Positions 1-64,000 of a DNA stretch of 64,000 nt are shown one piece after another. This DNA comes from Lytechinus pictus (taxonomy: Eukaryota), in assembly GCF_037042905.1 (NCBI RefSeq), contig NC_087246.1, positions 13,578,001 to 13,642,000 on the forward strand. The letters are read 5' to 3'. The position numbers were made by a program, and so were the translations under genes. Numbering within the stretch: the first letter of the stretch is position 1; every line of letters starts with the position of its first letter. The notes under the pieces are model-generated. The model ran no database searches and was not told where the DNA came from. It was given only the letters and a program-made list of their open reading frames with translations.

Positions 1-42
1 TTGCTACTATTCAGTTCGCGGAGATTATTGTTGTTGAGCCAT
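1..42 (-). CDS. Gene B further LRR exon, truncated by the window edge
   Basis: TTGCAG acceptor followed by LWLNNNNLRELNSS. Confidence 0.8.
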
Positions 43-3000
43 CTGCAATTTGAAAGGAAAATCGGAGGAGGTTATAAGCCAAGAACTATATTAATTTGAA
101 CATATCTAGTTATGCAAATGACTATACAATCAAATCAGGGGCCGCGGAACGGTTTTCAAAGGGGGGGGGGCTGACCATGCAAAAAATCACAATCCTATGG
201 TAATTTTTACGTTTTTGTACACGGTTTTGGAAAAAAGTGTGGGGGGGCTGAAGCCCCCCCCCCCCCGCTTCCGCAAATATGTAAAATCTATACCTTGCTG
301 TGGAAAGAATGAACTCGAAGCAGGTGGTGAAAGGCACAATAATATTTTTATGTAGGCCTATCACCTATGTATGTGAGTCAAAATGCAAAATGCAGCAAAA
401 CGATACTCAAATTAGAGATGTGAATCAATAAAGCATCGATTTATCATCTAAAGCGTCTATTTGAAACACTCAATAGAAAATCAAAGCGCTACAGATTTAT
501 CATGTTTATGCATACATATTATACAAATGTTGCCTAGTATAATAGTTCAAACATATTTCCTTATTATATATGCGTGTGCAGAATTCTATGCTTGAATAAT
601 TAATGAATATATATCAATGTTCTAATTCTAATAATCCTCCTCAGACTTTCTTATTGGCAGGTATATTTGCAGTATCATACAAAGATCTACAACCGAATAA
701 CAAGTAAGAATTTACTCACAATCCATATAAGCTACCGAAGTATATTTCGTTTGTTAAACCTGTTACGTTGTTATAGTCGAGATACCTGTATAATAAAAAT
801 GTAACCAGAGATCAGATATTGAGTAACGTTTAATGATTCTTTACAAATGGAGAATTGAATAATACTTAAGTCGCGATATGTAAAGAGTCATTAAATATTG
901 AAGTCGCGATATGTAAAGAGTCATTGAAAGTTACTCTTATATTTATATTGTAAACAAGACTTTACATGACGTCCGTGTAGCTGGTTATACTTTTATAAAC
1001 CGCTGAACAAAATTCTATTGGTCAAAACCTACCAAAAGCGTAACGTTATTCTTACTGATAAGTTTCACTCGCCCTTTAGAAACATCCCTGTTTAAAGCCT
1101 TGAATGAAAGCCTATTACTATGACGCACAAATATTCACTGCTGAATGATACGTGCCGTATAAGCTAAAACAACAACAATATTTATTTACTTCGCTCTGGT
1201 GAACCCTACGTTCATGTTCGTGTATTAAGTCATAAATACATTTGCTATGACATTTAATTGTGGATGAAAGTATGAGCTGTGTAATAGTGTTCCTAGCATT
1301 GATTGCAGCAACAAATGCTATATCAGGCACCACAATCCTGTTTAAATGTGGATGTATGCTATTAATTTTTTTTTTTTTTATCTATGAAACATATATGGAT
1401 ACTGAAATAATAAAGTAAAAGCTGTAATCAGCACGTATCAATAGGAATGAATTTTAACTTGGATTGTATGGTTCGTTCAATTAGATCTTATTTTAAAAAA
1501 AAAATCAATTTTATGGTTGTTTTATGAAAATATTTATTAAGTTTATATTTAGGTAGAATTGGCCTTTTGGGCTACAAAGTTCACCTTTTTTCAGTTAAAA
1601 GAATGGGGTAATCTAAACATTACATACACACGTTGTATTACTTTGTCGTGTTTGTCATAAGGTTATGCCTTCATAAGGCAACGACCAATGAAATAAGATT
1701 ATTTAATGGCAACGCTGATCTTTGGCTGTCTGCAAATCTCTCTGCGAGCAAATCAATATGAAAGAGGTATTAAGAAAGAATATCGGACAATCTTTAAGCA
1801 GAGATAAAATCCAGAGTCGGAATCTATTTCTGTCGGGTCTATGCCTGTATGGAAATCTGATAAAGTTGATATAGAAGTCGGATGACACGATATTTTCAGT
1901 AAAATTTGGGCGAACACGTTTATCGTAATTATAAATTAGTCATTGTACTCACAGATATTGCAGTGACGGTAAGACATGAAATGTTCCGCTTTGAACACGG
2001 GTGATCATGTTTCTTCCAATTGACCTGTCATTTGTGAATACCGTATACGTAGAATAAATTAAGAGTTTTATCTACACATTTTAACACATCCTTTTTCGTT
2101 CTTTTTTATTTCTGTCTCGCCCTCGGTCACATGCACACACCTCATACACATTCTCATTGTGTGTCCCAATGGGAACCCATTTATCTTTCACATCAAAGCA
2201 AAGCTGCATTATTTTCAAAATTTTGAATTTGATCCACTACCTATTAAAGCAAAGCTGCATTATTTTCAAAATTTTGAATTTGATCCACTAACCGGGCTCA
2301 ATTTCAGACATTTTAAAAGTAAAAACAGGAGCGTAAACTCTCAAGTGACCAAACATGCAATCTGTGGTGTTTTTATTTTCTTTTAATTTCCATTAATTAG
2401 AAATAAAAATCTAGATTCATACCGCATGGAATAATAGAAATGAAAGGTAATGAGGACTGCACAAACGATGCAACAGGCTTTAAATACTTACAATGTTCTC
2501 AATCGAACAAGACCAGAAAAAACGGCTGAAGAAAGGGACTGGATACGATTTTCAGACAGGTCCCTGAAATTATATATATATATATATAAAAACGATATTG
2601 TTCAGAAATATGCTGTATGTTTGTTACATGTTTATTGTCATGGAAGATGCAAAGAAGTTATTTATTGGAAATACAATACTTACAAAAATGCAAGTTTCTG
2701 CAGACCATCGAATGTTCCATCTCCAATATACTCGATGACGTTTGCGCGTAGAATTCTGGTATAAAGGTACAATATTTAAATACATGTACATTATTTTTTT
2801 CTCTTAAAAAAATTGAAGTATTTCTATAAGTCTACCTTTCATATATACGATTTTTACTTTAGTCATTACCAATTTCTCGAATATCTTTACATGTACATCA
2901 CAAAATAGCAAAAGTGTATCAAGGGGAAAAACTTGGTATTCTATTCTGGAAGTCTAATTTATTCGTTGACAGATATAGTTAAAATGAAAGTAATATACGG

Positions 3001-6000
3001 CAAACATACGGCGCTATTATTTTACATGTCAGTTATATCATACACGGAGTTCATAAAGTATAAGGACGAATGTTAATTATGGAAAACTATGTAAATCAGA
3101 TATGGATATATTAAGTAAATGCGTAAAATAAATAACACATGCTTATATTCTGCAAATTCAACAAAAACACCTTAAATCAGTAGTGAAAAAACGAGACCTT
3201 GATCACAACACTAGAAATTAACTGGGCGCAGGTGTTTTAAAAAGCTAAAAGATTAAGTTATAAATGATAAAAATTAAATTAACAATAACAAATAAACAAA
3301 TCGAATTACAGTTAAAGCAATTTAAATTCATAAGAGCACTAATCAATGATTTGAATTATGAATGGAATTTATCAAATCATTGCCGTTTCATGACTTGGAA
3401 ATTTCATCAACAAGACTATGCTGAATTCATTTAAATATATTTCAAATACAAATGTATATTTGTTTAGAACAGAATCAACTCTCTGTTTAAATGATTTCCT
3501 TTTACAATCCTTTCATGTTTACCCCACTTGGAGCCAAGGTGTAGATCGTAATAACCGAAAGTCAAAGTTACTTTAGTTCTCATTAGTTCTCATCGTTTAT
3601 ACCTTCTAATTCTTAAGCATATTCCGATTGATATTGTACTTTAAATTTGACTATGTATTGTTACTTTGATTTTGTTGTGCTTTGTGAACGGAAAATGAAT
3701 AAAATCTAAATCTAAATCTAAATGACCGAAAGGTATGATGACACCATGAAAAGCATCCTCTCTGTCTCTTTTACTTCAGACTTTGTAAAACAGTAGCAAA
3801 GAATAGCCATATAGCTTGAATGCGAGATTAGACCCCATTAAGTACTTACAGTTGCTCCAGGCTCACCATTCCTGAGAAGACTCGCTTTCCCAATGAAGAG
3901 ATGTTTTGTCCCGTTCGAGAGCTGCGCGGAGATAACATATAGAAAACAGAAGTTATCGGAATGCTTTCAGCAATCGGGTGTTCTCACTGTGCGTGCGTGA
4001 TGGTGTGTGTGTGGGTATGGGTGGGTAAGTGGGTGTGTGCGTGGGTGTACGTGAGCAGTTTATCAAAGTTATCATATTTTTTTTGCTATTCTTGATAGAC
4101 ATGCCTATGTCTTCATTTTAAAGGAAGCATTATGTTGCCCTTTTTTCATTCACATAAAATATAACACACGGCATAGAGATGGTTCAGGATATTTGTTTCG
4201 TTTCATTCATAGTGATATTAGCTAATAACTTTGCAAAAACTTCAGATAATGTCAAGATGAATTTATTATTATTATTATTGTTATCAATATTTTTATTATT
4301 ATTATTATCAGTAGTAGTATTGTTATCATTATTATTATTATCATTGTTATTATTATCATCATCATTATTATTATTATTATTATTATAAGAGTTGAGTCAT
4401 TTGATCTGTATATCATGTAACAGGTTACTCAATGGAGTTTGTAATAACATGATTTTGGGGATATATGCAACAACAAAATGCGTATGAGTGTGTGTGCTTG
4501 GGTGTGTATAGAGGTTTTATTACGTAATCGTACCCCATAAATGCATGGATCGTGACCATACCGATAATATTTATCTATCGACACCTACAATAGTAATGTA
4601 TTCTCCTTGACGATAAATTGCCAATTCGTATATTGCCAACTAGTCCACTCATCACACTGTCTACCTCTATTTAGTCTAATGGCATTCCGTCCATCAACAA
4701 TTCGTCTAACAACCATTTGGTCCAATAATCACTTCTTTTAATCACCAGTTCGTCTATGACGATTTGGTCTCATAACCATTTGGTCTACTAACAATTTTCT
4801 TTTCTTTCATTTCGCTCAATAACATTTAGTCAAATTAGACCAAATGGTATGGATTAAACATACTGGTAAATATACTGTATAAACACTTGTCAAATGCTTT
4901 AGTCCCAATTGAGAAGACATCTTATGTCGGTCACTGAAAGCTATTGGCATATTGTGCCAACGTGCGCACTCGGTAAATAGACAAAATGTGTAGGTTTTTT
5001 TCTTCGTTTTGATATCCAAGTTACATGTTTGTAAGACGGTAATTCGGTAATGACACAATTAAGTAATATGTATTTCATAATCAGTTGTGTATTTTGTTAG
5101 CAAAATTTGATTTTTCATTTGGATTTTTTGTAAGAAAAAACACTTTTCGAATGCAATAGCTTCAAAATTATATTGAATTAAATGATATGTTTTTATAATT
5201 TAAATATAATTTTGTTATCTACAGATACCACCTTTATCTTGCTGAGTTAACTCACACTACTCTTTCATCCTCTTGGCACTTCAGTATTTGTCCAAGGTTA
5301 GAACTAAATAATTGCAGCTCTGTTGAAGTCCTTGAGGAAATAAGAAATTGAATTGAAGAAGAAAATTACTGTACCCGATTATCACTTCAGGGAGGTATAC
5401 TACGTTTATCATTATGATGAATAATTGAAAATTCGATCAATATATTTTAGATCATTACAATGGTACAAAATGAGACAAAATCACATATTTAAAGAGATCT
5501 CCCAGTGCAGCATTTGTTCCACCATTCAGAAGTTCAAAGTCAAAGTTGAGCCCTTTTTTAAATTAAAGTCTTAGAGTGAAGAAAGGGCTTTCTCTCATCT
5601 CTTCACCATGTTCATGATTGCGTTATACATGACGTAACCCTATTTCCCAAAATGAGCCTTGAAATTGAATACTTACATACATTTCAATGCCGCTGATGTA
5701 TAAGAAGTTTCAGACAAATCATATTGAAAGCATTTTCCTAAAAAAATAAAAATAAAAAAAACCCGGTCATAATCGTTTAATTTGAAAAGGAAATATATGT
5801 ATCTCTTCATTTTTCGTTATAATTAGATATGCCAACTGGGCAGCTTGCCTACAAGTGCGTATAAATTCTTTAATATATAATACAATGTCAAGGACCCTTT
5901 CCTCCCCCCATCATAAATAAAAAAGTGTGTTTAAATGTATAATTCGAAGTAAATTCGAATAAATAAAAAAATTTAATGGTCTTACCTGAAGCCGAGTCGT

Positions 6001-9000
6001 TTGCCTTTTGCATAAGTGAGTGACACTCACTTTCTTTGCGAATAAAATAAATTAAAAATGTTATTCTTTAGGACTTTTGTATTTGAATAAAATCTAGAAA
6101 AACATTTAGTATAATTTCCATTTGTAAAATATTTGTCGAATTAAGCCTATTTCAAGTTTTGGTAAATCCTTCCAAACTGTCAGCAACCTAATTCATTATA
6201 AGAGTTATAATGTCGATGATACAGAATACAAATGAATTTTGAGAATTTCCATGACAATTTATTCACTCGGGTGCCCAAATAAATCACCTTTGTTGCTTTC
6301 TGATATCCAATCACAAATTTTGTAAAATACTTAATCAAAAGAACCGTTTAGAGAAAACTAAGTTCACTGTGGGAGATAGATAGACAGATAGATAAATAGA
6401 TAGATAGATGGATGGATTAATAGATAAAAAGTGGAATGTTTTTCCATACCTTGCAAATTCATTCCATAGGTACATAAAGCGGTAATGCAGATATTTCCTG
6501 CAATACAGAATAAGTATTTAAGAGTTTTGATTACTATCCATAGTGACGTATCGAGATCGATCTCAGTAAAGACACTGTTTAATATTTGTTTATATAAAGA
6601 TGTTCACTATATGAAATTTACCCTCTTAAACAAGTGTTCAAAATTTAAAATTAACATGGATGTTTAAACTGTTAAACAACTACTATTGAATTCATAAAGT
6701 AAACTGCGTTGTGTAAAATTTTGAACAGCGTTTTCACTGCGTTGGTATAATAGTATCATGTTGTTTCCAACTTTAAAGGGCATAATAATCTAAGAATATA
6801 TAAATATCACTTCATCATCATGTAAGTGTGCGCTAATAATAACCTAGTTTTTTTACTTGGTATTTTTGCTATTAGTTTTAAAGCTAGATCAAATATTTAC
6901 CTGTTTTCATGGTTTCTACGTTGGGCAAACATTTGTAAGTCATGTATTTAAAAAAAAAAAAAAGGTTTCCATTCTTTCCCATTACTTTATGATTTGATCT
7001 AATACAACCATAATTATTTTTGTGACATCAGGTTGTCTTGTAATTCAGAAAAGAAAGAAAATGATGAAGGTTTAAAGTGTTCCATGATGATAATTTATAT
7101 ATCTCATTACAAATTTTCCTTGCGGCTGCTTCGCTCTCCACATTTTCTGTTGGGCAGAGTTATCCAGAGGCAAAAATAATTCATACATACCTCCTGAACA
7201 AACAATCCTTGCATCTTGAGAATGATTACATTTGTCTTCGTATGCTATTCCCACTCCAGGACAATCGAAGAATCTGGATTCATTCCCAGAGCAATTTACA
7301 TAATCAAGAGTAACATCAATGTGACTGGCGTCAGAAATACCCCAAGAAGAAATTTCGATCGCATGTCCTTGTTCAAGACTTCTGCAGACAACATTACCGT
7401 CGTTCACGTCCCACGAATCCGCGGAAACTGACCGCTGTTTACCATTATAGTAGTACATGACTACACCGTCTAAGAAACTCCTACCATCAGCTAAATAGAT
7501 TTCTTCGTCTATAGATTGAATGGAGACATACAGGAACAAAATTTTGACTTTCTGATTATGGCTCAATCAACCTTTCCAGGGCAATCAGTTTGTAAATATA
7601 TATAAAATATAGACACATCAAGAAATTACAATTCGTTCACCCATAGACCCGACTGGTCTTGGCTGAATATAAAACATGATATAAAAGGAATATGGTGCGT
7701 TGACATCATATTAAAGCAGGAATTGCTTAAACACGAATCCCCCTTTCAATGTGTATTTATTCTGGTGGAGATCACCCCAGCAAAGAGAATAGATTGGTAA
7801 CTTTTCTGTAATGAATTATCATGCCAGAATACAGATGATGTGCTGATCAATCTATATGTATAGCTTTCATGGGATGACAAAAGTCAAAGTGTAAAAATAC
7901 AGGAACAAAATAAACATAAATACCTTCAGAGGAGCAAACAACCTCAGCTCCATCGAGATAACAATAGTCTGTTCGTCCAAGTCTTGCATTCGGACAGTCC
8001 AGTATATTGGTTTCCTTACCAGTGCAACGGGTATCTGACAGGTATATATTTCTTTCGCCAAAGCCGAAGGAAGAATCAGTAGGAACTTGCAGGGCGCCAG
8101 CGTAACCCAAACTTTTGCATATGACATGTCCATCATTAAGGGTCCAGTCTGTCATACAAACAGTGCCCCATGTTGATTTTGAAAACACTTCTATTCTTCC
8201 TTCACTCCTATTTCTGCCATCCATTAGACGAACTGCGATAAGAACAAGAAATATAACAAAATAATCCTTCTTGACTTCATAGAAGTCCTTCTTGACTTCA
8301 TAGAAGTTGTAAAATGTCATATAAATTTTCGATTAAGACATATAAAACATTTTTATGAAGCTCTGTATTATTTTAGGGCTATTACCAACTGTATTTTTTT
8401 TTTATTGTTAATGACCTCTTTTCCTCTTGGTGACAAAATACATGTATAGATACAGGGTGTCAACCATCGCAGAGGGACCACACGACCACTTGTGAAAGCC
8501 CCTTTACGATTATCTATTAAATGACACTGTTGCTGTAACGATAGTGTATTCACAAAGAAAATAGAAATATATATATATATATATATATAAATATACATGT
8601 ATATATATATATGGCTTACTCATCCACATATAACTATGATCAACTTTGTCGTGGAAAAAGTTATATTGATGAAATATTCCCTCAATAAAATTAATATGGA
8701 ATATGTATTTAAATAGATTGTACTCTAGAATATCGGAATGATTTTATGATATACCTTTGTTTTAATAAATATACCAAAATACTGAAATAAACATATCACA
8801 AGTTCGATCGTGGTCTTGAGCTGGAACTCGGCTTTCAACTTTTATTTCGTGTCTTGGTCAGTTATATTCGGTTGTCAATCAAGTTCGAACTACTTTCATA
8901 CACTTTATCGTTTTACCGCCACTTTTCTATTTTTATGTAATGCTCGAGGCGTAAATAGCAAACTGAAAGAAAATCCTAAGTTAAAGAATGAAAATATTTA

Positions 9001-11117
9001 AAGAAATACTAGACTGGACTTTTGTTTGAAGCCCATCTAAAACTTTGGTTAAAGTTTAATAATGTGAATTATCTCAACCCAGACAGAAATACACGGGAGG
9101 CGAATATGCAGTTTCCGTGGAGTTTAATCAATAATTGTTTCCGCAGAGCATCTTCCCAAATTTTCCAATCGTTGATTCTTAGTGAAAATTTGAATTATGA
9201 TGTTATTACGTATCTAGCGCCCTCTCTCGATAATGTTTTTATTACTCTTTAACAACGGTCTCTTAGCACTTACAGTTATTAGATATCAAAGCGTTACGGG
9301 CAAACACGTCCTAAAATTTCAGCCTTTTCCATGCCTCAGAAATAGTCAAATTAAAAAAAAACAGATATCACATCTATAAGGGCAGTAGATCAAACATTTC
9401 AAAACAGATTACAATGTGAAATCGATAAATATGTCAAGTAAAACATATTTTTGTATTGTAACCTCTTCATCATAATTGACGTATATACTAGCATATGATA
9501 TAGAAATGAGGTCGAATTAAATCACGCGCTTTAATGATTTAACATAACTTAAAAGGGCCTTAATAAAAAAAAAATTATTCTTATGTAATTCATTGCACAC
9601 AAAACAAATCTAGCATTTCGCGTGGATGAAAAATTGTGTACATTTACATTTTTTTTAATTTTTACACTCAAAACGATATGATAATAACACATAACCGATT
9701 TGTTACATTCTGGAAGTTACACTTTAAATTAAAACTCACCTCCACTAGAACATTGTACTCTCGCTCTTCGAGTAGAGTTACACTTGCCAATGCTGAAAGT
9801 AGATCCAGGACACGCCAATAAACTGGATTCACTTCCATTGCACCTCACGTCACTTAAAATGTAATCTTCTCTCTCCCTTGTAGAGATATGACTTTCGTCA
9901 ATGGCTAAAGCTCTACCAAGTCCAAGTTCTCTGCAAAGTACATGTCCATCGTCTAGATCCCATTGGTCACTGCAAACCAGCCTCCAAGATCCGAGGTAGA
10001 ACACCTCTACCCTTCCCTCGCCCAGAAAGTTGGAATCCGTCAGGCGAACTGCAAAATAAAAATCCATGATTAGGCCATATAATTTACCGGGAACCAAATA
10101 AATACGAATTGTGTTTATATTGGAAAGTAAGATTTGTGGAAGAATGGTTATATCCTTATCATACCCCCCCAAAAAATCGTTTTGGACAATGGATCGAACA
10201 ACCCAATATAACATAGAGGAAATACATAAATATATATTAGTAAACAAAACATCTCCATGAACGGAGTAGCCGTTGGCTAGTGTGAGATTGTGACGATATT
10301 AGAGGGTAAATTTCGGAGGAAAGATCCGTCTGGCAACGATAATTTGTCCATTATAGTAGCCCTTGATCAATTGGTAAACAAGAAATGTGCTTTCATCTTT
10401 ATTACATCTTAAAATGATAGATAAAATTCATCAACGCCATCTTGATCAAGCATTAGCAAGTAAAATGTTTTCCATGTGCATTCCATGTACATGATGTAAA
10501 CATTATAATACAATACTCACTTGTGTAATTCGTACAAACTACCGAGGCTTTCAAATATTTATTACACACTCCAAATAGATCGACACGACTATTCGGACAA
10601 TCTAACAACCTAGTCTCATTCCCGACACATCGCACATCATAGAGAAGAATACCGGGATGCTTTTTGTAGATGTAGTTATCATTAAAAACTGCACCGCTGA
10701 ACCCAAGTTCTGAACACGTAACTTCAGCATCAGCGAGACCCCAGCTAGGTTCTTCGCAAATGCCTCCCCAAGTTCCATTTATATTGACCAGAACGAATCC
10801 TTCAGACGATTGGTCGTTGCCGTATTTGTCAACAAGACGGACATTCTTATCTGTCGGAATAAAATATAGAAAACATAAAAGGGAGCTCAAATAAGCGTTG
10901 AAAAGGCATGCCTAAATGTTATATACAAAATAAACCTATCGTATTTCTTTTACATCGGATAGAAGACGACAAATAAAATTGAAAGTCATATTAGGAACTT
11001 ACCAACTGATTGACCAACATTTTTCATGTTAGACAAAGAAAATTTTATTCTTTCTCCTAAAAGACATATCATAAATGCACCGTAAATAAATGCAAGTGAA
11101 ATTTTACGAAGAGGCAT
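1..11117 (-). CDS. Gene B: tandem paralog of gene A (signal peptide-SRCR x4-cap-LRR...), 3' end outside the window
   Basis: In-frame exons: 11117-11003, 10850-10521, 10048-9740, 8232-7924, 7508-7191, 6033-5986, 5737-5677, 5330-5256, 3921-3850, 2755-2684, 2563-2492, 2024-1953, 785-720, and 42 to the window edge. No stops found. The 7TM exon is not visible and is inferred from paralogy only. Confidence 0.85.
136..274. mobile_element. Truncated copy of the same MITE, opposite orientation
   Basis: CAGGGGCCGCGGAACGGTTTTCAAAG...TTTTGTACACGGTTTTGG... is the reverse complement of the 56629-56814 element. Confidence 0.75.
720..785 (-). CDS. Gene B LRR exon 5
   Basis: 66 nt: LYLDYNNVTGLTNEIYFGSLYG. 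Confidence 0.85.
1953..2024 (-). CDS. Gene B LRR exon 4
   Basis: 72 nt: LSIGRNMITRVQSGTFHVLPSLQY. Confidence 0.88.
2195..2290. repeat. Tandem duplication, period 51
   Basis: AAAGCAAAGCTGCATTATTTTCAAAATTTTGAATTTGATCCACTA occurs twice. Confidence 0.9.
2492..2563 (-). CDS. Gene B LRR exon 3
   Basis: 72 nt: LDLSENRIQSLSSAVFSGLVRLRT. Confidence 0.9.
2684..2755 (-). CDS. Gene B LRR exon 2
   Basis: 72 nt: LILRANVIEYIGDGTFDGLQKLAF. Confidence 0.9.
3850..3921 (-). CDS. Gene B LRR exon 1
   Basis: 72 nt: VSRTGQNISSLGKRVFSGMVSLEQL. Confidence 0.85.
4262..4386. repeat. Imperfect (TAT)n microsatellite
   Basis: TTA/TCA triplet run. Confidence 0.9.
5256..6033 (-). CDS. Gene B three small linker/LRR-cap exons (6033-5986, 5737-5677, 5330-5256)
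   Basis: ESECHSLMQKANDSAS / GKCFQYDLSETSYTSAALKC / MTSTELQLFSSNLGQILKCQEDERV; 48, 61 and 75 nt. Confidence 0.8.
7191..7508 (-). CDS. Gene B SRCR domain 4 exon (divergent)
   Basis: DEEIYLADGRSFLDGVVMYYYNGKQRSVS...VVCRSL...VNCSGNESRFFDCPG...CNHSQDARIVCS; 318 nt. Confidence 0.9.
7924..8232 (-). CDS. Gene B SRCR domain 3 exon
   Basis: VRLMDGRNRSEGRIEVFSKSTWGTVCMTDWTLNDGHVICKSLGY...CTGKETNILDC...C..DGAEVVCS; 309 nt. Confidence 0.92.
9740..10048 (-). CDS. Gene B SRCR domain 2 exon
   Basis: RLTDSNFLGEGRVEVFYLGSWRLVCSDQWDLDDGHVLCRELG...VRCNGSESSLLAC...C...VQCS; 309 nt. Confidence 0.92.
10521..10850 (-). CDS. Gene B SRCR domain 1 exon
   Basis: VRLVDKYG...EGFVLVNINGTWGGIC...WGLADAEVTCSELGF...VRCVGNETRLLDC...C...ASVVC; 330 nt. 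Confidence 0.92.
11003..11117 (-). CDS. Gene B coding exon 1, signal peptide
   Basis: accATG context; MPLRKISLAFIYGAFMICLLGERIKFSLSNMKNVGQSV followed by a phase-1 GTAAG donor; 115 nt. Confidence 0.82.
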
Positions 11118-13054
11118 GGTCAATTTTGCCGTCTTAAACAGTCAAAAATCAAAGGAATAAAATCTTTTCCATATGAAATATTTTCTACTGCACCTCGAGT
11201 TGAACGTATTTATACCCTTTGAAGCCTTCCAAACCAAAATTAAGTAATCCCTTGTATGACATATTTGACGTAAGCACATCAAGGAACGCTATAATGGAAG
11301 CCAATAAAGATGTTTACTTTACGATTTCAAAGTTGTAGTAAAGTGTATTCTGGATAATGGTTGAAAAGTCAGGAGCCGCGAAGAAGTCCAAAGGATACGG
11401 TGATGTCTGTCCCAAAGCTTGTATGAGTTTTTATTAGATCATGTAGATTGTGTGAATTAAGATTGATAGGCACTTGATATACGGAGGTGTTTGAAGTACT
11501 GAAGAAGGAAATGGTTGCCGTTATTGTCAGTCATATCTGTACCCTAAATCTAAATAAAAAAAAACAAGATGACAGAAACAGATTGGGGAAAGGACACCCA
11601 CATTGCTTAGGCCTCTTATCCGAGGTTGCCCAAAATGTTTCCCAAAATTCCCACACATATCCTACAATCAACATAAATACTCCCACACACACCAACACAT
11701 TAATCTTGCATAACACTTTCATGCCTCGATGTGTTTAAATGAGTAGGCTACCGAAAGGAACGAAGATAAAGAAAGTTCTCCTAATCTATATTATCAGAAT
11801 CGAAATTAAAACAGAGATCCGTGATGCAGTTGATCTCAAATTATTTCCCCATTTCTGTTTGATTGAGACAGTTTCATTCAGAGAACAGAATTGTAACATA
11901 TAATGCAATTATTATTAATGTAGTACCATGTTATATTCTCTAAATGCATTCTCGAAAAATTGTGAATAAGGAACACTTTCATCTTAAAAAGAAGGAAATT
12001 TTCACAATTTGTTTTTATAAAAATCATATCATAACAAATTTGTCATCAAACGGTGACTAATTTGACACTACTAAAATGTATTCTTTTTTATAGCACACGC
12101 AATCACCTAATCTCTACACACTATGAAATATTATACAAAACAAAACAAACACTGGTGCAATGCAATATCACACAGTCCTCAAATTGATCAAATGATATTT
12201 GAATAAAAACAGGAAAAGAAAAATAAGATGACACTTTGATTACCCAAATCCCTGTTAAAAGGTAGATTTGTAGCATTATTATACGAAAATGAGCCATCAC
12301 AGCAGTGATTTCTTTATGGTAAGTACTTGACATTACGATTAAAAGCATGGGATATTTCAAAAGACAGGGTAATGAGTGACTGGCACCTTAATAATTGAAC
12401 AATTAAACTCTCTCGCTATGCTATCACAGACAAAGCACATCGGCTGCAATATGAGACCAAAAGAGATAGAGAAACTAAAAACAGGACCGTGCTTAATTGT
12501 GACGGAAGAAAATTTACCCAACATTAACCCATATCGCCGAGTCAAGATCGTGACAGATCGGAACGAAATCACGTGTACTAGGAAAATGATTAGTACCGTT
12601 TTGTCAAGCCAAGGTTCTTTTTTCTACACAAAGCACACACGCTTCAAGATATGGTAGACTTTCTGATGCGAGCTTATCAAGTAAAACTTTATATATAAAA
12701 AAAGCCTGACTCTCAGTAACTTTGATTTCCGACATGTTGCTTGAACTCTTACTCTTTACTCAAAAAGTTAGAACATAACTTAATGTAAACCATGTAAATA
12801 GACATTGAATGCATGGGCACAGGGGAGTTGAAAAAGGGATAAGCAAAAATGATGGGTGCATATTTAGAGAAAAGGTACTTCAAGTCACTGGTAAGAAAAG
12901 AAAAAAAAGGCAAAACATACCGATAGGGAGAGAGAAAGAGAGGGGGTAGTGGAAATTTGACAAGAAAATGTGAAACGGCTCTTATCATAATGTGCTATAG
13001 ATAAGAATTCGCCATTTTTTGTTTAATTCTAAGATTGCAGTGCAAAACCAAAGG

Positions 13055-13490
13055 TGATGATGATGATGCACAGCATTTGTATTGCGCCATATATCTGTCA
13101 AAGACATTCAAAGGCGCAATTTGAGGAGCCAGCCAATCTGCGTCGCCAAGAAGGGCGCGCACACAGAACTGTGACCCGCAGGTCTCTCCTCCCGATAACT
13201 GGTTGTGGAATGCAGGTGGACCACTACACCGGGGTTTCCCCTACTCTTATTCGAATAGTGCAGTGGGTTCTTAACGTTCAAAGGTGGTGATTCTCCTCTA
13301 CACGGGACCTTTATTAACGTCCTATCCGAGGGACGGAGTGTTTTCCACTGTAACATAGCCTGCATCTATGAAACAGGGGAGAGACGTTTACACACAACGC
13401 ACTGGCTTCAGTCATCCGCCCGGGGTGGACTCGAACCCACGATCTTTGGTTCGACGGGCAGACGCTCTACAGACTGAGCCAACTTCGCTC
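13055..13490 (-). mobile_element. tRNA-derived SINE
   Basis: Head with A box TGGCTCAGTCTG and B box GGTTCGAGTCC; LINE-like 3' end (GCGCCTTTGA...GGCGCAATACAAATG); (CAT)n tail; near-identical flanks CAAAGGTGATGAT (13049-13061) and CAAAGGTAATGAT (13494-13506) as a probable TSD. Confidence 0.8.
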
Positions 13491-14509
13491 TTTCAAAGGT
13501 AATGATAAATGCTACAATTTTCTTCAATTTCTTCTTTAGAAGGTCCTTATTCATTCCCTGTGTTTCGAAATGTGTTTTTAAAGAAATGATTATCTTTCTG
13601 TCTACATGCTTTGTTATATGGGAATTGTATGGTATGTTTTGTACATTTACCATTCATGTATTTTGACGTATTTTTTTCTATTTTGTCTGAAGGAAGAAGA
13701 AAAAAACCCAATACAATAAGCAAGTCGATCAATCATTATTACCTGATGTGTTTCTCTCAATATGAAGTATGGAGTAAGAAATTAAAAGTGTTTTAATTCG
13801 AGAAAGGAACCATTGTAAAACTACTAATTATAATAAAAAATATTACATTCTGGGTAAAGAATCAAGTTTAGCTGACTTACTTTACGATTAAAGTATTTTC
13901 CTTTTCAATACATAGATGTCATTACGTTTGTTATCCATAGAATTTGGTTAAAGCAAGCCTGAACTAGGTTTAACTCAATCAATAAACTCTGTGTGTTTTC
14001 ATATTATAATGTCCAATATTTACTCTCTTGTCTCCATTTGATAAAGAGATGCCGTCTTGCAATTTAACCATCTACATCAGTCAGAATGATGTACATTAAA
14101 TACAACTTACTGTTGTTTTTTAAACCATGGAAGAGCAGTAGAACGGAAGAACTAATTCTGATTCCATAATGATTTTGTTTGGAAAGTAAAATGTTGAGAT
14201 TAAGCATATCGAATACCTTACTCAGTTCACAGAATATTCTAATTACTTGCTCTTTGTTTTCTATGTCATTTTGAATTGTTCATACATTTGATTTTAATTC
14301 AAGTCAGTAGGGTGTTTTTCCTGAACCACATTGATTCGAATGAAGAATCACGTAGTTTTCGATGAATATTTTTTTTCGATGCTTGACTTTGATAGATGCC
14401 AAATATTAGCTTGTCTTTATTAATAATAACATCTTTAAATTATACATTTATTTCTGATCACACAGTATGCAATTACTTCTTTAAAAATGATTACGATTAA
14501 GTTATATAC

Positions 14510-15003
14510 TGTAATGTAGTGATTGTATAAATCACTACATACATATAGCCTAGACGTCATAAATGTAAAATACCCCTTCTAAGAACCATCCCTTTTTATG
14601 TCCATACCCCCTTCTCAGAACCCCTATTCATTTATTTAATCCACGCCAATAAAAACCCCTATTGTTAATAGTTCAAGCAACCCCTAATCATAGAACAAAC
14701 AACTGCCTTCCCCTTCCCAATGATCAAACCCCCCTTTTGTCCTATACCCAAACACTTGGATTATGATTTATGTAGAAGCTTGAATATATATTGAGTGTAC
14801 ATCCAAGGGTGGAGGTTAGATAAGTTAAGATCATCACAGAGTTAAGATCTACATCGACGTACGTTGTGATACGCTTTTCAACTCTACATGTAATATTGCT
14901 GAAGACTGATTATTAATAAAGTTTCTTGATTGAATTTTACATCGATTGTTCCTGTCTGGTCATTGATGCTCCCAACTAAGATATGAACGATCCCAACACA
15001 ACA
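14510..15003 (+). repeat. 5' LTR
   Basis: TGTAATGTAG...CACAACA; identical to 22941-23434 except G14722 versus A23153; contains AATAAA. Confidence 0.97.
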
Positions 15004-15018
15004 TGGTGGAGAACCCGG
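15004..15018 (+). promoter_or_regulatory. Primer-binding site (tRNA-Ala-like)
   Basis: TGGTGGAGAACCCGG directly follows the 5' LTR. TGG pairs with the tRNA CCA end, and TGGAGA matches the ...UCUCCA 3' end typical of tRNA-Ala. Confidence 0.7.
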
Positions 15019-15863
15019 CTTTTTATTCACTAGTGCTATAGAAGACTGACACTTATTTACCCTTGGAGTAGGTGTCGAAAGCCTGTAGAGTGGTGCGTCA
15101 GAAGACTTATCATATCACATATATGTTCATCAAAATCTTCAACAACAACAACAACAAAAGTTAATAATGAAATAGGAGGAAAACTTTGGACCAGGGTCAG
15201 CGACGATCGACAACATTTACTCAGCTCACTAGATGACGAAAATTAGGAACCTCCTAGCCTACAGTGACAGTGATCTCCAGCCAAACTGTACACAACCAAA
15301 AACAGAAATGACGCTGCATGCCAGAGACGGATAAGACACAGACGACGGATGACTGGAGAGACGACGGATGACTGAAGGGACCTCGACAGCTGTGATGACT
15401 TCGGAAGACGACAGCCATATGTGTGACACAGCAACTGGATCAACGGACAGACCATTGAGAACTGAAGGACTTTGATGCTCGACTACCTTTTCCTTGGATC
15501 GATGTGGATGTTATTCGGCCATATGACTTTTAATAACTTTTTTTTATGAGACCAATCTAATAATTTCATTCTGATGTCCTTCTACATTTGCTTGGTTACT
15601 TTGGTAAGTGAAACACTTTTCATTGTTCCGACCCATGAGTGAGAGCGAGAGATGATATTTATATAGAATTCCTTTGTATCTATGGTTTATCTATTGATTT
15701 CGACAATTACATGGTACTGTTAGATTTAATACCTTGTCCTAAAATTTAATTTCGTTTTGGTATAAAACAGTGTAGGAGTAGATTCCCCCTCTTAAAGTTC
15801 TGGATAAATATTAAGCTGAACATTGCCTACCAATTACTGAACAGTAATAATTTGACCATTAAT

Positions 15864-16877
15864 ATGACCACCACAACATCGACATCGAATATGCCACGAC
15901 ATACACTACGACAGACGGACTTTCTTCCATCCCGGTTTTCTGGCGATCGGCTAGATAGGGACGACTCGACTGCACATTTTCTGACATTTGATGATTACCT
16001 GGACGCACACAATATAGACTCAACTGACCCCGCCCAATTTCAGACAATACTCCGATCTTTCCGTCGCACATTGCAGGGACAGGCTAGACTATGGATAGAC
16101 GGACTGACTTTTAATTCATATGACGACTTAAAAGACGGGTTTGTAAGGAGGTTTAGCCCAGCTAAGTCTTCATACAGCCATGTTAGGGACTTTAACACAA
16201 TGACGATGACTGATGGGGAGAGCGCAGAGGCGTATCTCCAGCGACTTCGACAGACTGCGTCTTACATCAATTATGGCGAGGCACAGATTAAACACAGATT
16301 GCTTGATTCTCTGCCTAATGAATGCCGCGCTACAATATTGATGTCTGCCTCAGCCTCTGACATAACTTCTGACGAAATAGCAGCTAAGGCGCAGCTATTT
16401 CTTGACTTAAGAAAGGACTCGACTCCACAGACAAAAGAGCTGACCTTCTCTGCCCAAGCAGAAATTGATCTTCTCAGAGAGGAGATAAATTCAATGAAAA
16501 TAACCGACACCCCCAATAATGACAGAGACCGTGGGAGAGCTCCTAATCGACGATCTCCGACACCACGACGAAACAACCTTAATAGGAGTAGCGACCGTAG
16601 TTTTTCCCAACGACGACAAGACCGAAGTCGTGATCGGTATCGTGACTATCAGTATCATGATACTAGACGCGGTAAGAGCCCATACCGCCATAACCGTGAC
16701 TTTACTGACCGTCGACCCAGACTGACATGTGACTATTGTCGCATTCCAGGACATGTCTGGCGGGAATGTCGACGACGACTTAGGGACATGGAGACACAGC
16801 CACGACGTGACTATGGACAGCGACAACAATACTACGGACAACGGACGGGCTACGGCCAACAGCAACAGGATTTTTAA
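15864..16877 (+). CDS. gag: Retrotransposon Gag
   Basis: Capsid-like segment (FSGD...LQGQARLW...SYDDLKDGFVRRF...GESAEAYLQRLRQ), an R/D/S-rich region and a CX2CX4HX4C knuckle (CDYCRIPGHVWREC). First ATG at 15864. Confidence 0.92.
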   Translation: MTTTTSTSNMPRHTLRQTDFLPSRFSGDRLDRDDSTAHFLTFDDYLDAHNIDSTDPAQFQTILRSFRRTLQGQARLWIDGLTFNSYDDLKDGFVRRFSPAKSSYSHVRDFNTMTMTDGESAEAYLQRLRQTASYINYGEAQIKHRLLDSLPNECRATILMSASASDITSDEIAAKAQLFLDLRKDSTPQTKELTFSAQAEIDLLREEINSMKITDTPNNDRDRGRAPNRRSPTPRRNNLNRSSDRSFSQRRQDRSRDRYRDYQYHDTRRGKSPYRHNRDFTDRRPRLTCDYCRIPGHVWRECRRRLRDMETQPRRDYGQRQQYYGQRTGYGQQQQDF

Positions 16878-16917
16878 GACGGGAAGGAGTCAACAGCGCT
16901 CGTTATCTTCCTTCCCG
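16868..16917 (+). promoter_or_regulatory. Programmed -1 ribosomal frameshift signal
   Basis: G_GAT_TTT heptamer before the gag TAA, a 5-nt spacer, then a stem CGGGAAGGA (16880-16888) / TCCTTCCCG (16909-16917). Pol lies in the -1 frame. Confidence 0.8.
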
Positions 16918-19900
16918 ATCTAAAAATCAGACCAGGCCTGACATTGACTTAACATCGACTCATTTAGGAACCGAAGATGTAGAACTTAAGTTGACAGATA
17001 GAAACTTTGTGAAAGGTCGCTTACCAAATGGCAAGAATGTGTTCATTTTGTTCGATAGTGGAGCAACCAAGACCATAATCTCCGCTAATTATGTTCAATC
17101 ATCTTCCTACCTTTCTAATCTCCCTAAACAGAAAGTAAGACCAGTTAGGTTTAAAATCGGAAACGGTCAATTCCTAACGGCATTTTCTGCTATCAAACTA
17201 CATGTATTCATTCAAGGTCATAAGTTTGAAATCTCTGCTTTGGTAGTAGACAATCTTGTGGGAGTAGACATGATACTGGGCAACAATTCCCTTTCTGATT
17301 TAGACGGTACTCTCCATTTTAGGAATCATGTATTCAAGATTAAATCTAAGAAGGTCTCATTTGCCCCCACTAGCAAAATGACCATTGACCCTGGCACTTC
17401 TAAATTTGTGACAATACATGGCAAAGCCCCATCCCACTTGCGCAATTCTGATGTCATATTGACAGCAAACAGTTACTTAGGCAGGCATTGTCCATCTACA
17501 ATGATAGTCAAGTTGGTTAAGGGACAAACACAGCTACTTGTAACTAATTCAACAGACAAGCCAGTCCATTTGGCAAAGGGTAGACCAATTGCATTTTTAG
17601 ACACTAGCGATCTTATAAATGTGACCCATGATTTGCCAGTCAATGACATTAACATGACTTTAAACTCTATGGACAATTTGAATGTGACACAGACAAATTC
17701 CAAAACAGAGGCAGTTAGAATTAATAACTTGGAGAGATACCCCCACCTTGACTCCGATGATCCCATTGTTGACATGACAGAAGAGGAGATAATAAAGAAA
17801 CACATTGACCTGACTGGAAGCATTCTGTCTCAAGATGAAAGGCAGGAAATAGTTCGCGTTTTGATGGATAATAGAGATGCATTTTCTCTCTATGGCGAAC
17901 TATCTAGTTGTCCAAATTTTGAGGTAGATATTGAACTGACTAACAACGAACCATTTTTCATACGACCTTACTTTGCAACTGAAACTGACAAGACTAAGAT
18001 AGAGTATGAGCTAAGCAAACTTGTCAAATTGGGAATTTTGGAAGTAGGACATCAGTCATATACTTCACCTGTGCTCCTTCTTTCTAAGAAAAACACCACT
18101 GACAAAAGGGTTGTGACAGACTTTCGCTATCTCAATTCAAGAATCAAGCGAATAAATCACCCATTCCCGCTACTTTCTGAAACACTCAAACGCATTGGCA
18201 ATGCTAATACAAGAGTTCTTAGTGTGATTGATTTGAAGTCAGCTTTTCATTGTATTCCCTTATCTAAATCAGCTCAAAAATACACAGGCATCGCCTCATA
18301 TCATGGTGGTAAACATTACTTTTATAAGCGATTAGCTCAAGGCTTGAATGTTTCCCCTGCTATCTTTCAGGCAAAGATTGATGATATTTTGGGGTCGATC
18401 CCCAATTCTCGACAATTTTGCATAGCCCACCATGACGATATTATACTATTTAGCCGTGACAAGACTACCCACCGGTCACATTTAGTAGATGTATTGAAGG
18501 CCCTCTCTGACAATGGACTAAAAGTTAGCCCAAAGAAGTGCAAACTTTTCCGCACTGATGTTGATTATATGGGACATAGAATTACCATTAATGAGGCAGG
18601 AGAGGCATGTTTCCAGCCCCTACGTGATAGGTGCGCTGCCATTCATACCATGCCCAGACCAAAGACTCCAAGACAAGTTAGGAGACTAGTGGGAGCAGTT
18701 AACTATGTTGCAGGATTTTTCCCCAATATACAATCTATTCTCAAACCACTACATCAACTGACAAGGAAGAAAAACAAGTTTCTTTGGACTGACCAACACG
18801 AGACTGCCTTCAATAAAGTAAAAGAGCTCATGACCAACCCCCCTATCTTACACATGCCCCAAAGTACAGGACGATTCTCTTTATACAGTGACACTTCTCG
18901 GACTGCTACTGGCTCATACTTAACTCAACTTATCAATGGTAAGGAACGAATCATTGGTTATTACTCAAAAGTACTACCAAGCGCATGTGAAAGGTATAGT
19001 GTGACAGAGCTAGAACTATTTGGTTTGTTGATCAATATTTCTGCCTTTAAGCATTTGCTTAAGGGATGTGAATTTAATGCTTTTGTCGATCACAGCTCAA
19101 TTGTTCAGATTTTGAAATCAAAAGAAGCACCATGCACAACACGGTTGCAGAAGTTGATTTTGAAATTGTCAGAATACTCATTTCAAATAGGATACAGAAA
19201 GGGCACTGACATTGTTTTGGCAGATTTTCTTTCTCGGGCCCCATCTGGGGACCACGATGAGATTGACAGGGTTGTCCCTATTTCCTACTGCCTGTTTGAT
19301 GAGAGTGATTTAGTTCAAGTGGACACTCTCCACCCAGTTCAGTCCTGTGATAGGAGGGTAACACGAGCTTATGCTAAGAAAATGGGAATAGATATTCCCG
19401 AGATTTTCCCTAACAAAGCTCAGAGTCCCATTAACACAGACACACGCGTGGGTCCGCCCACAACACCAGATAACCCAATGCCTCCTACCAGACCTACCAA
19501 CCAACCCCAACGACTAACCAATCACAGGCCAGCACCTGCCACATCCACCAGACAGGAGCCAATATTTGACGGCCTAGACAGTACAAGTTCACATTCTAGG
19601 CATTTACCCCCCTTTTCCAACACTACACATGAGCCTAGACTAGTTGACAGGCACAATGAGACTAAGACAAACAATAACGACCACTATAGAGATGTACCTC
19701 CTAATCTTTACACCCCACCTAAGCCACTAACCAGAAAGGTAGAAAACATAATAGCTGGACATATCCCTAAACAACAGGAGCTAGATAGGATTACTGATAT
19801 CATCAAACGAAAGATAATTAGAGATTACAACCTTCCCATTGACTTAAGAGAGCTTAAAACAGAACAGCAGTCATCACCATTCTTCAAGCCTGTGTATGAT

Positions 19901-21649
19901 TTCTTAGCCCATGATATTCTGCCCAGTGACAAGAAGGCAGCAAAGGCTATTAAGTTGAAGGCAGAAGAATATATCCTTTGTGATGGTGTTCTTTTTAGGT
20001 TATTCTTTATTAAGGATGATGACTTCAGACTGCAACTTGCTATACCTGAAACTTTGACTGACACTATTATATCTCAATACCATGACAACCTACTCAGTAA
20101 TCACCAAGGGACCCAACGTACATATTTGACAATAAGACGCAACTTCTTTATGCCAAATATGTTTGAACGAATTAACAACTACGTTAAAGCATGCCTGCGT
20201 TGCCAACAATTCCGTGGCAAGCCTGACAAGACTAGACCATTTCATACTAGGGTACCGGACTCTTACAGACCATTTGACCGCATTAGTCTCGACTTTAAGA
20301 CTATGCCGACTTCTGGGACTGGATTTAGACATCTGATGGTGATATGCGATGAAATATCTCGCTTTGTTATTTGTGCGCCTCTGAAATCTCTTGATGCAGA
20401 GACGATATGTGAGGCATTGATCCAGAAAGTGGTTTGCATTTTTGGACCACCATCATGTCTAGTGACTGACGCAGCATCCTCACTGACTAGCAAACTACTG
20501 ACGACCTTATGTTCAGCTTTGAACATTGACCAGAAGGTAATTAGTGTAGAGAATCATGGGAGTCTGCACGTAGAACGGCACATTCGCACCCTTTCGAATT
20601 TCCTCAAGGTCAACCTGAATCAGTTTGGCACCGATTGGGTTCGATACATTTCTACTACATCGTATGCCTACAATTCATTTTCTTCCCCACACCTCGGTGA
20701 CCACAGTCCATATCAGCTTGTTTTTGGTAGGGAGCCCCCAAATTTAACTGCTTTGTCTTTCAATCCTATGTCTGGTCTATCACGGTCATACAGCGAATAT
20801 ATTGACCATTTGAAAAAGAAATTTGACCATATCTCGAAGACAATGCTCTCTTTACAGAGAAAGCAGCAAGATAAACAAAATGCAGAAATTGGAAACAAAC
20901 TGGGGAAATCACCCATTTACTCCAGAGGACAATTAGTCTATTTGTATAAACCTACCTCATCTTCTTTGACTGCAAACTCTAAAAAGATTGCAGCTGAATG
21001 GGTTGGGCCATTAGTTGTTCATGATGTGTTAGATCGAACACATTACCTTTTGGCTACATTAAAGGGAGAAGTCTTGCGAGATGTGTTTAATTTCAATAGA
21101 TTAAAACCTTGCTTCATGAAAGCATCTGATGAGAGGAAACATATTACACACATACAAAAGTTGAAGGAAGCTTTAGGGAAGAAAACAACTGCTCAAGAAC
21201 AAGGGAAACAAAACACTGAAAAACCATCAGTGAACTTCATCAATGAGAATGATGAGAAACTTCCAGAGTTCAATGCTGAGCAAGTTATGTGTACCCAGCT
21301 ATCAGGCCCAATCAATGATTCAGATTACTTGCATGCAATAGCGGACAACAATGGGATAGCTGCCCCCAGACCCTTGACAAAGACCGACCTGGAAAGACAG
21401 TTTGAAATGCTTATGAATGCCCCCATTGATAAGAACATGACTCTTCATAGAGGACGTTTTAAGAATGGACATTTACAATTCCTGACCTCATTTGACCAAA
21501 GCTCTAATAACACCACCAAACAAGTAAGATTTTGGTGGAATGTCGATTTGTATAGAGGCACGGACGATTTAATTAATGACATATTGACTAATAGACAAAT
21601 ACCAATAACAGGGTCCCCAGCAAGATTTTACAAGTCTCTGTATGTGTAA
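16868..21649 (+). CDS. pol: Retrotransposon Pol polyprotein (protease-RT-RNase H-integrase), entered by -1 frameshift
   Basis: Frame is open from the gag end; the ORF track starts it at TTG 16991. Motifs: ILFDSGA protease; IDLKSAF and HHDD RT; SDTS/ELE/VDH/ADFLSR RNase H; H-H-CLRC zinc finger; SLDF/VTD/VER DDE core; WVGPL GPY/F-type motif. Confidence 0.95.
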   Translation, partial: GFLRREGVNSARYLPSRSKNQTRPDIDLTSTHLGTEDVELKLTDRNFVKGRLPNGKNVFILFDSGATKTIISANYVQSSSYLSNLPKQKVRPVRFKIGNGQFLTAFSAIKLHVFIQGHKFEISALVVDNLVGVDMILGNNSLSDLDGTLHFRNHVFKIKSKKVSFAPTSKMTIDPGTSKFVTIHGKAPSHLRNSDVILTANSYLGRHCPSTMIVKLVKGQTQLLVTNSTDKPVHLAKGRPIAFLDTSDLINVTHDLPVNDINMTLNSMDNLNVTQTNSKTEAVRINNLERYPHLDSDDPIVDMTEEEIIKKHIDLTGSILSQDERQEIVRVLMDNRDAFSLYGELSSCPNFEVDIELTNNEPFFIRPYFATETDKTKIEYELSKLVKLGILEVGHQSYTSPVLLLSKKNTTDKRVVTDFRYLNSRIKRINHPFPLLSETLKRIGNANTRVLSVIDLKSAFHCIPLSKSAQKYTGIASYHGGKHYFYKRLAQGLNVSPAIFQAKIDDILGSIPNSRQFCIAHHDDIILFSRDKTTHRSHLVDVLKALSDNGLKVSPKKCKLFRTDVDYMGHRITINEAGEACFQPLRDRCAAIHTMPRPKTPRQVRRLVGAVNYVAGFFPNIQSILKPLHQLTRKKNKFLWTDQHETAFNKVKELMTNPPILHMPQSTGRFSLYSDTSRTATGSYLTQLINGKERIIGYYSKVLPSACERYSVTELELFGLLINISAFKHLLKGCEFNAFVDHSSIVQILKSKEAPCTTRLQKLILKLSEYSFQIGYRKGTDIVLADFLSRAPSGDHDEIDRVVPISYCLFDESDLVQVDTLHPVQSCDRRVTRAYAKKMGIDIPEIFPNKAQSPINTDTRVGPPTTPDNPMPPTRPTNQPQRLTNHRPAPATSTRQEPIFDGLDSTSSHSRHLPPFSNTTHEPRLVDRHNETKTNNNDHYRDVPPNLYTPPKPLTRKVENIIAGHIPKQQELDRITDIIKRKIIRDYNLPIDLRELKTEQQSSPFFKPVYDFLAHDILPSDKKAAKAIKLKAEEYILCDGVLFRLFFIKDDDFRLQLAIPETLTDTIISQYHDNLLSNHQGTQRTYLTIRRNFFMPNMFERINNYVKACLRCQQFRGKPDKTRPFHTRVPDSYRPFDRISLDFKTMPTSGTGFRHLMVICDEISRFVICAPLKSLDAETICEALIQKVVCIFGPPSCLVTDAASSLTSKLLTTLCSALNIDQKVISVENHGSLHVERHIRTLSNFLKVNLNQFGTDWVRYISTTSYAYNSFSSPHLGDHSPYQLVFGREPPNLTALSFNPMSGLSRSYSEYIDHLKKKFDHISKTMLSLQRKQQDKQNAEIGNKLGKSPIYSRGQLVYLYKPTSSSLTANSKKIAAEWVGPLVVHDVLDRTHYLLATLKGEVLRDVFNFNRLKPCFMKASDERKHITHIQKLKEALGKKTTAQEQGKQNTEKPSVNFINENDEKLPEFNAEQVMCTQLSGPINDSDYLHAIADNNGIAAPRPLTKTDLERQFEMLMNAPIDKNMTLHRGRFKNGHLQFLTSFDQSSNNTTKQVRFWWNVDLYRGTDDLINDILTNRQIPITGSPARFYKSLYV

Positions 21650-22928
21650 GCTTTAATCTCTTTACAATAGTGTATACCCTCTTGTAATTTTATAGATATA
21701 TTGTACCTTTGTTATTCCTGGAAGAGTTTACTTCCTAGATAATGTTATAACTCATAATGGTTTGAATAAGACCCGTATATATCTGCAAGCAATTAGTAGT
21801 CAAAATCTTGATGAAGGTACGTTTTATTGTTGTGTCGAATTGAACACATGTTAAAATGCATTTGTTCATGAACATAAAGTTATATATCAAAGTTCATCAA
21901 TATGATGACATAACAAGTTTGAATATACTCTTGTTAAGTGGTACTGAACAGGTTTGAATTTACTTGTTAAACTTTTTTTTCATTTAATATGATTATAAAA
22001 GGAAATTCATGACAGGTTAGGTTGTTAGTGACTCGAGTTTCTATGTTAATGCTTCATATGCAGTATAATTAGGCCCATTTAAGCCCCGGATTTAAGCATA
22101 GACACACTTTCAATACCTAGAGCGCACCTGTTTTTCTTATATATAATCATGTTGGAATATCACATTTGTATCTTTGATTTCGTTTATCATCAGAGTATGA
22201 TGAGAATTTATCCATTAATGGTCGATAGCAGTAAAAAGATAGACACACTGACAAACTTAGCTTATATATTGTTAATAAAATATTACATATACAGTTCAGT
22301 GGTATTTATACCTTTAACCTTAACTGATACCAGATTTGTTTAACTTATATTATGAAAAGAGTTGTTATCCATTGCTGAATTGCCTTGGCTAGTAATAAGA
22401 ATATTTGAAACATATAATACATTATTGTTATTGATACTTGAATTGTTATTCTAGTTTTTACAATTCTCTTCATTTTTACTTTGTTTTTTAAGTGCATAAG
22501 TCTGCACAAGTTATGATTATTTTGTTTAGTTTAAGTACATAATGTGCACTGGTTTCTGAACAAAAATTGCAATTTATGTTTTTAATTTTGACTAGGGTTA
22601 GCATTACGTCAAATTTTATCATTACCACGATTATGGAATGGTTTCTGCTAATCATTTAATATGAATTTACTGTATATATGTATATAGGTTTGAAGTATTT
22701 GTTTGGGAGAGAGAATGAGCGAAAGAGGACACGGAACAATGATCAAATGTTTCACATATCGTTTTCTTTTCTATATTTTTTGTATTTACTTTATAATGTA
22801 TATATTTTCTTTTCTATTTCTCTATATTGACTTTATAATGTATATAGTTCATTAACCCCAGGGTATCTATTCCTCTGATTTTGCTTTCTTTGATTTTTTT
22901 TCCACATGGAGGGGAGCCTCAATTTTCC

Positions 22929-22940
22929 AAAGAAAGGGGA
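22929..22940 (+). promoter_or_regulatory. Polypurine tract
   Basis: AAAGAAAGGGGA abutting the 3' LTR. Confidence 0.85.
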
Positions 22941-23434
22941 TGTAATGTAGTGATTGTATAAATCACTACATACATATAGCCTAGACGTCATAAATGTAAA
23001 ATACCCCTTCTAAGAACCATCCCTTTTTATGTCCATACCCCCTTCTCAGAACCCCTATTCATTTATTTAATCCACGCCAATAAAAACCCCTATTGTTAAT
23101 AGTTCAAGCAACCCCTAATCATAGAACAAACAACTGCCTTCCCCTTCCCAATAATCAAACCCCCCTTTTGTCCTATACCCAAACACTTGGATTATGATTT
23201 ATGTAGAAGCTTGAATATATATTGAGTGTACATCCAAGGGTGGAGGTTAGATAAGTTAAGATCATCACAGAGTTAAGATCTACATCGACGTACGTTGTGA
23301 TACGCTTTTCAACTCTACATGTAATATTGCTGAAGACTGATTATTAATAAAGTTTCTTGATTGAATTTTACATCGATTGTTCCTGTCTGGTCATTGATGC
23401 TCCCAACTAAGATATGAACGATCCCAACACAACA
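22941..23434 (+). repeat. 3' LTR
   Basis: Direct repeat of the 5' LTR, preceded by the polypurine tract. Confidence 0.97.
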
Positions 23435-23435
23435 A

Positions 23436-23957
23436 TACAGTGCGTCCCACAAAAAGGATACCCGTTTCCTGAGACAGATATCACAATTGTTAAATATGTT
23501 TTTACTACAGTTTTGATATCTATAATAAGAGTAAATTCTGAACTTTAATATTTTGATTTGATATGAGACCAACATCCTGGCAAATCGTTCGCACATGGCA
23601 GATTAAAAACAATAAATGCTAAGGCATGTCAGAAATGATTTGCCCAGAAACTCACGTGTGAATCTGAATCCACTCTCATTTCATGGATCAGTGAGAGATA
23701 CTTAAAAAAGAATTACAAAATAAATGCTAATGAGCCAATCGTCGAATAAGCACGGTCGCCGATCACGAACCAATCTTGTTCAATTTTTCTGCTCAACCTG
23801 ATTCCGACATTAAACGTTCAAACTCGTCTTGCTCCTAAATGCGTGAAGTGTGTTTTTCTTACATTAGGTATAAAAATATAAAACAATAATTGAATGGTAT
23901 CATGATGTAAATGAATTTTCCTTTGAAGAAAAAAGACATAGGAATCCCAGTTGCTTT
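23436..23957. mobile_element. Possible Tc1/mariner-type element end
   Basis: TA followed by a CAGTGCGTCCCACAAAAA terminus. The partner TIR was not found; the sequence runs into the gap. Confidence 0.35.
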
Positions 23958-24106
23958 NNNNNNNNNNNNNNNNNNNNNNNNNNNNNNNNNNNNNNNNNNN
24001 NNNNNNNNNNNNNNNNNNNNNNNNNNNNNNNNNNNNNNNNNNNNNNNNNNNNNNNNNNNNNNNNNNNNNNNNNNNNNNNNNNNNNNNNNNNNNNNNNNNN
24101 NNNNNN
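23958..24106. other. Assembly gap (149 N)
   Basis: Run of n characters. Confidence 1.
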
Positions 24107-24527
24107 ACTTTAAGCTGACACGGTTTTCTTGTCAGGATGCCACCGTGCATGACCGTCAGTTGCGTTCGTTTGGTCAATATATGACCGTTGCTGATGGTTT
24201 ATGGAAAAGACTGGTTAAAAACCATCACCAACCGTCGACTCTTGCCTGGTTTCTCTAGTCAGATCATCCGTCAACTGCAGTCGATCACCTTTCATGTCTC
24301 ACTTCAGTCAATCAAACATCCGTCGACCTTCCATTCACCAACATTCGTTCCATACACTAATCACTTTCCCTTTTGTATAACACTCCAAATAACGTAGTCC
24401 AAAGTGTAGGATCAAGTTTGATCTTTACTTTTAATTTCTCAAAGATTATTCAGTGCACATAACATAATGAGACCCATAAAGCCTTAAAGCTTAAGGAAAA
24501 GCCTTAAATCACTATCCTATGCATTTA

Positions 24528-25260
24528 CTAAAGCTTCGATAAAACAGTTACTAAAATGGCTAGAATTGCTACAATAACTCTCGCTGAAGTCCCTTTTTCA
24601 GGTGCGGTGTCTCCTATGGTAGTGAGTGATTGTTCATTAGCTGTACCCCCTGCGGTTGCACTACTTGTTACTTCGTCTGCTGGACTGTTGCCTGGTGGCT
24701 CTCCAGGTACCTCGTCATTGGGCGGAATGTCTCCTGAGGAGCTTTCTAAAGTGTGATCGTCTGTCAAGGCGTCATCTGCAGCCTTGCTTAATTCAGTCTG
24801 GTGAATCTCCAGGCACATCCCCATTGGGCACGACGTCTCCTGTGAAACTTGCAGTATCATGGTCAGTTGTCAACGTGTCATATTCTTGTCCCTCAGATGC
24901 CTCTTCACCTGCTGGTGTCTGGCCCGGTGGGTCTCCAAGCACCTCGCCATCAGGCAGGATGTCTGCTGGGGAATCGGTTGCGTCGTGATCATGCATGCTG
25001 ACACCACCTGGTGACCTTCTTCCTGATTTTTATCAGCTGAACTCTCCGAGGGCAAGTCTCCTCCAGCGGGTCTGGATTCCCAAGTCGGGAGCCCAACACC
25101 TTGATAGGGTTTCAGCGTATCAATGTGTACTTCCAATGGTTTAGACCTCCGTGACTGTTGAATCTGATAGGCATCTGATAGGTGGGTAACCACCTTAGGG
25201 CCAAGCCATCTTGGTTGCAGTTTGGGGCAGCGACCCTTTTTTCTGGTATTCTTTCGTAAC
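24528..25260 (-). mobile_element. Degraded Gypsy integrase C-terminal fragment (second, older element)
   Basis: RKKGRCPKLQPRWLGPKVVTHLSDAYQIQQSRRSKPLEVHIDTLKPY is a GPY/F-type integrase tail. It is followed by frameshifted acidic/Pro-rich repeats. Confidence 0.75.
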
Positions 25261-25536
25261 CATACAAATTGTCAAATAGCATAAGGAGCTGTATAAGCAC
25301 CTTCCTGTCACATATTATTTTAAGACTAAATTCTCAACCATAATTCAAGGATAGATTGCTTGAACAATAGCCATAATTTCATGTATTTCAACATATGATT
25401 ATCGGCGGATAAGCTAATGTTTGGATGGTATTTAACATTTATAGTTATTCTTCAGAGAAGTTGTTTCCAAGACTAAAAATACAAGGGTCATTAGATGTAA
25501 AATTAATAAGGTTAGGGACGTTGTATCCGTTCCTGA

Positions 25537-26481
25537 CAGGGTCGTCGCTAAAGGGGGGGGGGGGGTGCGACACCCCACTACTCTCTGTATATCTTCAATA
25601 AATTTGCGCTGCTGTCGAGAAAAAATAAGAAAAAGGGGCGAGAGAAAAAAAAAGAAGAGAGAAAGAGGAAAGAAAAAGGGAAAGAAGAAAAAGAGAAAAA
25701 CCAAAGAAAGAAAGAAAGAAAGAAAAAAAGAAAGAAAGAAAGAAATGAGACAAAGAGGAAAACAAAATGAAAATATAAGGAAAACAAAAGAAAGGAGAAT
25801 AATCAGAATGAGAAGGGGACAGGGTAGAGGTTTTTTTATTAGGTAGGCCTAAGCAAAGAAGCGGAGTCTGTGATGTTGGAAAATTATTGTCTGTTGGACT
25901 GATGCCTGTCGGGAAAATGACAAACCGTCGGGTCACGAAAGACTGTTCTATCTCCCCCCCCCCTCCTCATAAAAAAAATTGTTCTTGCTCGGTCAATATT
26001 TTTGTCGATAAATGTCAAATATGTCAAATTTTATTCTGTTACCTTTAAATCGTATTTCTTTCCGCAATGCGAACGTGGGGAGTTCTCTGTACCGATAGTG
26101 ATTATAATATAAAAAGTTGTCAGTTTCTCTACCGACAGTGACAAGAATGTCTCAAAAGAATTTCAGCTTGTGCTTCGCGCTCGCATCATATAATTTCGTG
26201 AGATCCTACCTATAATTTTCCTTTATATTGGACAGTTCTTAATATTTCCCTTTCTGGTAAAAAAAATTCACATCGCGCTTGTATTGTGTTTATTAAGACA
26301 CACCTCTTTAGTTAGAACAACCCCCCCCCCCAAAAAAAAAAAACCCACTAAAACGTTTCTAAGGAGAATGAGGAACTCTAGCATGACACATGGTCTCCTG
26401 ACGTCTGTAATTGGTACCGATTATTTGTCGGTAATCAGAGCCTCCACCCCCCCCCCTGGAAAAGTCCTACCGACGCCCGCG
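25537..26481. mobile_element. Degenerate non-autonomous DNA element with a purine-rich interior
   Basis: CAGGGTCGTCGCTA plus poly-G at the left, poly-C plus TACCGACGCCC at the right, and an internal GCTTCGCGCTCGC motif shared with 37612-38270. No TSD found. Confidence 0.45.
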
Positions 26482-27215
26482 TGGTGAAAACTATTCAGTG
26501 TTATATGTCAGTACTGCAAATAAGGACTTTATAAACCTAAATTCCTATGCAGCATTTTAATCATGGCAATGGAAATGCAATGTCCGCAACCGCTTACACT
26601 TAGAAATTATAGATATTACACTCACTTCACGTGGGGTGAAAATAATAATAAAAAAAAATCATAATCCGGCAGGAATTAATTCCTCATAAAGCTGTGCCCA
26701 CCGGAATCGGTAGACTAGCTTAGCCGGGGTAACATAGGAGCGCCTTGAGCACCTTCCAAGGTGGATATGTGAGCTATATTAATCCTATAACATTATTTGT
26801 TTATTCATTCAATTACTTTATTAATGATCATTTACACGACTTATCTACTTTCTCCAGTATTAAAAATACTTTCTTTAGTCATTTGCAATTCATAACGGCA
26901 TGCTATTGGAAAAAAAGTGTTTCTCCCTCGGGTAACATTTTTCATGGGATTGCCAAAAATAAAATGATTTCTTTTCATTAAAGAATGAATAGGATGATGT
27001 ATACCATGATTTAGTTTTTAAAATACTAAAATGATATTAATGATATTGTGCAGTTGTAACAACTAAAAGACAAATGTTCAGTGGTCTAAATGTTGAATCT
27101 TGATTTTAATGATTAATTCTGAAATATATTAAAGTTTTGATAATTGAGCCTATATGATGGAATAATTAGTGACTCCTTTCTGGTATTTATGACATGTCCA
27201 TTATAGATAACCATT

Positions 27216-28365
27216 TTATTGATAAACATTAATTTCGGTCAATGAGGTGTCATTTACACTCGCATTTTTTGTTGTTCTACCATCCCCTTTAGAATTGGTT
27301 TTCACTTGCTGTGTTTTTTTCTTGTTCTCGATATAATTCACGAAAGTGTACAGAATTGGATTGATTGAAGAGTTGATTGGGATGATGAATATCACACTCC
27401 AAGCATAGAGGGATGTCGGTAGTACAACCAGACCGGATTGTGTGAGGATACCCATGATAATGATTGGCATCCAACAGGCAAAATCCGTTCCTACGATGAA
27501 TGCCATTTTTCTAGCAACTTTGATTTCTCGATTACGCAAAGCAGCGTTTGCTACTGACTGGGTTGATCTCATTACCTGTATAAACATCATGATATAGCAT
27601 ACCAATATAACCATGAACAGAAACATGTTCACACCGATGAATGTTATAATGGCGTAAAGCCAGGATGGACGCACTGTGCGCTCTTCAACTACATACTCGA
27701 TCTGAAATTTATCATTTCCTCTCTCATCTATATACTCAAGCCTTCCAATCTCTTCAGACTCGGCGTGTAGTGGCAACCCAACACAAACATCAGATAGTCC
27801 ATAAAACCCAGGTAAATCAGCAGGAACTAAATTCGGTATGATGCTAAGAATGCACATGACCAACCACAGGAAGATCATGGCAGTACCTGCTGACTTAACG
27901 GTCAAACGATATACACTGAATGGAAATAAGATACAGATGAATCGATCAACTGTCATTATTGCTAGTGTAAACACGGAGCATTCGCTTGATAGAAAGGCGA
28001 GGAAACTCGAAAATTTGCACAAATACGATTGACGCCAAAGTGGTGCACTCAAGAAGTAGAGGTTGCCGAAATAGATGTCTACCGATGTGATGATAATCAT
28101 GTAGATACCCATGAGGCAATCTGCTACGGCCAAGTTCATGATTAACAGTGTTTGGACTGTGAGTTGTTCCTGACGAGCGCGTAGAATCAATGCTGTCAGG
28201 TTTCCGACCAGGGAGGTTAGACCAATGATCCAGCCGGCAATTCTTAAGACGACGCTCGGATAAAGCCTTCCACAGGTCTCAAGAGGACTCGTTGGAGACG
28301 TCCTGGCACATGTTACGTTCTCCCTTTCATCAAGGAGACAACATAGCCTGTTATCGGATGTTGAT
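27216..28365 (-). CDS. Gene A terminal exon: hinge plus 7TM domain of an LGR/GRL101/RXFP-like rhodopsin-class GPCR
   Basis: 1150-nt exon. Hinge DNRLCC...TC...TCGRL; TM1 LRIAGWIIG...VGN; TM2 NLAVADCLMG; TM3 SECSVFTL...VDRF; ECL2 CVGLPL; TM6 IVGTDFACWMP; TM7 PINSSINPILYT. Seven hydrophobic segments and a TAA stop. Confidence 0.95.
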
Positions 28366-31300
28366 CTGAAGTACAAGAGGGCATATGCGATTTCGTATTA
28401 GATATATAAAATCAGAACTGTCTGTGTCTTACTTATCGCTATTCCCGAAAGAACTAACAATCACCAATCACTTTAAAGATCTAATTTGGAGATGCGAAAC
28501 ATGCTGGTCAAGGAGCAAAAATCATCTAACTTGCAGCATGCACACTTTTCTGCAAGAAGTTATCAAGGCAATTCGCCTTCTCAGTTCTCTATCCACATTT
28601 ATATAGCGCACCCCCCCCCCCAACACACACACATTTCGATTATGGTACAGTGCGAACAGCCGAGTTAATACTTACATAGCCTTCAAAGAAGTTAATCCGG
28701 TAAGAACGTTCCTTTTGATCGAATGTAGTTGTAAATCCACCATGAAACTGTTTTGAATTAAGAACATTTAAATACTTAGTCATAATAAATCAAATACCTA
28801 TAAAAAAAAAGATAACATAATTTTAGTCTAGCTACATAACATTGATTATCGCATCTTTGAATATAATACTTCCAAACATGCTAAATGTTAACTTTTTCTT
28901 TCTGATAATCGAGAATGAAATTTCGTCGGGGTAAATATCTACAGTCCATCTGCATGTGGGTATAGCGAATTGATTCGGATCGAGGTTCTTGAGGTTCAGG
29001 TTTCATTAACATGATTGACGTCTTCCGGGTGGAAATGTTAAAGGTTTGTCCCCATACATCCTAATACACACACACCCTTGCCCTCACTAGCATACACGTT
29101 TAAGGCAGTTTAGGTTAGTTTAATGAAAATAAATATTTCACAAAACAAATTACAAAATGGGGTAGTTAACCGTAAATTAAGAAAGCTCTATCTACTTACA
29201 TAAACTCAAGATGAGCAGTGTTCAAGAATACACCAGGATCAATCTGAACTATTGGATTGTTGCTTATATCACTGTGAAAGAAGTAATTCAATACATCGTC
29301 AAAATACTATACAGTTGCATTTAGTTTTGTGATGTAACTGCGAATTTATATGAATGTAATTCGTCAAACGCTTAATTGAAACCAATCGCATTTTATGATT
29401 AATTTCATTTGTGTAGTAATGACCATAAGAGTTTGGTGCTATTACCACCGATGGGCAAATCCATGGTAACTGACATTACCAAGATAGATACCTTATAATG
29501 CTGATAGTATGATTTATATATTCCTTCGATTTTATAATTACCCATAGATAAATGAGGGAACAAAACTGCTTTTCTTTGTCACATAGGTGAAGACATGTTA
29601 ACTTACGTGACACTTAAATTCAACGACGTTAATTTTGTATATTTACATTAGTCTTATTGAATTCATAAAAACCATTCAACGACGAAAAGATCTGAAAAAT
29701 TGTCAAATACAATAAAAAGATGCCTCTAAAGCACATCTCTCTGATTATGGCCCCATACATGCTAATTTATGTTTGTTTATTTCATATTTTGTATGAAGAT
29801 CGAATTGCATTTTTAAGCCTTAGAATTTGCTTTGCAAAATAGATATACTTCGTATAAGCTTCATATTATAGTTGGATTTACAAGGGTAGAGTGACACTTC
29901 GATTTGCAAAAAAAAAGATAAGCATTTTAAGTGTTTAAATAAAACTGAATTATGAAGACAAACAATATTTTTTTAACTCACAGAAAGTAGAGAGTACTTA
30001 GATCCCGGAAGTCTTCTTTAGCTAGGTGTCTTATGTCATTGCTTGAAATGTTTCTAGAAGAAATGATGAGATAAGCAATAATTTGATAAAATCAAAGACG
30101 CATTTCACATGCAGGTGACCGCTCGTCAAGCGAAAAAACAACAACTGAATTTTCTTCACTTGTTAATAATGTAATAATGATGGTGATAGTGCTAGTAGTA
30201 CAAAACCCTTCGTAATTGAGTAATTACAGTTTTGCAGAAGATTTATACATATATGTGTGAACGTCACCCTTCAATATGATAATCATGAGGAATAAGGTCT
30301 ATATAATTATCCAACTGCTCAAAAATAAGCAAGCTGCAACCCAACGCGGTCTCGCTGTAATCTGCCCCAGAGCATCCTCTTGTCATCAAGCTTAATCACT
30401 AAGTATATGGCTAGCTTAAATATACGAAGCTATACATAATATAGTATTTTCTCTTTTTCAAATCTCACAAGTTTTCCAATTCATCCAATCCGTCCAATAT
30501 TCCATCTAATGAAACGAGGTTGTTGACCTGAAGCCACCTGTATGCAAACGAGAGGACAGAAAAAGAATATATATATATTGATCATAATTGTTCTAAACTG
30601 CAGATATAACTCTCATTCTTCTTTAATTATTCATTAATATGGCAAATTTCATACTTTCAAAATACATTCATTCCATTATTATTATTTTTTGTATACCAAT
30701 ACGTTATTCATAAAACAATACCATAAACTGCCAATCATAAAGATGTAATATTCAAAGCCGTGCGAAACGCATGATACCTACAACCAGGCATCAAGAGATG
30801 GCGCTAAATCCCTGAACCATGTCATTGTAGAGGTTTCACGAGCGTAAAACATTTCCCATAGGCATGATAGGCATGGTGTGTTAAAGTGGCACTTAAATCA
30901 TAAAAAATAAGGATGTAATTGGAGGGTCGAATGTGTACTACCAGTGGATAGGATATATATCTGTCATTCCATATCTGGCCAGAAATGGGTACCTCGATTG
31001 GCCCATTTTAAATATTCCGCATTTATGAAGACATCTCCTGACAGGATCAAGTTCATCACCTGAAACAGTAAAATAGCCCCAATTCTTCAGCCAGTCAATT
31101 TTTTTTAATTTGACAAAATGAGGTTCAGTAGTTACCCTTCCTAGAATAAGTGTTAGATCGCCAGTCATACATGTCATATATACACTTTTGTCAAGCGACT
31201 ATATCAAATTAAAACAATTGAGGATGGGTTGACTCGAATGAATATCTTTCTCCTTGATAACAGGATTGCAACATGGCGTCTGATTAGCCCCCATAATACT

Positions 31301-34300
31301 TACAATTGATAGAGGCCCATTCCGTAGAGTGATCTATTCTCGATTAGACGTATCCGATTGTCCATAATGTGTCTATATCGAATGAAAACATTTGATTACC
31401 CTACATAACCCCCAAAGTACTGTTCATGGATAAATATAAAATAACAATTATACTTCAACACTCACCGACATGCACTGGTACTCAAACCCATACATGAATA
31501 AAAACACTATTCTCCTAAAATACATTTATATTGAAAATGAACGAGAAAACTCTTGAGATAATTCCGTTGAAGCTATGAATAATCAAAACAATGATAATTT
31601 TTCGTCAACATAATCAGACGTTTCCTCTTAATCAATTGTTTTAGAAACGAAGATTAGGATTGTACCATGGGTATCGATTTGTGTTGTGAATCTATTGTTC
31701 AAGGGATGATCTGTAGTTTCATCCTCCCTCTTGAATACTATGACATCACGGATTGACATCAGTGGATTGTTTTATACTCCTCTCATAGCCTCATCTTTCA
31801 AAGTCATTATCTTGCCAAATCATGTCAAGGAACGTTTTTATCCGATTCGATGGTACGGCATAATAATTAGCTGGACCTTATATATATATAATATAGGTAG
31901 ATATGGTACAAATATGCAGTTCTATTACTTCCTTAGCATTATACAGTTTTATGAAAGTTGGAATATTGGGTATTAGACAGTAAGGAATGAGGATACATTA
32001 TCAAAATACTTCATTCTGAGTGAAGAATCTGGGGGTGTTTCGTGAAAAATTAAGTGTGACTAGTAATACTAAATAGTCGGTATGAAAGGCATCACCGCAT
32101 TGGTCAAATCATGCATATAAATTAATTAGATTACGCATGACTCGAAGTCATACCTGACTCTTTGTAAAACACCCCCTGTTAGGACTTTCAGACTCGAGCT
32201 ACAATTCTATTCAATGTGGATGTGGTATGATGACTTATAGATTTTAGGTAAATCAAACTTACAAGAGATTGATAGTGCCATCGAATACGTCTTCTGTTAT
32301 CGTCGTAATATTGTTGTCGTTCAGATAACTGATAAGGGAAAAAATCTTAGAAATGAGCAAACCTATATGTAAGAACTACCCTAAACCTTACTTGCCTATC
32401 ACAAAATCCATTTTGTATCATGGCCTAGTACTTTGGAATTTATTGCCGGTTAATTTGAAAATATCTTGTAAATTCATTTTTTTCAAACGAAACTTTAGAA
32501 ATATCTTAAATGATAATTAAGCATGTATGTATTAAATACATCATTTTTTTTAAAATATCATTTGAATCATACCACTTGTGTCTGTTTGTCTTTGTAATGC
32601 TTTCTAATTATTGTTAAATATATTTCGGAACTTCTGATATTGTCAATAATATTTATTTTTTAAGGTAATTCAGGTCGGCCGTATTATAAAGAAATACTCT
32701 CCCTCTTGGCTGCTTCCTTCTCAATGTCTTTGATGTTATATGTATTCTTTGTTCCTCATGTAGTTTATGTTCATTTAATGCAGGGAGACATAAACTTAAA
32801 TTGAATTGAATTGAAATAATGAGCTCGACATTTCCCCGCCAACATTGACTAATACAAAACAGAAGCTATAATCAGGGAATTGTTATATTTACAGCCATGC
32901 AAAAAACTACTCCACATGTTTACTACATTCATTTAAGAGCGTAGGAAAATTGATCAATTGAAATTATTATAAGATTATTGGATTAAAACAGACTACTCAG
33001 CAAATTCACATGTCATTTATGTATTCAATAATGCGATTTCTTTTAATCATTTGAAATTTTATTTAAAAAATACTAACATGTTTTTCAAAGATGGTAATCC
33101 ATGGAACGCTCCGTTATGAATCTCTTCAATTTTGTTGTATTCCAGGCTCCTGTAAGATAAACAATATCATAGCCTGTTCACTTTTTTTACACACTCATAG
33201 ATACTCATTTAATTCAATCGGCAACAAATAAAAAAAATCAATCTTAAATTATATAAAACAAATGTACACAATATAATGATAAGATGTTTTATAGACAAAA
33301 TACATAGATGGACTCATTTCTAAAACGAACCTCTCACCCACAAATTTCTGAAGGTGAATCTCTGTTCCACACAAATTATCGAAAGGAACGGAAGCGAGCG
33401 AACATGGTGAAGAATTATCATTGAACATAAAAAATGCATAATTTCCATTAAGGAGAATTAAAAAAAATCAAAAAGAGGATTATAGTGAGCATGGATCCAT
33501 TTTAAGTTGCACATATCTTGCTTTCATATCTCTAAAGATATTCTTGTATCTAGTATTGATAAATACGATCATGCCGACACCCTTTTAGGCCATAGGCTTA
33601 GATCTCTAGATCAAATTCTTAAACACCTTAAATTGCCATTGATGACAAGGCATGGAATTCTGTGCTTATTTTGCCAATTTCTCAGCATTTTTACGCATTT
33701 TCTTTCAAAGCTATTTGGCAAATATAACATACAAACACTTTGTAATTTTTGTAATCCCTATTCAATATGGTGGGACTTTTTTTCAAAGCTATCTTTAGCA
33801 GTATCATTTAACAGTAATGTTTATCAACCTACGGGTAGAATTCTATGCAAAAATAAAATCGATTTGTTTGTTTATGGATGAGTGAGCACGCCTCAAAGGG
33901 GGAAAAGGGGCATTTTTAATGTCACAGATTCATATTGAGGGGTTATAAAGTGAATAATGGGGGCAAATTCGGTTTCAAATGTGACTTAATTGGTGTTGCT
34001 TTTATCATCAATCACTTTTATCACCACACACTTTCCGAACTTTTTACACTGTCATGGTTGAGTGAGCACACTCGAATTCTTAGGAATTAATAATCTTTTC
34101 ACTGCATACATGTATTCTTTTTCTAACAGTTTCTCAGGATCAGTTGAATTTATGGACAAATCAGTGGTGGATCCAGAATTTGAAAGTGGGGAGGTGCCGA
34201 GAAATTGGGGGAGGGGAGCCACTAACATTTTCCACTTTTAACATGTTTGAACAAGTTACAGAGGATACTACCATAAACCCCTATGAGAGGATACGTCACC

Positions 34301-37300
34301 AAAAAATGTGCTCACTCAACCATGAACACACGTTATCAAAATTTTGTGTGGAGTGGCTAAATTATGGATAGTAAAACAACATTAACACCATAAAATTCAT
34401 CAAAAAACAACCTTTGCCCAACTTTGTATTTACACAATATGAAAAACGACTCTTGTGACTTTAAAAAATTGTCATTTTAAATTCAATCTTTGATTACTCA
34501 TGCATGACCGAACTGATCAATCTCATTTTCCCCCAGAAGTTGCTTAATGAGTGTAAAAAACCACCTACGAAATATTATATCTCAAAATTATTCTGTTCAA
34601 AAGTTACAGCATTTTGATTTAGGGGGGACTTACTTTTTTTTGTTGTGTATAGATATAGACCTAAGCCTAAGGCTAAGGCCTAGAAGGGTACCGGCAATTT
34701 GAGTGTGCTGATTCATTCATGGCATGCATCATACAACTTGAACGGCCCAAAACGACCACACGCATGCTTACTCTTATTCCGAAGACGCAAGTCATGAATA
34801 TTCATATTGGGGTCCGGGAAAAATAATTTCGCGACCGAGGGATCTCCGGAAAACACATACTCAATGAATATTTGTTTGATTGGTCAAATGGGTGGGGAAT
34901 TCATTTGTGTATGTGTAAGACAATTATCCATGAAAACCAAATAAATTTAGTAAAGTCATGATGTTAGTGAATTCAGGGAATAGTAAAGTTATATTAAAAT
35001 GTCAAGGCTAAAGTATGGGTTCTATTGTCGGTTTATGTAAATTAAATTTTGGGATACGTGCCCACATTTATATAAATAATATTGCATTAAATTATGTGTT
35101 TGTATTATGTTATGATGATGTTCATTATGTTTGCACGGAATTCAAATCTTTCATAATAATTCATCGTCTTCCGTATTAGACTAACTTATACTTACATGGT
35201 AGTGAGCATTGGCAAGTTTGCAAAAATCCCGGCAGAGATCACAGTGATTTTATTGAATGATAAATCGCTGTGAGAAAAAAAAATCACGAAGATTTATTAC
35301 CAAGATTCTAGATGATTTTGATGATTCAAATCTGCTAAATCAAATTTTCAGTTTCAAATTTTTTTAAGCTGTCATAAAGATTAAGATTCTGAAAATCAAG
35401 ATGCAAAATCTGTATTTGCTATCTAAACGAAGAAAACTGAACCATATTAAATCAACATATGCAATCTTTAACAGCTTTAACATGTACTTCACACTCGGTT
35501 CTAGCTAAAGACCTCATTCAGTTTTAAATACTTTTACACTCATAATGAATAGCCTCGCACAATGTAAGCATATATGAAACGTGTGGTATCAGTAAATACG
35601 TGGTAGTGCATGATATACGAGCATAAACTGACCAATACAGTGTGTTTTACGTCTATTCTTCTGTGATTTTATAAGTACAATGGTAATTCTGACTTAATAT
35701 TTTAGGAAACAAACTCCAAGATGTAGACTGGATGCATATGCTCTGTGTTTATACACACACTGACTGGCTCCCATTTACACACACATACACACTCACACCC
35801 CGACACACACATACATATATGATAAAAATAATAAACTCAAAATGAAATAAAAACTCCGTAACGAATTTCACGTGCTCCCCCTCTCTTTCTCTAATTAGGC
35901 TGGTTTACTCTTGCCTGCTCCTCTCCTTTTCTTCGCCCTTCTTCTTCCTATTATTATTTTTCCTCTTAATTCTTCATCTTCCATCTCTCTCTCTCTCTGA
36001 CCTCACCTCTTTCACTCTGTTTTGCCCTCTTTGCTTTTCTATTACCCCCCCTTATGCTTTTCTTTCTCCACTTCTTTTGCCTTCTTGCCTCCTCTCTGTC
36101 CCCCCCCCTCTCTCTCTCACTCCCTTTCTTCTTATTTTTCCTTGTTACTTAACAAGCACCCCTCTGTCTGGTGCTTCCAAATCCAAGGCGCTACCTATTA
36201 AGAGAGCTGGTACGCGCTATACTGTTTTTATCATGACGCATTTTCAAATCTTGATAATCATCAAATAAATCAACTTTTAACAACAATATCAACTTTTTCT
36301 ACATATACATATATATATTGGGAAGAGAGAGAGAGGAGGAGGAGGGAATCATTGCCCAAAACGATTTTTTTTTTTAATCTTACATAAATTCCAGATTGTC
36401 TAGTCCTTCAAAAATACCGTCCGGAACACTTTCAATCATGTTTGAATCGAGAAATCTATGAAATTAAAGGAAGATAATTAAAAAAATGATAGCCAGGGCT
36501 TAGTGTCATTAAAAAACTGATATCGTTAAATAACATATAAGAAATTTGTATGTGAATGTGAACTGAAATATCATAAAAATTAGTGAAATTACTCAAATGC
36601 ATAAAAAATCAGTACATCTGCGAGGTTCACATCTTCTTTAGATTTCAAATCCCATCTTCGTCATTTCTCCTTACCTCGTATACGTTCTAGTGAAATTGAT
36701 CCTTGCTGGTGTTTTCACATAGTGGACTGTCTGAAAATGTATTTCACATAGTTAAAAATGTGCAATTGTAACAATGTGAAGGTAATTTCACAATGTTGGC
36801 CCATCTACACCATTATATAAAAGGTGCGAATAGAAACTCTCTTGTTCCGTATTTTGAAGCCTTGAGAAAAGGGAATCTAAAAAAAAGTTCCAAAGTGGCC
36901 GTATAAAGGTTTCAAATACAGGACAAGCACTGAACCCCATGAACCATTTTTGCTAAGAATGTAAAATGTGATTGTTCATGGTGTGGTCACATATTTAATT
37001 CTGTAAATACGAGATTCACAGAGTAGGGGGTTTTAACAGTGTGGAGGTGATCTCACATTGTGTTACACAATAATGGAACACTGATCTTGAAAATGGACAT
37101 ATTAAACTTCCACCCTGTACTTTTGATATACCTGCATCACCCTGTACTTTTGATATACCTGCAAAACACAAGAAACATCCTTGATTACAGAGAATTTTAA
37201 TATAACTCACAAATATTTTAGGGACTTCAATTCTGAGAAAACTTCTTGAGCCAATAAAGTAATGTTGCTTGAACTAAGACGGCTGCATAATGAAAAGGGG

Positions 37301-38091
37301 TAAGAATATGCATTATACAAAGAGGCAATGATGCACTAACGTATCAATTCAAGTAAATAATAAAACACCGTTTAGATTTATGATGTGTTTCGAATATTCG
37401 GTTTCTTACTTCAGGTCGCTATACAGTATAACTTATCAAATACCAGTATTTATAATCTATATGTGCTGTCAATGACAGTTAACAATTGCAGATGTTTCAT
37501 ATCTTGCCAACAATGCAGCAGATCTTAGTAATCGCTTCCGTAGGAAGGATTTTACAGTGACTTATAAAGTAGCTACCGGTTAATCCATCGTATGTGTTAG
37601 CACACTCATACCAGAGGCGTCGATCATGGGGGGCAGGAGGGGCAACCGCCCCACCAATGAAAATATTGGGGGGGGCAAACATATCATTTTGCCCCCCCCC
37701 CCAATAATTCCGCATGTGCAAAAAATAAAATAAGATTGTAATGTTACACAGAAATCAGCAAGCGAGATTGAGATACACAACTCGTTCTTCATCTAAAATC
37801 GTGCTCAAAATGTCCGGTTTTCAGATTAGAATATTAAAAAATTTCAGCTCGCGCTTCGCGCTCGCATCATTTCTGTAGCAAAAATCCATACTTTTCATGA
37901 TTGAAAAGGTGAATAGAATGTCCCGTTTTCAGTTCTATACCTCGAAAGAACTCCCACTTCGATTTGCAATAATCTTTTGTTGGATATATTTATTGTTTTT
38001 TTTAAGATCAAAATATCAAAATTTTCAGCTCGCGCTTTGCGCTCGCATCTATCATTTTTTAATTTTTTTAAAATTTAATTTGTTGGTGAGA

Positions 38092-38135
<44 letters not shown>

Positions 38136-41100
38136 ATCTATATATATATATACATATAGGCATATGTGTGTGTGTGTGTTTGAGTCTGTTTGTTTTGTGT
38201 GATCGAGCGCCTTTGGAAAGTTGAGTCATGATTTTGCCCCCCCAATCTGAAAAATGGATCGACGCCCCTGACTCATACATTACAGTCCCACGAACTCCGG
38301 CACGAACTTCTTGTTTCCCGAAGGACATCAGCGTCTAGAAATTAAACAATACCTGTGTCATACAACTTACACTGTTCTAAGTTCTCTCTGACAATCAAGG
38401 ATTTGTCCAAAGGAAGAATTTGATGACTGGTCTTCTAAATGTGAGCTTTTTATGTAAAGAAGAACAATTCGTTACTAAATTAGTATTGTCAGTTCTGCTA
38501 AGTATGGAATATCATATCTTGTGTTATCGAGAATATTATTTTTAAGAAGTTTTAAGAGCACTTTAAATATCAGGTATATGCTTTAATTTTGTACATTATG
38601 TAATAAATGAGTTCTTGAATGTTGGATCATAATAAATTATTCACAATAACATATATTCCACATGTTCACATAGCAACCATCATGACCATTGATCATTTTT
38701 ACATTACATGATAAATATTCTAAAATATTTGGTACGATGAATTACAAACGAAACAGTGAGTGCGAGACATCATCTGCTCCCCCATTTCCTTACTACCTGC
38801 GTAACTTTTTCGGCGAAATTTACCAAAACTTAAATAAATTTTCAGGTATAGGCTTCTTGTTTTTAACTTCTCATTAAAATTGAATCGACCTTTTAGTCCA
38901 CTGTAGGTCTGTCGCAAACATAGCAAAGAAAGGGTTTAATGTTATCATTATCATGACATGGATAAATTTATACAAAACAATCATTGACTAAATATCATAC
39001 TTACAGACAACGTAAAATAAATGGTCCACCTCCACCGTTCCTGTGTTCATACTGATAGCAGTGACCTATATGTAAAGTAAAGTTAATTATTCGCTCTTGA
39101 CTAGGACTGATGTTCATCGACAATGACAGTGATCACTCTCAAATAGTTTTATGATCTGTTGGTATCAAGGACTTTAATGACAGCACATTCTTTTCTATCT
39201 ACGTTATTGATAAATGAATTCTAATCAATGTACTGGTTATCATATTAACGTAAGGAGCACAAGCAACGCAGTATTTATCCTTACCTGATATTGGTTCAAG
39301 ATATCGGCATCCGTATCCTTGAATAAAAAAAAACAGAAGTTAAAACAATATTGTATAATCATACAATTTTTATCCAAGTTTGAACTAGTAACCAACATCA
39401 AGCATCAAACTTTGATATGTCTCATATAAGAATTAATTTGTATCAGATATAAAATTCATAACATAATTCCCAAGGATACCAATAATTTTTTTGATTACAT
39501 GCTTAGTACTTATATTTTGTGCCTGTACATATTATTTGTTACTGTATCATATCTTGTTCATTACTTGCCTAATATTTTCATTATTAATATTATTTGTTGT
39601 TATTTTATTAACAGGGCCACATGGAAGACCACCAAATTGGTGATATGTGCCACCATGTATAAATATTAGAAATGAATAAAATGAATAAATAAAAAATACA
39701 TTTTTTCAATAAGCATTCTTTTTGCTCAAAGATAGGCAACTCAAAATTGAGATTATACTTTTACATATAGTTAAGGTATCTAAGTATGACCCACATTACG
39801 GTGTTCAACTTCTTAGACATGAAAACTAAATACAAACAATCAATGGCTCCATACCCTGGATTTGATGGTGGCACAAGCCGGCCACGCAAACGTCTCCTGC
39901 AATGAAAATACCAATGAAAATATAATGTCAGTACATTGCACTCTTTAAAAAACAACAACTAATTATAAATCAAATCACCAAAGTTGCGAACGACAAATGA
40001 CGGTTAAGGATATGCACGTCTATGAATAGAAAACACCATCTTTGGCTTACAGCGAGGAATGTGAGAAGCTGCGACTGCAGAATGAAATAAAACATTAAGG
40101 GATGATCACACCTCACCGGTTTGGATGGCGATTCAGTGACGGTTCGATATTTCCCCGTGCTTCATCAAAGACTGTGCTATAACACTGTACATAAACCCTG
40201 GTTATCCGTCACGCAACCGTCATAAACAAGGAGAATCGTGGGGAATCGCTCACATTTTTCGTGGTATTGGCCGATCCTGACGATGTAAATACGGTAAAAA
40301 CACAGAGCTGGTGGAGTTAACACGGATGCATCACGGCCCCATGACTACTTGACTGCGGTTGATGCGGAGAAGAGTGTGGAAGCTGCAGCTGGAATCCGCC
40401 GCCTTTCGGGGTGATTGGTGTTTCGACCGCCAAATCTGCGATAATGTCGTGTTGGAAATTTGTTGGGAACCTATAGCATTTAAGTATTTTTTGCCATCTT
40501 TGGGACATTTTTTCACAAAGGTTTCAGAGCAGCCATAAATCCCATCTAAACCGGTTAGTGATCGCCCTCTCCTACAGAAGGACCATAAAGATAAGCGACA
40601 GTAAGGATGACACAACGATCATAATAATTATTTTTGGGCCTACCACGTGTTGAGGATCATGGTCTTACACAAAACGGCGCCGAAAGGACAGAAGATTAAC
40701 ATTTTGGCAACGAACTGGCTAGCGTCACAAAGTGGCGCTGTAACACATTATACAATGGCAAGCATAATTGCGATACGTACCTCCGGAACACATGACTCGA
40801 GAAGCTTCGGACACATTGCATTCATTTTCAGATCCGATACCTACGCCAGGGCAATCGAACAGTCTGGATTCATTTCCCGTGCATTCTACACGGTCGAGTG
40901 TAACACCGTCATGACTGCCATCAGGAATATGGTATACGGGAACGTGAAGTGCTCTTCCTAATTCCAGACTTCTGCAGACAACATCAGCGTTATTTCTATC
41001 CAAGAAGCTTACACAGACTGATCTATGCTGACCGTTATAGTAGTACATGACAACACCGTCCAGAGAGCTGCTTCCGTCTGTGAGATATATGATCTCGTCT

Positions 41101-44100
41101 ATGACGCAGGAAACAAAGGCACATGGTAAATAAAATATCTGTGCTGAATAGAAAATACATGTAATTTACCAGAATCGTCACTTTAATACATTAATTGTCG
41201 AATCATACCGTAACTGAGCATGGACCAGTCTCGGCCACGGAGGATTATCTATTGTTACTGGCCCAGTAACAATGCTGAGACAATGCTCAGCACCCCCAGT
41301 AACAATAGAATAATCTTCCGTGGACAGGTCCGTGTAAAAAAAACTGAGGCTTAATTGTGTATCAAGATCATAAATCCTTTTCCATGTAAGAATACTTTCC
41401 GTGGATTTTCTATACTTTTCACGGAACCAAGGCTTTACCACTCAGTTAAAAATATAATTGGTAAAAGCTGAAAAATATTGATAAACTCAAAGCAAAGTTA
41501 AGGCATATACTGTATACATTTGGCTTTCATGAGACGGGTATTATAGATTGTTGACCAAGAATTGTATAAAGAGAACTTGGATAAGCGTAAACATGGTTAA
41601 AAAAATATAGGTTTGGACCAAACTTTGCACGCTGTCATTAACATTCTTCGGCCTAAGGTTCGGGTATTGTTGGCCTGAAAATGTGAGATTTTAAGGCAAA
41701 GGATTATGAATTATTCAGTGCTATACACAGTGGCGCAACTTCAGGGGCACCTGCCCCCCCCCCCCCCAAAGAAAAAAGGGGGAAGGAAAAAGGAGGGAGA
41801 AAGAAAGATAAACGTAGTGAAAGAAATAACAATATTTTTTTTCATAATTTCATGAAACATAATTTGCTTAGGGCCTATGTTTACATCACCCCTGGTGCTC
41901 GCATTGTTTGTTTAATGAGATAAATAATCACTTTCAAGAAAGAATAAATGGCACTAGACCATCCCGTTTTCAAGTCAATATAGAACTTTCCTCGCACTTT
42001 TAGTTTTTATTTTATTGAATGGCACAAGCTTCTTTTCATGACTACTTAGAGGGATTGCCACCTTTTAAAGGTCTAAATAAAAAAAGCACTTTCAGTCCGC
42101 ACTTCCAGTTCGCATTAGTGGATTAATGACATATACATGTTCTTCATTAATTTCTAAAAACAAATAATACTCTTGTCTAGTTTTGATATCACGAATTTCA
42201 GCTCGACCTTCGCGCTCGCATCAGAGGGAAGCCCTTTGAAAGACAAAAAAAATGCAAGGTCTTACAGCAGTCTTCAAGATCACTGAAATTTGTCATCTCT
42301 GTGGAGTGGCTCAGAAAGACTCCTCAAAGTACTCTGAAAGACTTATTGATTACTGGACTTAGACAAGTCTTATATAAATCTTTCAGAGATATTTTATGTA
42401 ACAAGTGATCTATCAGAATTCTTTTCATGGACTCTCCCTGGTCTTTCAATGATCTTTCAATGATCTCTCATGAGACAGTGATCTCCAGAAAAATCTTGAG
42501 AGACTGTCGAAAGTTCATGGAAAGACTAGTAAGGACTTTGAAAGTTCATAGAAAGACAGCTGAAAGACTGCCAGCAGCTGAAAGACCACCAAATGACAAT
42601 TTTCCTGAAAGACCCTTCAGGAATCGTGAAAGAATTCGGAGATCTTTGAAAGTTGATTGAAAGACCTTTGAAACGTTAAGCAAGTTTCATGGTCTTATAG
42701 CAGTCTTTCAGAAGTCTTGCTCTCTGTGGAATGGGGGTTTAAGTGAGATATGTATGGTCTTAATGAATTCCTACAAGCAAACCTTAGATTGCCCCTCTTC
42801 AGATCTGATTATCAAAAAATTTCAGCTCGCGCTTCGCACTCGCAATATTTCATTAGTTCGATACGTATTACATTCATCATTACAAAAAGTGCTTCATGTA
42901 TTGAGGTGTAATTCTAACACAAAAAACAGCTCTCGCTAGGCGCTTACACTAGTTGATTATGGTGAGATATGTATGACTTTCATGAATTCCTTAAAAAAAT
43001 ATAGCTCTTAAAATGTCCCTTTGTGGGATCAATATTTACCAAAATTTTAGCTGGCGTTTCGTACTCGTATAATCATTTTAGTAAGCTATGTACGTAGCAT
43101 GATTACAAGAATTGGATTATAATGAGTTACGCAGCTTTTTCTTTATTAAAAAAGTGCTTAAATTATCCAGTTTCATATCAGAATATCCACAATTTTTTTT
43201 GGCTAGCGCTTCGAGCTCGCATTATTCATGTAGGAAGATACCCATTCTTTTCATTATAACAAAATATGAATAGAGTGTATCATTTTTAGGTCAGAATATT
43301 AAACATTTTCCGCTCGTGATCGTGTTCTTTGATTAGTGGCACATTCTTTATGTTTTAGGACATTGAGGTTATTGAGCGCATCATAGTCATCATCTCAAAA
43401 GATCACCCACCAACCAATAAAATAACTGTCTTTACCTAATCACGTGCAATTGTATATATTAATTATTCTTATTAAATAATTTACTACCATTTAGTTATTT
43501 ACCATGTGTTGAGCACTGAACGCCGGCACCATCGTTAAAATAGCAGGAGTCGAACGTTTCATATTTTGAACCTGGACAATCGAATATGTTGTTCTCCCTT
43601 CCCGTGCATTGTGCATCAAGCAAATGTATGATATTTATTCCATATCCAAATTCAGGTATATCGAATGCCTTTAAAGCACCTGCAAATCCTAAACTTTTAC
43701 AAATGACGTGTGCGTTATTAAGGGTCCAATCACGGCCACATGTTGTTCCCCAAGATGACCGTGCAAAGACTTCCACTCTTCCTTCACTGATATTTCTACC
43801 GCCAACAAGACGAACTGTAGTGGAATGAAAAATGTAAACGATTCACATCTTCTGGTTTATCAGTGTAGACTATTCTTATCTTATTGAACATGGCAAGGTA
43901 CATTGCATAATTGGTTCTTTTTTCAATAGTGATGAAGACCGTTACCAAGTCAAAATGACGAACAGAAATGAAAATATATTAATGGGAGTACATGCAATAC
44001 GAAGTTACGAACACATCCCCGACTGTAACCCAAAAGTCCCACAACGCACGCGCGCACACACACACACACGGGCACTTTTGTTTAAACAACACGTGCAGAC

Positions 44101-47100
44101 GTTGATATCAATAATGTTTCATGCATTTTCATTTATACTTATGGATATCATAAAAGAATACTGTAACAATGTACGCCTTTTCGAAGGTGCCGTAACCGGG
44201 AATATATATATCGCTGCACATCCATCTCCGATCCTGTTTTGGTTTTGCACAATTGATTTAAAATTATGAATATCACTGAAGTTTCTTAATCATACAAAAG
44301 GAAGCGCTTTATATTGAGCAAAATTTCACATTTTTTTCTTCAAAAATAAGTCACAGAAGTATCCGTGCTTCGCATGCATGGGAAAGGAAAAGTCCCTCTT
44401 CTAGCTTTTATCATCCCTTAAGCCTTTCACATTTTGAGCTATATTTTTCTTCCTATTATCTAAGAAATATCAAATTTAGAGCAGGTTAAAGTTTCAGAGA
44501 ATATACAATTCAGAACTTGCCATTCGCGGGAAGAGATCCCTGCATGTATTAGCTTTTTACAGTCTGTTTTGCGAGTTACAGAAATTCAATGTGGCTAAAT
44601 ATTTTACAATCAAATCTGATGTGACTAAGGTAGGTATTTTATATCACTTTCGTTCAAATTCTTTTAAATAAAACGTCTTAGCTTTCGCGCTTCGCGCGGT
44701 AAGAGGATATTTTGAATTCCTAAATCTTTTCCCATTTTGTAGGCGCTCATCTTTTCTTTTGAAAACAGGTTTTGTTTTTAATCACAGCAAGTCAATTGAA
44801 TTCGTGTTGATAAGGGTATTATAGGGACGCAAGAGACGCCTTATTTTAATTGTAATTTGATGAGATATCTAAAATTCGCAGTCCGCGCGGGAGGGGGAAA
44901 CTCCCCCTCCCTGCACCCTACCCCCTAGGGAGCGCGCTTCGCGCGCTCTCTAAGTGTTGGCACGCTTCGCGTGCACTTACCGCCCCCTCCAAAATTAAAT
45001 CCTGGCTACGCGGTTGATTGATTCATGTAACCTTCCCCGGCTTATGCTTTATCTTACATGACAGAGTGAAGTGCATCACACATTGGTGATTTAATTTCAT
45101 TTATTTTTTCCACGTTGCACAGCATGATGGATGTTGCTTCCAGAAAAAAAACCGGTGAAGTGTGTTACGAACACACATGAAATGGGATGATACATTCAGC
45201 CACAATTTCAAGTAATTAGGGAGTTTTCGCAATTATAACGCAGAAAATCTTTAGTCGAAGCCCTTCATTGAAAAAAAAAAACCGTTGTCGAAAATCGGTG
45301 AATCAAAACAGCAGTGTCGACCAGGACTCTGGGCAAACGACATATTTGCAATTTTCGTCCAGTCCGAATCTTCGGATCTGCTGTCCCGATCCAACTTTCG
45401 ACAAAAACATATTAGCTGTCCATTCTTATTTGACTTGCATTTTCAAAGGACATGATACATTGTAGAAAGAGTCTGCATAGTTATTGCGAAAATTCCATCT
45501 TGATGCAAGTACCAATACAACACAATTGCAACTTACTGCCATTAGAACACCGGACCATTGCAAATTGGGTCGAATTGCACGGTTGCGGATTATACCACGG
45601 ACATTCTAGTATACTCGATTCATTTCCTCTGCAATGAATACCATCTATGATATATTCCTCGGCCAGTCTCTTGATATTGCTAGCATCATTCGGATGTTGG
45701 TCAGTATCGAGAGCCCGACCTATACCTAGGTATTTACAGACGACACGTCCGTCGTTGATGTCCCAGTGGTCATTGCAAACTGGTATCCATGAGTCATTAT
45801 AAAACACCTCTACTACACCAGCCCAAGGGTATTGGCCACCAGTCAGACGAACTATAAAGTGTAATTGAAACAACATTGATTTAATGGTAGCACGTAAAGT
45901 GGCAATGGGGTATAATTTTGATTACATATAGGGATTCCATTAATAATTTTTCTCCAATTACAGTGGATACGGAACTGATGTTGCAGACCGCCCGCCTTTT
46001 TATGTCGCAATGTTTTTTTTTTTAATGGACATGTGATTCAGAGGTTTTATGTCAGTCGAACCGACATACATAGGCGTATATGCCAATAAGGCAGATTACC
46101 ACTTTTAAGTATTTAATTCCGTGACATAGGATAAACGTATTTTAGTATTTTGAATGGTTTATTAATGATACAGCTCTTTTTGCTGACAATGTAGTACGTA
46201 ACATTTCCTGATTAGGTAAACAAAACTTATTTGACTACTCAAAAATTTATTGAAACAATATTCACTTTTACCGCTTGATCCCTGATAGTTCCCACAGAGC
46301 ATGCTAAGAGGGTCTCAATGAAAATGTCGAGAAAAATAACTTTCATGGCCCCCTAGTTCCTATCATTCAAAGAAAATTTGGTAATATCAGGAGCTTACTT
46401 GTAAAATTTGTGCATGATGCTGACGCCTTGTATGGAATTCGGCACTCTTTCGGTGCGTTGGTACGGCTGTAGTTGCACTCTGCGAACGAGGACTCGTAGC
46501 CCAAGCATCCCATGTCAAACAAAACATTAGATGAAGCTGGTTTATAATCGTCAACGTTGGTCGTGTGAAATGAGCCGCTGAATCCCAGACATCTGCAAGC
46601 TACATCTGCATCACGCCTATCCCAATTTGAGAAACAGATATCTCCCCATGACCCGTTCAGAAACACCTGTACTATTCCTGAAGAAGGCAACACATTCTCA
46701 TAGCGATCGACAAGACGCACTGCCCATTCTGTAAGGAAAGTATATAACAATGATAATTGTAATGATATTACTCAAGCTTATTATGGTATTATGGTATTAT
46801 GGTATTATGTCTTGTTCTTCCTACCCACCAAATTTATTAGTCATAGCAATATCTAGTCTTATTTTACAGTTTCCTACTTATTTCTTTATCAGGTGTCTCA
46901 TGAAAAATAGACAAACCTGACAATCGAGCTGTCATCCAGTTCCCGCAGCTGGAAGTCATGAGACCAGCTGAGACTTGGCACTCTTTGTGGGTAACCCATC
47001 CAATTTCTTGGAACGATTTGTGACTATAGGATAAGAATGGGGTTCATCACTATCAGCATGAGACCAAGGAACATTAAAACAATGGAAGCATCCCGTGTCA

Positions 47101-47830
47101 TCAATCTCAAAGAAGGCAAACTGTCAATTTTTTCATTAGACACTGTGATACAGGAACCTGCAATATCAGATTAGATCAGATTGCTTAGATATTGCTATGA
47201 CCAAGAAATCTGGTGGGTAGGATTAAGAAATGTGAATGGATGAAATTTGGTCTTTATGTCTTAATTCGTTCTACATGACATGTTCTATGATGTTAGGCTC
47301 AAAACCTTTCAGTCGGCTATCGTACAATCAAACTAAAAGTAATTCGCTTTAAGTTTGTATTATCATGATAATAGCTAAACATTATTTTCTTCTGCATAGA
47401 ATTGCTTTTCATTTCATTCTGTTCCTCTCGTCTGTATAATATACCATAAGACATTCTCGTAATAAGGTCTCATTAAATAGAAATATAATAAATAAAAAAA
47501 AATCACAGTATAAAAAATAGCACGTTGTTTAACCCGGGGTTTAACCCTGTCACGATAACAACAACAAGTTGTTTAATTTGAAAATGTTTTAAACTTTAAC
47601 TAGTTTACAAAGTTTAAACAGTTGCTTAAAAGGTAGTTGTTAGAGTGACGGGCCCTATGTTTTAAACAGCGTTCTTTGCGTCAGATGTCACCCCTAAACG
47701 GAACAATAAACTCACCATCGGCGACATTTCGATGAGGCAAGAAGAGAGACGCATGTTTTCCACATGTTAAGAATATTAATATGTAAACCAAATGACACCA
47801 ACAAATTACATTTGATTTGTAGGAATCCAT
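27216..47830 (-). CDS. Gene A: complete multi-exon SRCR(x4)-LRR(x10)-7TM receptor of the LGR/GRL101-like class A GPCR type, 1138 aa
   Basis: 19 GT-AG exons join in frame: 47830-47716, 46728-46399, 45851-45537, 43814-43503, 41098-40781, 39317-39285, 39065-39005, 38445-38371, 37282-37211, 36455-36384, 35267-35196, 33149-33078, 32328-32263, 31372-31304, 30537-30469, 30053-29982, 29271-29200, 28747-28676, 28365-27216. Total 3417 nt, divisible by 3. Introns are phase 1 around the SRCR exons and phase 2 between the LRR exons. Exon lengths are mirrored in paralog B. Confidence 0.88.
28676..28747 (-). CDS. Gene A LRR exon 10
   Basis: 72 nt: IFMVDLQLHSIKRNVLTGLTSLKA. Confidence 0.85.
29200..29271 (-). 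CDS. Gene A LRR exon 9
   Basis: 72 nt: LDISNNPIVQIDPGVFLNTAHLEF. Confidence 0.9.
29982..30053 (-). CDS. Gene A LRR exon 8
   Basis: 72 nt: LNISSNDIRHLAKEDFRDLSTLYF. Confidence 0.9.
30469..30537 (-). CDS. Gene A LRR exon 7
   Basis: 69 nt: LWLQVNNLVSLDGILDGLDELEN. Confidence 0.88.
31304..31372 (-). CDS. Gene A LRR exon 6
   Basis: 69 nt: LHIMDNRIRLIENRSLYGMGLYQ. Confidence 0.82.
32029..32178. mobile_element. Short MITE
   Basis: GGGGGTGTTT / AAACACCCCC inverted ends with further imperfect pairing. Confidence 0.45.
32263..32328 (-). CDS. Gene A LRR exon 5
   Basis: 66 nt: IYLNDNNITTITEDVFDGTINL; matched by a 66-nt exon in gene B. Confidence 0.88.
33078..33149 (-). CDS. Gene A LRR exon 4
   Basis: 72 nt: MSLEYNKIEEIHNGAFHGLPSLKN; GTTAG donor. 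Confidence 0.88.
35196..35267 (-). CDS. Gene A LRR exon 3
   Basis: 72 nt: IDLSFNKITVISAGIFANLPMLTT. Confidence 0.9.
36384..36455 (-). CDS. Gene A LRR exon 2
   Basis: 72 nt: LFLDSNMIESVPDGIFEGLDNLEF. Confidence 0.9.
37211..37282 (-). CDS. Gene A LRR exon 1
   Basis: 72 nt, phase 2/2: VRLSSSNITLLAQEVFSELKSLKYL. Confidence 0.88.
37612..38270. mobile_element. Non-autonomous hAT-type DNA transposon in a gene A intron
   Basis: TIRs CAGAGGCGTCGATC / GATCGACGCCCCTG and a perfect 8-bp TSD ACTCATAC (37604-37611 and 38271-38278). Confidence 0.88.
38371..39317 (-). CDS. Gene A three small Cys-containing linker/LRR-cap exons (39317-39285, 39065-39005, 38445-38371)
   Basis: GYGCRYLEPIS / GHCYQYEHRNGGGGPFILRCL / SHLEDQSSNSSFGQILDCQRELRTV. 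The 61-nt and 75-nt exons have equal-length homologs in gene B (GKCFQY...LKC; LGQILKCQ). Confidence 0.8.
40098..40568. mobile_element. Harbinger-like MITE in a gene A intron
   Basis: Imperfect TIRs AGGGATGATCAC...ACCGGTTTGGATGG / CCATCTAAACCGGT..GTGATCGCCCT. Confidence 0.5.
40781..41098 (-). CDS. Gene A SRCR domain 4 exon (divergent)
   Basis: DEIIYLTDGSSSLDGVVMYYYNGQHRSVC...VVCRSL...LDRVECTGNESRLFDCPG...C...VMCS; 318 nt. Confidence 0.9.
43503..43814 (-). CDS. Gene A SRCR domain 3 exon
   Basis: RLVGGRNISEGRVEVFARSSWGTTCGRDWTLNNAHVICKSLGF...CTGRENNIFDC...C..NDGAGVQCS; 312 nt. Confidence 0.92.
45537..45851 (-). CDS. Gene A SRCR domain 2 exon
   Basis: RLTGGQYPWAGVVEVFYNDSWIPVCNDHWDINDGRVVCKYLG...CRGNESSILEC...C...VRCS; 315 nt, phase 1/1. 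Confidence 0.92.
46399..46728 (-). CDS. Gene A SRCR domain 1 exon
   Basis: VRLVD...GIVQVFLNGSWGDIC...W...DADVACRCLGF...C...ES...C...C...ASASC; CAG acceptor, GTAAG donor; 330 nt. Confidence 0.92.
47716..47830 (-). CDS. Gene A coding exon 1, signal-peptide-like
   Basis: Encodes MDSYKSNVICWCHLVYILIFLTCGKHASLFLPHRNVAD followed by a phase-1 GTGAG donor. 115 nt, the same length as gene B exon 1. Confidence 0.8.
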
Positions 47831-48954
47831 TCATAGCGTTCATTTAGACCTGATGTCTTGATGTAGGATCTTCACTAGCGGAATTTCAATATGATGTTTA
47901 AAAGAAATTTACTATGTGCATGCATATAAACGCTTTTCTTACAACAACCAACTTTCATAAAACGATGATGGTTGATGCAACAATGAGTGCGATCCAAGAA
48001 AAGGTTCGCTTGTGAATTGACATTGATTAAATTAAATAATACTGTTCAACTGCGCGTTCGCGCCGAAATATGGCACGCACATTTTTACCACATGCCTAAA
48101 ACCTCCCCCTCTCTCTCTCAATGTTTTCTTCGATAACAATCTACGACGTTATTAACTCATTCTACAATATGGCATTCTGACCGCAAAGTTCCCTTCAGAT
48201 TGAACTTTTTAAAGTAACTTTTTTTTTAAATCCAAAACTCATCTACGCTTGTCGATATTAGGTTACGTTAATGTATTCAACTGAAAAGATGTGATGGTAA
48301 TAGATTCACGTACAAGTAAAGTTGTAGGCATCCACAAATTTTCTTCAACTAAATTCAGAATCATTTATTTGGTTCTCTGAAGAAAAAAAACACTGGAAAG
48401 ACAAATGAGATAGAAATTGGGAGCAAAAGGAAGAGTAATTTAAAATTATGGCAGACTTTTTTTTTTGTTAGAGATATCTCTTCTTCTCGAGATGGAAATG
48501 TAAACAAATAATATACAGAAGGACAACTTTCATCCCATCACATCCCGTCCTTGTATATTCTTGTCATACCTGTATAGTTTGGTGTCGCAATATTTGCAAT
48601 CGCTGAAATTGATCGCGTGATGCTTCAAGAATTCTTTATGCTCCGACTAGCGAAATGAATAAACAAAAAGTTGGAAGATAAAACGTACCAAAGGGGGAAA
48701 GTGGTACTCAAGAGGAAACGCGTGCCAAATTGATCTTAGAGACAGTGGATGCAAAATATGTTTGACGTATCTTTAACTGGCCCAGTTCGTGAGGAAGTAA
48801 AGGGAAGCAGTATTTTTAATCAGATCTCCCATTTACCGCTTGAACCTAAACTAACATTGAGCCCATTTGCTGTTCTCTTGTTTTGGTCTGGAGAACAAGA
48901 AGTACATGATGTAATGTAAAAACAAATTTAACTAGAAACGAAAAAAACCTTTCA

Positions 48955-49138
48955 GATTTTGCACTCATCTATCTATCCACCGAATATATATTCATATATA
49001 CATTATAATATAAAGAGAGGGGGAGAGATGGAGGGAGGAGAGAGAGAAAGACCATGCATGCCGTAAAAAATGTAATTTTAAGGATATGGCATAGTTTCGG
49101 ATTTTGCACTTATCTATCTATCCACCGAATATCTACCC

Positions 49139-49204
<66 letters not shown>

Positions 49205-49325
49205 AGAGAGGGGGCAGAGGGGTAGAGATGAAGAGAGAGGGGGATAGGGGAGAGATGGAGAGAGAGAGAGAGAGAGAGAGAAAGACCATGCATGCCGTAA
49301 AAAGTATAATTTTAAGGATATGGCG
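48955..49325. repeat. Tandem duplication with expanded (TA)n and (GA)n microsatellites
   Basis: GATTTTGCACT.ATCTATCTATCCACCGAATAT...GAAAGACCATGCATGCCGTAAAAA...TAATTTTAAGGATATGGC occurs twice. Confidence 0.85.
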
Positions 49326-51277
49326 TACTCTAATTTACTACTCTATTTGGCCACATGGAAAATGATCTGGCCATTCGAATCTGACGTAAGCAATTGCAAT
49401 TATTATAGATCGAGCAGTTGAGCAATTGATTTTGATTTTAATCCTCCGTAAAGTTACTGTCTTTAAACCTAGTATTCATCTACAGTATTATATGATGATT
49501 CCGTTCGGCGACAATCAAGCACCACATTTTCAGTCTTCTACATGCTATTTGATTTTCCCAAAGTCAATGACTCACATTCCTTAATATCTGAAACTAATCT
49601 AATCAGATTTGACTAGATTTTCGGGTCCGATTGCCCTCAAAACGATTCTAGTACAAAAGTAATCTGATTCCTCAAAGTCGAAGAGAACAAATGCTACTTT
49701 ATTATAATGTAAACTAACACTAACACTTTTATGTCAAATTTGCTACAGTGCAAGAGCCAAATCAGTTAAGAGTGGGCATTTTGTCCACCCCGTCATCCGT
49801 GGTTTCCTATGTTGAGAGACCTTACCCATCTTTACCCATTTTTGTTTTATGTGTTCCTTAGATATTATAAGATATAAAACCTCTTGAACGATGTCATTTT
49901 CGCACAGGGGTGCTATACAAAATACAAAATTTTAGAAAAAGTGCGGGTACGATGCGGCATCCTTTTAGCGATTACTACAGAATCAATGATTTAAAAATAA
50001 TTTTGTGTGAATGATTTTATTTACTTAATTATTATTCCAGAAGATATTTGATACTTTTGGACAGTACTTACAAAACAGTACTTGGAAATAATACGTTTAA
50101 TTTTTTTCTCTCATCCGTCCATGACATCCAACTTCAGATTGATTCATGCAATGTATCTTATTGTAAAAAAAGATGATCTGTATGGGGATTTTTTTTTCTA
50201 CATTCTTTTATCTTCTATTTGCATGCAAACCAAATTACAAAGATACCCCCTAAATAATTGACATTATCCTAAGGAAAACAAGTACTTGTACACGAATCGA
50301 TGATATTTGGAAGTGTTTACAGGAGAGGAAGTAACTGGAAGAAAGAGTGACTGGAAAAAAAATATTCGATGAGTGGATCAAATGTGGAAATTCGAAGATG
50401 GCGCACTTAATAGACCCCAGAAAGTTGATATCAATTTCAAATAAATGAACACTCGATAAATTTGCAAAGTATAAATGAAGAGCTCATTTGCAAAAGGGGT
50501 TAGATCAATTGTTCATCAAATTTTGTTGTCCCAATGTATAAATTTTTAGTCGTTCTATAATGATACCACAGAAAAGTTGAAATTCCCATTGAAAAGTGAA
50601 AAAAAATGGCAAAGAAAAATCACTTTTCAAGAGGGGTTAAATCCATTTCACTTTGTTTGCAAGAGAGGCCAGATCCACAAAGGTAATTTTTGGAAAGAAA
50701 TATTTTTAAAAAGTATGAAGAAATGCAGATTTTTTAACTACCAAATTTTGTGTTTACATGTTAGGGTATCATGAAAATTTAGTTTAACATGAGAATATTG
50801 CAATATAGGAGAATAAAAGTTTGATTTTATCGGAATGGTCTAAAGTGGATCTAGCCCGTTTTGCAAACAAACTCTTCAAATATACATGCCATCAATTAAA
50901 TACAACGCGGTATTTTTATCACTTGACCATGACGCCTCCATGACATATGTTCAAAAGATAAAAGGACGTGCTACTTTTTTCATATTTATTTAGTATAAGT
51001 ATACAGTTTAAGCAGAATTGCATTTTCCAAATGTCAAACAGAGTTTATTACTCGGGGTTTTTAACGGGTAATCAAATTGACCTGGAAGTCTAACCTAAAT
51101 TTATTTGATTATTTTTTTTATACCATTAAGATATACTTTATATATGTCGAAGGTGGTATATATTATGTAGATATTAGTATCAGAGAGCATTTCTGATTTA
51201 TCATAAAATGTTTTATTTCTTTGGGGACTTTAAGAATATTTTATCCGTAAAGTTACATGCAAAAAGCGTGATTTGTT

Positions 51278-51873
51278 GGGAATCCAGTCGTAGCCATAAA
51301 ATGTTGTGTTGGGAAGGATAAAAATAAATTAAACAGAATGGTGAAAGTTTGAAAGAAATCAGACAAGCAATAAGAAAGTTTTAGCTGCTTTAAATTGAGA
51401 TCACTAATACTATGTAGATTTCAAATTGGCAACTAGGTAAGTAAATTATGACAAGGGGCAAGGACAAATTTCCCATAGGCCATGTACTTAATTATCAGGG
51501 ATTTGTGGTTTTCTCCTAAGTACCCATTCCCCCGGGGCAGTAATCAAAATTTAACCCATGTAGTATATTGTTTCATGTCCTCATGAAAGAAAAATATAAT
51601 TTGAAATAAAACTTTTTGGGGAAATGACATTTTAGCCAGTATATGTATTGGAGTACATGGAAGAGTAGTCCTTGCCTTACATCACTATGACTTCCCATAT
51701 GCGGCCAATTTGAAGTCTCCATGTGTATAGTGATTACCAATATTTACAACTATTAAAAATTCATAACTTTCTTGTTGTTTGTCCAATACCCTTCAAACTT
51801 TCACCTATCAACTTGTCTGAATTTAATTTTTCTTATAAAAACAATTTTTTATTTGGGTTGGATTCCCCTTTAA
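51278..51873. mobile_element. Kolobok-like MITE (degenerate left end)
   Basis: Long imperfect TIRs (GGGAATCC...GGTGAAAGTTTGAA...AAGAAAGTT versus AACTTTCTT...TTCAAACTTTCACC...GGATTCCCCTTTAA). Confidence 0.6.
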
Positions 51874-54505
51874 TAGCACTTTTCCTTTGTAGAAATAGAT
51901 CAAACCTTTTAAAAGAACATGAATAGTTGTACATGTATGTACACTTTAAAAAATTGAAAAAAAGAGACCAGCTAAGAAGCGAGACCTGGCTGTATGGCGC
52001 TGCTCTCTCGAACAGTAAGGTATATAAAGGTAATATTTATGTAATTGATGAAAAGTACATGTTAAACGTTTTAAAGAAAACATTTCGAGTAATTCCTTTT
52101 TTTACAATGCAAGCAATGATACTAATCATAAAAGATGTAATTGTGAGTGTCATGTCTGTGAATTTCGGTAAATGTGTGTAGTAAAGTTTTTACAGACATA
52201 TTTAAATCTGATGTGATTATTTATGTCTAGGATCGATCTTCAGCATCACCATCCGAAAGACGCGAACCAGAACTTGAACTACGAACCCCGATTCGGAATC
52301 TACCCCAATGTAGCTTTCCTTGGATTAAAATGAGCACGCCACAACTCCTTGTTGTGTCGTCTTGACACTTCGGGTTGTGGTCTTGAGATCTACGATATAG
52401 TCACTCAGCAATTTACGGAAAATTCGAGAACGGAGTATAAGTGTATTGTCAAACGCCTGTCAAGAGACAAGGAACAACTAAAAAATCTTTGTCGAAAATT
52501 GGTGAACCGAGACAGCAGAGCTGACGAAAGTTGCAAATGTTGTTTGTCCAGAATCTAGGACTAAATTGCTCTTTTGATTCCCAATTATTGTCGTCAACCA
52601 CGCCGGGCATTCGATATTCTGTTCTATAATACTCCGAACGTCCCTGAGCAAAAACTCCCTAGTTTCAATCAAAAGTGATGAAAACTATCTCTAATGTTAT
52701 CTTTTAATTCGTGTCCGTGAATTATTATCGTCCATTGATTGTTATATTTACGTATTTAGTGAGTATGGTTATCTTGTTTGACATGGGTGGCGAAACGCGA
52801 GAAGACAACGAATATTTTCTCCTGTTATAACTGCTTTTATGGTAATGGATTGTGTGTTATAGCACACACATTTTTAAAGGCGAAATGATATGGAATACGG
52901 TAAGCATTCAGGTTATTGGTTCCTTCAAAACCAAACAACCAAAGAGTGTGTACCTTAAAATGAATAGTTAAAAGCAAACAATCGACATTTATGGAGAAGT
53001 AGACGAGTTGAGCACGAATCGCTGAATTTCTGATTATGTTTCTACCGTTGTCGATCCATATATATATATTTGAAAGTAATGTGTACAAAGAAACTTTAAC
53101 CAGTCTGACCTATGAGTCTCTCTTTCACGGGCCAGATAAACTCTTCACCTTTCATCAGCAGGGTCTTATTTCTCCTTTCTGTTTCCTTTGTAAATCACTT
53201 TCTCCTAATAATCTTTTCGTCTGCCGGCATTGATCAAAGTTTAGATTATAATCAAAACTAATACTCACCTTTTTACCATGTTTGATAAGTAGAAATCATA
53301 CCATCAGAGTTTAAACATTATCTACAAAATGTTCAAACATTAATCCATAACTTATGCATAATAAACCACGTCGTCTTAGGCAGTCAGGCTCTTAGCTAAG
53401 TTGTCCATATTAAATTCACGTTTTCCACAGATATTTTTTCCACTATATGATATGCGATGGAAAGGTGCATGGTCCCTTCTGCTTCAGTGGTTGAAAAGAT
53501 GAAGTGGTAATAAGTTGGACTTTTCAAAGATTAGAGAAGACCTGACATGTTTTCAGGGGTCGCTTGTAATTGAATCGATTTTATTTTCAACTTTCGATAT
53601 CACATGCGGGTAAGCAAATCAATGAAGACCATTTATGTTATTCATATTCTGTGTGAAATTACAGATTCTACCTCAAAATAGCAGAAGTATTTATTTTTTC
53701 CAACTGTAATGTTTCTCGTTTATTTCTGAAATACGAAAAACATGCATCTTGAGATATCATTGTATTTCACCAAATTTTAATTGAATTTTTGAAAGTTAAA
53801 CAATGTGAACAGTACCAAAATAAAAAAAAAGGTTTTTATTAGAAATACAATTTTGATGATTGTATATGTTTCAAAATATTTTTTATCAATTATATTCACA
53901 TTTTGTGGATATGATCGATAAAGGTGTTCTTTTCAGAGCAAGGCTCGAATGAACATTAACATCCATAGAAACATAAAGTGGACAGTTCCATTGGATCGAT
54001 ATCCTTTTAATTTAAGTATTTTGAATGATAGGATTTTCTATGTATATGTACAGTTGTCTTGCAGAGAATATGATGGATTATCCGAAGACAGATGCCACAT
54101 CTTACACATTGTTGATAGTACATGTATATATTTTGCAAATATCGTGTATGGATCTATCAAACGTCACTTCAAGCATCACCAAAATGCGAGGTAAGTACCT
54201 GAAATTCCAATGCAATGCTTGTGATTGAAAGTAGTACATTTTATTGAAAAAAAAACAAAAAAAACAAATTCTTCTTTAATCAGTTACATATTGCAGACAC
54301 TATACCATGTGAGTGAAAAAAAATGGCGCCTCAAATAAATCCCCAATTTAAGGAATAATACATCTTTAACATGTAATTATATATGGCTCGAAAGAGCATG
54401 GTCGCACAAATAATTTGATACAATATTTATGCGATATGTGTTAACGCTTGGATGATCAGGAAGTATTCTTTGCGGTGATGTAAATTTTTATTTGCGCCAA
54501 ACTTA

Positions 54506-54935
54506 TGCCCCCATCACACTTATTCGGTATCAGCAGGAATCAAGCAGAAGCTGGAACGAAAAAGTATTTTTAAAATCTAGAAATTTTTGGGAGGAACTTA
54601 TGAATTCACCAAACTGGAGTTGAAATTCAGTAAATTGACTAGGTGAATCATCAACCACTAGTAAAAATGAACCGCAATGGAGTCAGATTGATAATTCGTG
54701 CTACATTCTTGGACATTCTAGGCGCATTCTAAATATTCTGACTGCATTCTGAGTGCATTCGAAATATTTCTGTCATTTCTTTTGGCCGTCCCGAAGATTT
54801 TGGTCATGTTCGAAACATTCGAGGGATATTTTCGAACGGTGTTCGAAGTAGATTTAAATGACAAACTGGTGGTCGAACAATAGTCCTTTCATTCCGGTCA
54901 ATTCTGCTTGATTCGGAATAAGTGTGATGGGGGCT
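54506..54935. mobile_element. PIF/Harbinger-like MITE
   Basis: Perfect 19-bp TIR GCCCCCATCACACTTATTC (54507-54525) / 54916-54934, flanked by TTA and TAA. Confidence 0.8.
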
Positions 54936-56628
54936 TAAGGCATGACTGAAATGAATTAATTCAAATGTTAATGTCATAATCCTACAAGAGTTGCATCAAA
55001 ATCAATTTCACAATATTTTCCAGTAATTGACATTGTAATTGTTTAATAGTATCAATTTTTAGTATCAATTCTTCATTGAAAAGTGATTTGCAAATACTTT
55101 TGATGAATTTTCCGGCGTTAAGCTTGTTTGATTTTCGTCTTTTTATTCAACTTAAGTATTTTCGGAGTAAACTTGACCTTTAATATTGAGATCCTTAAGG
55201 AAAGGAAGGTCACAACGCTGGGCAGCTACTTAGTGAGCTAAATAAACCTATACATGATCCATTATATTTATATAACTTTATAAATGAATGTTTCTGAGAA
55301 TTTATGGGGTTTTATTCAGCATCAAATAATATTACTTTAAAATATGGTAAAAGCAATCCATTGTTGAAGTCTTGACGGAGTCCTTGAATGCAAAACTTGC
55401 AACTGTTATAAGCTACTGAAATTGTGAATTCAGTTGGTGAACAGCATCGTCATTTAAATTTACGATTTATTTTATTTATACACAAAGAAAAGGAATATGG
55501 TAAATGACAAATATAACGTAAAAGTTCTGAAATAGGAAAGGATTCTATCCTCTCTCACTTCTCTCTCACTCTCTGTCTCCCCTCCACCCCTCTCTCCCCT
55601 CTTCTCTCTCTCTCTCTCTCTCCCCCTCTCACTATCTCCTAATATATCCCTCCCTGTTCCTCTTTCTCTGTAACTTTTAATGGAATGTAACGTTTTGGGG
55701 ATAGGAAATGAGCGTAAAAGTAATAAAAAATTTTGTTCATTTTTTCTCCTTTATTTCATGATGTACCTTAATGTAGATGAGGTCGATAAGAATGGCAAAC
55801 TCTTTGACTTTAAGGATACCATCAATCTGTCTGAAGGGCGAGTGGATGTGTATGTAAATGGATCCTGGGAAACTATCTGCATCAATGACTGGGACATAAT
55901 CGATGCCTCAATTGTCTGCATCAGCCTAGGTTTCATCGAAGCAGCGAAAGCATATTTCGCATACAGTGGCAACTACAATTTTTTTGTGTGATGTGGATTG
56001 CTTTGACAATGAGACGACCATCTCTGATTGCCCACATAGTAAGCCAACTGAGTACGTGCAAAATTATCTTCCCAATGCAGCAGTTTGGTGCCAAAACAAT
56101 ACAAGTATTTCACCTACTAAAGTAATTACATATGAATGTGAGGCAGGATATACGCAGATCGCAATCCACGGCACATAAAATCTCTATCTTTATATTCCTT
56201 ACTGAAAATTTGTTGCTATTTGATCGGTCGAGAGCCATTCACGTGACTAATCATAATTTCACCGGAAAAATGAAATTTATTGGAGATCAAAATAGTTCGT
56301 GACGTCAGAGTAGAATATTTGTTTAAAAACTATTTTGCGTCCGACTGGAAACCACGCAATCACTCGGGCACAGCGCACGACGGACTGCCTTTACCGGACA
56401 AGTCTAGTGATGCACCGATGGTAGCTTCGCGCAGTCTATTCAGGAACCGGTTATCTTAGAATGATAAGCCAATTTTGCATAAATTAGAGCTAAGCTGATC
56501 TAGATTTTGTCCATATCATGGAGATGGGCCATAGGGGTGTTTCACCAGCGACTTGGTTCAGCAATTCAACAACTGATAAAGATCATGTGCTGTCAAAGAC
56601 CACTCGATAGGGCGTGCTGCCTGACTGT

Positions 56629-56814
56629 AGGGGCCGCGGAACCTGAGGGGCTGGGGGGGGGGCTTCAGCCCCCCCCCCCCCCCACTTTTATCCAAAACCG
56701 TGTACAAAAACTTAAAATTGACCATATGATTGTGATTTTTAGCATGGTCAGCCCCCCCACTTTTGGCTCAGCCCCCCCCCCCCCCCCCACTTTGAAAACC
56801 GTTCCGCGGCCCCT
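56629..56814. mobile_element. MITE with poly-G/poly-C tracts
   Basis: Perfect 14-bp TIR AGGGGCCGCGGAAC / GTTCCGCGGCCCCT; a related copy lies at 136-274. Confidence 0.8.
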
Positions 56815-58452
56815 GTTCAGACATACAGTGCAGAAGGAATGAATCGAGTATTTTCTTCTGCCCTGGTTCTCGCTTAGGAGTGCACAACTGCAATTCTACA
56901 AGCAGAGCTAATTTGTAAAATGCTTATCTGGTGGTGAGAAATAGATCATACATCATTCTAGAAAATATGTGAAGTGTATGATTTGGGTTTAAAATAAATG
57001 TGTATCAATCAAATATGATTTATTAACATTTGTGGTCGTACGTCATCACCAAAAAGACGTCGAATCTGGATTCTGTTCTCATTGGGTGATAAGTTCTTTA
57101 TTAAAGCATATATTTTGTTATTATCAGTGTTCCATGTTGACTTGAAAATCAAGCCTTTATACTAGTTTCCTTTGTACTATTTTCTCTATTTGCAAATCTT
57201 TTGTTGTGATTTTAATTTTTTTTTAATGATAATTATTTGTACTTTTGAAAATATTATACGGTATATAGGCCTACATGTGTTTCTTCAAGTACAATTCTCT
57301 ATATTGATCATTCAAAGTTCGATTAACTTGAGGTCAATATCCATATGAAGGAAGGGTGGAGGTATTTAACAAGTCTTCATGGGGATTTATTTATCTGTGG
57401 TGAAAGATGGTCGCTGAACAACGCCCATATCATTTGCAGTCAAGGATTCACCCATGCAACAAAAGCCTATGGATGACCTCAATTTGAAAAAAAGGTCCTC
57501 GCTATACCCACCTGGCCGATGCCCGTTCTTCAGGGGAAGAGTCCAATATTTTCGACTGCCCCGGTGTGCATTTCGATATATCTAATTTTTGTTATTTAGA
57601 TGACGGGGCTGGAGTTAAGTGTTCAAATAAAGGTGAGACTGTTAATTTTTTTCCACGAATATATCATCTTAGCTAAACAGAATTGCAATGTACTCTGACC
57701 CTTGAAAATTTAAGTTTTCATATTTTGGATTCGTTGCATAAAAATTTTGCCATGGAAAAACTCTGGAAATTTTTTTGCCAATTTTTCTTAATGTGTAAAC
57801 TTAAATGACATTATTTTGTTTGTCAGAGCTTTTGTATGGCAAAATATTTATGCAACGGGTGCCAGGTTTGGCAATTAAAAGAAAATAAATAAATGGCATT
57901 AAAATTTACTTCGCTTGTTTTCCAGCTCTCAGGACGTTGTCGATTCTTGCGGAAACATGATTAACATAATATCTAGGATAACGATAAAATGATAAAGATA
58001 CACGAATCGTACAAAATTTAAAAAAGAGAGGTAAATGAAAATGAATTCCTTGAGAAATTAAGACAATATTTATCGCTTTCTCCTTGATCACGTTGAATGA
58101 CTATGAAAAGAACACCTAAGAATTTAATGAGCTTGTAAAAACATAAGGAAAGCATACTGTAACGTAGTTTCTTTAATCTTTTCAAGAATAGATGACACTG
58201 CATACCTTGTTAATGGGAGCAATTCTCTTGAAGGCAAGGTAACACTTTAACGGGCAAAGGGGATCAGTATGCGGGGAGACATGGAGTATGAACGTCGTCT
58301 GCAGAAGTCTAGGACTTGGCCATGCATTAAGTATTTCCACGTCACCCTTATCGGCTGGAGCCTCAGAGTTCTTAGTGGACAGTCTGAATTGCATAGGAAT
58401 TGAGTCTCATGTATTCGACTGTCCAGGAATAATCAATAGATCCAAAGACAAT

Positions 58453-58883
58453 AAGCCTGTTCACGGTTGTAAACTGCGCACGAGCAGAAAAAGGTCATTG
58501 GAGACAACCATGAAGGTGGCTTTCAAATTCACTGACATAGGCATTTGTGATTTGATGATTATTCATGTATTCCTTTCAAAACATTTATCACATCCAAGCT
58601 GAACAGTAATAAATAGAGCCTTCATAATCACTGGTATTTGACAGTAGCCTAAACAATAGTCAAATGTGCCAAAGGCAGACAATAAAACAGATTTCCAAAC
58701 TTTATCCCTGATGTACTATTCTAGTCACCTGGTCTATACAATGCCTTTTGTTCTTAGAATTTGAATACTCTACCGGTAAAGCTTACGCAACATCTACATT
58801 TGAAAATGATAGTGCTTATCCTAATGAAAAATCACAAAGGTCATTGGAGAAAAGTTGATCATGAGCTAACCGTGAACTGGCTT
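58453..58883. mobile_element. MITE inserted in the gene C SRCR4 exon
   Basis: 16-bp TIR AAGCCTGTTCACGGTT / AACCGTGAACTGGCTT (1 mismatch) with an AT duplication. Removing it restores ...SKDN-CNGSGNAQVVCYG. Confidence 0.85.
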
Positions 58884-59653
58884 ATTGTAACGGTTCCGGA
58901 AATGCGCAAGTAGTATGCTATGGTGGTAACTGTACCCGTAGGTGATATATACTTTAAAAAGTTAAAAAAAAATTATTATCATCATCATCATCATTAATAT
59001 TGGAATTGTCATTAACAATATTATTTTCATTTGTATTATATTTTAATTATGAATATTTGATCTTTATACCGATGTTTTTTTTATTTTTTTTTTATTTTTT
59101 TTTACCGGCAATGATGTGTTGTTATCTATTTCCCTACAAATTTACAGCTAATCTCTGTGCAGCCGGTATATGCAAACTTGGACCAAATGGAAAAGGTAGG
59201 CCTTACATATAATTGCCAAATTCAACGGCGTTATTCTAAACAAAATAATTTTGAATAATCTGTGACGATCTCCGATGTCCATGCTTAGGTTTTTGAGATG
59301 GTGCTGGTGCAAAATGTAAAGGTTGGTGGTGACAGCAATAAAGAGGGTGCTTAATTCGGTACATAATTGCACTTGTTCACATCGATACTTTTGAATTGTG
59401 CAAAATATTAGGGCGTAAACATATTTATTGACTGTCCTAGTACTTTTCTGTATAAATTGTCATATGTGAACACGATGAACATACCAATGTCGTGTGGGGA
59501 TATTACTGAAGTTGATCAGTTGACAACATGATATTTCATTAATAATACTGCCAAGAAGCTCTTGCATACTTATTCAATCTTTAAAGGGACCGAATGCATC
59601 TATCTAGCAGAAACCAATTGCCATTTGTCATTTGGTAAGTTTTGTTAACATGG

Positions 59654-60145
59654 TTAAAGGGGTAGTAAAAAATTATAACAGATAAATAAATAGGGTAAAT
59701 TTTACTATGTGAAAACGCTAAAAAATTCATTAAAATCTGATGAATAATGCAAAATTATTCTATTATACAGCCATTCTGTACAACAGTTATATGCACGCCG
59801 TCGTGGATATTCATTAGCATGATTAGGTGGACTGATGATGTTTTGTCCCCACTTTCCTTTGTCTCATTCTATAACATGAAATTATAATTTTCATACACGT
59901 GTGTATGAAAACAACTTATGTTCCAACAATGAATATCTAATTAATTTAATCAGTTGTCAATTGATTCTTATCCATTCTTGGTCGGCGAAATTTGAAAAAA
60001 ATATAATTTCATGACAAAATACAAAAATAAGGAGGGATATGACATCATCACTTGTCCTATTCTAATGGATTTTTTAGTATGTTTTTCGTCCGATTTAATT
60101 TCTCTGTTTGACCCATATTATTTTCTGCCTGTAATACCCCTTTAA
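59654..60145. mobile_element. Kolobok-like MITE
   Basis: TTAA-AGGGGTA ... TACCCCT-TTAA ends. Confidence 0.65.
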
Positions 60146-60629
60146 GTTTGAAAAAAAAAAAGCATTTCACTTATGCCATTTATACTCAATGTCTAACCAT
60201 GGACCTACTACACAGTAGTAGGTCCATGTTCCTATATAAAATAAATTAAATATGTAACAACATCATAAGCCCTTTTTAAATAATGCGAGCGCGAAGTGCG
60301 AGCTATATTTTTTTTAATTTTTAATATGTTTGTGATCTTCAAAACGAGATGCCTATGTAACTAGATAATAACTGCGAGCAAGAAGCGCAAACAGAAATTT
60401 TAAATATAAGCTCTGACCTGATCTAAAAGAGATAAGTTAAGGACTTTTTGCAGTTAGCCATGAAGACGATTCATGTTTCAACCAGGGGCGGCGGAACGTA
60501 TTTTCCTTTTGGGTGGGGGGGGGGGGCAAAGCCAAAAAGGGCACGTATATGCTATTACTATTATTGCATAATATCGTGTTATCTTGTAATGACAACACCG
60601 TTTTTGTTACCAAAATGAATTAATTTCAT

Positions 60630-60962
60630 TTTCGGAAAAACGAACCTTATTTAATTTTCGGATTAACGAACCTTATTTCGCTTTCGGACTAACGAACCTT
60701 CGGAATTACGAACCTCATTTCGTTTTCGGATTAACGAACCTTCGGAATTACGAACCTCATTTCGTTTTCGGACTGACGAACCTTCGGAATTATGAACCTC
60801 ATTTCGTTTTCGGACTAACGAACCTTCGGAATTACGAATCTTATTTCGTATTCGGATTAACGAACCTTCGGAATTAAGAACCTTTGGAATAACGAACCTT
60901 CGGAAATACGAACCTTCGGAATAACCGAACCTTCGGAATAACGAAGCTTCGGAATTACGAAT
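60630..60962. repeat. Tandem/minisatellite array built on ACGAACCTTCGGAATT
   Basis: Many ACGAACCT cores, partly arranged in about 42-bp higher-order units. Confidence 0.9.
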
Positions 60963-61569
60963 GTATGCGGATTTGCCATGCCCAATAATGCTGACAAAAT
61001 GAAAATTTATGAATTCATTGCAAAAATAAGTTTGAAAAAACATATGAAAGCGCTATAAAACCATCAAACTTGACATAAAAATACTATTAAACACATACAA
61101 ATTTTCATTTTTGTTCAGTGTGCTTCACGTGCAAAAATCTGCGTTATAATTTGGCGCGCAGAGCACGCCGAAAACTTTGGGCATTGTCTTTACCCCTTCT
61201 CGCCATCCGAAACATGGATCGACACTTCCGACTCTAAATGATATGTTTGAAATAAGTTTAGCCTCAATCAGGGAGTTAGCGTTACGAGTATTTAATCCAT
61301 GCTTGTCGAAGTACATTTAACATAATCGGGATGGGGCAAGATCGTAAACACATTAGGGTCGATAGAAATAATCACGGCGATCATCAATTGTTTGCCAGGA
61401 AAGTTTGCTCATTAAGTCGAGATCAGAATTGGTACTATAGTCGTAATCAGCGGTTACATGACGAGCCCCCTTTTTTTGGAGTCTCAATAAGGGTAATTTC
61501 AGTTTGTTTTGGGGGTCGCCCCATACTGAGAAACCGTATAATAAAGAGATGGCGAAAAAACATGAACCA

Positions 61570-61700
61570 AGTAATTAAGAGCCTCGTGAAAATCATAAAT
61601 TACCCGGTGACGGCAAGCAATTGTAGAATGGTGAGGGAGAAAAGCATATTGATCTACATTTATCATATCATTCTCTTTAAGATAGTGTGATAATTGCAAT
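61570..61700 (-). mobile_element. Short LINE reverse-transcriptase fragment
   Basis: YLKENDMINVDQYAFLPHHST...VIYDFHEALN resembles the Q.GF...HST motif of non-LTR RTs. Confidence 0.55.
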
Positions 61701-62203
61701 TAATCTTCTTTTTCTAACATTTTAGATACGTGACTTAAAACAGATATAGGGCAATAGTTTGTAACACCTTTATTCAATCACATTATTGCCTCTATCTTGA
61801 AGTATGCAAACATTTTCCCAAATAAACATATGGGACTGAGATTACCAACATAATGTTAACCAGGACAGCACATCGATTTTCCAGTTGCGCGTACACAGTT
61901 TGTGCAATATCAATGATTGAAAATGAACTATTTGTTTCAGCTCTTGGCCTATTTAGCAGCGGACCTGATGGGGGGGGGGAAGTAGCTAAATAAGAAGAGA
62001 ATATTATTCAGAGGTATTATCAGTAGCATGTCAGTGAACTCATGAACTAACCGATGAATGTCCATCTATAATAGGTTCATGTTAAAACAGTCCGTATTCA
62101 AGTCAATATGCAAGAAATATTTATTCTCTCGCTTTCATCACTTCATTAAGTGGCGCTTCTCTTTTTTTTGAGGTATGAATATATGAAACTTCACACTCGT
62201 CTT

Positions 62204-62507
62204 GATTGATAGATATTACAAGTAGGGTACTGTGAGAAGAAGAGTATATGATGCAATGGAAAATCTGGATACAAGTTGACCTGAAGTTGTTATCCTGTTG
62301 TTATTAATCCTCCAACAACTACAAAATGAGCAGAGGTTTTTTAAAGATATATAGGAATGATAACTTCAAGTCAACAATTTGCATTCACTGATAACTCCAG
62401 GTCAATTATTTGATAATAACAAGAACTTCAGGTCAACTTCAATCCAGAGTTTCCATACATCAAAGACTCTTCTTCTCAGAGTACCATACTCGTAATATTT
62501 ACCAATC
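62204..62507. repeat. Fold-back inverted repeat (about 85-bp arms), probable MITE
   Basis: GATTGATAGATATTACAAGTAGGGTACTGTGAGAAGAAGAGT...AAGTTGACCTGAAGTT pairs with AACTTCAGGTCAACTT...ACTCTTCTTCTCAGAGTACCATACTCGTAATATTTACCAATC. Confidence 0.75.
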
Positions 62508-63145
62508 GTTTCATTTCTTTGGAAGGATACGCAGTATAAATCCATTATGTCAAAGACTCTTATCACATGTACTGTTCTTAATCATTTTAACAAGTTTTTG
62601 GTATATCACATATTCATTCTTTTTAGTGTATTTATCAAATAACTTGTGACTTTGAAATTGACAGAATTCTGCTTCTACATTTTAGCCATGCAAAGTACAT
62701 TAAAGACATGCATATTGGTATGGCATACCCAACATCCATCTCCTCATGAAATAAAAATAGATAATCAGTGGATGGCGTCACTAGTTCCCTCATGTGCATA
62801 ATAACCAGGATATGAATTTCACTGCTTGTAAAATGAAGCGAACATTATTAATTTCCTAACTTTATTATGTTTACATTTTGATGACTTTTTCATTATTTTG
62901 ATTTTAATCTTTTTATTCAAATCAACTTTGTATTTGGGTTGAATCGCTGTTTAAATCAAATTTATACATGAAAAGGAAAAAACAAATGTGAAACAAAAGT
63001 GCTATACTGTCTGACTGTGCAACTAGTAAAATAGTAAAGGTAAAAATGGAGTGTGTTACATTGAATAAGTTTCGACTGATCTCGTAACATTACAACAACA
63101 GACGTTACTCTAGAGAAATTTGTTTTTAGAATGAAATTTTAATAA

Positions 63146-64000
63146 AATAATAATAATAATAATGTACATTTATATAACGCTTATTACCGTAGTTTCTAAG
63201 CGCTTAACATTTATAACTTAACGCAATACATGTATACGGATTATGAAGAGCATAATAAATTATATTGCATTACGTTGCATAATATTACATTAAATTACAT
63301 TATATTACAATTACTTTGCAAAACATTATAATAAGTAATTAAAGAAAACAGATGGGGTGACATGGAATCAGTGAATCGAACTACAGTCCATTGAATAGAT
63401 ATGTTTTGAGTCTGATTTTGAAGGTGTCTACAGAAGGAGAATCACGGATTATTGCTGGGAGATCGTTCCAAAGCTTGGGGGCACACACACAGAAAGCACG
63501 GTCACCGTAGCGTGTCTTAGTACGTGGACCTGGTGCTAGCTGTAAGTGAATTGATGATGATGAACGGAGCCGGATGGAAGTGGTCTGCGTCTTGGGCTTG
63601 ATGAGTTCTTTGATGTACGATGGTGCGAGTCCATTGAACCCCTTGTAGGTTAGAAGAAGAATCTTGAACTGAATACGTTTGGAATAGGAAGCCAGTGAAG
63701 TGAACGAATAATAGAAGTAATGTGCTCGTGCTTTCTAGTGCGTGTGATTAGACGTGCGGCTGTGTTCTGGATGTGCTGGAGTTTAGACAAGTGAGATGCA
63801 GGCAAGTTGATCAACAGACTATTACAATAGTCAATCTGCGAAGTAACATTGACCAGTCTCTCAGTGGATTTTTTTTCAAGGTACTTTCGGAGTTTCCCTA
63901 TTCTATGGATGCCGAATGAAGCAGCTCTGCAGATCTTCTGGATGTGTTGTTTCATGCAGAGTTTACCGTCCACTACAACCCCAAGGTCCTTAGAGCATTC
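63146..64000 (-). mobile_element. L2/CR1-group LINE 3' end (ORF2 C-terminus, frameshifted)
   Basis: IDYCNSLL...LQHIQNTAARLI...HITSIIRSLHWLP, then a frameshift to RIQFKILLLTYK..GLAPSY...GDRAF...APKLWNDLP...FK..LKTYLF. AAGCGCTT 3' motif and (ATT)n tail. Confidence 0.88.

What the first reader, a model, noticed from the sequence alone, without database searches (positions are those of the whole stretch)
1..59634. Birth-and-death cluster: two intact tandem paralogs plus one inverted pseudogene
Seen: A and B share their exon plan almost exactly (115/330/315 vs 309/312 vs 309/318/33 vs 48/61/75/72/72/72/72/66 nt). Their protein sequences are strongly diverged and I see no intron similarity. C is inverted and disabled. 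Inference: this is an old, still turning-over multigene family, the pattern typical of immune and chemosensory receptor repertoires.
Basis: partly seen in the sequence, partly recalled or inferred. Interest (0 to 1): 0.75.

Follow-up and report, generated by a model that had tools for sequence, protein, structure and literature searches.

The report
Sea-urchin SRCR-LRR-GPCR tandem gene cluster
The window holds two intact neighbouring sea-urchin genes for a relaxin-receptor-like G-protein-coupled receptor that carries four scavenger-receptor domains, plus a decayed inverted fragment; the cluster is old and stable, its function is untested, and public annotation predicts it only piecemeal.

Summary
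The genome is Lytechinus pictus (chromosome C2).

- **Gene A** (27216-47830, minus strand) rebuilds into an open 1152-aa protein from 20 GT-AG exons.
- **Gene B** rebuilds into 1204 aa from 21 exons. It starts at 11117 and ends 5.9 kb left of the window, where its 7TM exon does exist.
- **Domain plan.** Both are signal peptide, four SRCR domains, a Cys-rich cap, 10 or 11 LRR exons, and one 7TM exon closest to relaxin receptor RXFP1. Neither has the LDLa module that defines type C LGRs.
- **Copy C** (55743-58431, plus strand) is a four-SRCR relic with frameshifts, a stop and a half-deleted domain. It has no LRR or 7TM part.
- **The N gap** is intergenic and touches no exon.
- **Family size.** Six 7TM copies form one clade on C2, and at least 33 LGR-like copies exist genome-wide.
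- **Age.** A and B each have a 1:1 orthologue in L. variegatus, and A also in S. purpuratus. Their synonymous sites are saturated.
- **Selection on B.** dN/dS is 0.13 in the 7TM exon and 0.42 in the ectodomain, both below 1.
- **Expression.** A spliced contig from a public run confirms two gene A junctions.

"Old multigene family" is supported; "still turning over" and an immune or chemosensory role are not shown. The scan noted gene A before (s1-322041).

The parts
27216..47830 (-). Gene A: complete SRCR x4 - LRR - 7TM receptor gene, 20 exons, 1152 aa
   Evidence: Model built. All junctions are GT-AG and the reading frame is open. Pfam finds SRCR four times and 7tm_1. A spliced contig confirms junctions 28747|29200 and 29271|29982, and a contig ends at the 28365 acceptor.
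47716..47830 (-). Gene A exon 1 (115 nt): start codon and signal-peptide-like segment
   Evidence: ATG, a hydrophobic core and a GTGAGT donor in phase 1. A's residues 1-613 align to S. purpuratus P0156 from that protein's residue 3, 54.6% identical. This exon is inferred; no RNA shows it.
40781..46728 (-). Gene A SRCR exons S1 46399-46728, S2 45537-45851, S3 43503-43814, S4 40781-41098, one domain per exon
   Evidence: PF00530 E-values from 3e-17 to 1.5e-22. Phase 1-1 boundaries.
38371..39896 (-). Gene A Cys-rich cap exons: 39855-39896 (42 nt), 39285-39317 (33), 39005-39065 (61), 38371-38445 (75)
   Evidence: The 33-nt exon is the least certain of the four.
28676..37282 (-). Gene A: ten LRR exons (72,72,72,72,66,69,69,72,72,72 nt), all phase 2
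   Evidence: The last three are confirmed by a spliced contig. The seven from L4 to L11 are 92-100% identical in L. variegatus.
27216..28365 (-). Gene A hinge and 7TM exon with stop codon (383 aa)
   Evidence: PF00001 1.1e-23. Best solved relative is RXFP1, 2.4e-41. Covered by contigs of runs X1 and X2. 96% nucleotide identity in L. variegatus.
1..11117 (-). Gene B, the part inside the window: exon 1 11003-11117; SRCR exons 10521-10850, 9740-10048, 7924-8232, 7191-7508; cap exons 6450-6497, 5986-6033, 5677-5737, 5256-5330; LRR exons 3850-3921, 2684-2755, 2492-2563, 1953-2024, 720-785, and 1-42 (continues left of the window)
   Evidence: The rest of the gene, including the 7TM exon, is at G000:C2:13572093-13577225. 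RefSeq L. pictus models P0151 and P0152 match residues 1-251 and 372-1204 at 100%. All 21 exons are present ungapped in L. variegatus at 92-100% identity.
55743..58431 (+). C: inverted four-SRCR relic (pseudogene fragment). S1 55743-56106, S2 remnant 56817-56909, S3 57299-57670, S4 58204-58431
   Evidence: tblastn with the A and B exons and three-frame reading. Lesions found:
- S1: a frameshift near 55975.
- S2: the 5' half is missing, next to a repeat at 56504-56839.
- S3: an in-frame stop and two frame changes.
- S4: a frameshift near 58240 and a degenerate 3' end.

No LRR or 7TM exon follows on the plus strand out to window position 104000. There is no nucleotide similarity to A or B.
14510..23434 (+). 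Ty3/gypsy-type LTR retrotransposon in the A-B intergenic region; not part of either gene
   Evidence: The LTRs 14510-15003 and 22941-23434 are 494 bp with one mismatch. The target-site duplication is ATAC and the ends are TG..CA. Pfam finds gag, protease, RT, RNase H and integrase.
23958..24106 (.). Assembly gap (N), intergenic
   Evidence: Its position relative to the gene models comes, and the colinearity of its right flank with L. variegatus. Its letters were neither filled nor looked up.

Best explanation
The window covers part of an ancient tandem cluster on Lytechinus pictus chromosome C2. The cluster encodes mosaic leucine-rich-repeat GPCRs.

**Shown**
- Genes A and B are intact paralogues under purifying selection.
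- Each encodes a signal peptide, four SRCR domains (one exon each), a Cys-rich cap, 10 or 11 LRRs (one exon each), and a hinge plus rhodopsin-type 7TM domain in one final exon.
- The 7TM domain is closest to relaxin-receptor-type (type C) LGRs. The LDLa module that defines that type is absent, and SRCR domains stand in its place.
- C is an old inverted partial duplicate of the SRCR half that has decayed.
- The cluster arose by tandem duplication before the Lytechinus-Strongylocentrotus split and has been inherited largely 1:1 since.

**Inferred mechanism**
- The SRCR and LRR ectodomain captures an extracellular ligand.
- Binding is passed through the conserved Cys-rich hinge to a 7TM core that keeps the DR(F/L), CWxP and NPxxY motifs, which activates a G protein.
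- The ligand class is unknown.
- The faster-evolving ectodomain suggests that the paralogues differ in ligand specificity.
For: - **Gene models.** Open frames, all GT-AG, matching exon sizes and phases.
- **Domains.** Pfam finds SRCR four times plus 7tm_1, and the B orthologue has LRR_8.
- **Nearest solved structure.** RXFP1 at 2.4e-41, ahead of TSHR, LHR and FSHR.
- **No LDLa.** None found at E<=0.1 in P0152 or at E<=0.001 in P0001.
- **B's 7TM exon.** It lies at G000:C2:13572158-13573336.
- **L. variegatus locus.** It has the A orthologue, the B orthologue and a next SRCR gene in tandem, and every B exon is conserved.
- **Conservation.** The B coding sequence is 95.7% identical between species, against 83.8% for its introns. 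pN/pS is 0.13 for the 7TM exon and 0.42 for the ectodomain, both significantly below 1.
- **Tree.** L001-L006 form a clade (SH-aLRT 97) with S. purpuratus sequences nested inside it.
- **Expression.** A spliced contig joins A exons L9-L10-L11 exactly as predicted.
- **RefSeq.** Partial models match B at 100%.
- **Signalling residues.** The motif positions are invariant across 49 relatives.
Against: - No transcript yet links the SRCR exons to the 7TM exon in L. pictus.
- Current RefSeq splits B into 'lysyl oxidase homolog 2-like' (SRCR1-2) and 'GRL101-like'.
- Two deep RNA-seq runs, sampled at about 6%, gave no reads on A's exons.
- Runs X1 and X2 are only guessed to be RNA.
- A's exon 1 and its 33-nt cap exon rest on sequence logic alone.
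- Ligand, G-protein coupling and tissue of expression are all unknown.
- C's link to this family rests on domain order, best-match positions and location, at only 36-48% identity.
Confidence: 0.85

Rival explanations
1. One reading: a rapidly turning-over birth-and-death repertoire like immune or chemosensory receptor families. Frequent gain and loss, with diversifying selection on the ligand-binding domains.
For: - Tandem paralogues plus a pseudogene are present.
- The ectodomain evolves three times faster than the 7TM exon.
- Other clades of the wider family hold near-identical recent duplicates, on C10, C8 and C9.
- SRCR and LRR domains are common in sea-urchin immune genes (general knowledge).
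Against: - A and B have 1:1 orthologues, with identical exon plans, in L. variegatus. A also has one in S. purpuratus.
- Ectodomain pN/pS is 0.42, significantly below 1.
- All six clade members' 7TM exons are intact.
- C is ancient, with no close living paralogue.
Confidence: 0.2
2. A and B are classical endocrine LGRs: receptors for relaxin or insulin-like peptides or for glycoprotein hormones. The SRCR domains would be accessory only.
For: - The 7TM domain is closest to RXFP1.
- RefSeq names them 'relaxin receptor 2-like' or 'GRL101-like'.
Against: - The LDLa module that characterises type C LGRs, which include the relaxin and GRL101 receptors (PMC11863921), is absent.
- Published surveys find single echinoderm orthologues of the RXFP/LGR3, LGR4 and GRL101 receptors (PMC8286064, PMC11863921). 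This cluster is additional to those.
- Six diverged paralogues do not fit a single-hormone receptor.
Confidence: 0.1
3. The SRCR part and the LRR-7TM part are separate genes, as current RefSeq has it for B. The joined models would then be artefacts.
For: - RefSeq L. pictus has P0151 (B residues 1-251) and P0152 (B residues 372-1204) as separate proteins.
- No RNA here spans the SRCR-LRR boundary.
Against: - P0152 begins inside SRCR4, with no signal peptide.
- SRCR3, which neither RefSeq model includes, is intact and 95.5% conserved in L. variegatus with correct splice sites.
- All intron phases are compatible.
- The L. variegatus RefSeq model and an older L. pictus model join the two parts.
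- A and B have the same layout independently.
Confidence: 0.08
4. C is not a dead member of this family. It is the remnant of an unrelated multi-SRCR gene that happens to lie next to the cluster.
For: - Identity to A and B is only 36-48%, barely above generic SRCR arrays elsewhere in the genome.
- No LRR or 7TM remnant is present.
- There is no nucleotide similarity to A or B.
Against: - The four remnants lie in the order S1-S2-S3-S4. The best match of the third is to S3, and of the fourth to S4, of A or B. The second half of the first matches only B's S1.
- The genome-wide best hit of the S4 remnant is B's S4.
- C sits 8 kb from A's start, inside the cluster.
Confidence: 0.2

Closest known systems
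Type C LGRs: relaxin receptors RXFP1/RXFP2, Drosophila LGR3/LGR4, and the Lymnaea GRL101 type (C2)
   Same: - Rhodopsin-type 7TM domain, with RXFP1 the best solved match (2.4e-41).
- LRR ectodomain with roughly one LRR per 66-72-nt exon.
- Cys-rich hinge, and the 7TM domain in one terminal exon.
- RefSeq names are 'relaxin receptor 2-like' and 'GRL101-like'.
   Different: - No LDLa module, which is the feature that characterises type C (PMC11863921). Four SRCR domains stand at the N-terminus instead.
- Present as a six-gene tandem clade, not as a single orthologue.
Echinoderm mosaic 'GRL101-like' LGR expansion (CUB, LDLa or SRCR modules + LRR + 7TM) predicted in Patiria, Acanthaster, Asterias, Amphiura, Diadema and Strongylocentrotus
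   Same: - Same 7TM and LRR backbone, 36-63% identical.
- Modular N-termini.
- S. purpuratus P0176 and P0002 and L. variegatus P0001 and P0178 are direct relatives with SRCR domains.
   Different: - Most members carry CUB and/or LDLa modules, or LRRs only.
- The Asterias protein with nine SRCRs (P0044) falls outside this clade on the 7TM tree, so it may have gained its SRCRs independently.
- I found no paper describing any of these.
SRCR-superfamily receptors (DMBT1, CD163, WC1, sea-urchin SpSRCR genes)
   Same: Tandem SRCR domains, each on one exon (PF00530).
   Different: Those proteins are secreted or single-pass. Here the SRCR array is joined to LRRs and a seven-helix signalling domain.
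SRCR-bearing adhesion-type GPCRs
   Same: SRCR domains sit on the ectodomain of a seven-helix receptor.
   Different: Those have a class B2 (adhesion) 7TM domain and no LRRs. Here the 7TM domain is class A, delta-group LGR type.

Membership tests
LGR (leucine-rich-repeat-containing GPCR, rhodopsin class) | Rhodopsin-family 7TM domain | tested here: met
   PF00001 at 1.1e-23 for A's last exon. The DR, CWxP and NPxxY positions are invariant in an alignment of 49 relatives.
LGR (leucine-rich-repeat-containing GPCR, rhodopsin class) | Large N-terminal ectodomain with multiple LRRs followed by a Cys-rich hinge | tested here: met
   A has 10 LRR exons and B has 11. LRR_8 scores 7e-40 in P0152, which is B residues 372-1204. 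The hinge pattern RLCC...C...PL.TC is conserved.
Type C LGR (relaxin / GRL101 type) | One or more LDLa modules at the N-terminus (PMC11863921) | tested here: not met
   No PF00057 hit at E<=0.1 in P0152 or P0151, nor at E<=0.001 in P0001. The cap exons lack the LDLa acidic motif (read from the sequence).
Type C LGR (relaxin / GRL101 type) | 7TM domain groups with RXFP/GRL101 rather than with glycoprotein-hormone or bursicon receptors | tested here: inconclusive
   RXFP1 is the best PDB hit by 15 orders of magnitude over TSHR. No tree with reference type A, B and C sequences could be built, because no reference sequences were available as ids.
SRCR superfamily | SRCR domains recognised by the family profile | tested here: met
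   Four PF00530 hits each in A and B, E from 1e-17 to 1e-24, one exon per domain.
Birth-and-death multigene family | Tandem paralogues together with pseudogenes | tested here: met
   Seven 7TM exons lie within 210 kb, and the C relic is disabled.
Birth-and-death multigene family | Lineage-specific gain and loss between related species (ongoing turnover) | tested here: not met
   For A and B the orthologues are 1:1 in L. variegatus, in the same order, and A also has one in S. purpuratus. The other clade members and variation between individuals were not tested.
Birth-and-death multigene family | Diversifying selection on ligand-binding domains | tested here: inconclusive
   Ectodomain pN/pS is 0.42 against 0.13 for the 7TM exon (p=0.0005), but both are below 1. 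With only two sequences, site-level tests are not possible.

The most novel reading that the evidence does not exclude
The SRCR-LRR-7TM genes would be a distinct, so far undescribed LGR subtype. In it, scavenger-receptor domains replace the LDLa module, so that pattern-recognition-type ligand capture (microbial or polyanionic surfaces, or secreted proteins) is wired directly to G-protein signalling. That would make them an echinoderm 'pattern-recognition GPCR' class whose paralogues are tuned to different ligands.
Probability: 0.2. Interest if true: 0.7.

Novelty: new variant of a known kind. Interest (0 to 1): 0.42.

Why it matters
LGRs are sorted into three types by their ectodomains. Type C signalling is tied to an LDLa module.

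A conserved, expressed echinoid clade keeps the type-C-like 7TM and LRR core but swaps LDLa for four SRCR domains. This shows that the activation module is exchangeable.

It also offers a tractable case of exon shuffling creating a new receptor input. If the SRCR array binds microbial or matrix ligands, this would be a direct scavenger-receptor-to-G-protein pathway.

On the practical side, the report gives corrected full-length models for two L. pictus genes that RefSeq currently splits or truncates.

Tried and rejected
- **LRR motif regex.** A regular-expression scan for LRR motifs found almost nothing useful, because the repeats are split across exons. I replaced it with exon-by-exon alignment to the L. 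variegatus orthologue.
- **5' exon of RefSeq models P0001 and P0153.** It maps to an old retroelement fragment right of the gap (24567-24620 and 24531-24869). I rejected it as the start in favour of the 115-nt signal-peptide exon. That exon is 94.8% conserved in L. variegatus and identical to RefSeq P0151. An alternative upstream promoter is not excluded.
- **Missing LRR exon in A.** I searched A's intron 31373-32262 for a counterpart of B's exon L6 and found none.
- **A-B dN/dS.** Synonymous sites are saturated, so no ratio can be given.
- **Rest of the C2 cluster.** I did not try to obtain those letters another way. SRCR content of the other cluster genes therefore rests on coordinates only.
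- **Raw RNA-seq runs X6 and X7.** They gave no reads on A's exons at about 6% sampling. This is no evidence of silence.
- **Literature.** Searches for an SRCR-LGR description found none. The library lacks most subscription journals, so this is weak evidence of novelty.
- **Earlier scan notes.** A word search of the scan's findings returned nothing.
Full report
**Source and gap.** The window is G000:C2:13578001-13642000 of an 812-Mb animal genome. Cluster look-ups show RefSeq proteins of Lytechinus pictus on a contig of exactly the same length, 70,580,802 bp. So this is the painted sea urchin. The only N run is 23958-24106. It lies between gene A's stop codon (27216) and gene B's start codon (11117). 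It is 523 bp right of the 3' LTR of a retrotransposon and more than 3 kb from any exon, so continuity or frame across it does not affect any claim here. The sequence right of the gap (24107-25021) aligns colinearly with the orthologous L. variegatus intergenic region, up to the gap edge. The 523 bp on its left found no match.

**Checking the observation.** Six-frame reading and Pfam show two sets of four SRCR exons on the minus strand, at 46.8-40.7 kb and 10.9-7.1 kb. A 393-codon open frame with a rhodopsin-type 7TM domain lies at 27219-28397. Three SRCR remnants lie on the plus strand at 55.7-58.6 kb.

I aligned the L. variegatus protein P0001 exon by exon and enumerated phase-compatible AG/GT sites. 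From this I rebuilt both genes.
- Gene A: 20 exons, 1152 aa, 27216-47830.
- Gene B: 21 exons, 1204 aa, from 11117 to 5,908 bp left of the window.

Every junction is GT-AG. There are three corrections:
- Two small cap exons precede the 61-nt exon (42+33 nt in A, 48+48 nt in B).
- A lacks B's sixth LRR exon.
- B's exon L6 straddles window position 1.

B's 7TM exon exists at G000:C2:13572158-13573336 and is 71% identical to A's.

Three independent lines support the models:
- RefSeq L. pictus P0151 and P0152 match B residues 1-251 and 372-1204 at 100%.
- All 21 B exons, and A's last eight, are present ungapped with splice sites in L. variegatus at 92-100% identity.
- A 201-nt contig from public run X1 joins 28691-28747, 29200-29271 and 29982-30053. 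These are exactly A's exons L11, L10 and L9, and the skipped stretches end in CT..AC, which is GT..AG on the minus strand. Another contig ends at the 28365 acceptor.

**Divergence between A and B.** Overall protein identity is 55%.

| Region | A-B identity |
|---|---|
| 7TM exon | 72% |
| SRCR1-4 | 53% |
| LRRs | 43% |
| Cap | 33% |

Synonymous sites are saturated. At the DNA level only the 7TM, SRCR3 and SRCR4 exons align, and no intron does.

**Copy C.** Four SRCR remnants lie in the order S1-S2-S3-S4 on the plus strand. The third matches S3 best, and the fourth matches S4 best, in A or B. The lesions are as follows:
- S1 has a frameshift near 55975.
- S2 has lost its 5' half, next to a repeat at 56504-56839.
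- S3 has an in-frame stop and two frame changes.
- S4 has a frameshift near 58240 and a degenerate end.

No LRR or 7TM exon follows on that strand within 45 kb. C shares no nucleotide similarity with A or B. Its best genome-wide protein match is B's SRCR4 at 48%, only slightly above unrelated SRCR arrays. It is therefore an ancient partial relic. A 20% chance remains that it comes from an unrelated SRCR gene.

**What the genes are.** The 7TM exon's best solved relative is relaxin receptor RXFP1 (2.4e-41), followed by TSHR, LHR and FSHR. The LRRs come one per 66-72-nt phase-2 exon, and the hinge RLCC...C...PL.TC is conserved across relatives. These are LGR hallmarks.

Type C LGRs, which include the relaxin and GRL101 receptors, are characterised by an N-terminal LDLa module (PMC11863921). 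None is detectable here, even at E<=0.1. Four SRCR domains occupy that end instead. So the genes work like LGRs and are nearest to type C by their 7TM domain, but they fail that type's defining ectodomain feature.

**Family size and history.**
- The genome holds at least 33 full-length LGR-like 7TM exons at 35% identity or more. Clusters lie on C2, C9, C10, C11 and C16.
- Seven lie within 210 kb around the window, and all seven are open.
- On a 7TM tree, six of them (A, B and L003-L006) form one clade (SH-aLRT 97). S. purpuratus sequences nest inside it: P0002 is sister to A plus its L. variegatus orthologue, and P0003 is sister to L005.
- The seventh, gene D, lies just right of the window and belongs to the C9-cluster clade.
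- SRCR4-like exons sit upstream of at least four clade members: A, B, L003 and L004.
- The L. variegatus locus shows the same tandem order: A orthologue, B orthologue, then another SRCR gene.

The duplications therefore predate the Lytechinus-Strongylocentrotus split, and orthology has been 1:1 since then for the genes I could test.

**Selection.** These figures compare L. pictus B with L. variegatus B.

| Region | pN/pS | p (ratio below 1) |
|---|---|---|
| 7TM exon | 0.13 | 4e-14 |
| LRRs | 0.34 | 0.0015 |
| SRCR1-4 | 0.44 | 0.0035 |
| Whole ectodomain | 0.42 | 5e-05 |

The coding sequence is 95.7% identical, against 83.8% for aligned introns. The ectodomain-versus-7TM difference is significant (Fisher p=0.0005). 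The cap has too few changes to judge. So constraint is not uniform: the ligand-binding side is relaxed about threefold. There is no domain-level sign of positive selection.

**Verdict on the interpretation.** 'Old multigene family with a dead member' is right. 'Still turning over' and the immune or chemosensory parallel are not supported for this clade, although other clades of the wider family contain near-identical recent duplicates.

**Mechanism (inferred).** The SRCR and LRR ectodomain binds an extracellular ligand. The hinge relays binding to a 7TM core that keeps the DR(F/L), CWxP and NPxxY motifs. Ligand, coupling and tissue are unknown.

**Distribution and novelty.**
- SRCR+LRR+7tm_1 proteins are predicted in S. 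purpuratus (P0176, P0002), L. variegatus (P0001, P0178), L. pictus (P0180, with CUB as well) and Asterias (P0044, nine SRCRs, a different 7TM clade).
- An octocoral protein (P0218) has a different arrangement, with one SRCR inside the LRR region.
- Other echinoderm relatives carry CUB and/or LDLa modules.
- Published LGR surveys of echinoderms report single RXFP/LGR3, LGR4 and GRL101 orthologues and do not mention this expansion (PMC8286064, PMC11863921).
- I found no paper describing SRCR-LGRs, but the library is incomplete.

I rate it a new variant of a known kind. It is present in public annotation but fragmented and unstudied.

Noticed in passing
window 14510-23434 (+): A young, apparently complete Ty3/gypsy-type LTR retrotransposon sits 3.4 kb upstream of gene B's start. 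Its 494-bp LTRs differ by one base, the target-site duplication is ATAC, and the gag and pol frames are open (375 and 1612 codons). The L. variegatus A-B spacer is about 8 kb shorter, which suggests the element is absent there. Described only.
   Followed up: partly
window 24107-25271 (-): An old retroelement fragment (integrase C-terminus-like, Pfam 0.004) lies right of the gap and is conserved at about 84% with L. variegatus. RefSeq models in both species (P0001, P0153) use it as a 5' coding exon of gene B. This is probably a prediction artefact. If it is real, the LTR element and the gap would lie in B's first intron.
   Followed up: partly
window 1-11117 and G000:C2:13572093-13578000: Current RefSeq splits gene B into 'lysyl oxidase homolog 2-like' (XP_063962340, SRCR1-2) and 'GRL101-like' (XP_063951837, which starts inside SRCR4). 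It leaves the intact SRCR3 exon unassigned. The L. variegatus model also skips the conserved LRR exon at 2492-2563.
   Followed up: yes
L032 and L034, = window 68080-76130 (outside the window, minus strand): The next gene to the right (D) is an LRR-7TM gene 79-82% identical to members of a cluster on chromosome C9. No SRCR exon was found up to window position 104000. It looks like a member of another subfamily that has moved into the C2 cluster.
   Followed up: partly
window 122-364, 56504-56839 (also 157-263 vs 56653-56765): A dispersed repeat whose translation contains GGG(L/A)QPPPPP occurs in B's intron and inside C's SRCR2 remnant, 87% identical over 113 bp. Another short repeat, at 6646-6743, has dozens of copies genome-wide.
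   Followed up: no
window 31052-31098 and 32080-32112: Two short intronic stretches of gene A attract very deep RNA coverage with loose ends on both sides in all four runs. They are probably fragments of a repeat transcribed elsewhere, not exons of A.
   Followed up: no
window 63384-64000 (-): Open frames resemble the tail of a non-LTR retrotransposon ORF2 (a judgement from memory of such sequences). Pfam found nothing.
   Followed up: no
G000:C10:25778534-25880013; C8:29574327 and 37159016; C9:7552915 and 7610068: Other clades of the LGR-like family contain near-identical 7TM copies, with terminal branches of 0.03 or less. Recent duplication does occur in the wider family, even though the SRCR clade is stable.
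   Followed up: no

What the first reader, a model, noticed from the sequence alone, without database searches (positions are those of the whole stretch)
27216..47830. SRCR-LRR-GPCR: four scavenger-receptor domains fused to an LGR/GRL101-type receptor
Seen: 19 exons splice in frame into a 1138-aa protein, signal peptide-SRCR x4-Cys cap-LRR x10-hinge-7TM. The ORF track shows only scattered pieces, because the LRR and linker exons are 33-75 nt. Known: type C LGRs (RXFP1/2, GRL101) carry LDLa modules in front of the LRRs, and multi-SRCR proteins (DMBT1-like, expanded in sea urchins) are typically secreted or single-pass pattern-recognition or adhesion proteins. Inference: SRCRs have replaced the LDLa modules, so microbe- or ligand-binding domains could couple directly to G-protein signalling as an immune or chemosensory receptor. 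I cannot confirm novelty without a search.
Basis: partly seen in the sequence, partly recalled or inferred. Interest (0 to 1): 0.92.

Follow-up and report, generated by a model that had tools for sequence, protein, structure and literature searches.

The report
Sea urchin scavenger-domain LGR receptor gene
This is a real, intact and transcribed sea-urchin gene in which four scavenger-receptor (SRCR) domains sit in front of the leucine-rich repeats of a relaxin-receptor-type G-protein-coupled receptor. It belongs to a tandemly expanded family that databases auto-annotate but that no paper I could find describes.

Summary
On the minus strand, 27216-47830, I rebuilt a 20-exon, 3459-nt ORF of 1152 aa with AG/GT at every junction. 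Its order is signal peptide, SRCR x4, Cys-rich linker/cap, LRR x10, short hinge, rhodopsin-class 7TM.

- **RNA:** a contig joins SRCR4 to two linker exons exactly at the predicted sites. That junction sequence is absent from the genome, so it is not a retrocopy.
- **Conservation:** exon order is colinear in two Strongylocentrotus purpuratus loci. Nucleotide conservation is confined to exons, and dN/dS is 0.10-0.36 in every part.
- **Family:** the window is Lytechinus pictus. The gene lies in a C2 cluster of seven related 7TM exons, four of them SRCRx4-LRR-7TM units.
- **Relatives:** the 7TM is closest to RXFP1. The SRCR-bearing clade is nested among LDLa-bearing relatives and has no LDLa.

The fusion is real and SRCR stands where LDLa stands in relatives. 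An immune or chemosensory role is untested. LRR-to-7TM continuity is not shown by RNA for this copy. RefSeq already holds automatic models such as "relaxin receptor 2-like". Verdict: a new variant of a known kind, of moderate interest.

The parts
47716..47830 (-). Exon 1: ATG and signal-peptide-like hydrophobic N-terminus (115 nt, ends in phase 1)
   Evidence: The ORF starts at 47830 with a GTGAGT donor. Kyte-Doolittle peak at residues 14-23. Weakly conserved in S. purpuratus L001 5376-5444. No signal-peptide predictor was run.
46399..46728 (-). Exon 2: SRCR1 (330 nt, phase 1-1)
   Evidence: Pfam SRCR E 3.5e-17. 55% aa identity to L001. dN/dS 0.27.
45537..45851 (-). Exon 3: SRCR2 (315 nt, phase 1-1)
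   Evidence: Pfam SRCR E 1e-22. 61% aa identity to L001. dN/dS 0.24.
43503..43814 (-). Exon 4: SRCR3 (312 nt, phase 1-1)
   Evidence: Pfam SRCR E 5e-18. 81% aa identity to L001. dN/dS 0.10.
40781..41098 (-). Exon 5: SRCR4 (318 nt, phase 1-1)
   Evidence: Pfam SRCR E 3.6e-15. An RNA contig in run X1 joins 40781 to 39896. dN/dS 0.14.
39855..39896 (-). Exon 6: Cys-rich linker a (42 nt, phase 1-1, motif 'DVCVAGLC')
   Evidence: Both flanking junctions are seen in the X1 RNA contig. The motif is shared with P0173 and P0001.
39285..39317 (-). Exon 7: linker b (33 nt, phase 1-1)
   Evidence: Junction 39855 to 39317 is seen in X1 RNA. It is the splice-compatible counterpart of the 48-nt exon of copy 1.
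39005..39065 (-). Exon 8: linker c (61 nt), the adaptor that shifts the frame from SRCR-type phase 1 to LRR-type phase 2
   Evidence: It has the same 61-nt length and Cys spacing as in copy 1. It is conserved in L001 and L002. An X1 contig covers it and stops exactly at the exon borders.
38371..38445 (-). Exon 9: LRR N-terminal cap (75 nt, phase 2-2)
   Evidence: Homologous to the 75-nt exon of copy 1. 64-68% aa identity in L001 and L002.
37211..37282 (-). Exon 10: LRR1 (72 nt, phase 2-2)
   Evidence: Found as the only apparently intronic conserved block against S. purpuratus. It has AG and GTGAGT sites and keeps the frame. LRR_8 E 0.008.
36384..36455 (-). Exon 11: LRR2 (72 nt)
   Evidence: tblastn and blastn against L001/L002, 77-87% aa identity. 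LRR_8 E 0.005.
35196..35267 (-). Exon 12: LRR3 (72 nt)
   Evidence: LRR_8 E 9e-4.
33078..33149 (-). Exon 13: LRR4 (72 nt)
   Evidence: LRR_8 E 4e-5.
32263..32328 (-). Exon 14: LRR5 (66 nt)
   Evidence: LRR_8 E 0.026.
31304..31372 (-). Exon 15: LRR6 (69 nt)
   Evidence: No Pfam hit for this exon on its own.
30469..30537 (-). Exon 16: LRR7 (69 nt)
   Evidence: No Pfam hit for this exon on its own.
29982..30053 (-). Exon 17: LRR8 (72 nt)
   Evidence: LRR_8 E 0.11.
29200..29271 (-). Exon 18: LRR9 (72 nt)
   Evidence: LRR_8 E 0.034.
28676..28747 (-). Exon 19: LRR10 / C-terminal cap (72 nt)
   Evidence: 78% aa identity in L002.
27216..28365 (-). Exon 20: Cys-containing hinge, seven transmembrane helices, C-tail and stop codon (1150 nt)
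   Evidence: Pfam 7tm_1 E 1e-23. RXFP1 is the best solved match, E 2e-41, with TM2, ECL2, TM6 and TM7 motifs aligned. 83% aa identity in L002, dN/dS 0.095. Run X1 holds 0.77 of its sampled words.

Best explanation
The locus is one functional 20-exon gene of Lytechinus pictus. It encodes a 1152-aa receptor made of a signal peptide, four SRCR domains, a family-specific Cys-rich linker, ten LRRs, a short Cys hinge and a rhodopsin-class 7TM of the relaxin-receptor/GRL101 (type C LGR) branch, with no LDLa module. These points are shown: the architecture, exon structure, purifying selection, splicing of SRCR4 into the linker, and membership of a tandem sea-urchin family whose duplicated unit is the whole SRCR-LRR-7TM gene. 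The origin is inferred. Phase 1-1 SRCR exons were shuffled into the position that LDLa occupies in sister receptors, and a 61-nt adaptor exon converts phase 1 to the phase 2 of the LRR exons. The mechanism is also inferred. The SRCR/LRR ectodomain captures an extracellular ligand, and the change passes through the hinge and the conserved RXFP-like ECL2 to the 7TM, most likely giving Gs/cAMP signalling as in RXFP1. The family is lineage-specific, tandemly expanded and variable in SRCR number, and its outer SRCRs and LRRs evolve faster than the 7TM. I therefore favour a variable, exogenous ligand (microbial or chemosensory) over a conserved hormone, at roughly even odds.
For: Domains. ORF with canonical splice sites.

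RNA: an X1 contig joins 40781 to 39896 and 39855 to 39317, with GT..AG on the minus strand. X1 shows no depth in the introns on either side of these exons. Another X1 contig covers exon 8 and ends at its borders. The junction 28-mer has no hit in the genome at up to 2 mismatches, while a within-exon control is found once at the expected place. X1 also holds 0.77 of the 7TM-exon words and 0.58 of the SRCR4-exon words.

Conservation: exons are colinear on one strand in S. purpuratus L001 (exons 1-16) and L002 (exons 8-20). Seventeen of 18 blastn HSPs fall on predicted exons, and the 18th was an exon I had missed. dN/dS is 0.19 for SRCR, 0.19-0.26 for LRR, 0.28-0.36 for linker/cap and 0.095 for the 7TM.

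Family: the genome holds at least 35 related 7TM exons, seven of them in the C2 cluster. Four units in that cluster are SRCRx4-LRR-7TM and others carry one SRCR; no LDLa or CUB exon occurs in 262 kb. Full-length RefSeq paralog models have the same architecture.

Receptor class: RXFP1 scores E 2e-41 against about 1e-26 for TSHR, LHCGR and FSHR. The motifs ADCLMGIY, YG..VC..PLH.E, CW.P and NPILYT are aligned. In the tree, the SRCR clade (SH-aLRT 97) is nested among LDLa-bearing receptors.
Against: No read or contig links the LRR exons to the 7TM exon, or exon 9 to exon 11, for this copy. Only one 6-kb stretch could be laid. The raw RNA-seq runs X6 and X7 showed no exon coverage with 6% of reads sampled. 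Current RefSeq models of the S. purpuratus orthologs are split into an SRCR-only protein and a 7TM-only protein. X2 has an unspliced contig across the exon 5 donor. RXFP1/2 need their LDLa module for activation (my knowledge), and it is absent here, so an RXFP-like mechanism is only an analogy. Ligand, G-protein coupling and tissue of expression are unknown. The linker fold was not resolved (pLDDT below 50).
Confidence: 0.8

Rival explanations
1. There are two genes. A secreted SRCRx4 protein ends after SRCR4, and a separate LRR-GPCR starts downstream. The fusion would then be a gene-model artefact.
For: S. purpuratus RefSeq has 'neurotrypsin-like' SRCR-only models that end by reading through the SRCR4 donor, and a 7TM-only 'GRL101-like' model. 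L. pictus RefSeq splits copy 1 into a 254-aa SRCR protein and an 833-aa receptor. X2 has an unspliced contig at 40670-40949.
Against: RNA joins SRCR4 to linker exons 6 and 7. Exons 6-9 contain no in-frame stop and run into LRR1. The 833-aa receptor models themselves begin inside SRCR4. The split models simply lack the 33-75-nt exons. The same SRCR-linker-LRR-7TM order is kept in at least four paralogs and in S. purpuratus under purifying selection.
Confidence: 0.07
2. One gene yields two products: the full receptor, and a soluble SRCRx4 isoform made by retaining the intron after exon 5, which adds about 17 residues before a stop.
For: The ORF 40725-41048 reads through the donor to a stop. There is an unspliced X2 contig across that donor. 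S. purpuratus RefSeq models end in the same way.
Against: The unspliced contig has depth about 3 and may be pre-mRNA. No poly(A) site or read ends were seen (table 6). The read-through tails are not conserved between the species.
Confidence: 0.2
3. It is an endogenous hormone receptor (relaxin/insulin-like or other peptide), like RXFP1/2 and the LGR3/4 orthologs. The LRRs would bind the hormone and the SRCRs would act only as an accessory or tether.
For: The 7TM and ECL2 are RXFP-like, and the ten-LRR horseshoe folds confidently. Type C LGRs with known ligands bind insulin-superfamily peptides (PMC8286064).
Against: Ambulacrarians have single orthologs of the LGR3, LGR4 and GRL101 hormone receptors (PMC8286064). 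This clade instead is a lineage-specific tandem expansion with variable SRCR number. LRR and outer SRCR dN/dS is 2-3 times that of the 7TM. LDLa is absent.
Confidence: 0.25
4. It is a decaying or non-functional duplicate in a rapidly turning-over cluster.
For: The cluster contains broken copies. The 7TM exon at C2:13509860 has a TAA stop. A plus-strand SRCR set at window 55.8-58.5 kb has a frameshift and stops.
Against: The target has 20 intact exons, no stop, all canonical splice sites, dN/dS well below 1 in every part, and spliced RNA.
Confidence: 0.03

Closest known systems
RXFP1/RXFP2 (vertebrate relaxin/INSL3 receptors, type C1 LGR)
   Same: It is the nearest solved receptor (7TMW, E 2e-41). 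Both have a rhodopsin-class 7TM and about ten LRRs with a short hinge. The TM2 'ADCLMGIY', ECL2 'YG..VC..PLH.E', TM6 'CW.P' and TM7 'NPILYT' motifs are conserved.
   Different: RXFP1/2 have one N-terminal LDLa module that is required for activation (my knowledge). This receptor has no LDLa and instead has four SRCR domains plus a Cys-rich linker. It has DRF where RXFP1 has EKY, and a ~28-aa insertion after ECL2.
GRL101 (Lymnaea) and type C2 LGRs, including echinoderm 'GRL101-like' receptors with LDLa or CUB+LDLa ectodomains
   Same: They share the 7TM branch, a modular Cys-rich ectodomain in front of the LRRs, and echinoderm expansions.
   Different: Those carry LDLa repeats, with or without CUB. 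The sea-urchin clade here carries SRCR (1, 2 or 4 copies, sometimes with ShK, WSC or CUB) and no LDLa.
SRCR-bearing adhesion-class GPCRs (amphioxus, PMC2246102; sponge Amphimedon, PMC4302439; Diadema setosum model P0224; scan note s1-324893 in this genome)
   Same: SRCR repeats are fused to a seven-transmembrane receptor.
   Different: Those are 7tm_2/adhesion-class receptors. This one is 7tm_1 (rhodopsin class) with an LRR domain in between. PMC4302439 states that, to its authors' knowledge, SRCR repeats are unique to adhesion GPCRs.
Multi-SRCR proteins (DMBT1, CD163/M130, sea-urchin coelomocyte SRCR genes)
   Same: Tandem SRCR domains of about 105 aa with six Cys, one exon per domain in phase 1-1. 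SRCR2 and SRCR3 carry 'VEVF....W', close to the DMBT1 bacteria-binding 'VEVL....W' motif (motif recalled from memory; the sequence is).
   Different: Those are secreted or single-pass proteins with no G-protein-coupled module.

Membership tests
Type C LGR (RXFP1/2, GRL101) | Rhodopsin-class 7TM closest to relaxin-family receptors | tested here: met
   7tm_1 E 1e-23. RXFP1 7TMW scores E 2e-41, against about 1e-26 for TSHR, LHCGR and FSHR.
Type C LGR (RXFP1/2, GRL101) | LRR ectodomain of about ten repeats directly before the 7TM | tested here: met
   There are ten 66-72-nt LRR exons. Seven hit LRR_8 on their own. The paralog LRR region scores LRR_8 E 1e-33 and folds as a solenoid with pLDDT 80-98.
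Type C LGR (RXFP1/2, GRL101) | One or more N-terminal LDLa modules | tested here: not met
   No Ldl_recept_a hit at E up to 1 in the paralog linker. A local LDLa HMM found none in the target or in the 262-kb cluster. LDLa is present in sister receptors.
Type C LGR (RXFP1/2, GRL101) | Short Cys-containing hinge rather than the long hinge of glycoprotein-hormone receptors | tested here: met
   About 40 residues ('STSDNRLCC...C...C') lie between LRR10 and TM1, read from the translation.
Type C LGR (RXFP1/2, GRL101) | Activated by insulin/relaxin-superfamily peptide, signalling through Gs/cAMP | not testable with these tools
   This needs expression and reporter assays.
SRCR superfamily | Domains of about 100-110 aa matching PF00530, with conserved Cys | tested here: met
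   There are four domains, E 3.6e-15 to 1e-22. They have 6-7 Cys each at conserved spacing.
SRCR superfamily | Group A (6 Cys, two exons) versus group B (8 Cys, one exon) | tested here: inconclusive
   Each domain has six Cys, as in group A, but is encoded by a single phase 1-1 exon, as in group B. The group definitions are from my knowledge.
Adhesion-class GPCRs with SRCR repeats | 7tm_2 domain with GAIN/GPS | tested here: not met
   The 7TM is 7tm_1. There is no 7tm_2 or GPS hit.

The most novel reading that the evidence does not exclude
Sea-urchin SRCR-LGRs are a class of pattern-recognition or chemosensory GPCRs. In them an SRCR array, normally found on scavenger or agglutinin proteins, binds microbial or environmental ligands and directly drives RXFP-type G-protein signalling without an LDLa tethered agonist. 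Such SRCR-GPCR fusions would have arisen repeatedly in echinoderms by shuffling of phase 1-1 exons: in the urchin LGR clade, in a sea-star 9xSRCR LGR, and in adhesion-class SRCR receptors.
Probability: 0.25. Interest if true: 0.8.

Novelty: new variant of a known kind. Interest (0 to 1): 0.58.

Why it matters
No characterised rhodopsin-class GPCR carries SRCR domains. The published view is that SRCR repeats on GPCRs are confined to the adhesion class (PMC4302439). This locus shows a conserved, selected and transcribed SRCR-LGR family in sea urchins. It lies in the receptor branch where the N-terminal module (LDLa in RXFP1/2) is itself part of the activation mechanism. That gives a natural experiment on whether a different Cys-rich module can take over that role. 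It also offers a concrete candidate link between scavenger-type ligand recognition and cAMP signalling in an animal known for expanded innate-immune gene families. L. pictus is a genetically tractable urchin, so the question can be tested. The locus also exposes an annotation problem: 33-75-nt exons cause RefSeq to split or truncate several family members.

Tried and rejected
- Strict LRR regex scans of stop-to-stop segments found almost nothing, because the exons are too short. A later regex filter also hid LRR1. Homolog-guided tblastn and cross-species blastn solved both problems.
- Raw RNA-seq runs X6 and X7 gave no exon coverage with 6% of reads sampled. They covered only an intronic repeat at 37.6-38.4 kb.
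- The Logan-derived proteins P0162-P0164 cover only the 7TM exon, so they say nothing about splicing.
- P0154 and P0155, which I assumed were two halves of one S. purpuratus locus, lie about 150 kb apart on opposite strands. They are two different tandem copies.
- AlphaFold2 did not resolve the Cys-rich linker (pLDDT below 50). Foldseek returned only generic LRR solenoids.
- The ESM Atlas has no cluster of 50 or more members with this architecture.
- The linker could not be shown to be homologous to the post-LDLa region of LDLa-type sisters, because the alignment is unreliable. 'Replacement' therefore rests on phylogeny and position only.
- Scan notes near this place: none.
- Nine literature searches found no description of an SRCR-LGR.
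- The sea-star model P0043 (9 SRCR + LRR + 7TM) lies outside the urchin clade. I did not verify that model, so independent origin versus a chimeric annotation is undecided.
Full report
**Observation.** ORF listing and Pfam confirm four SRCR exons on the minus strand and one large rhodopsin-type 7TM exon. The SRCR ORFs are at 46750-46367, 45876-45481, 43776-43495 and 41048-40725, with E 3.6e-15 to 1e-22. The 7TM ORF is at 28376-27216, with 7tm_1 E 1e-23.

An exhaustive HMMER search with the 7TM exon returned P0001 as best hit, at 72% identity. This is XP_041453757.1, 'relaxin receptor 2-like' of Lytechinus variegatus, 1201 aa. Pfam shows it to be SRCR x4 + LRR + 7tm_1.

**Gene model.** I used P0001 and the S. 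purpuratus model P0156 as tblastn guides, then read the splice sites directly. This located the short exons between SRCR4 and the 7TM. A first model had 19 exons and 1128 aa.

Cross-species blastn then exposed one more 72-nt LRR exon at 37282-37211. The final model has 20 exons, a 3459-nt CDS and 1152 aa, with AG/GT at every junction.

- SRCR exons and linker exons 6 and 7 are phase 1-1.
- The 61-nt exon 8 converts phase 1 to phase 2.
- The cap exon and all ten LRR exons are phase 2-2.

**Is it one transcript?** Runs X1 and X2 hold both the 7TM exon (0.77 and 0.53 of sampled words) and the SRCR4 exon (0.58 and 0.52). I laid X1, X2 and two raw RNA-seq runs on 35190-41150.

One X1 contig (207 nt, depth 6.5) carries two joints, 40781 to 39896 and 39855 to 39317. 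Both show CT..AC on the plus strand, which is GT..AG on the minus strand. These are exactly the predicted exon 5-6 and exon 6-7 junctions.

X1 has depth on exons 5-8 and none in the introns on either side of them. Another X1 contig covers exon 8 and stops at its borders. The exon 5|6 junction 28-mer is absent from the 812-Mb genome at up to 2 mismatches. A control 28-mer inside exon 5 is found once, at the expected place. The joined form is therefore spliced RNA and not a retrocopy.

There are limits. No contig covered exons 9-12, and X6 and X7 showed no exon reads with 6% of reads sampled. X2 has one unspliced contig across the exon 5 donor.

**Evolutionary evidence.** The window is L. pictus: RefSeq protein P0152 matches copy-1 exons at 100%, and the contig length equals that of the L. 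pictus record.

Two S. purpuratus loci carry the same exons in the same order on one strand. L001 has exons 1-16 and L002 has exons 8-20, at 56-87% aa identity. At the nucleotide level, 17 of 18 HSPs fall on predicted exons, and the 18th was the exon I had missed.

Nei-Gojobori dN/dS values, at dS of about 0.8-1.2, were as follows:

| Part | dN/dS |
|---|---|
| SRCR1-4 combined | 0.19 |
| SRCR1, 2, 3, 4 separately | 0.27, 0.24, 0.10, 0.14 |
| LRRs | 0.19-0.26 |
| Linker/cap | 0.28-0.36 |
| 7TM | 0.095 |

**Why RefSeq splits some copies.** The S. purpuratus 'neurotrypsin-like' models end by reading through the SRCR4 donor. The 337-aa 'GRL101-like' model is the 7TM exon alone. The 833-aa models of S. 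purpuratus and L. pictus begin at an internal Met inside SRCR4. These are truncations caused by tiny exons and are not evidence for two genes. No database entry models the target's own orthogroup correctly at full length.

**Family and genome context.** The genome has at least 35 related 7TM exons. Seven lie within about 210 kb on contig C2 around the window.

I mapped 262 kb with locally built SRCR, LRR, 7TM, LDLa and CUB HMMs. Four units are SRCRx4-LRR-7TM, including the target and 'copy 1' at window 1-10911. At least one unit has a single SRCR, and for another 7TM exon the nearest upstream SRCR lies 37 kb away, so its make-up is unclear. One plus-strand unit has a stop in its 7TM exon. A decayed plus-strand SRCR set lies at window 55.8-58.5 kb. 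No LDLa or CUB exon was found.

Other family members carry one or two SRCRs, sometimes with ShK, WSC or CUB.

**Receptor class and origin.** RXFP1 (7TMW) is by far the closest solved structure. TM2, ECL2, TM6 and TM7 motifs are aligned. The target has DRF where RXFP1 has EKY, and a ~28-aa insertion after ECL2.

In an IQ-TREE analysis of 55 7TM regions, all sea-urchin SRCR receptors plus two Diadema LRR-only models form one clade (SH-aLRT 97). Within it are an SRCRx4 subclade (95) and SRCRx1 subclades. The clade is nested among LDLa-bearing sea-urchin and sea-star receptors, and CUB+LDLa sea-star expansions lie further out. This supports SRCR taking the place of LDLa.

A sea-star model with nine SRCRs (P0043) lies outside the clade. 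It is either an independent fusion or a chimeric annotation, and I did not check which.

The Cys-rich linker, with motif 'CV.G.C', is specific to the SRCR clade. It has no Pfam match and AlphaFold2 did not resolve it. The LRR part folds confidently as a generic solenoid.

**Literature.** Nine searches found no paper describing SRCR on an LGR or rhodopsin-class GPCR.

- Veenstra 2021 (PMC8286064) reports single ambulacrarian orthologs of LGR3, LGR4 and GRL101 and does not treat this expansion.
- Roberts 2018 (PMC6267866) found an LDLa-type GRL101-like receptor enriched in starfish sensory tentacles.
- SRCR repeats on adhesion-class GPCRs are published for amphioxus (PMC2246102) and sponge (PMC4302439). 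The sponge paper calls them unique to adhesion GPCRs.
- An earlier scan note (s1-324893) reports an SRCR-adhesion-class receptor elsewhere in this genome.
- The ESM Atlas has no large cluster with this architecture.

**Function.** Shown here: an intact, selected receptor with RXFP-type signalling motifs and a scavenger-type ectodomain.

Inferred: the SRCR/LRR ectodomain captures a ligand, the signal passes through the hinge and ECL2 to the 7TM, and the output is probably Gs/cAMP. The family shows tandem, lineage-specific expansion, variable SRCR number, and faster evolution of the outer SRCRs and LRRs than of the 7TM. This looks more like a receptor facing variable exogenous ligands (immune or chemosensory) than a conserved hormone receptor. 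That is a preference at about even odds, not a result.

**Verdict.** The gene is a new variant of a known kind: a type C LGR-like receptor with SRCR in place of LDLa. It is already present in databases as automatic models and, as far as I could find, is undescribed in the literature.

Noticed in passing
window 1-10911 (-), continuing to G000:C2:13572158: A second SRCRx4-linker-LRR-7TM gene ('copy 1') lies here. It is 100% identical to L. pictus RefSeq P0152 on its exons and 88-98% identical to L. variegatus P0001. It runs off the window start, and its 7TM exon lies 4.7-5.8 kb beyond it.
   Followed up: yes
window 55797-58491 (+), and ORF 59000-59212 (+): A decayed inverted copy of the 5' part of an SRCR-LGR gene. 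It consists of SRCR fragments with a frameshift and in-frame stops, followed by a linker-a-like motif 'NLCAAGICK'. No LRR or 7TM follows on that strand.
   Followed up: partly
window 15852-21649 (+): An LTR-retrotransposon-like element with open gag (341 aa, Retrotrans_gag) and pol (1552 aa) ORFs. The pol order is protease, RT, RNase H, integrase. It lies between the two receptor genes. Observed only.
   Followed up: partly
window 37578-38373 (intron between exons 9 and 10): A repeat with very high RNA depth in all four runs (up to about 3800 summed contig depth in X1), with many loose ends and back-joints. It is probably a dispersed transcribed repeat. A (TA)26 microsatellite lies at 38108-38158.
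   Followed up: no
window 24648-24860 (-), next to the N run 23958-24106: An ORF 97% identical to residues 1-71 of the older L. pictus model P0153 of copy 1. It would be a 5' exon about 13.7 kb upstream of copy 1's SRCR1 and only 2.4 kb downstream of the target's stop codon. The current model P0151 uses a different first exon at 11117-10998.
   Followed up: no
window 40670-40949, and S. purpuratus models P0154 and P0157: Read-through of the SRCR4 donor gives a short tail and a stop. An unspliced X2 contig and the S. purpuratus RefSeq 'neurotrypsin-like' models end this way. This may be a soluble SRCRx4 isoform or simply pre-mRNA.
   Followed up: partly
P0043 (Asterias amurensis), P0224 (Diadema setosum): P0043 is a sea-star model with nine SRCRs + LRR + 7tm_1 that lies outside the urchin SRCR clade. 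P0224 is a Diadema model with SRCR + 7tm_2. SRCR-GPCR fusions may have arisen several times in echinoderms.
   Followed up: partly
G000 contigs C9 (7.36-7.61 Mb), C11 (20.37-20.46 Mb), C10 (25.78-25.88 Mb), C16 (2.61-2.65 Mb): Further tandem clusters of related 7TM exons, at 43-53% identity to the target. Their ectodomain exons were not mapped.
   Followed up: no
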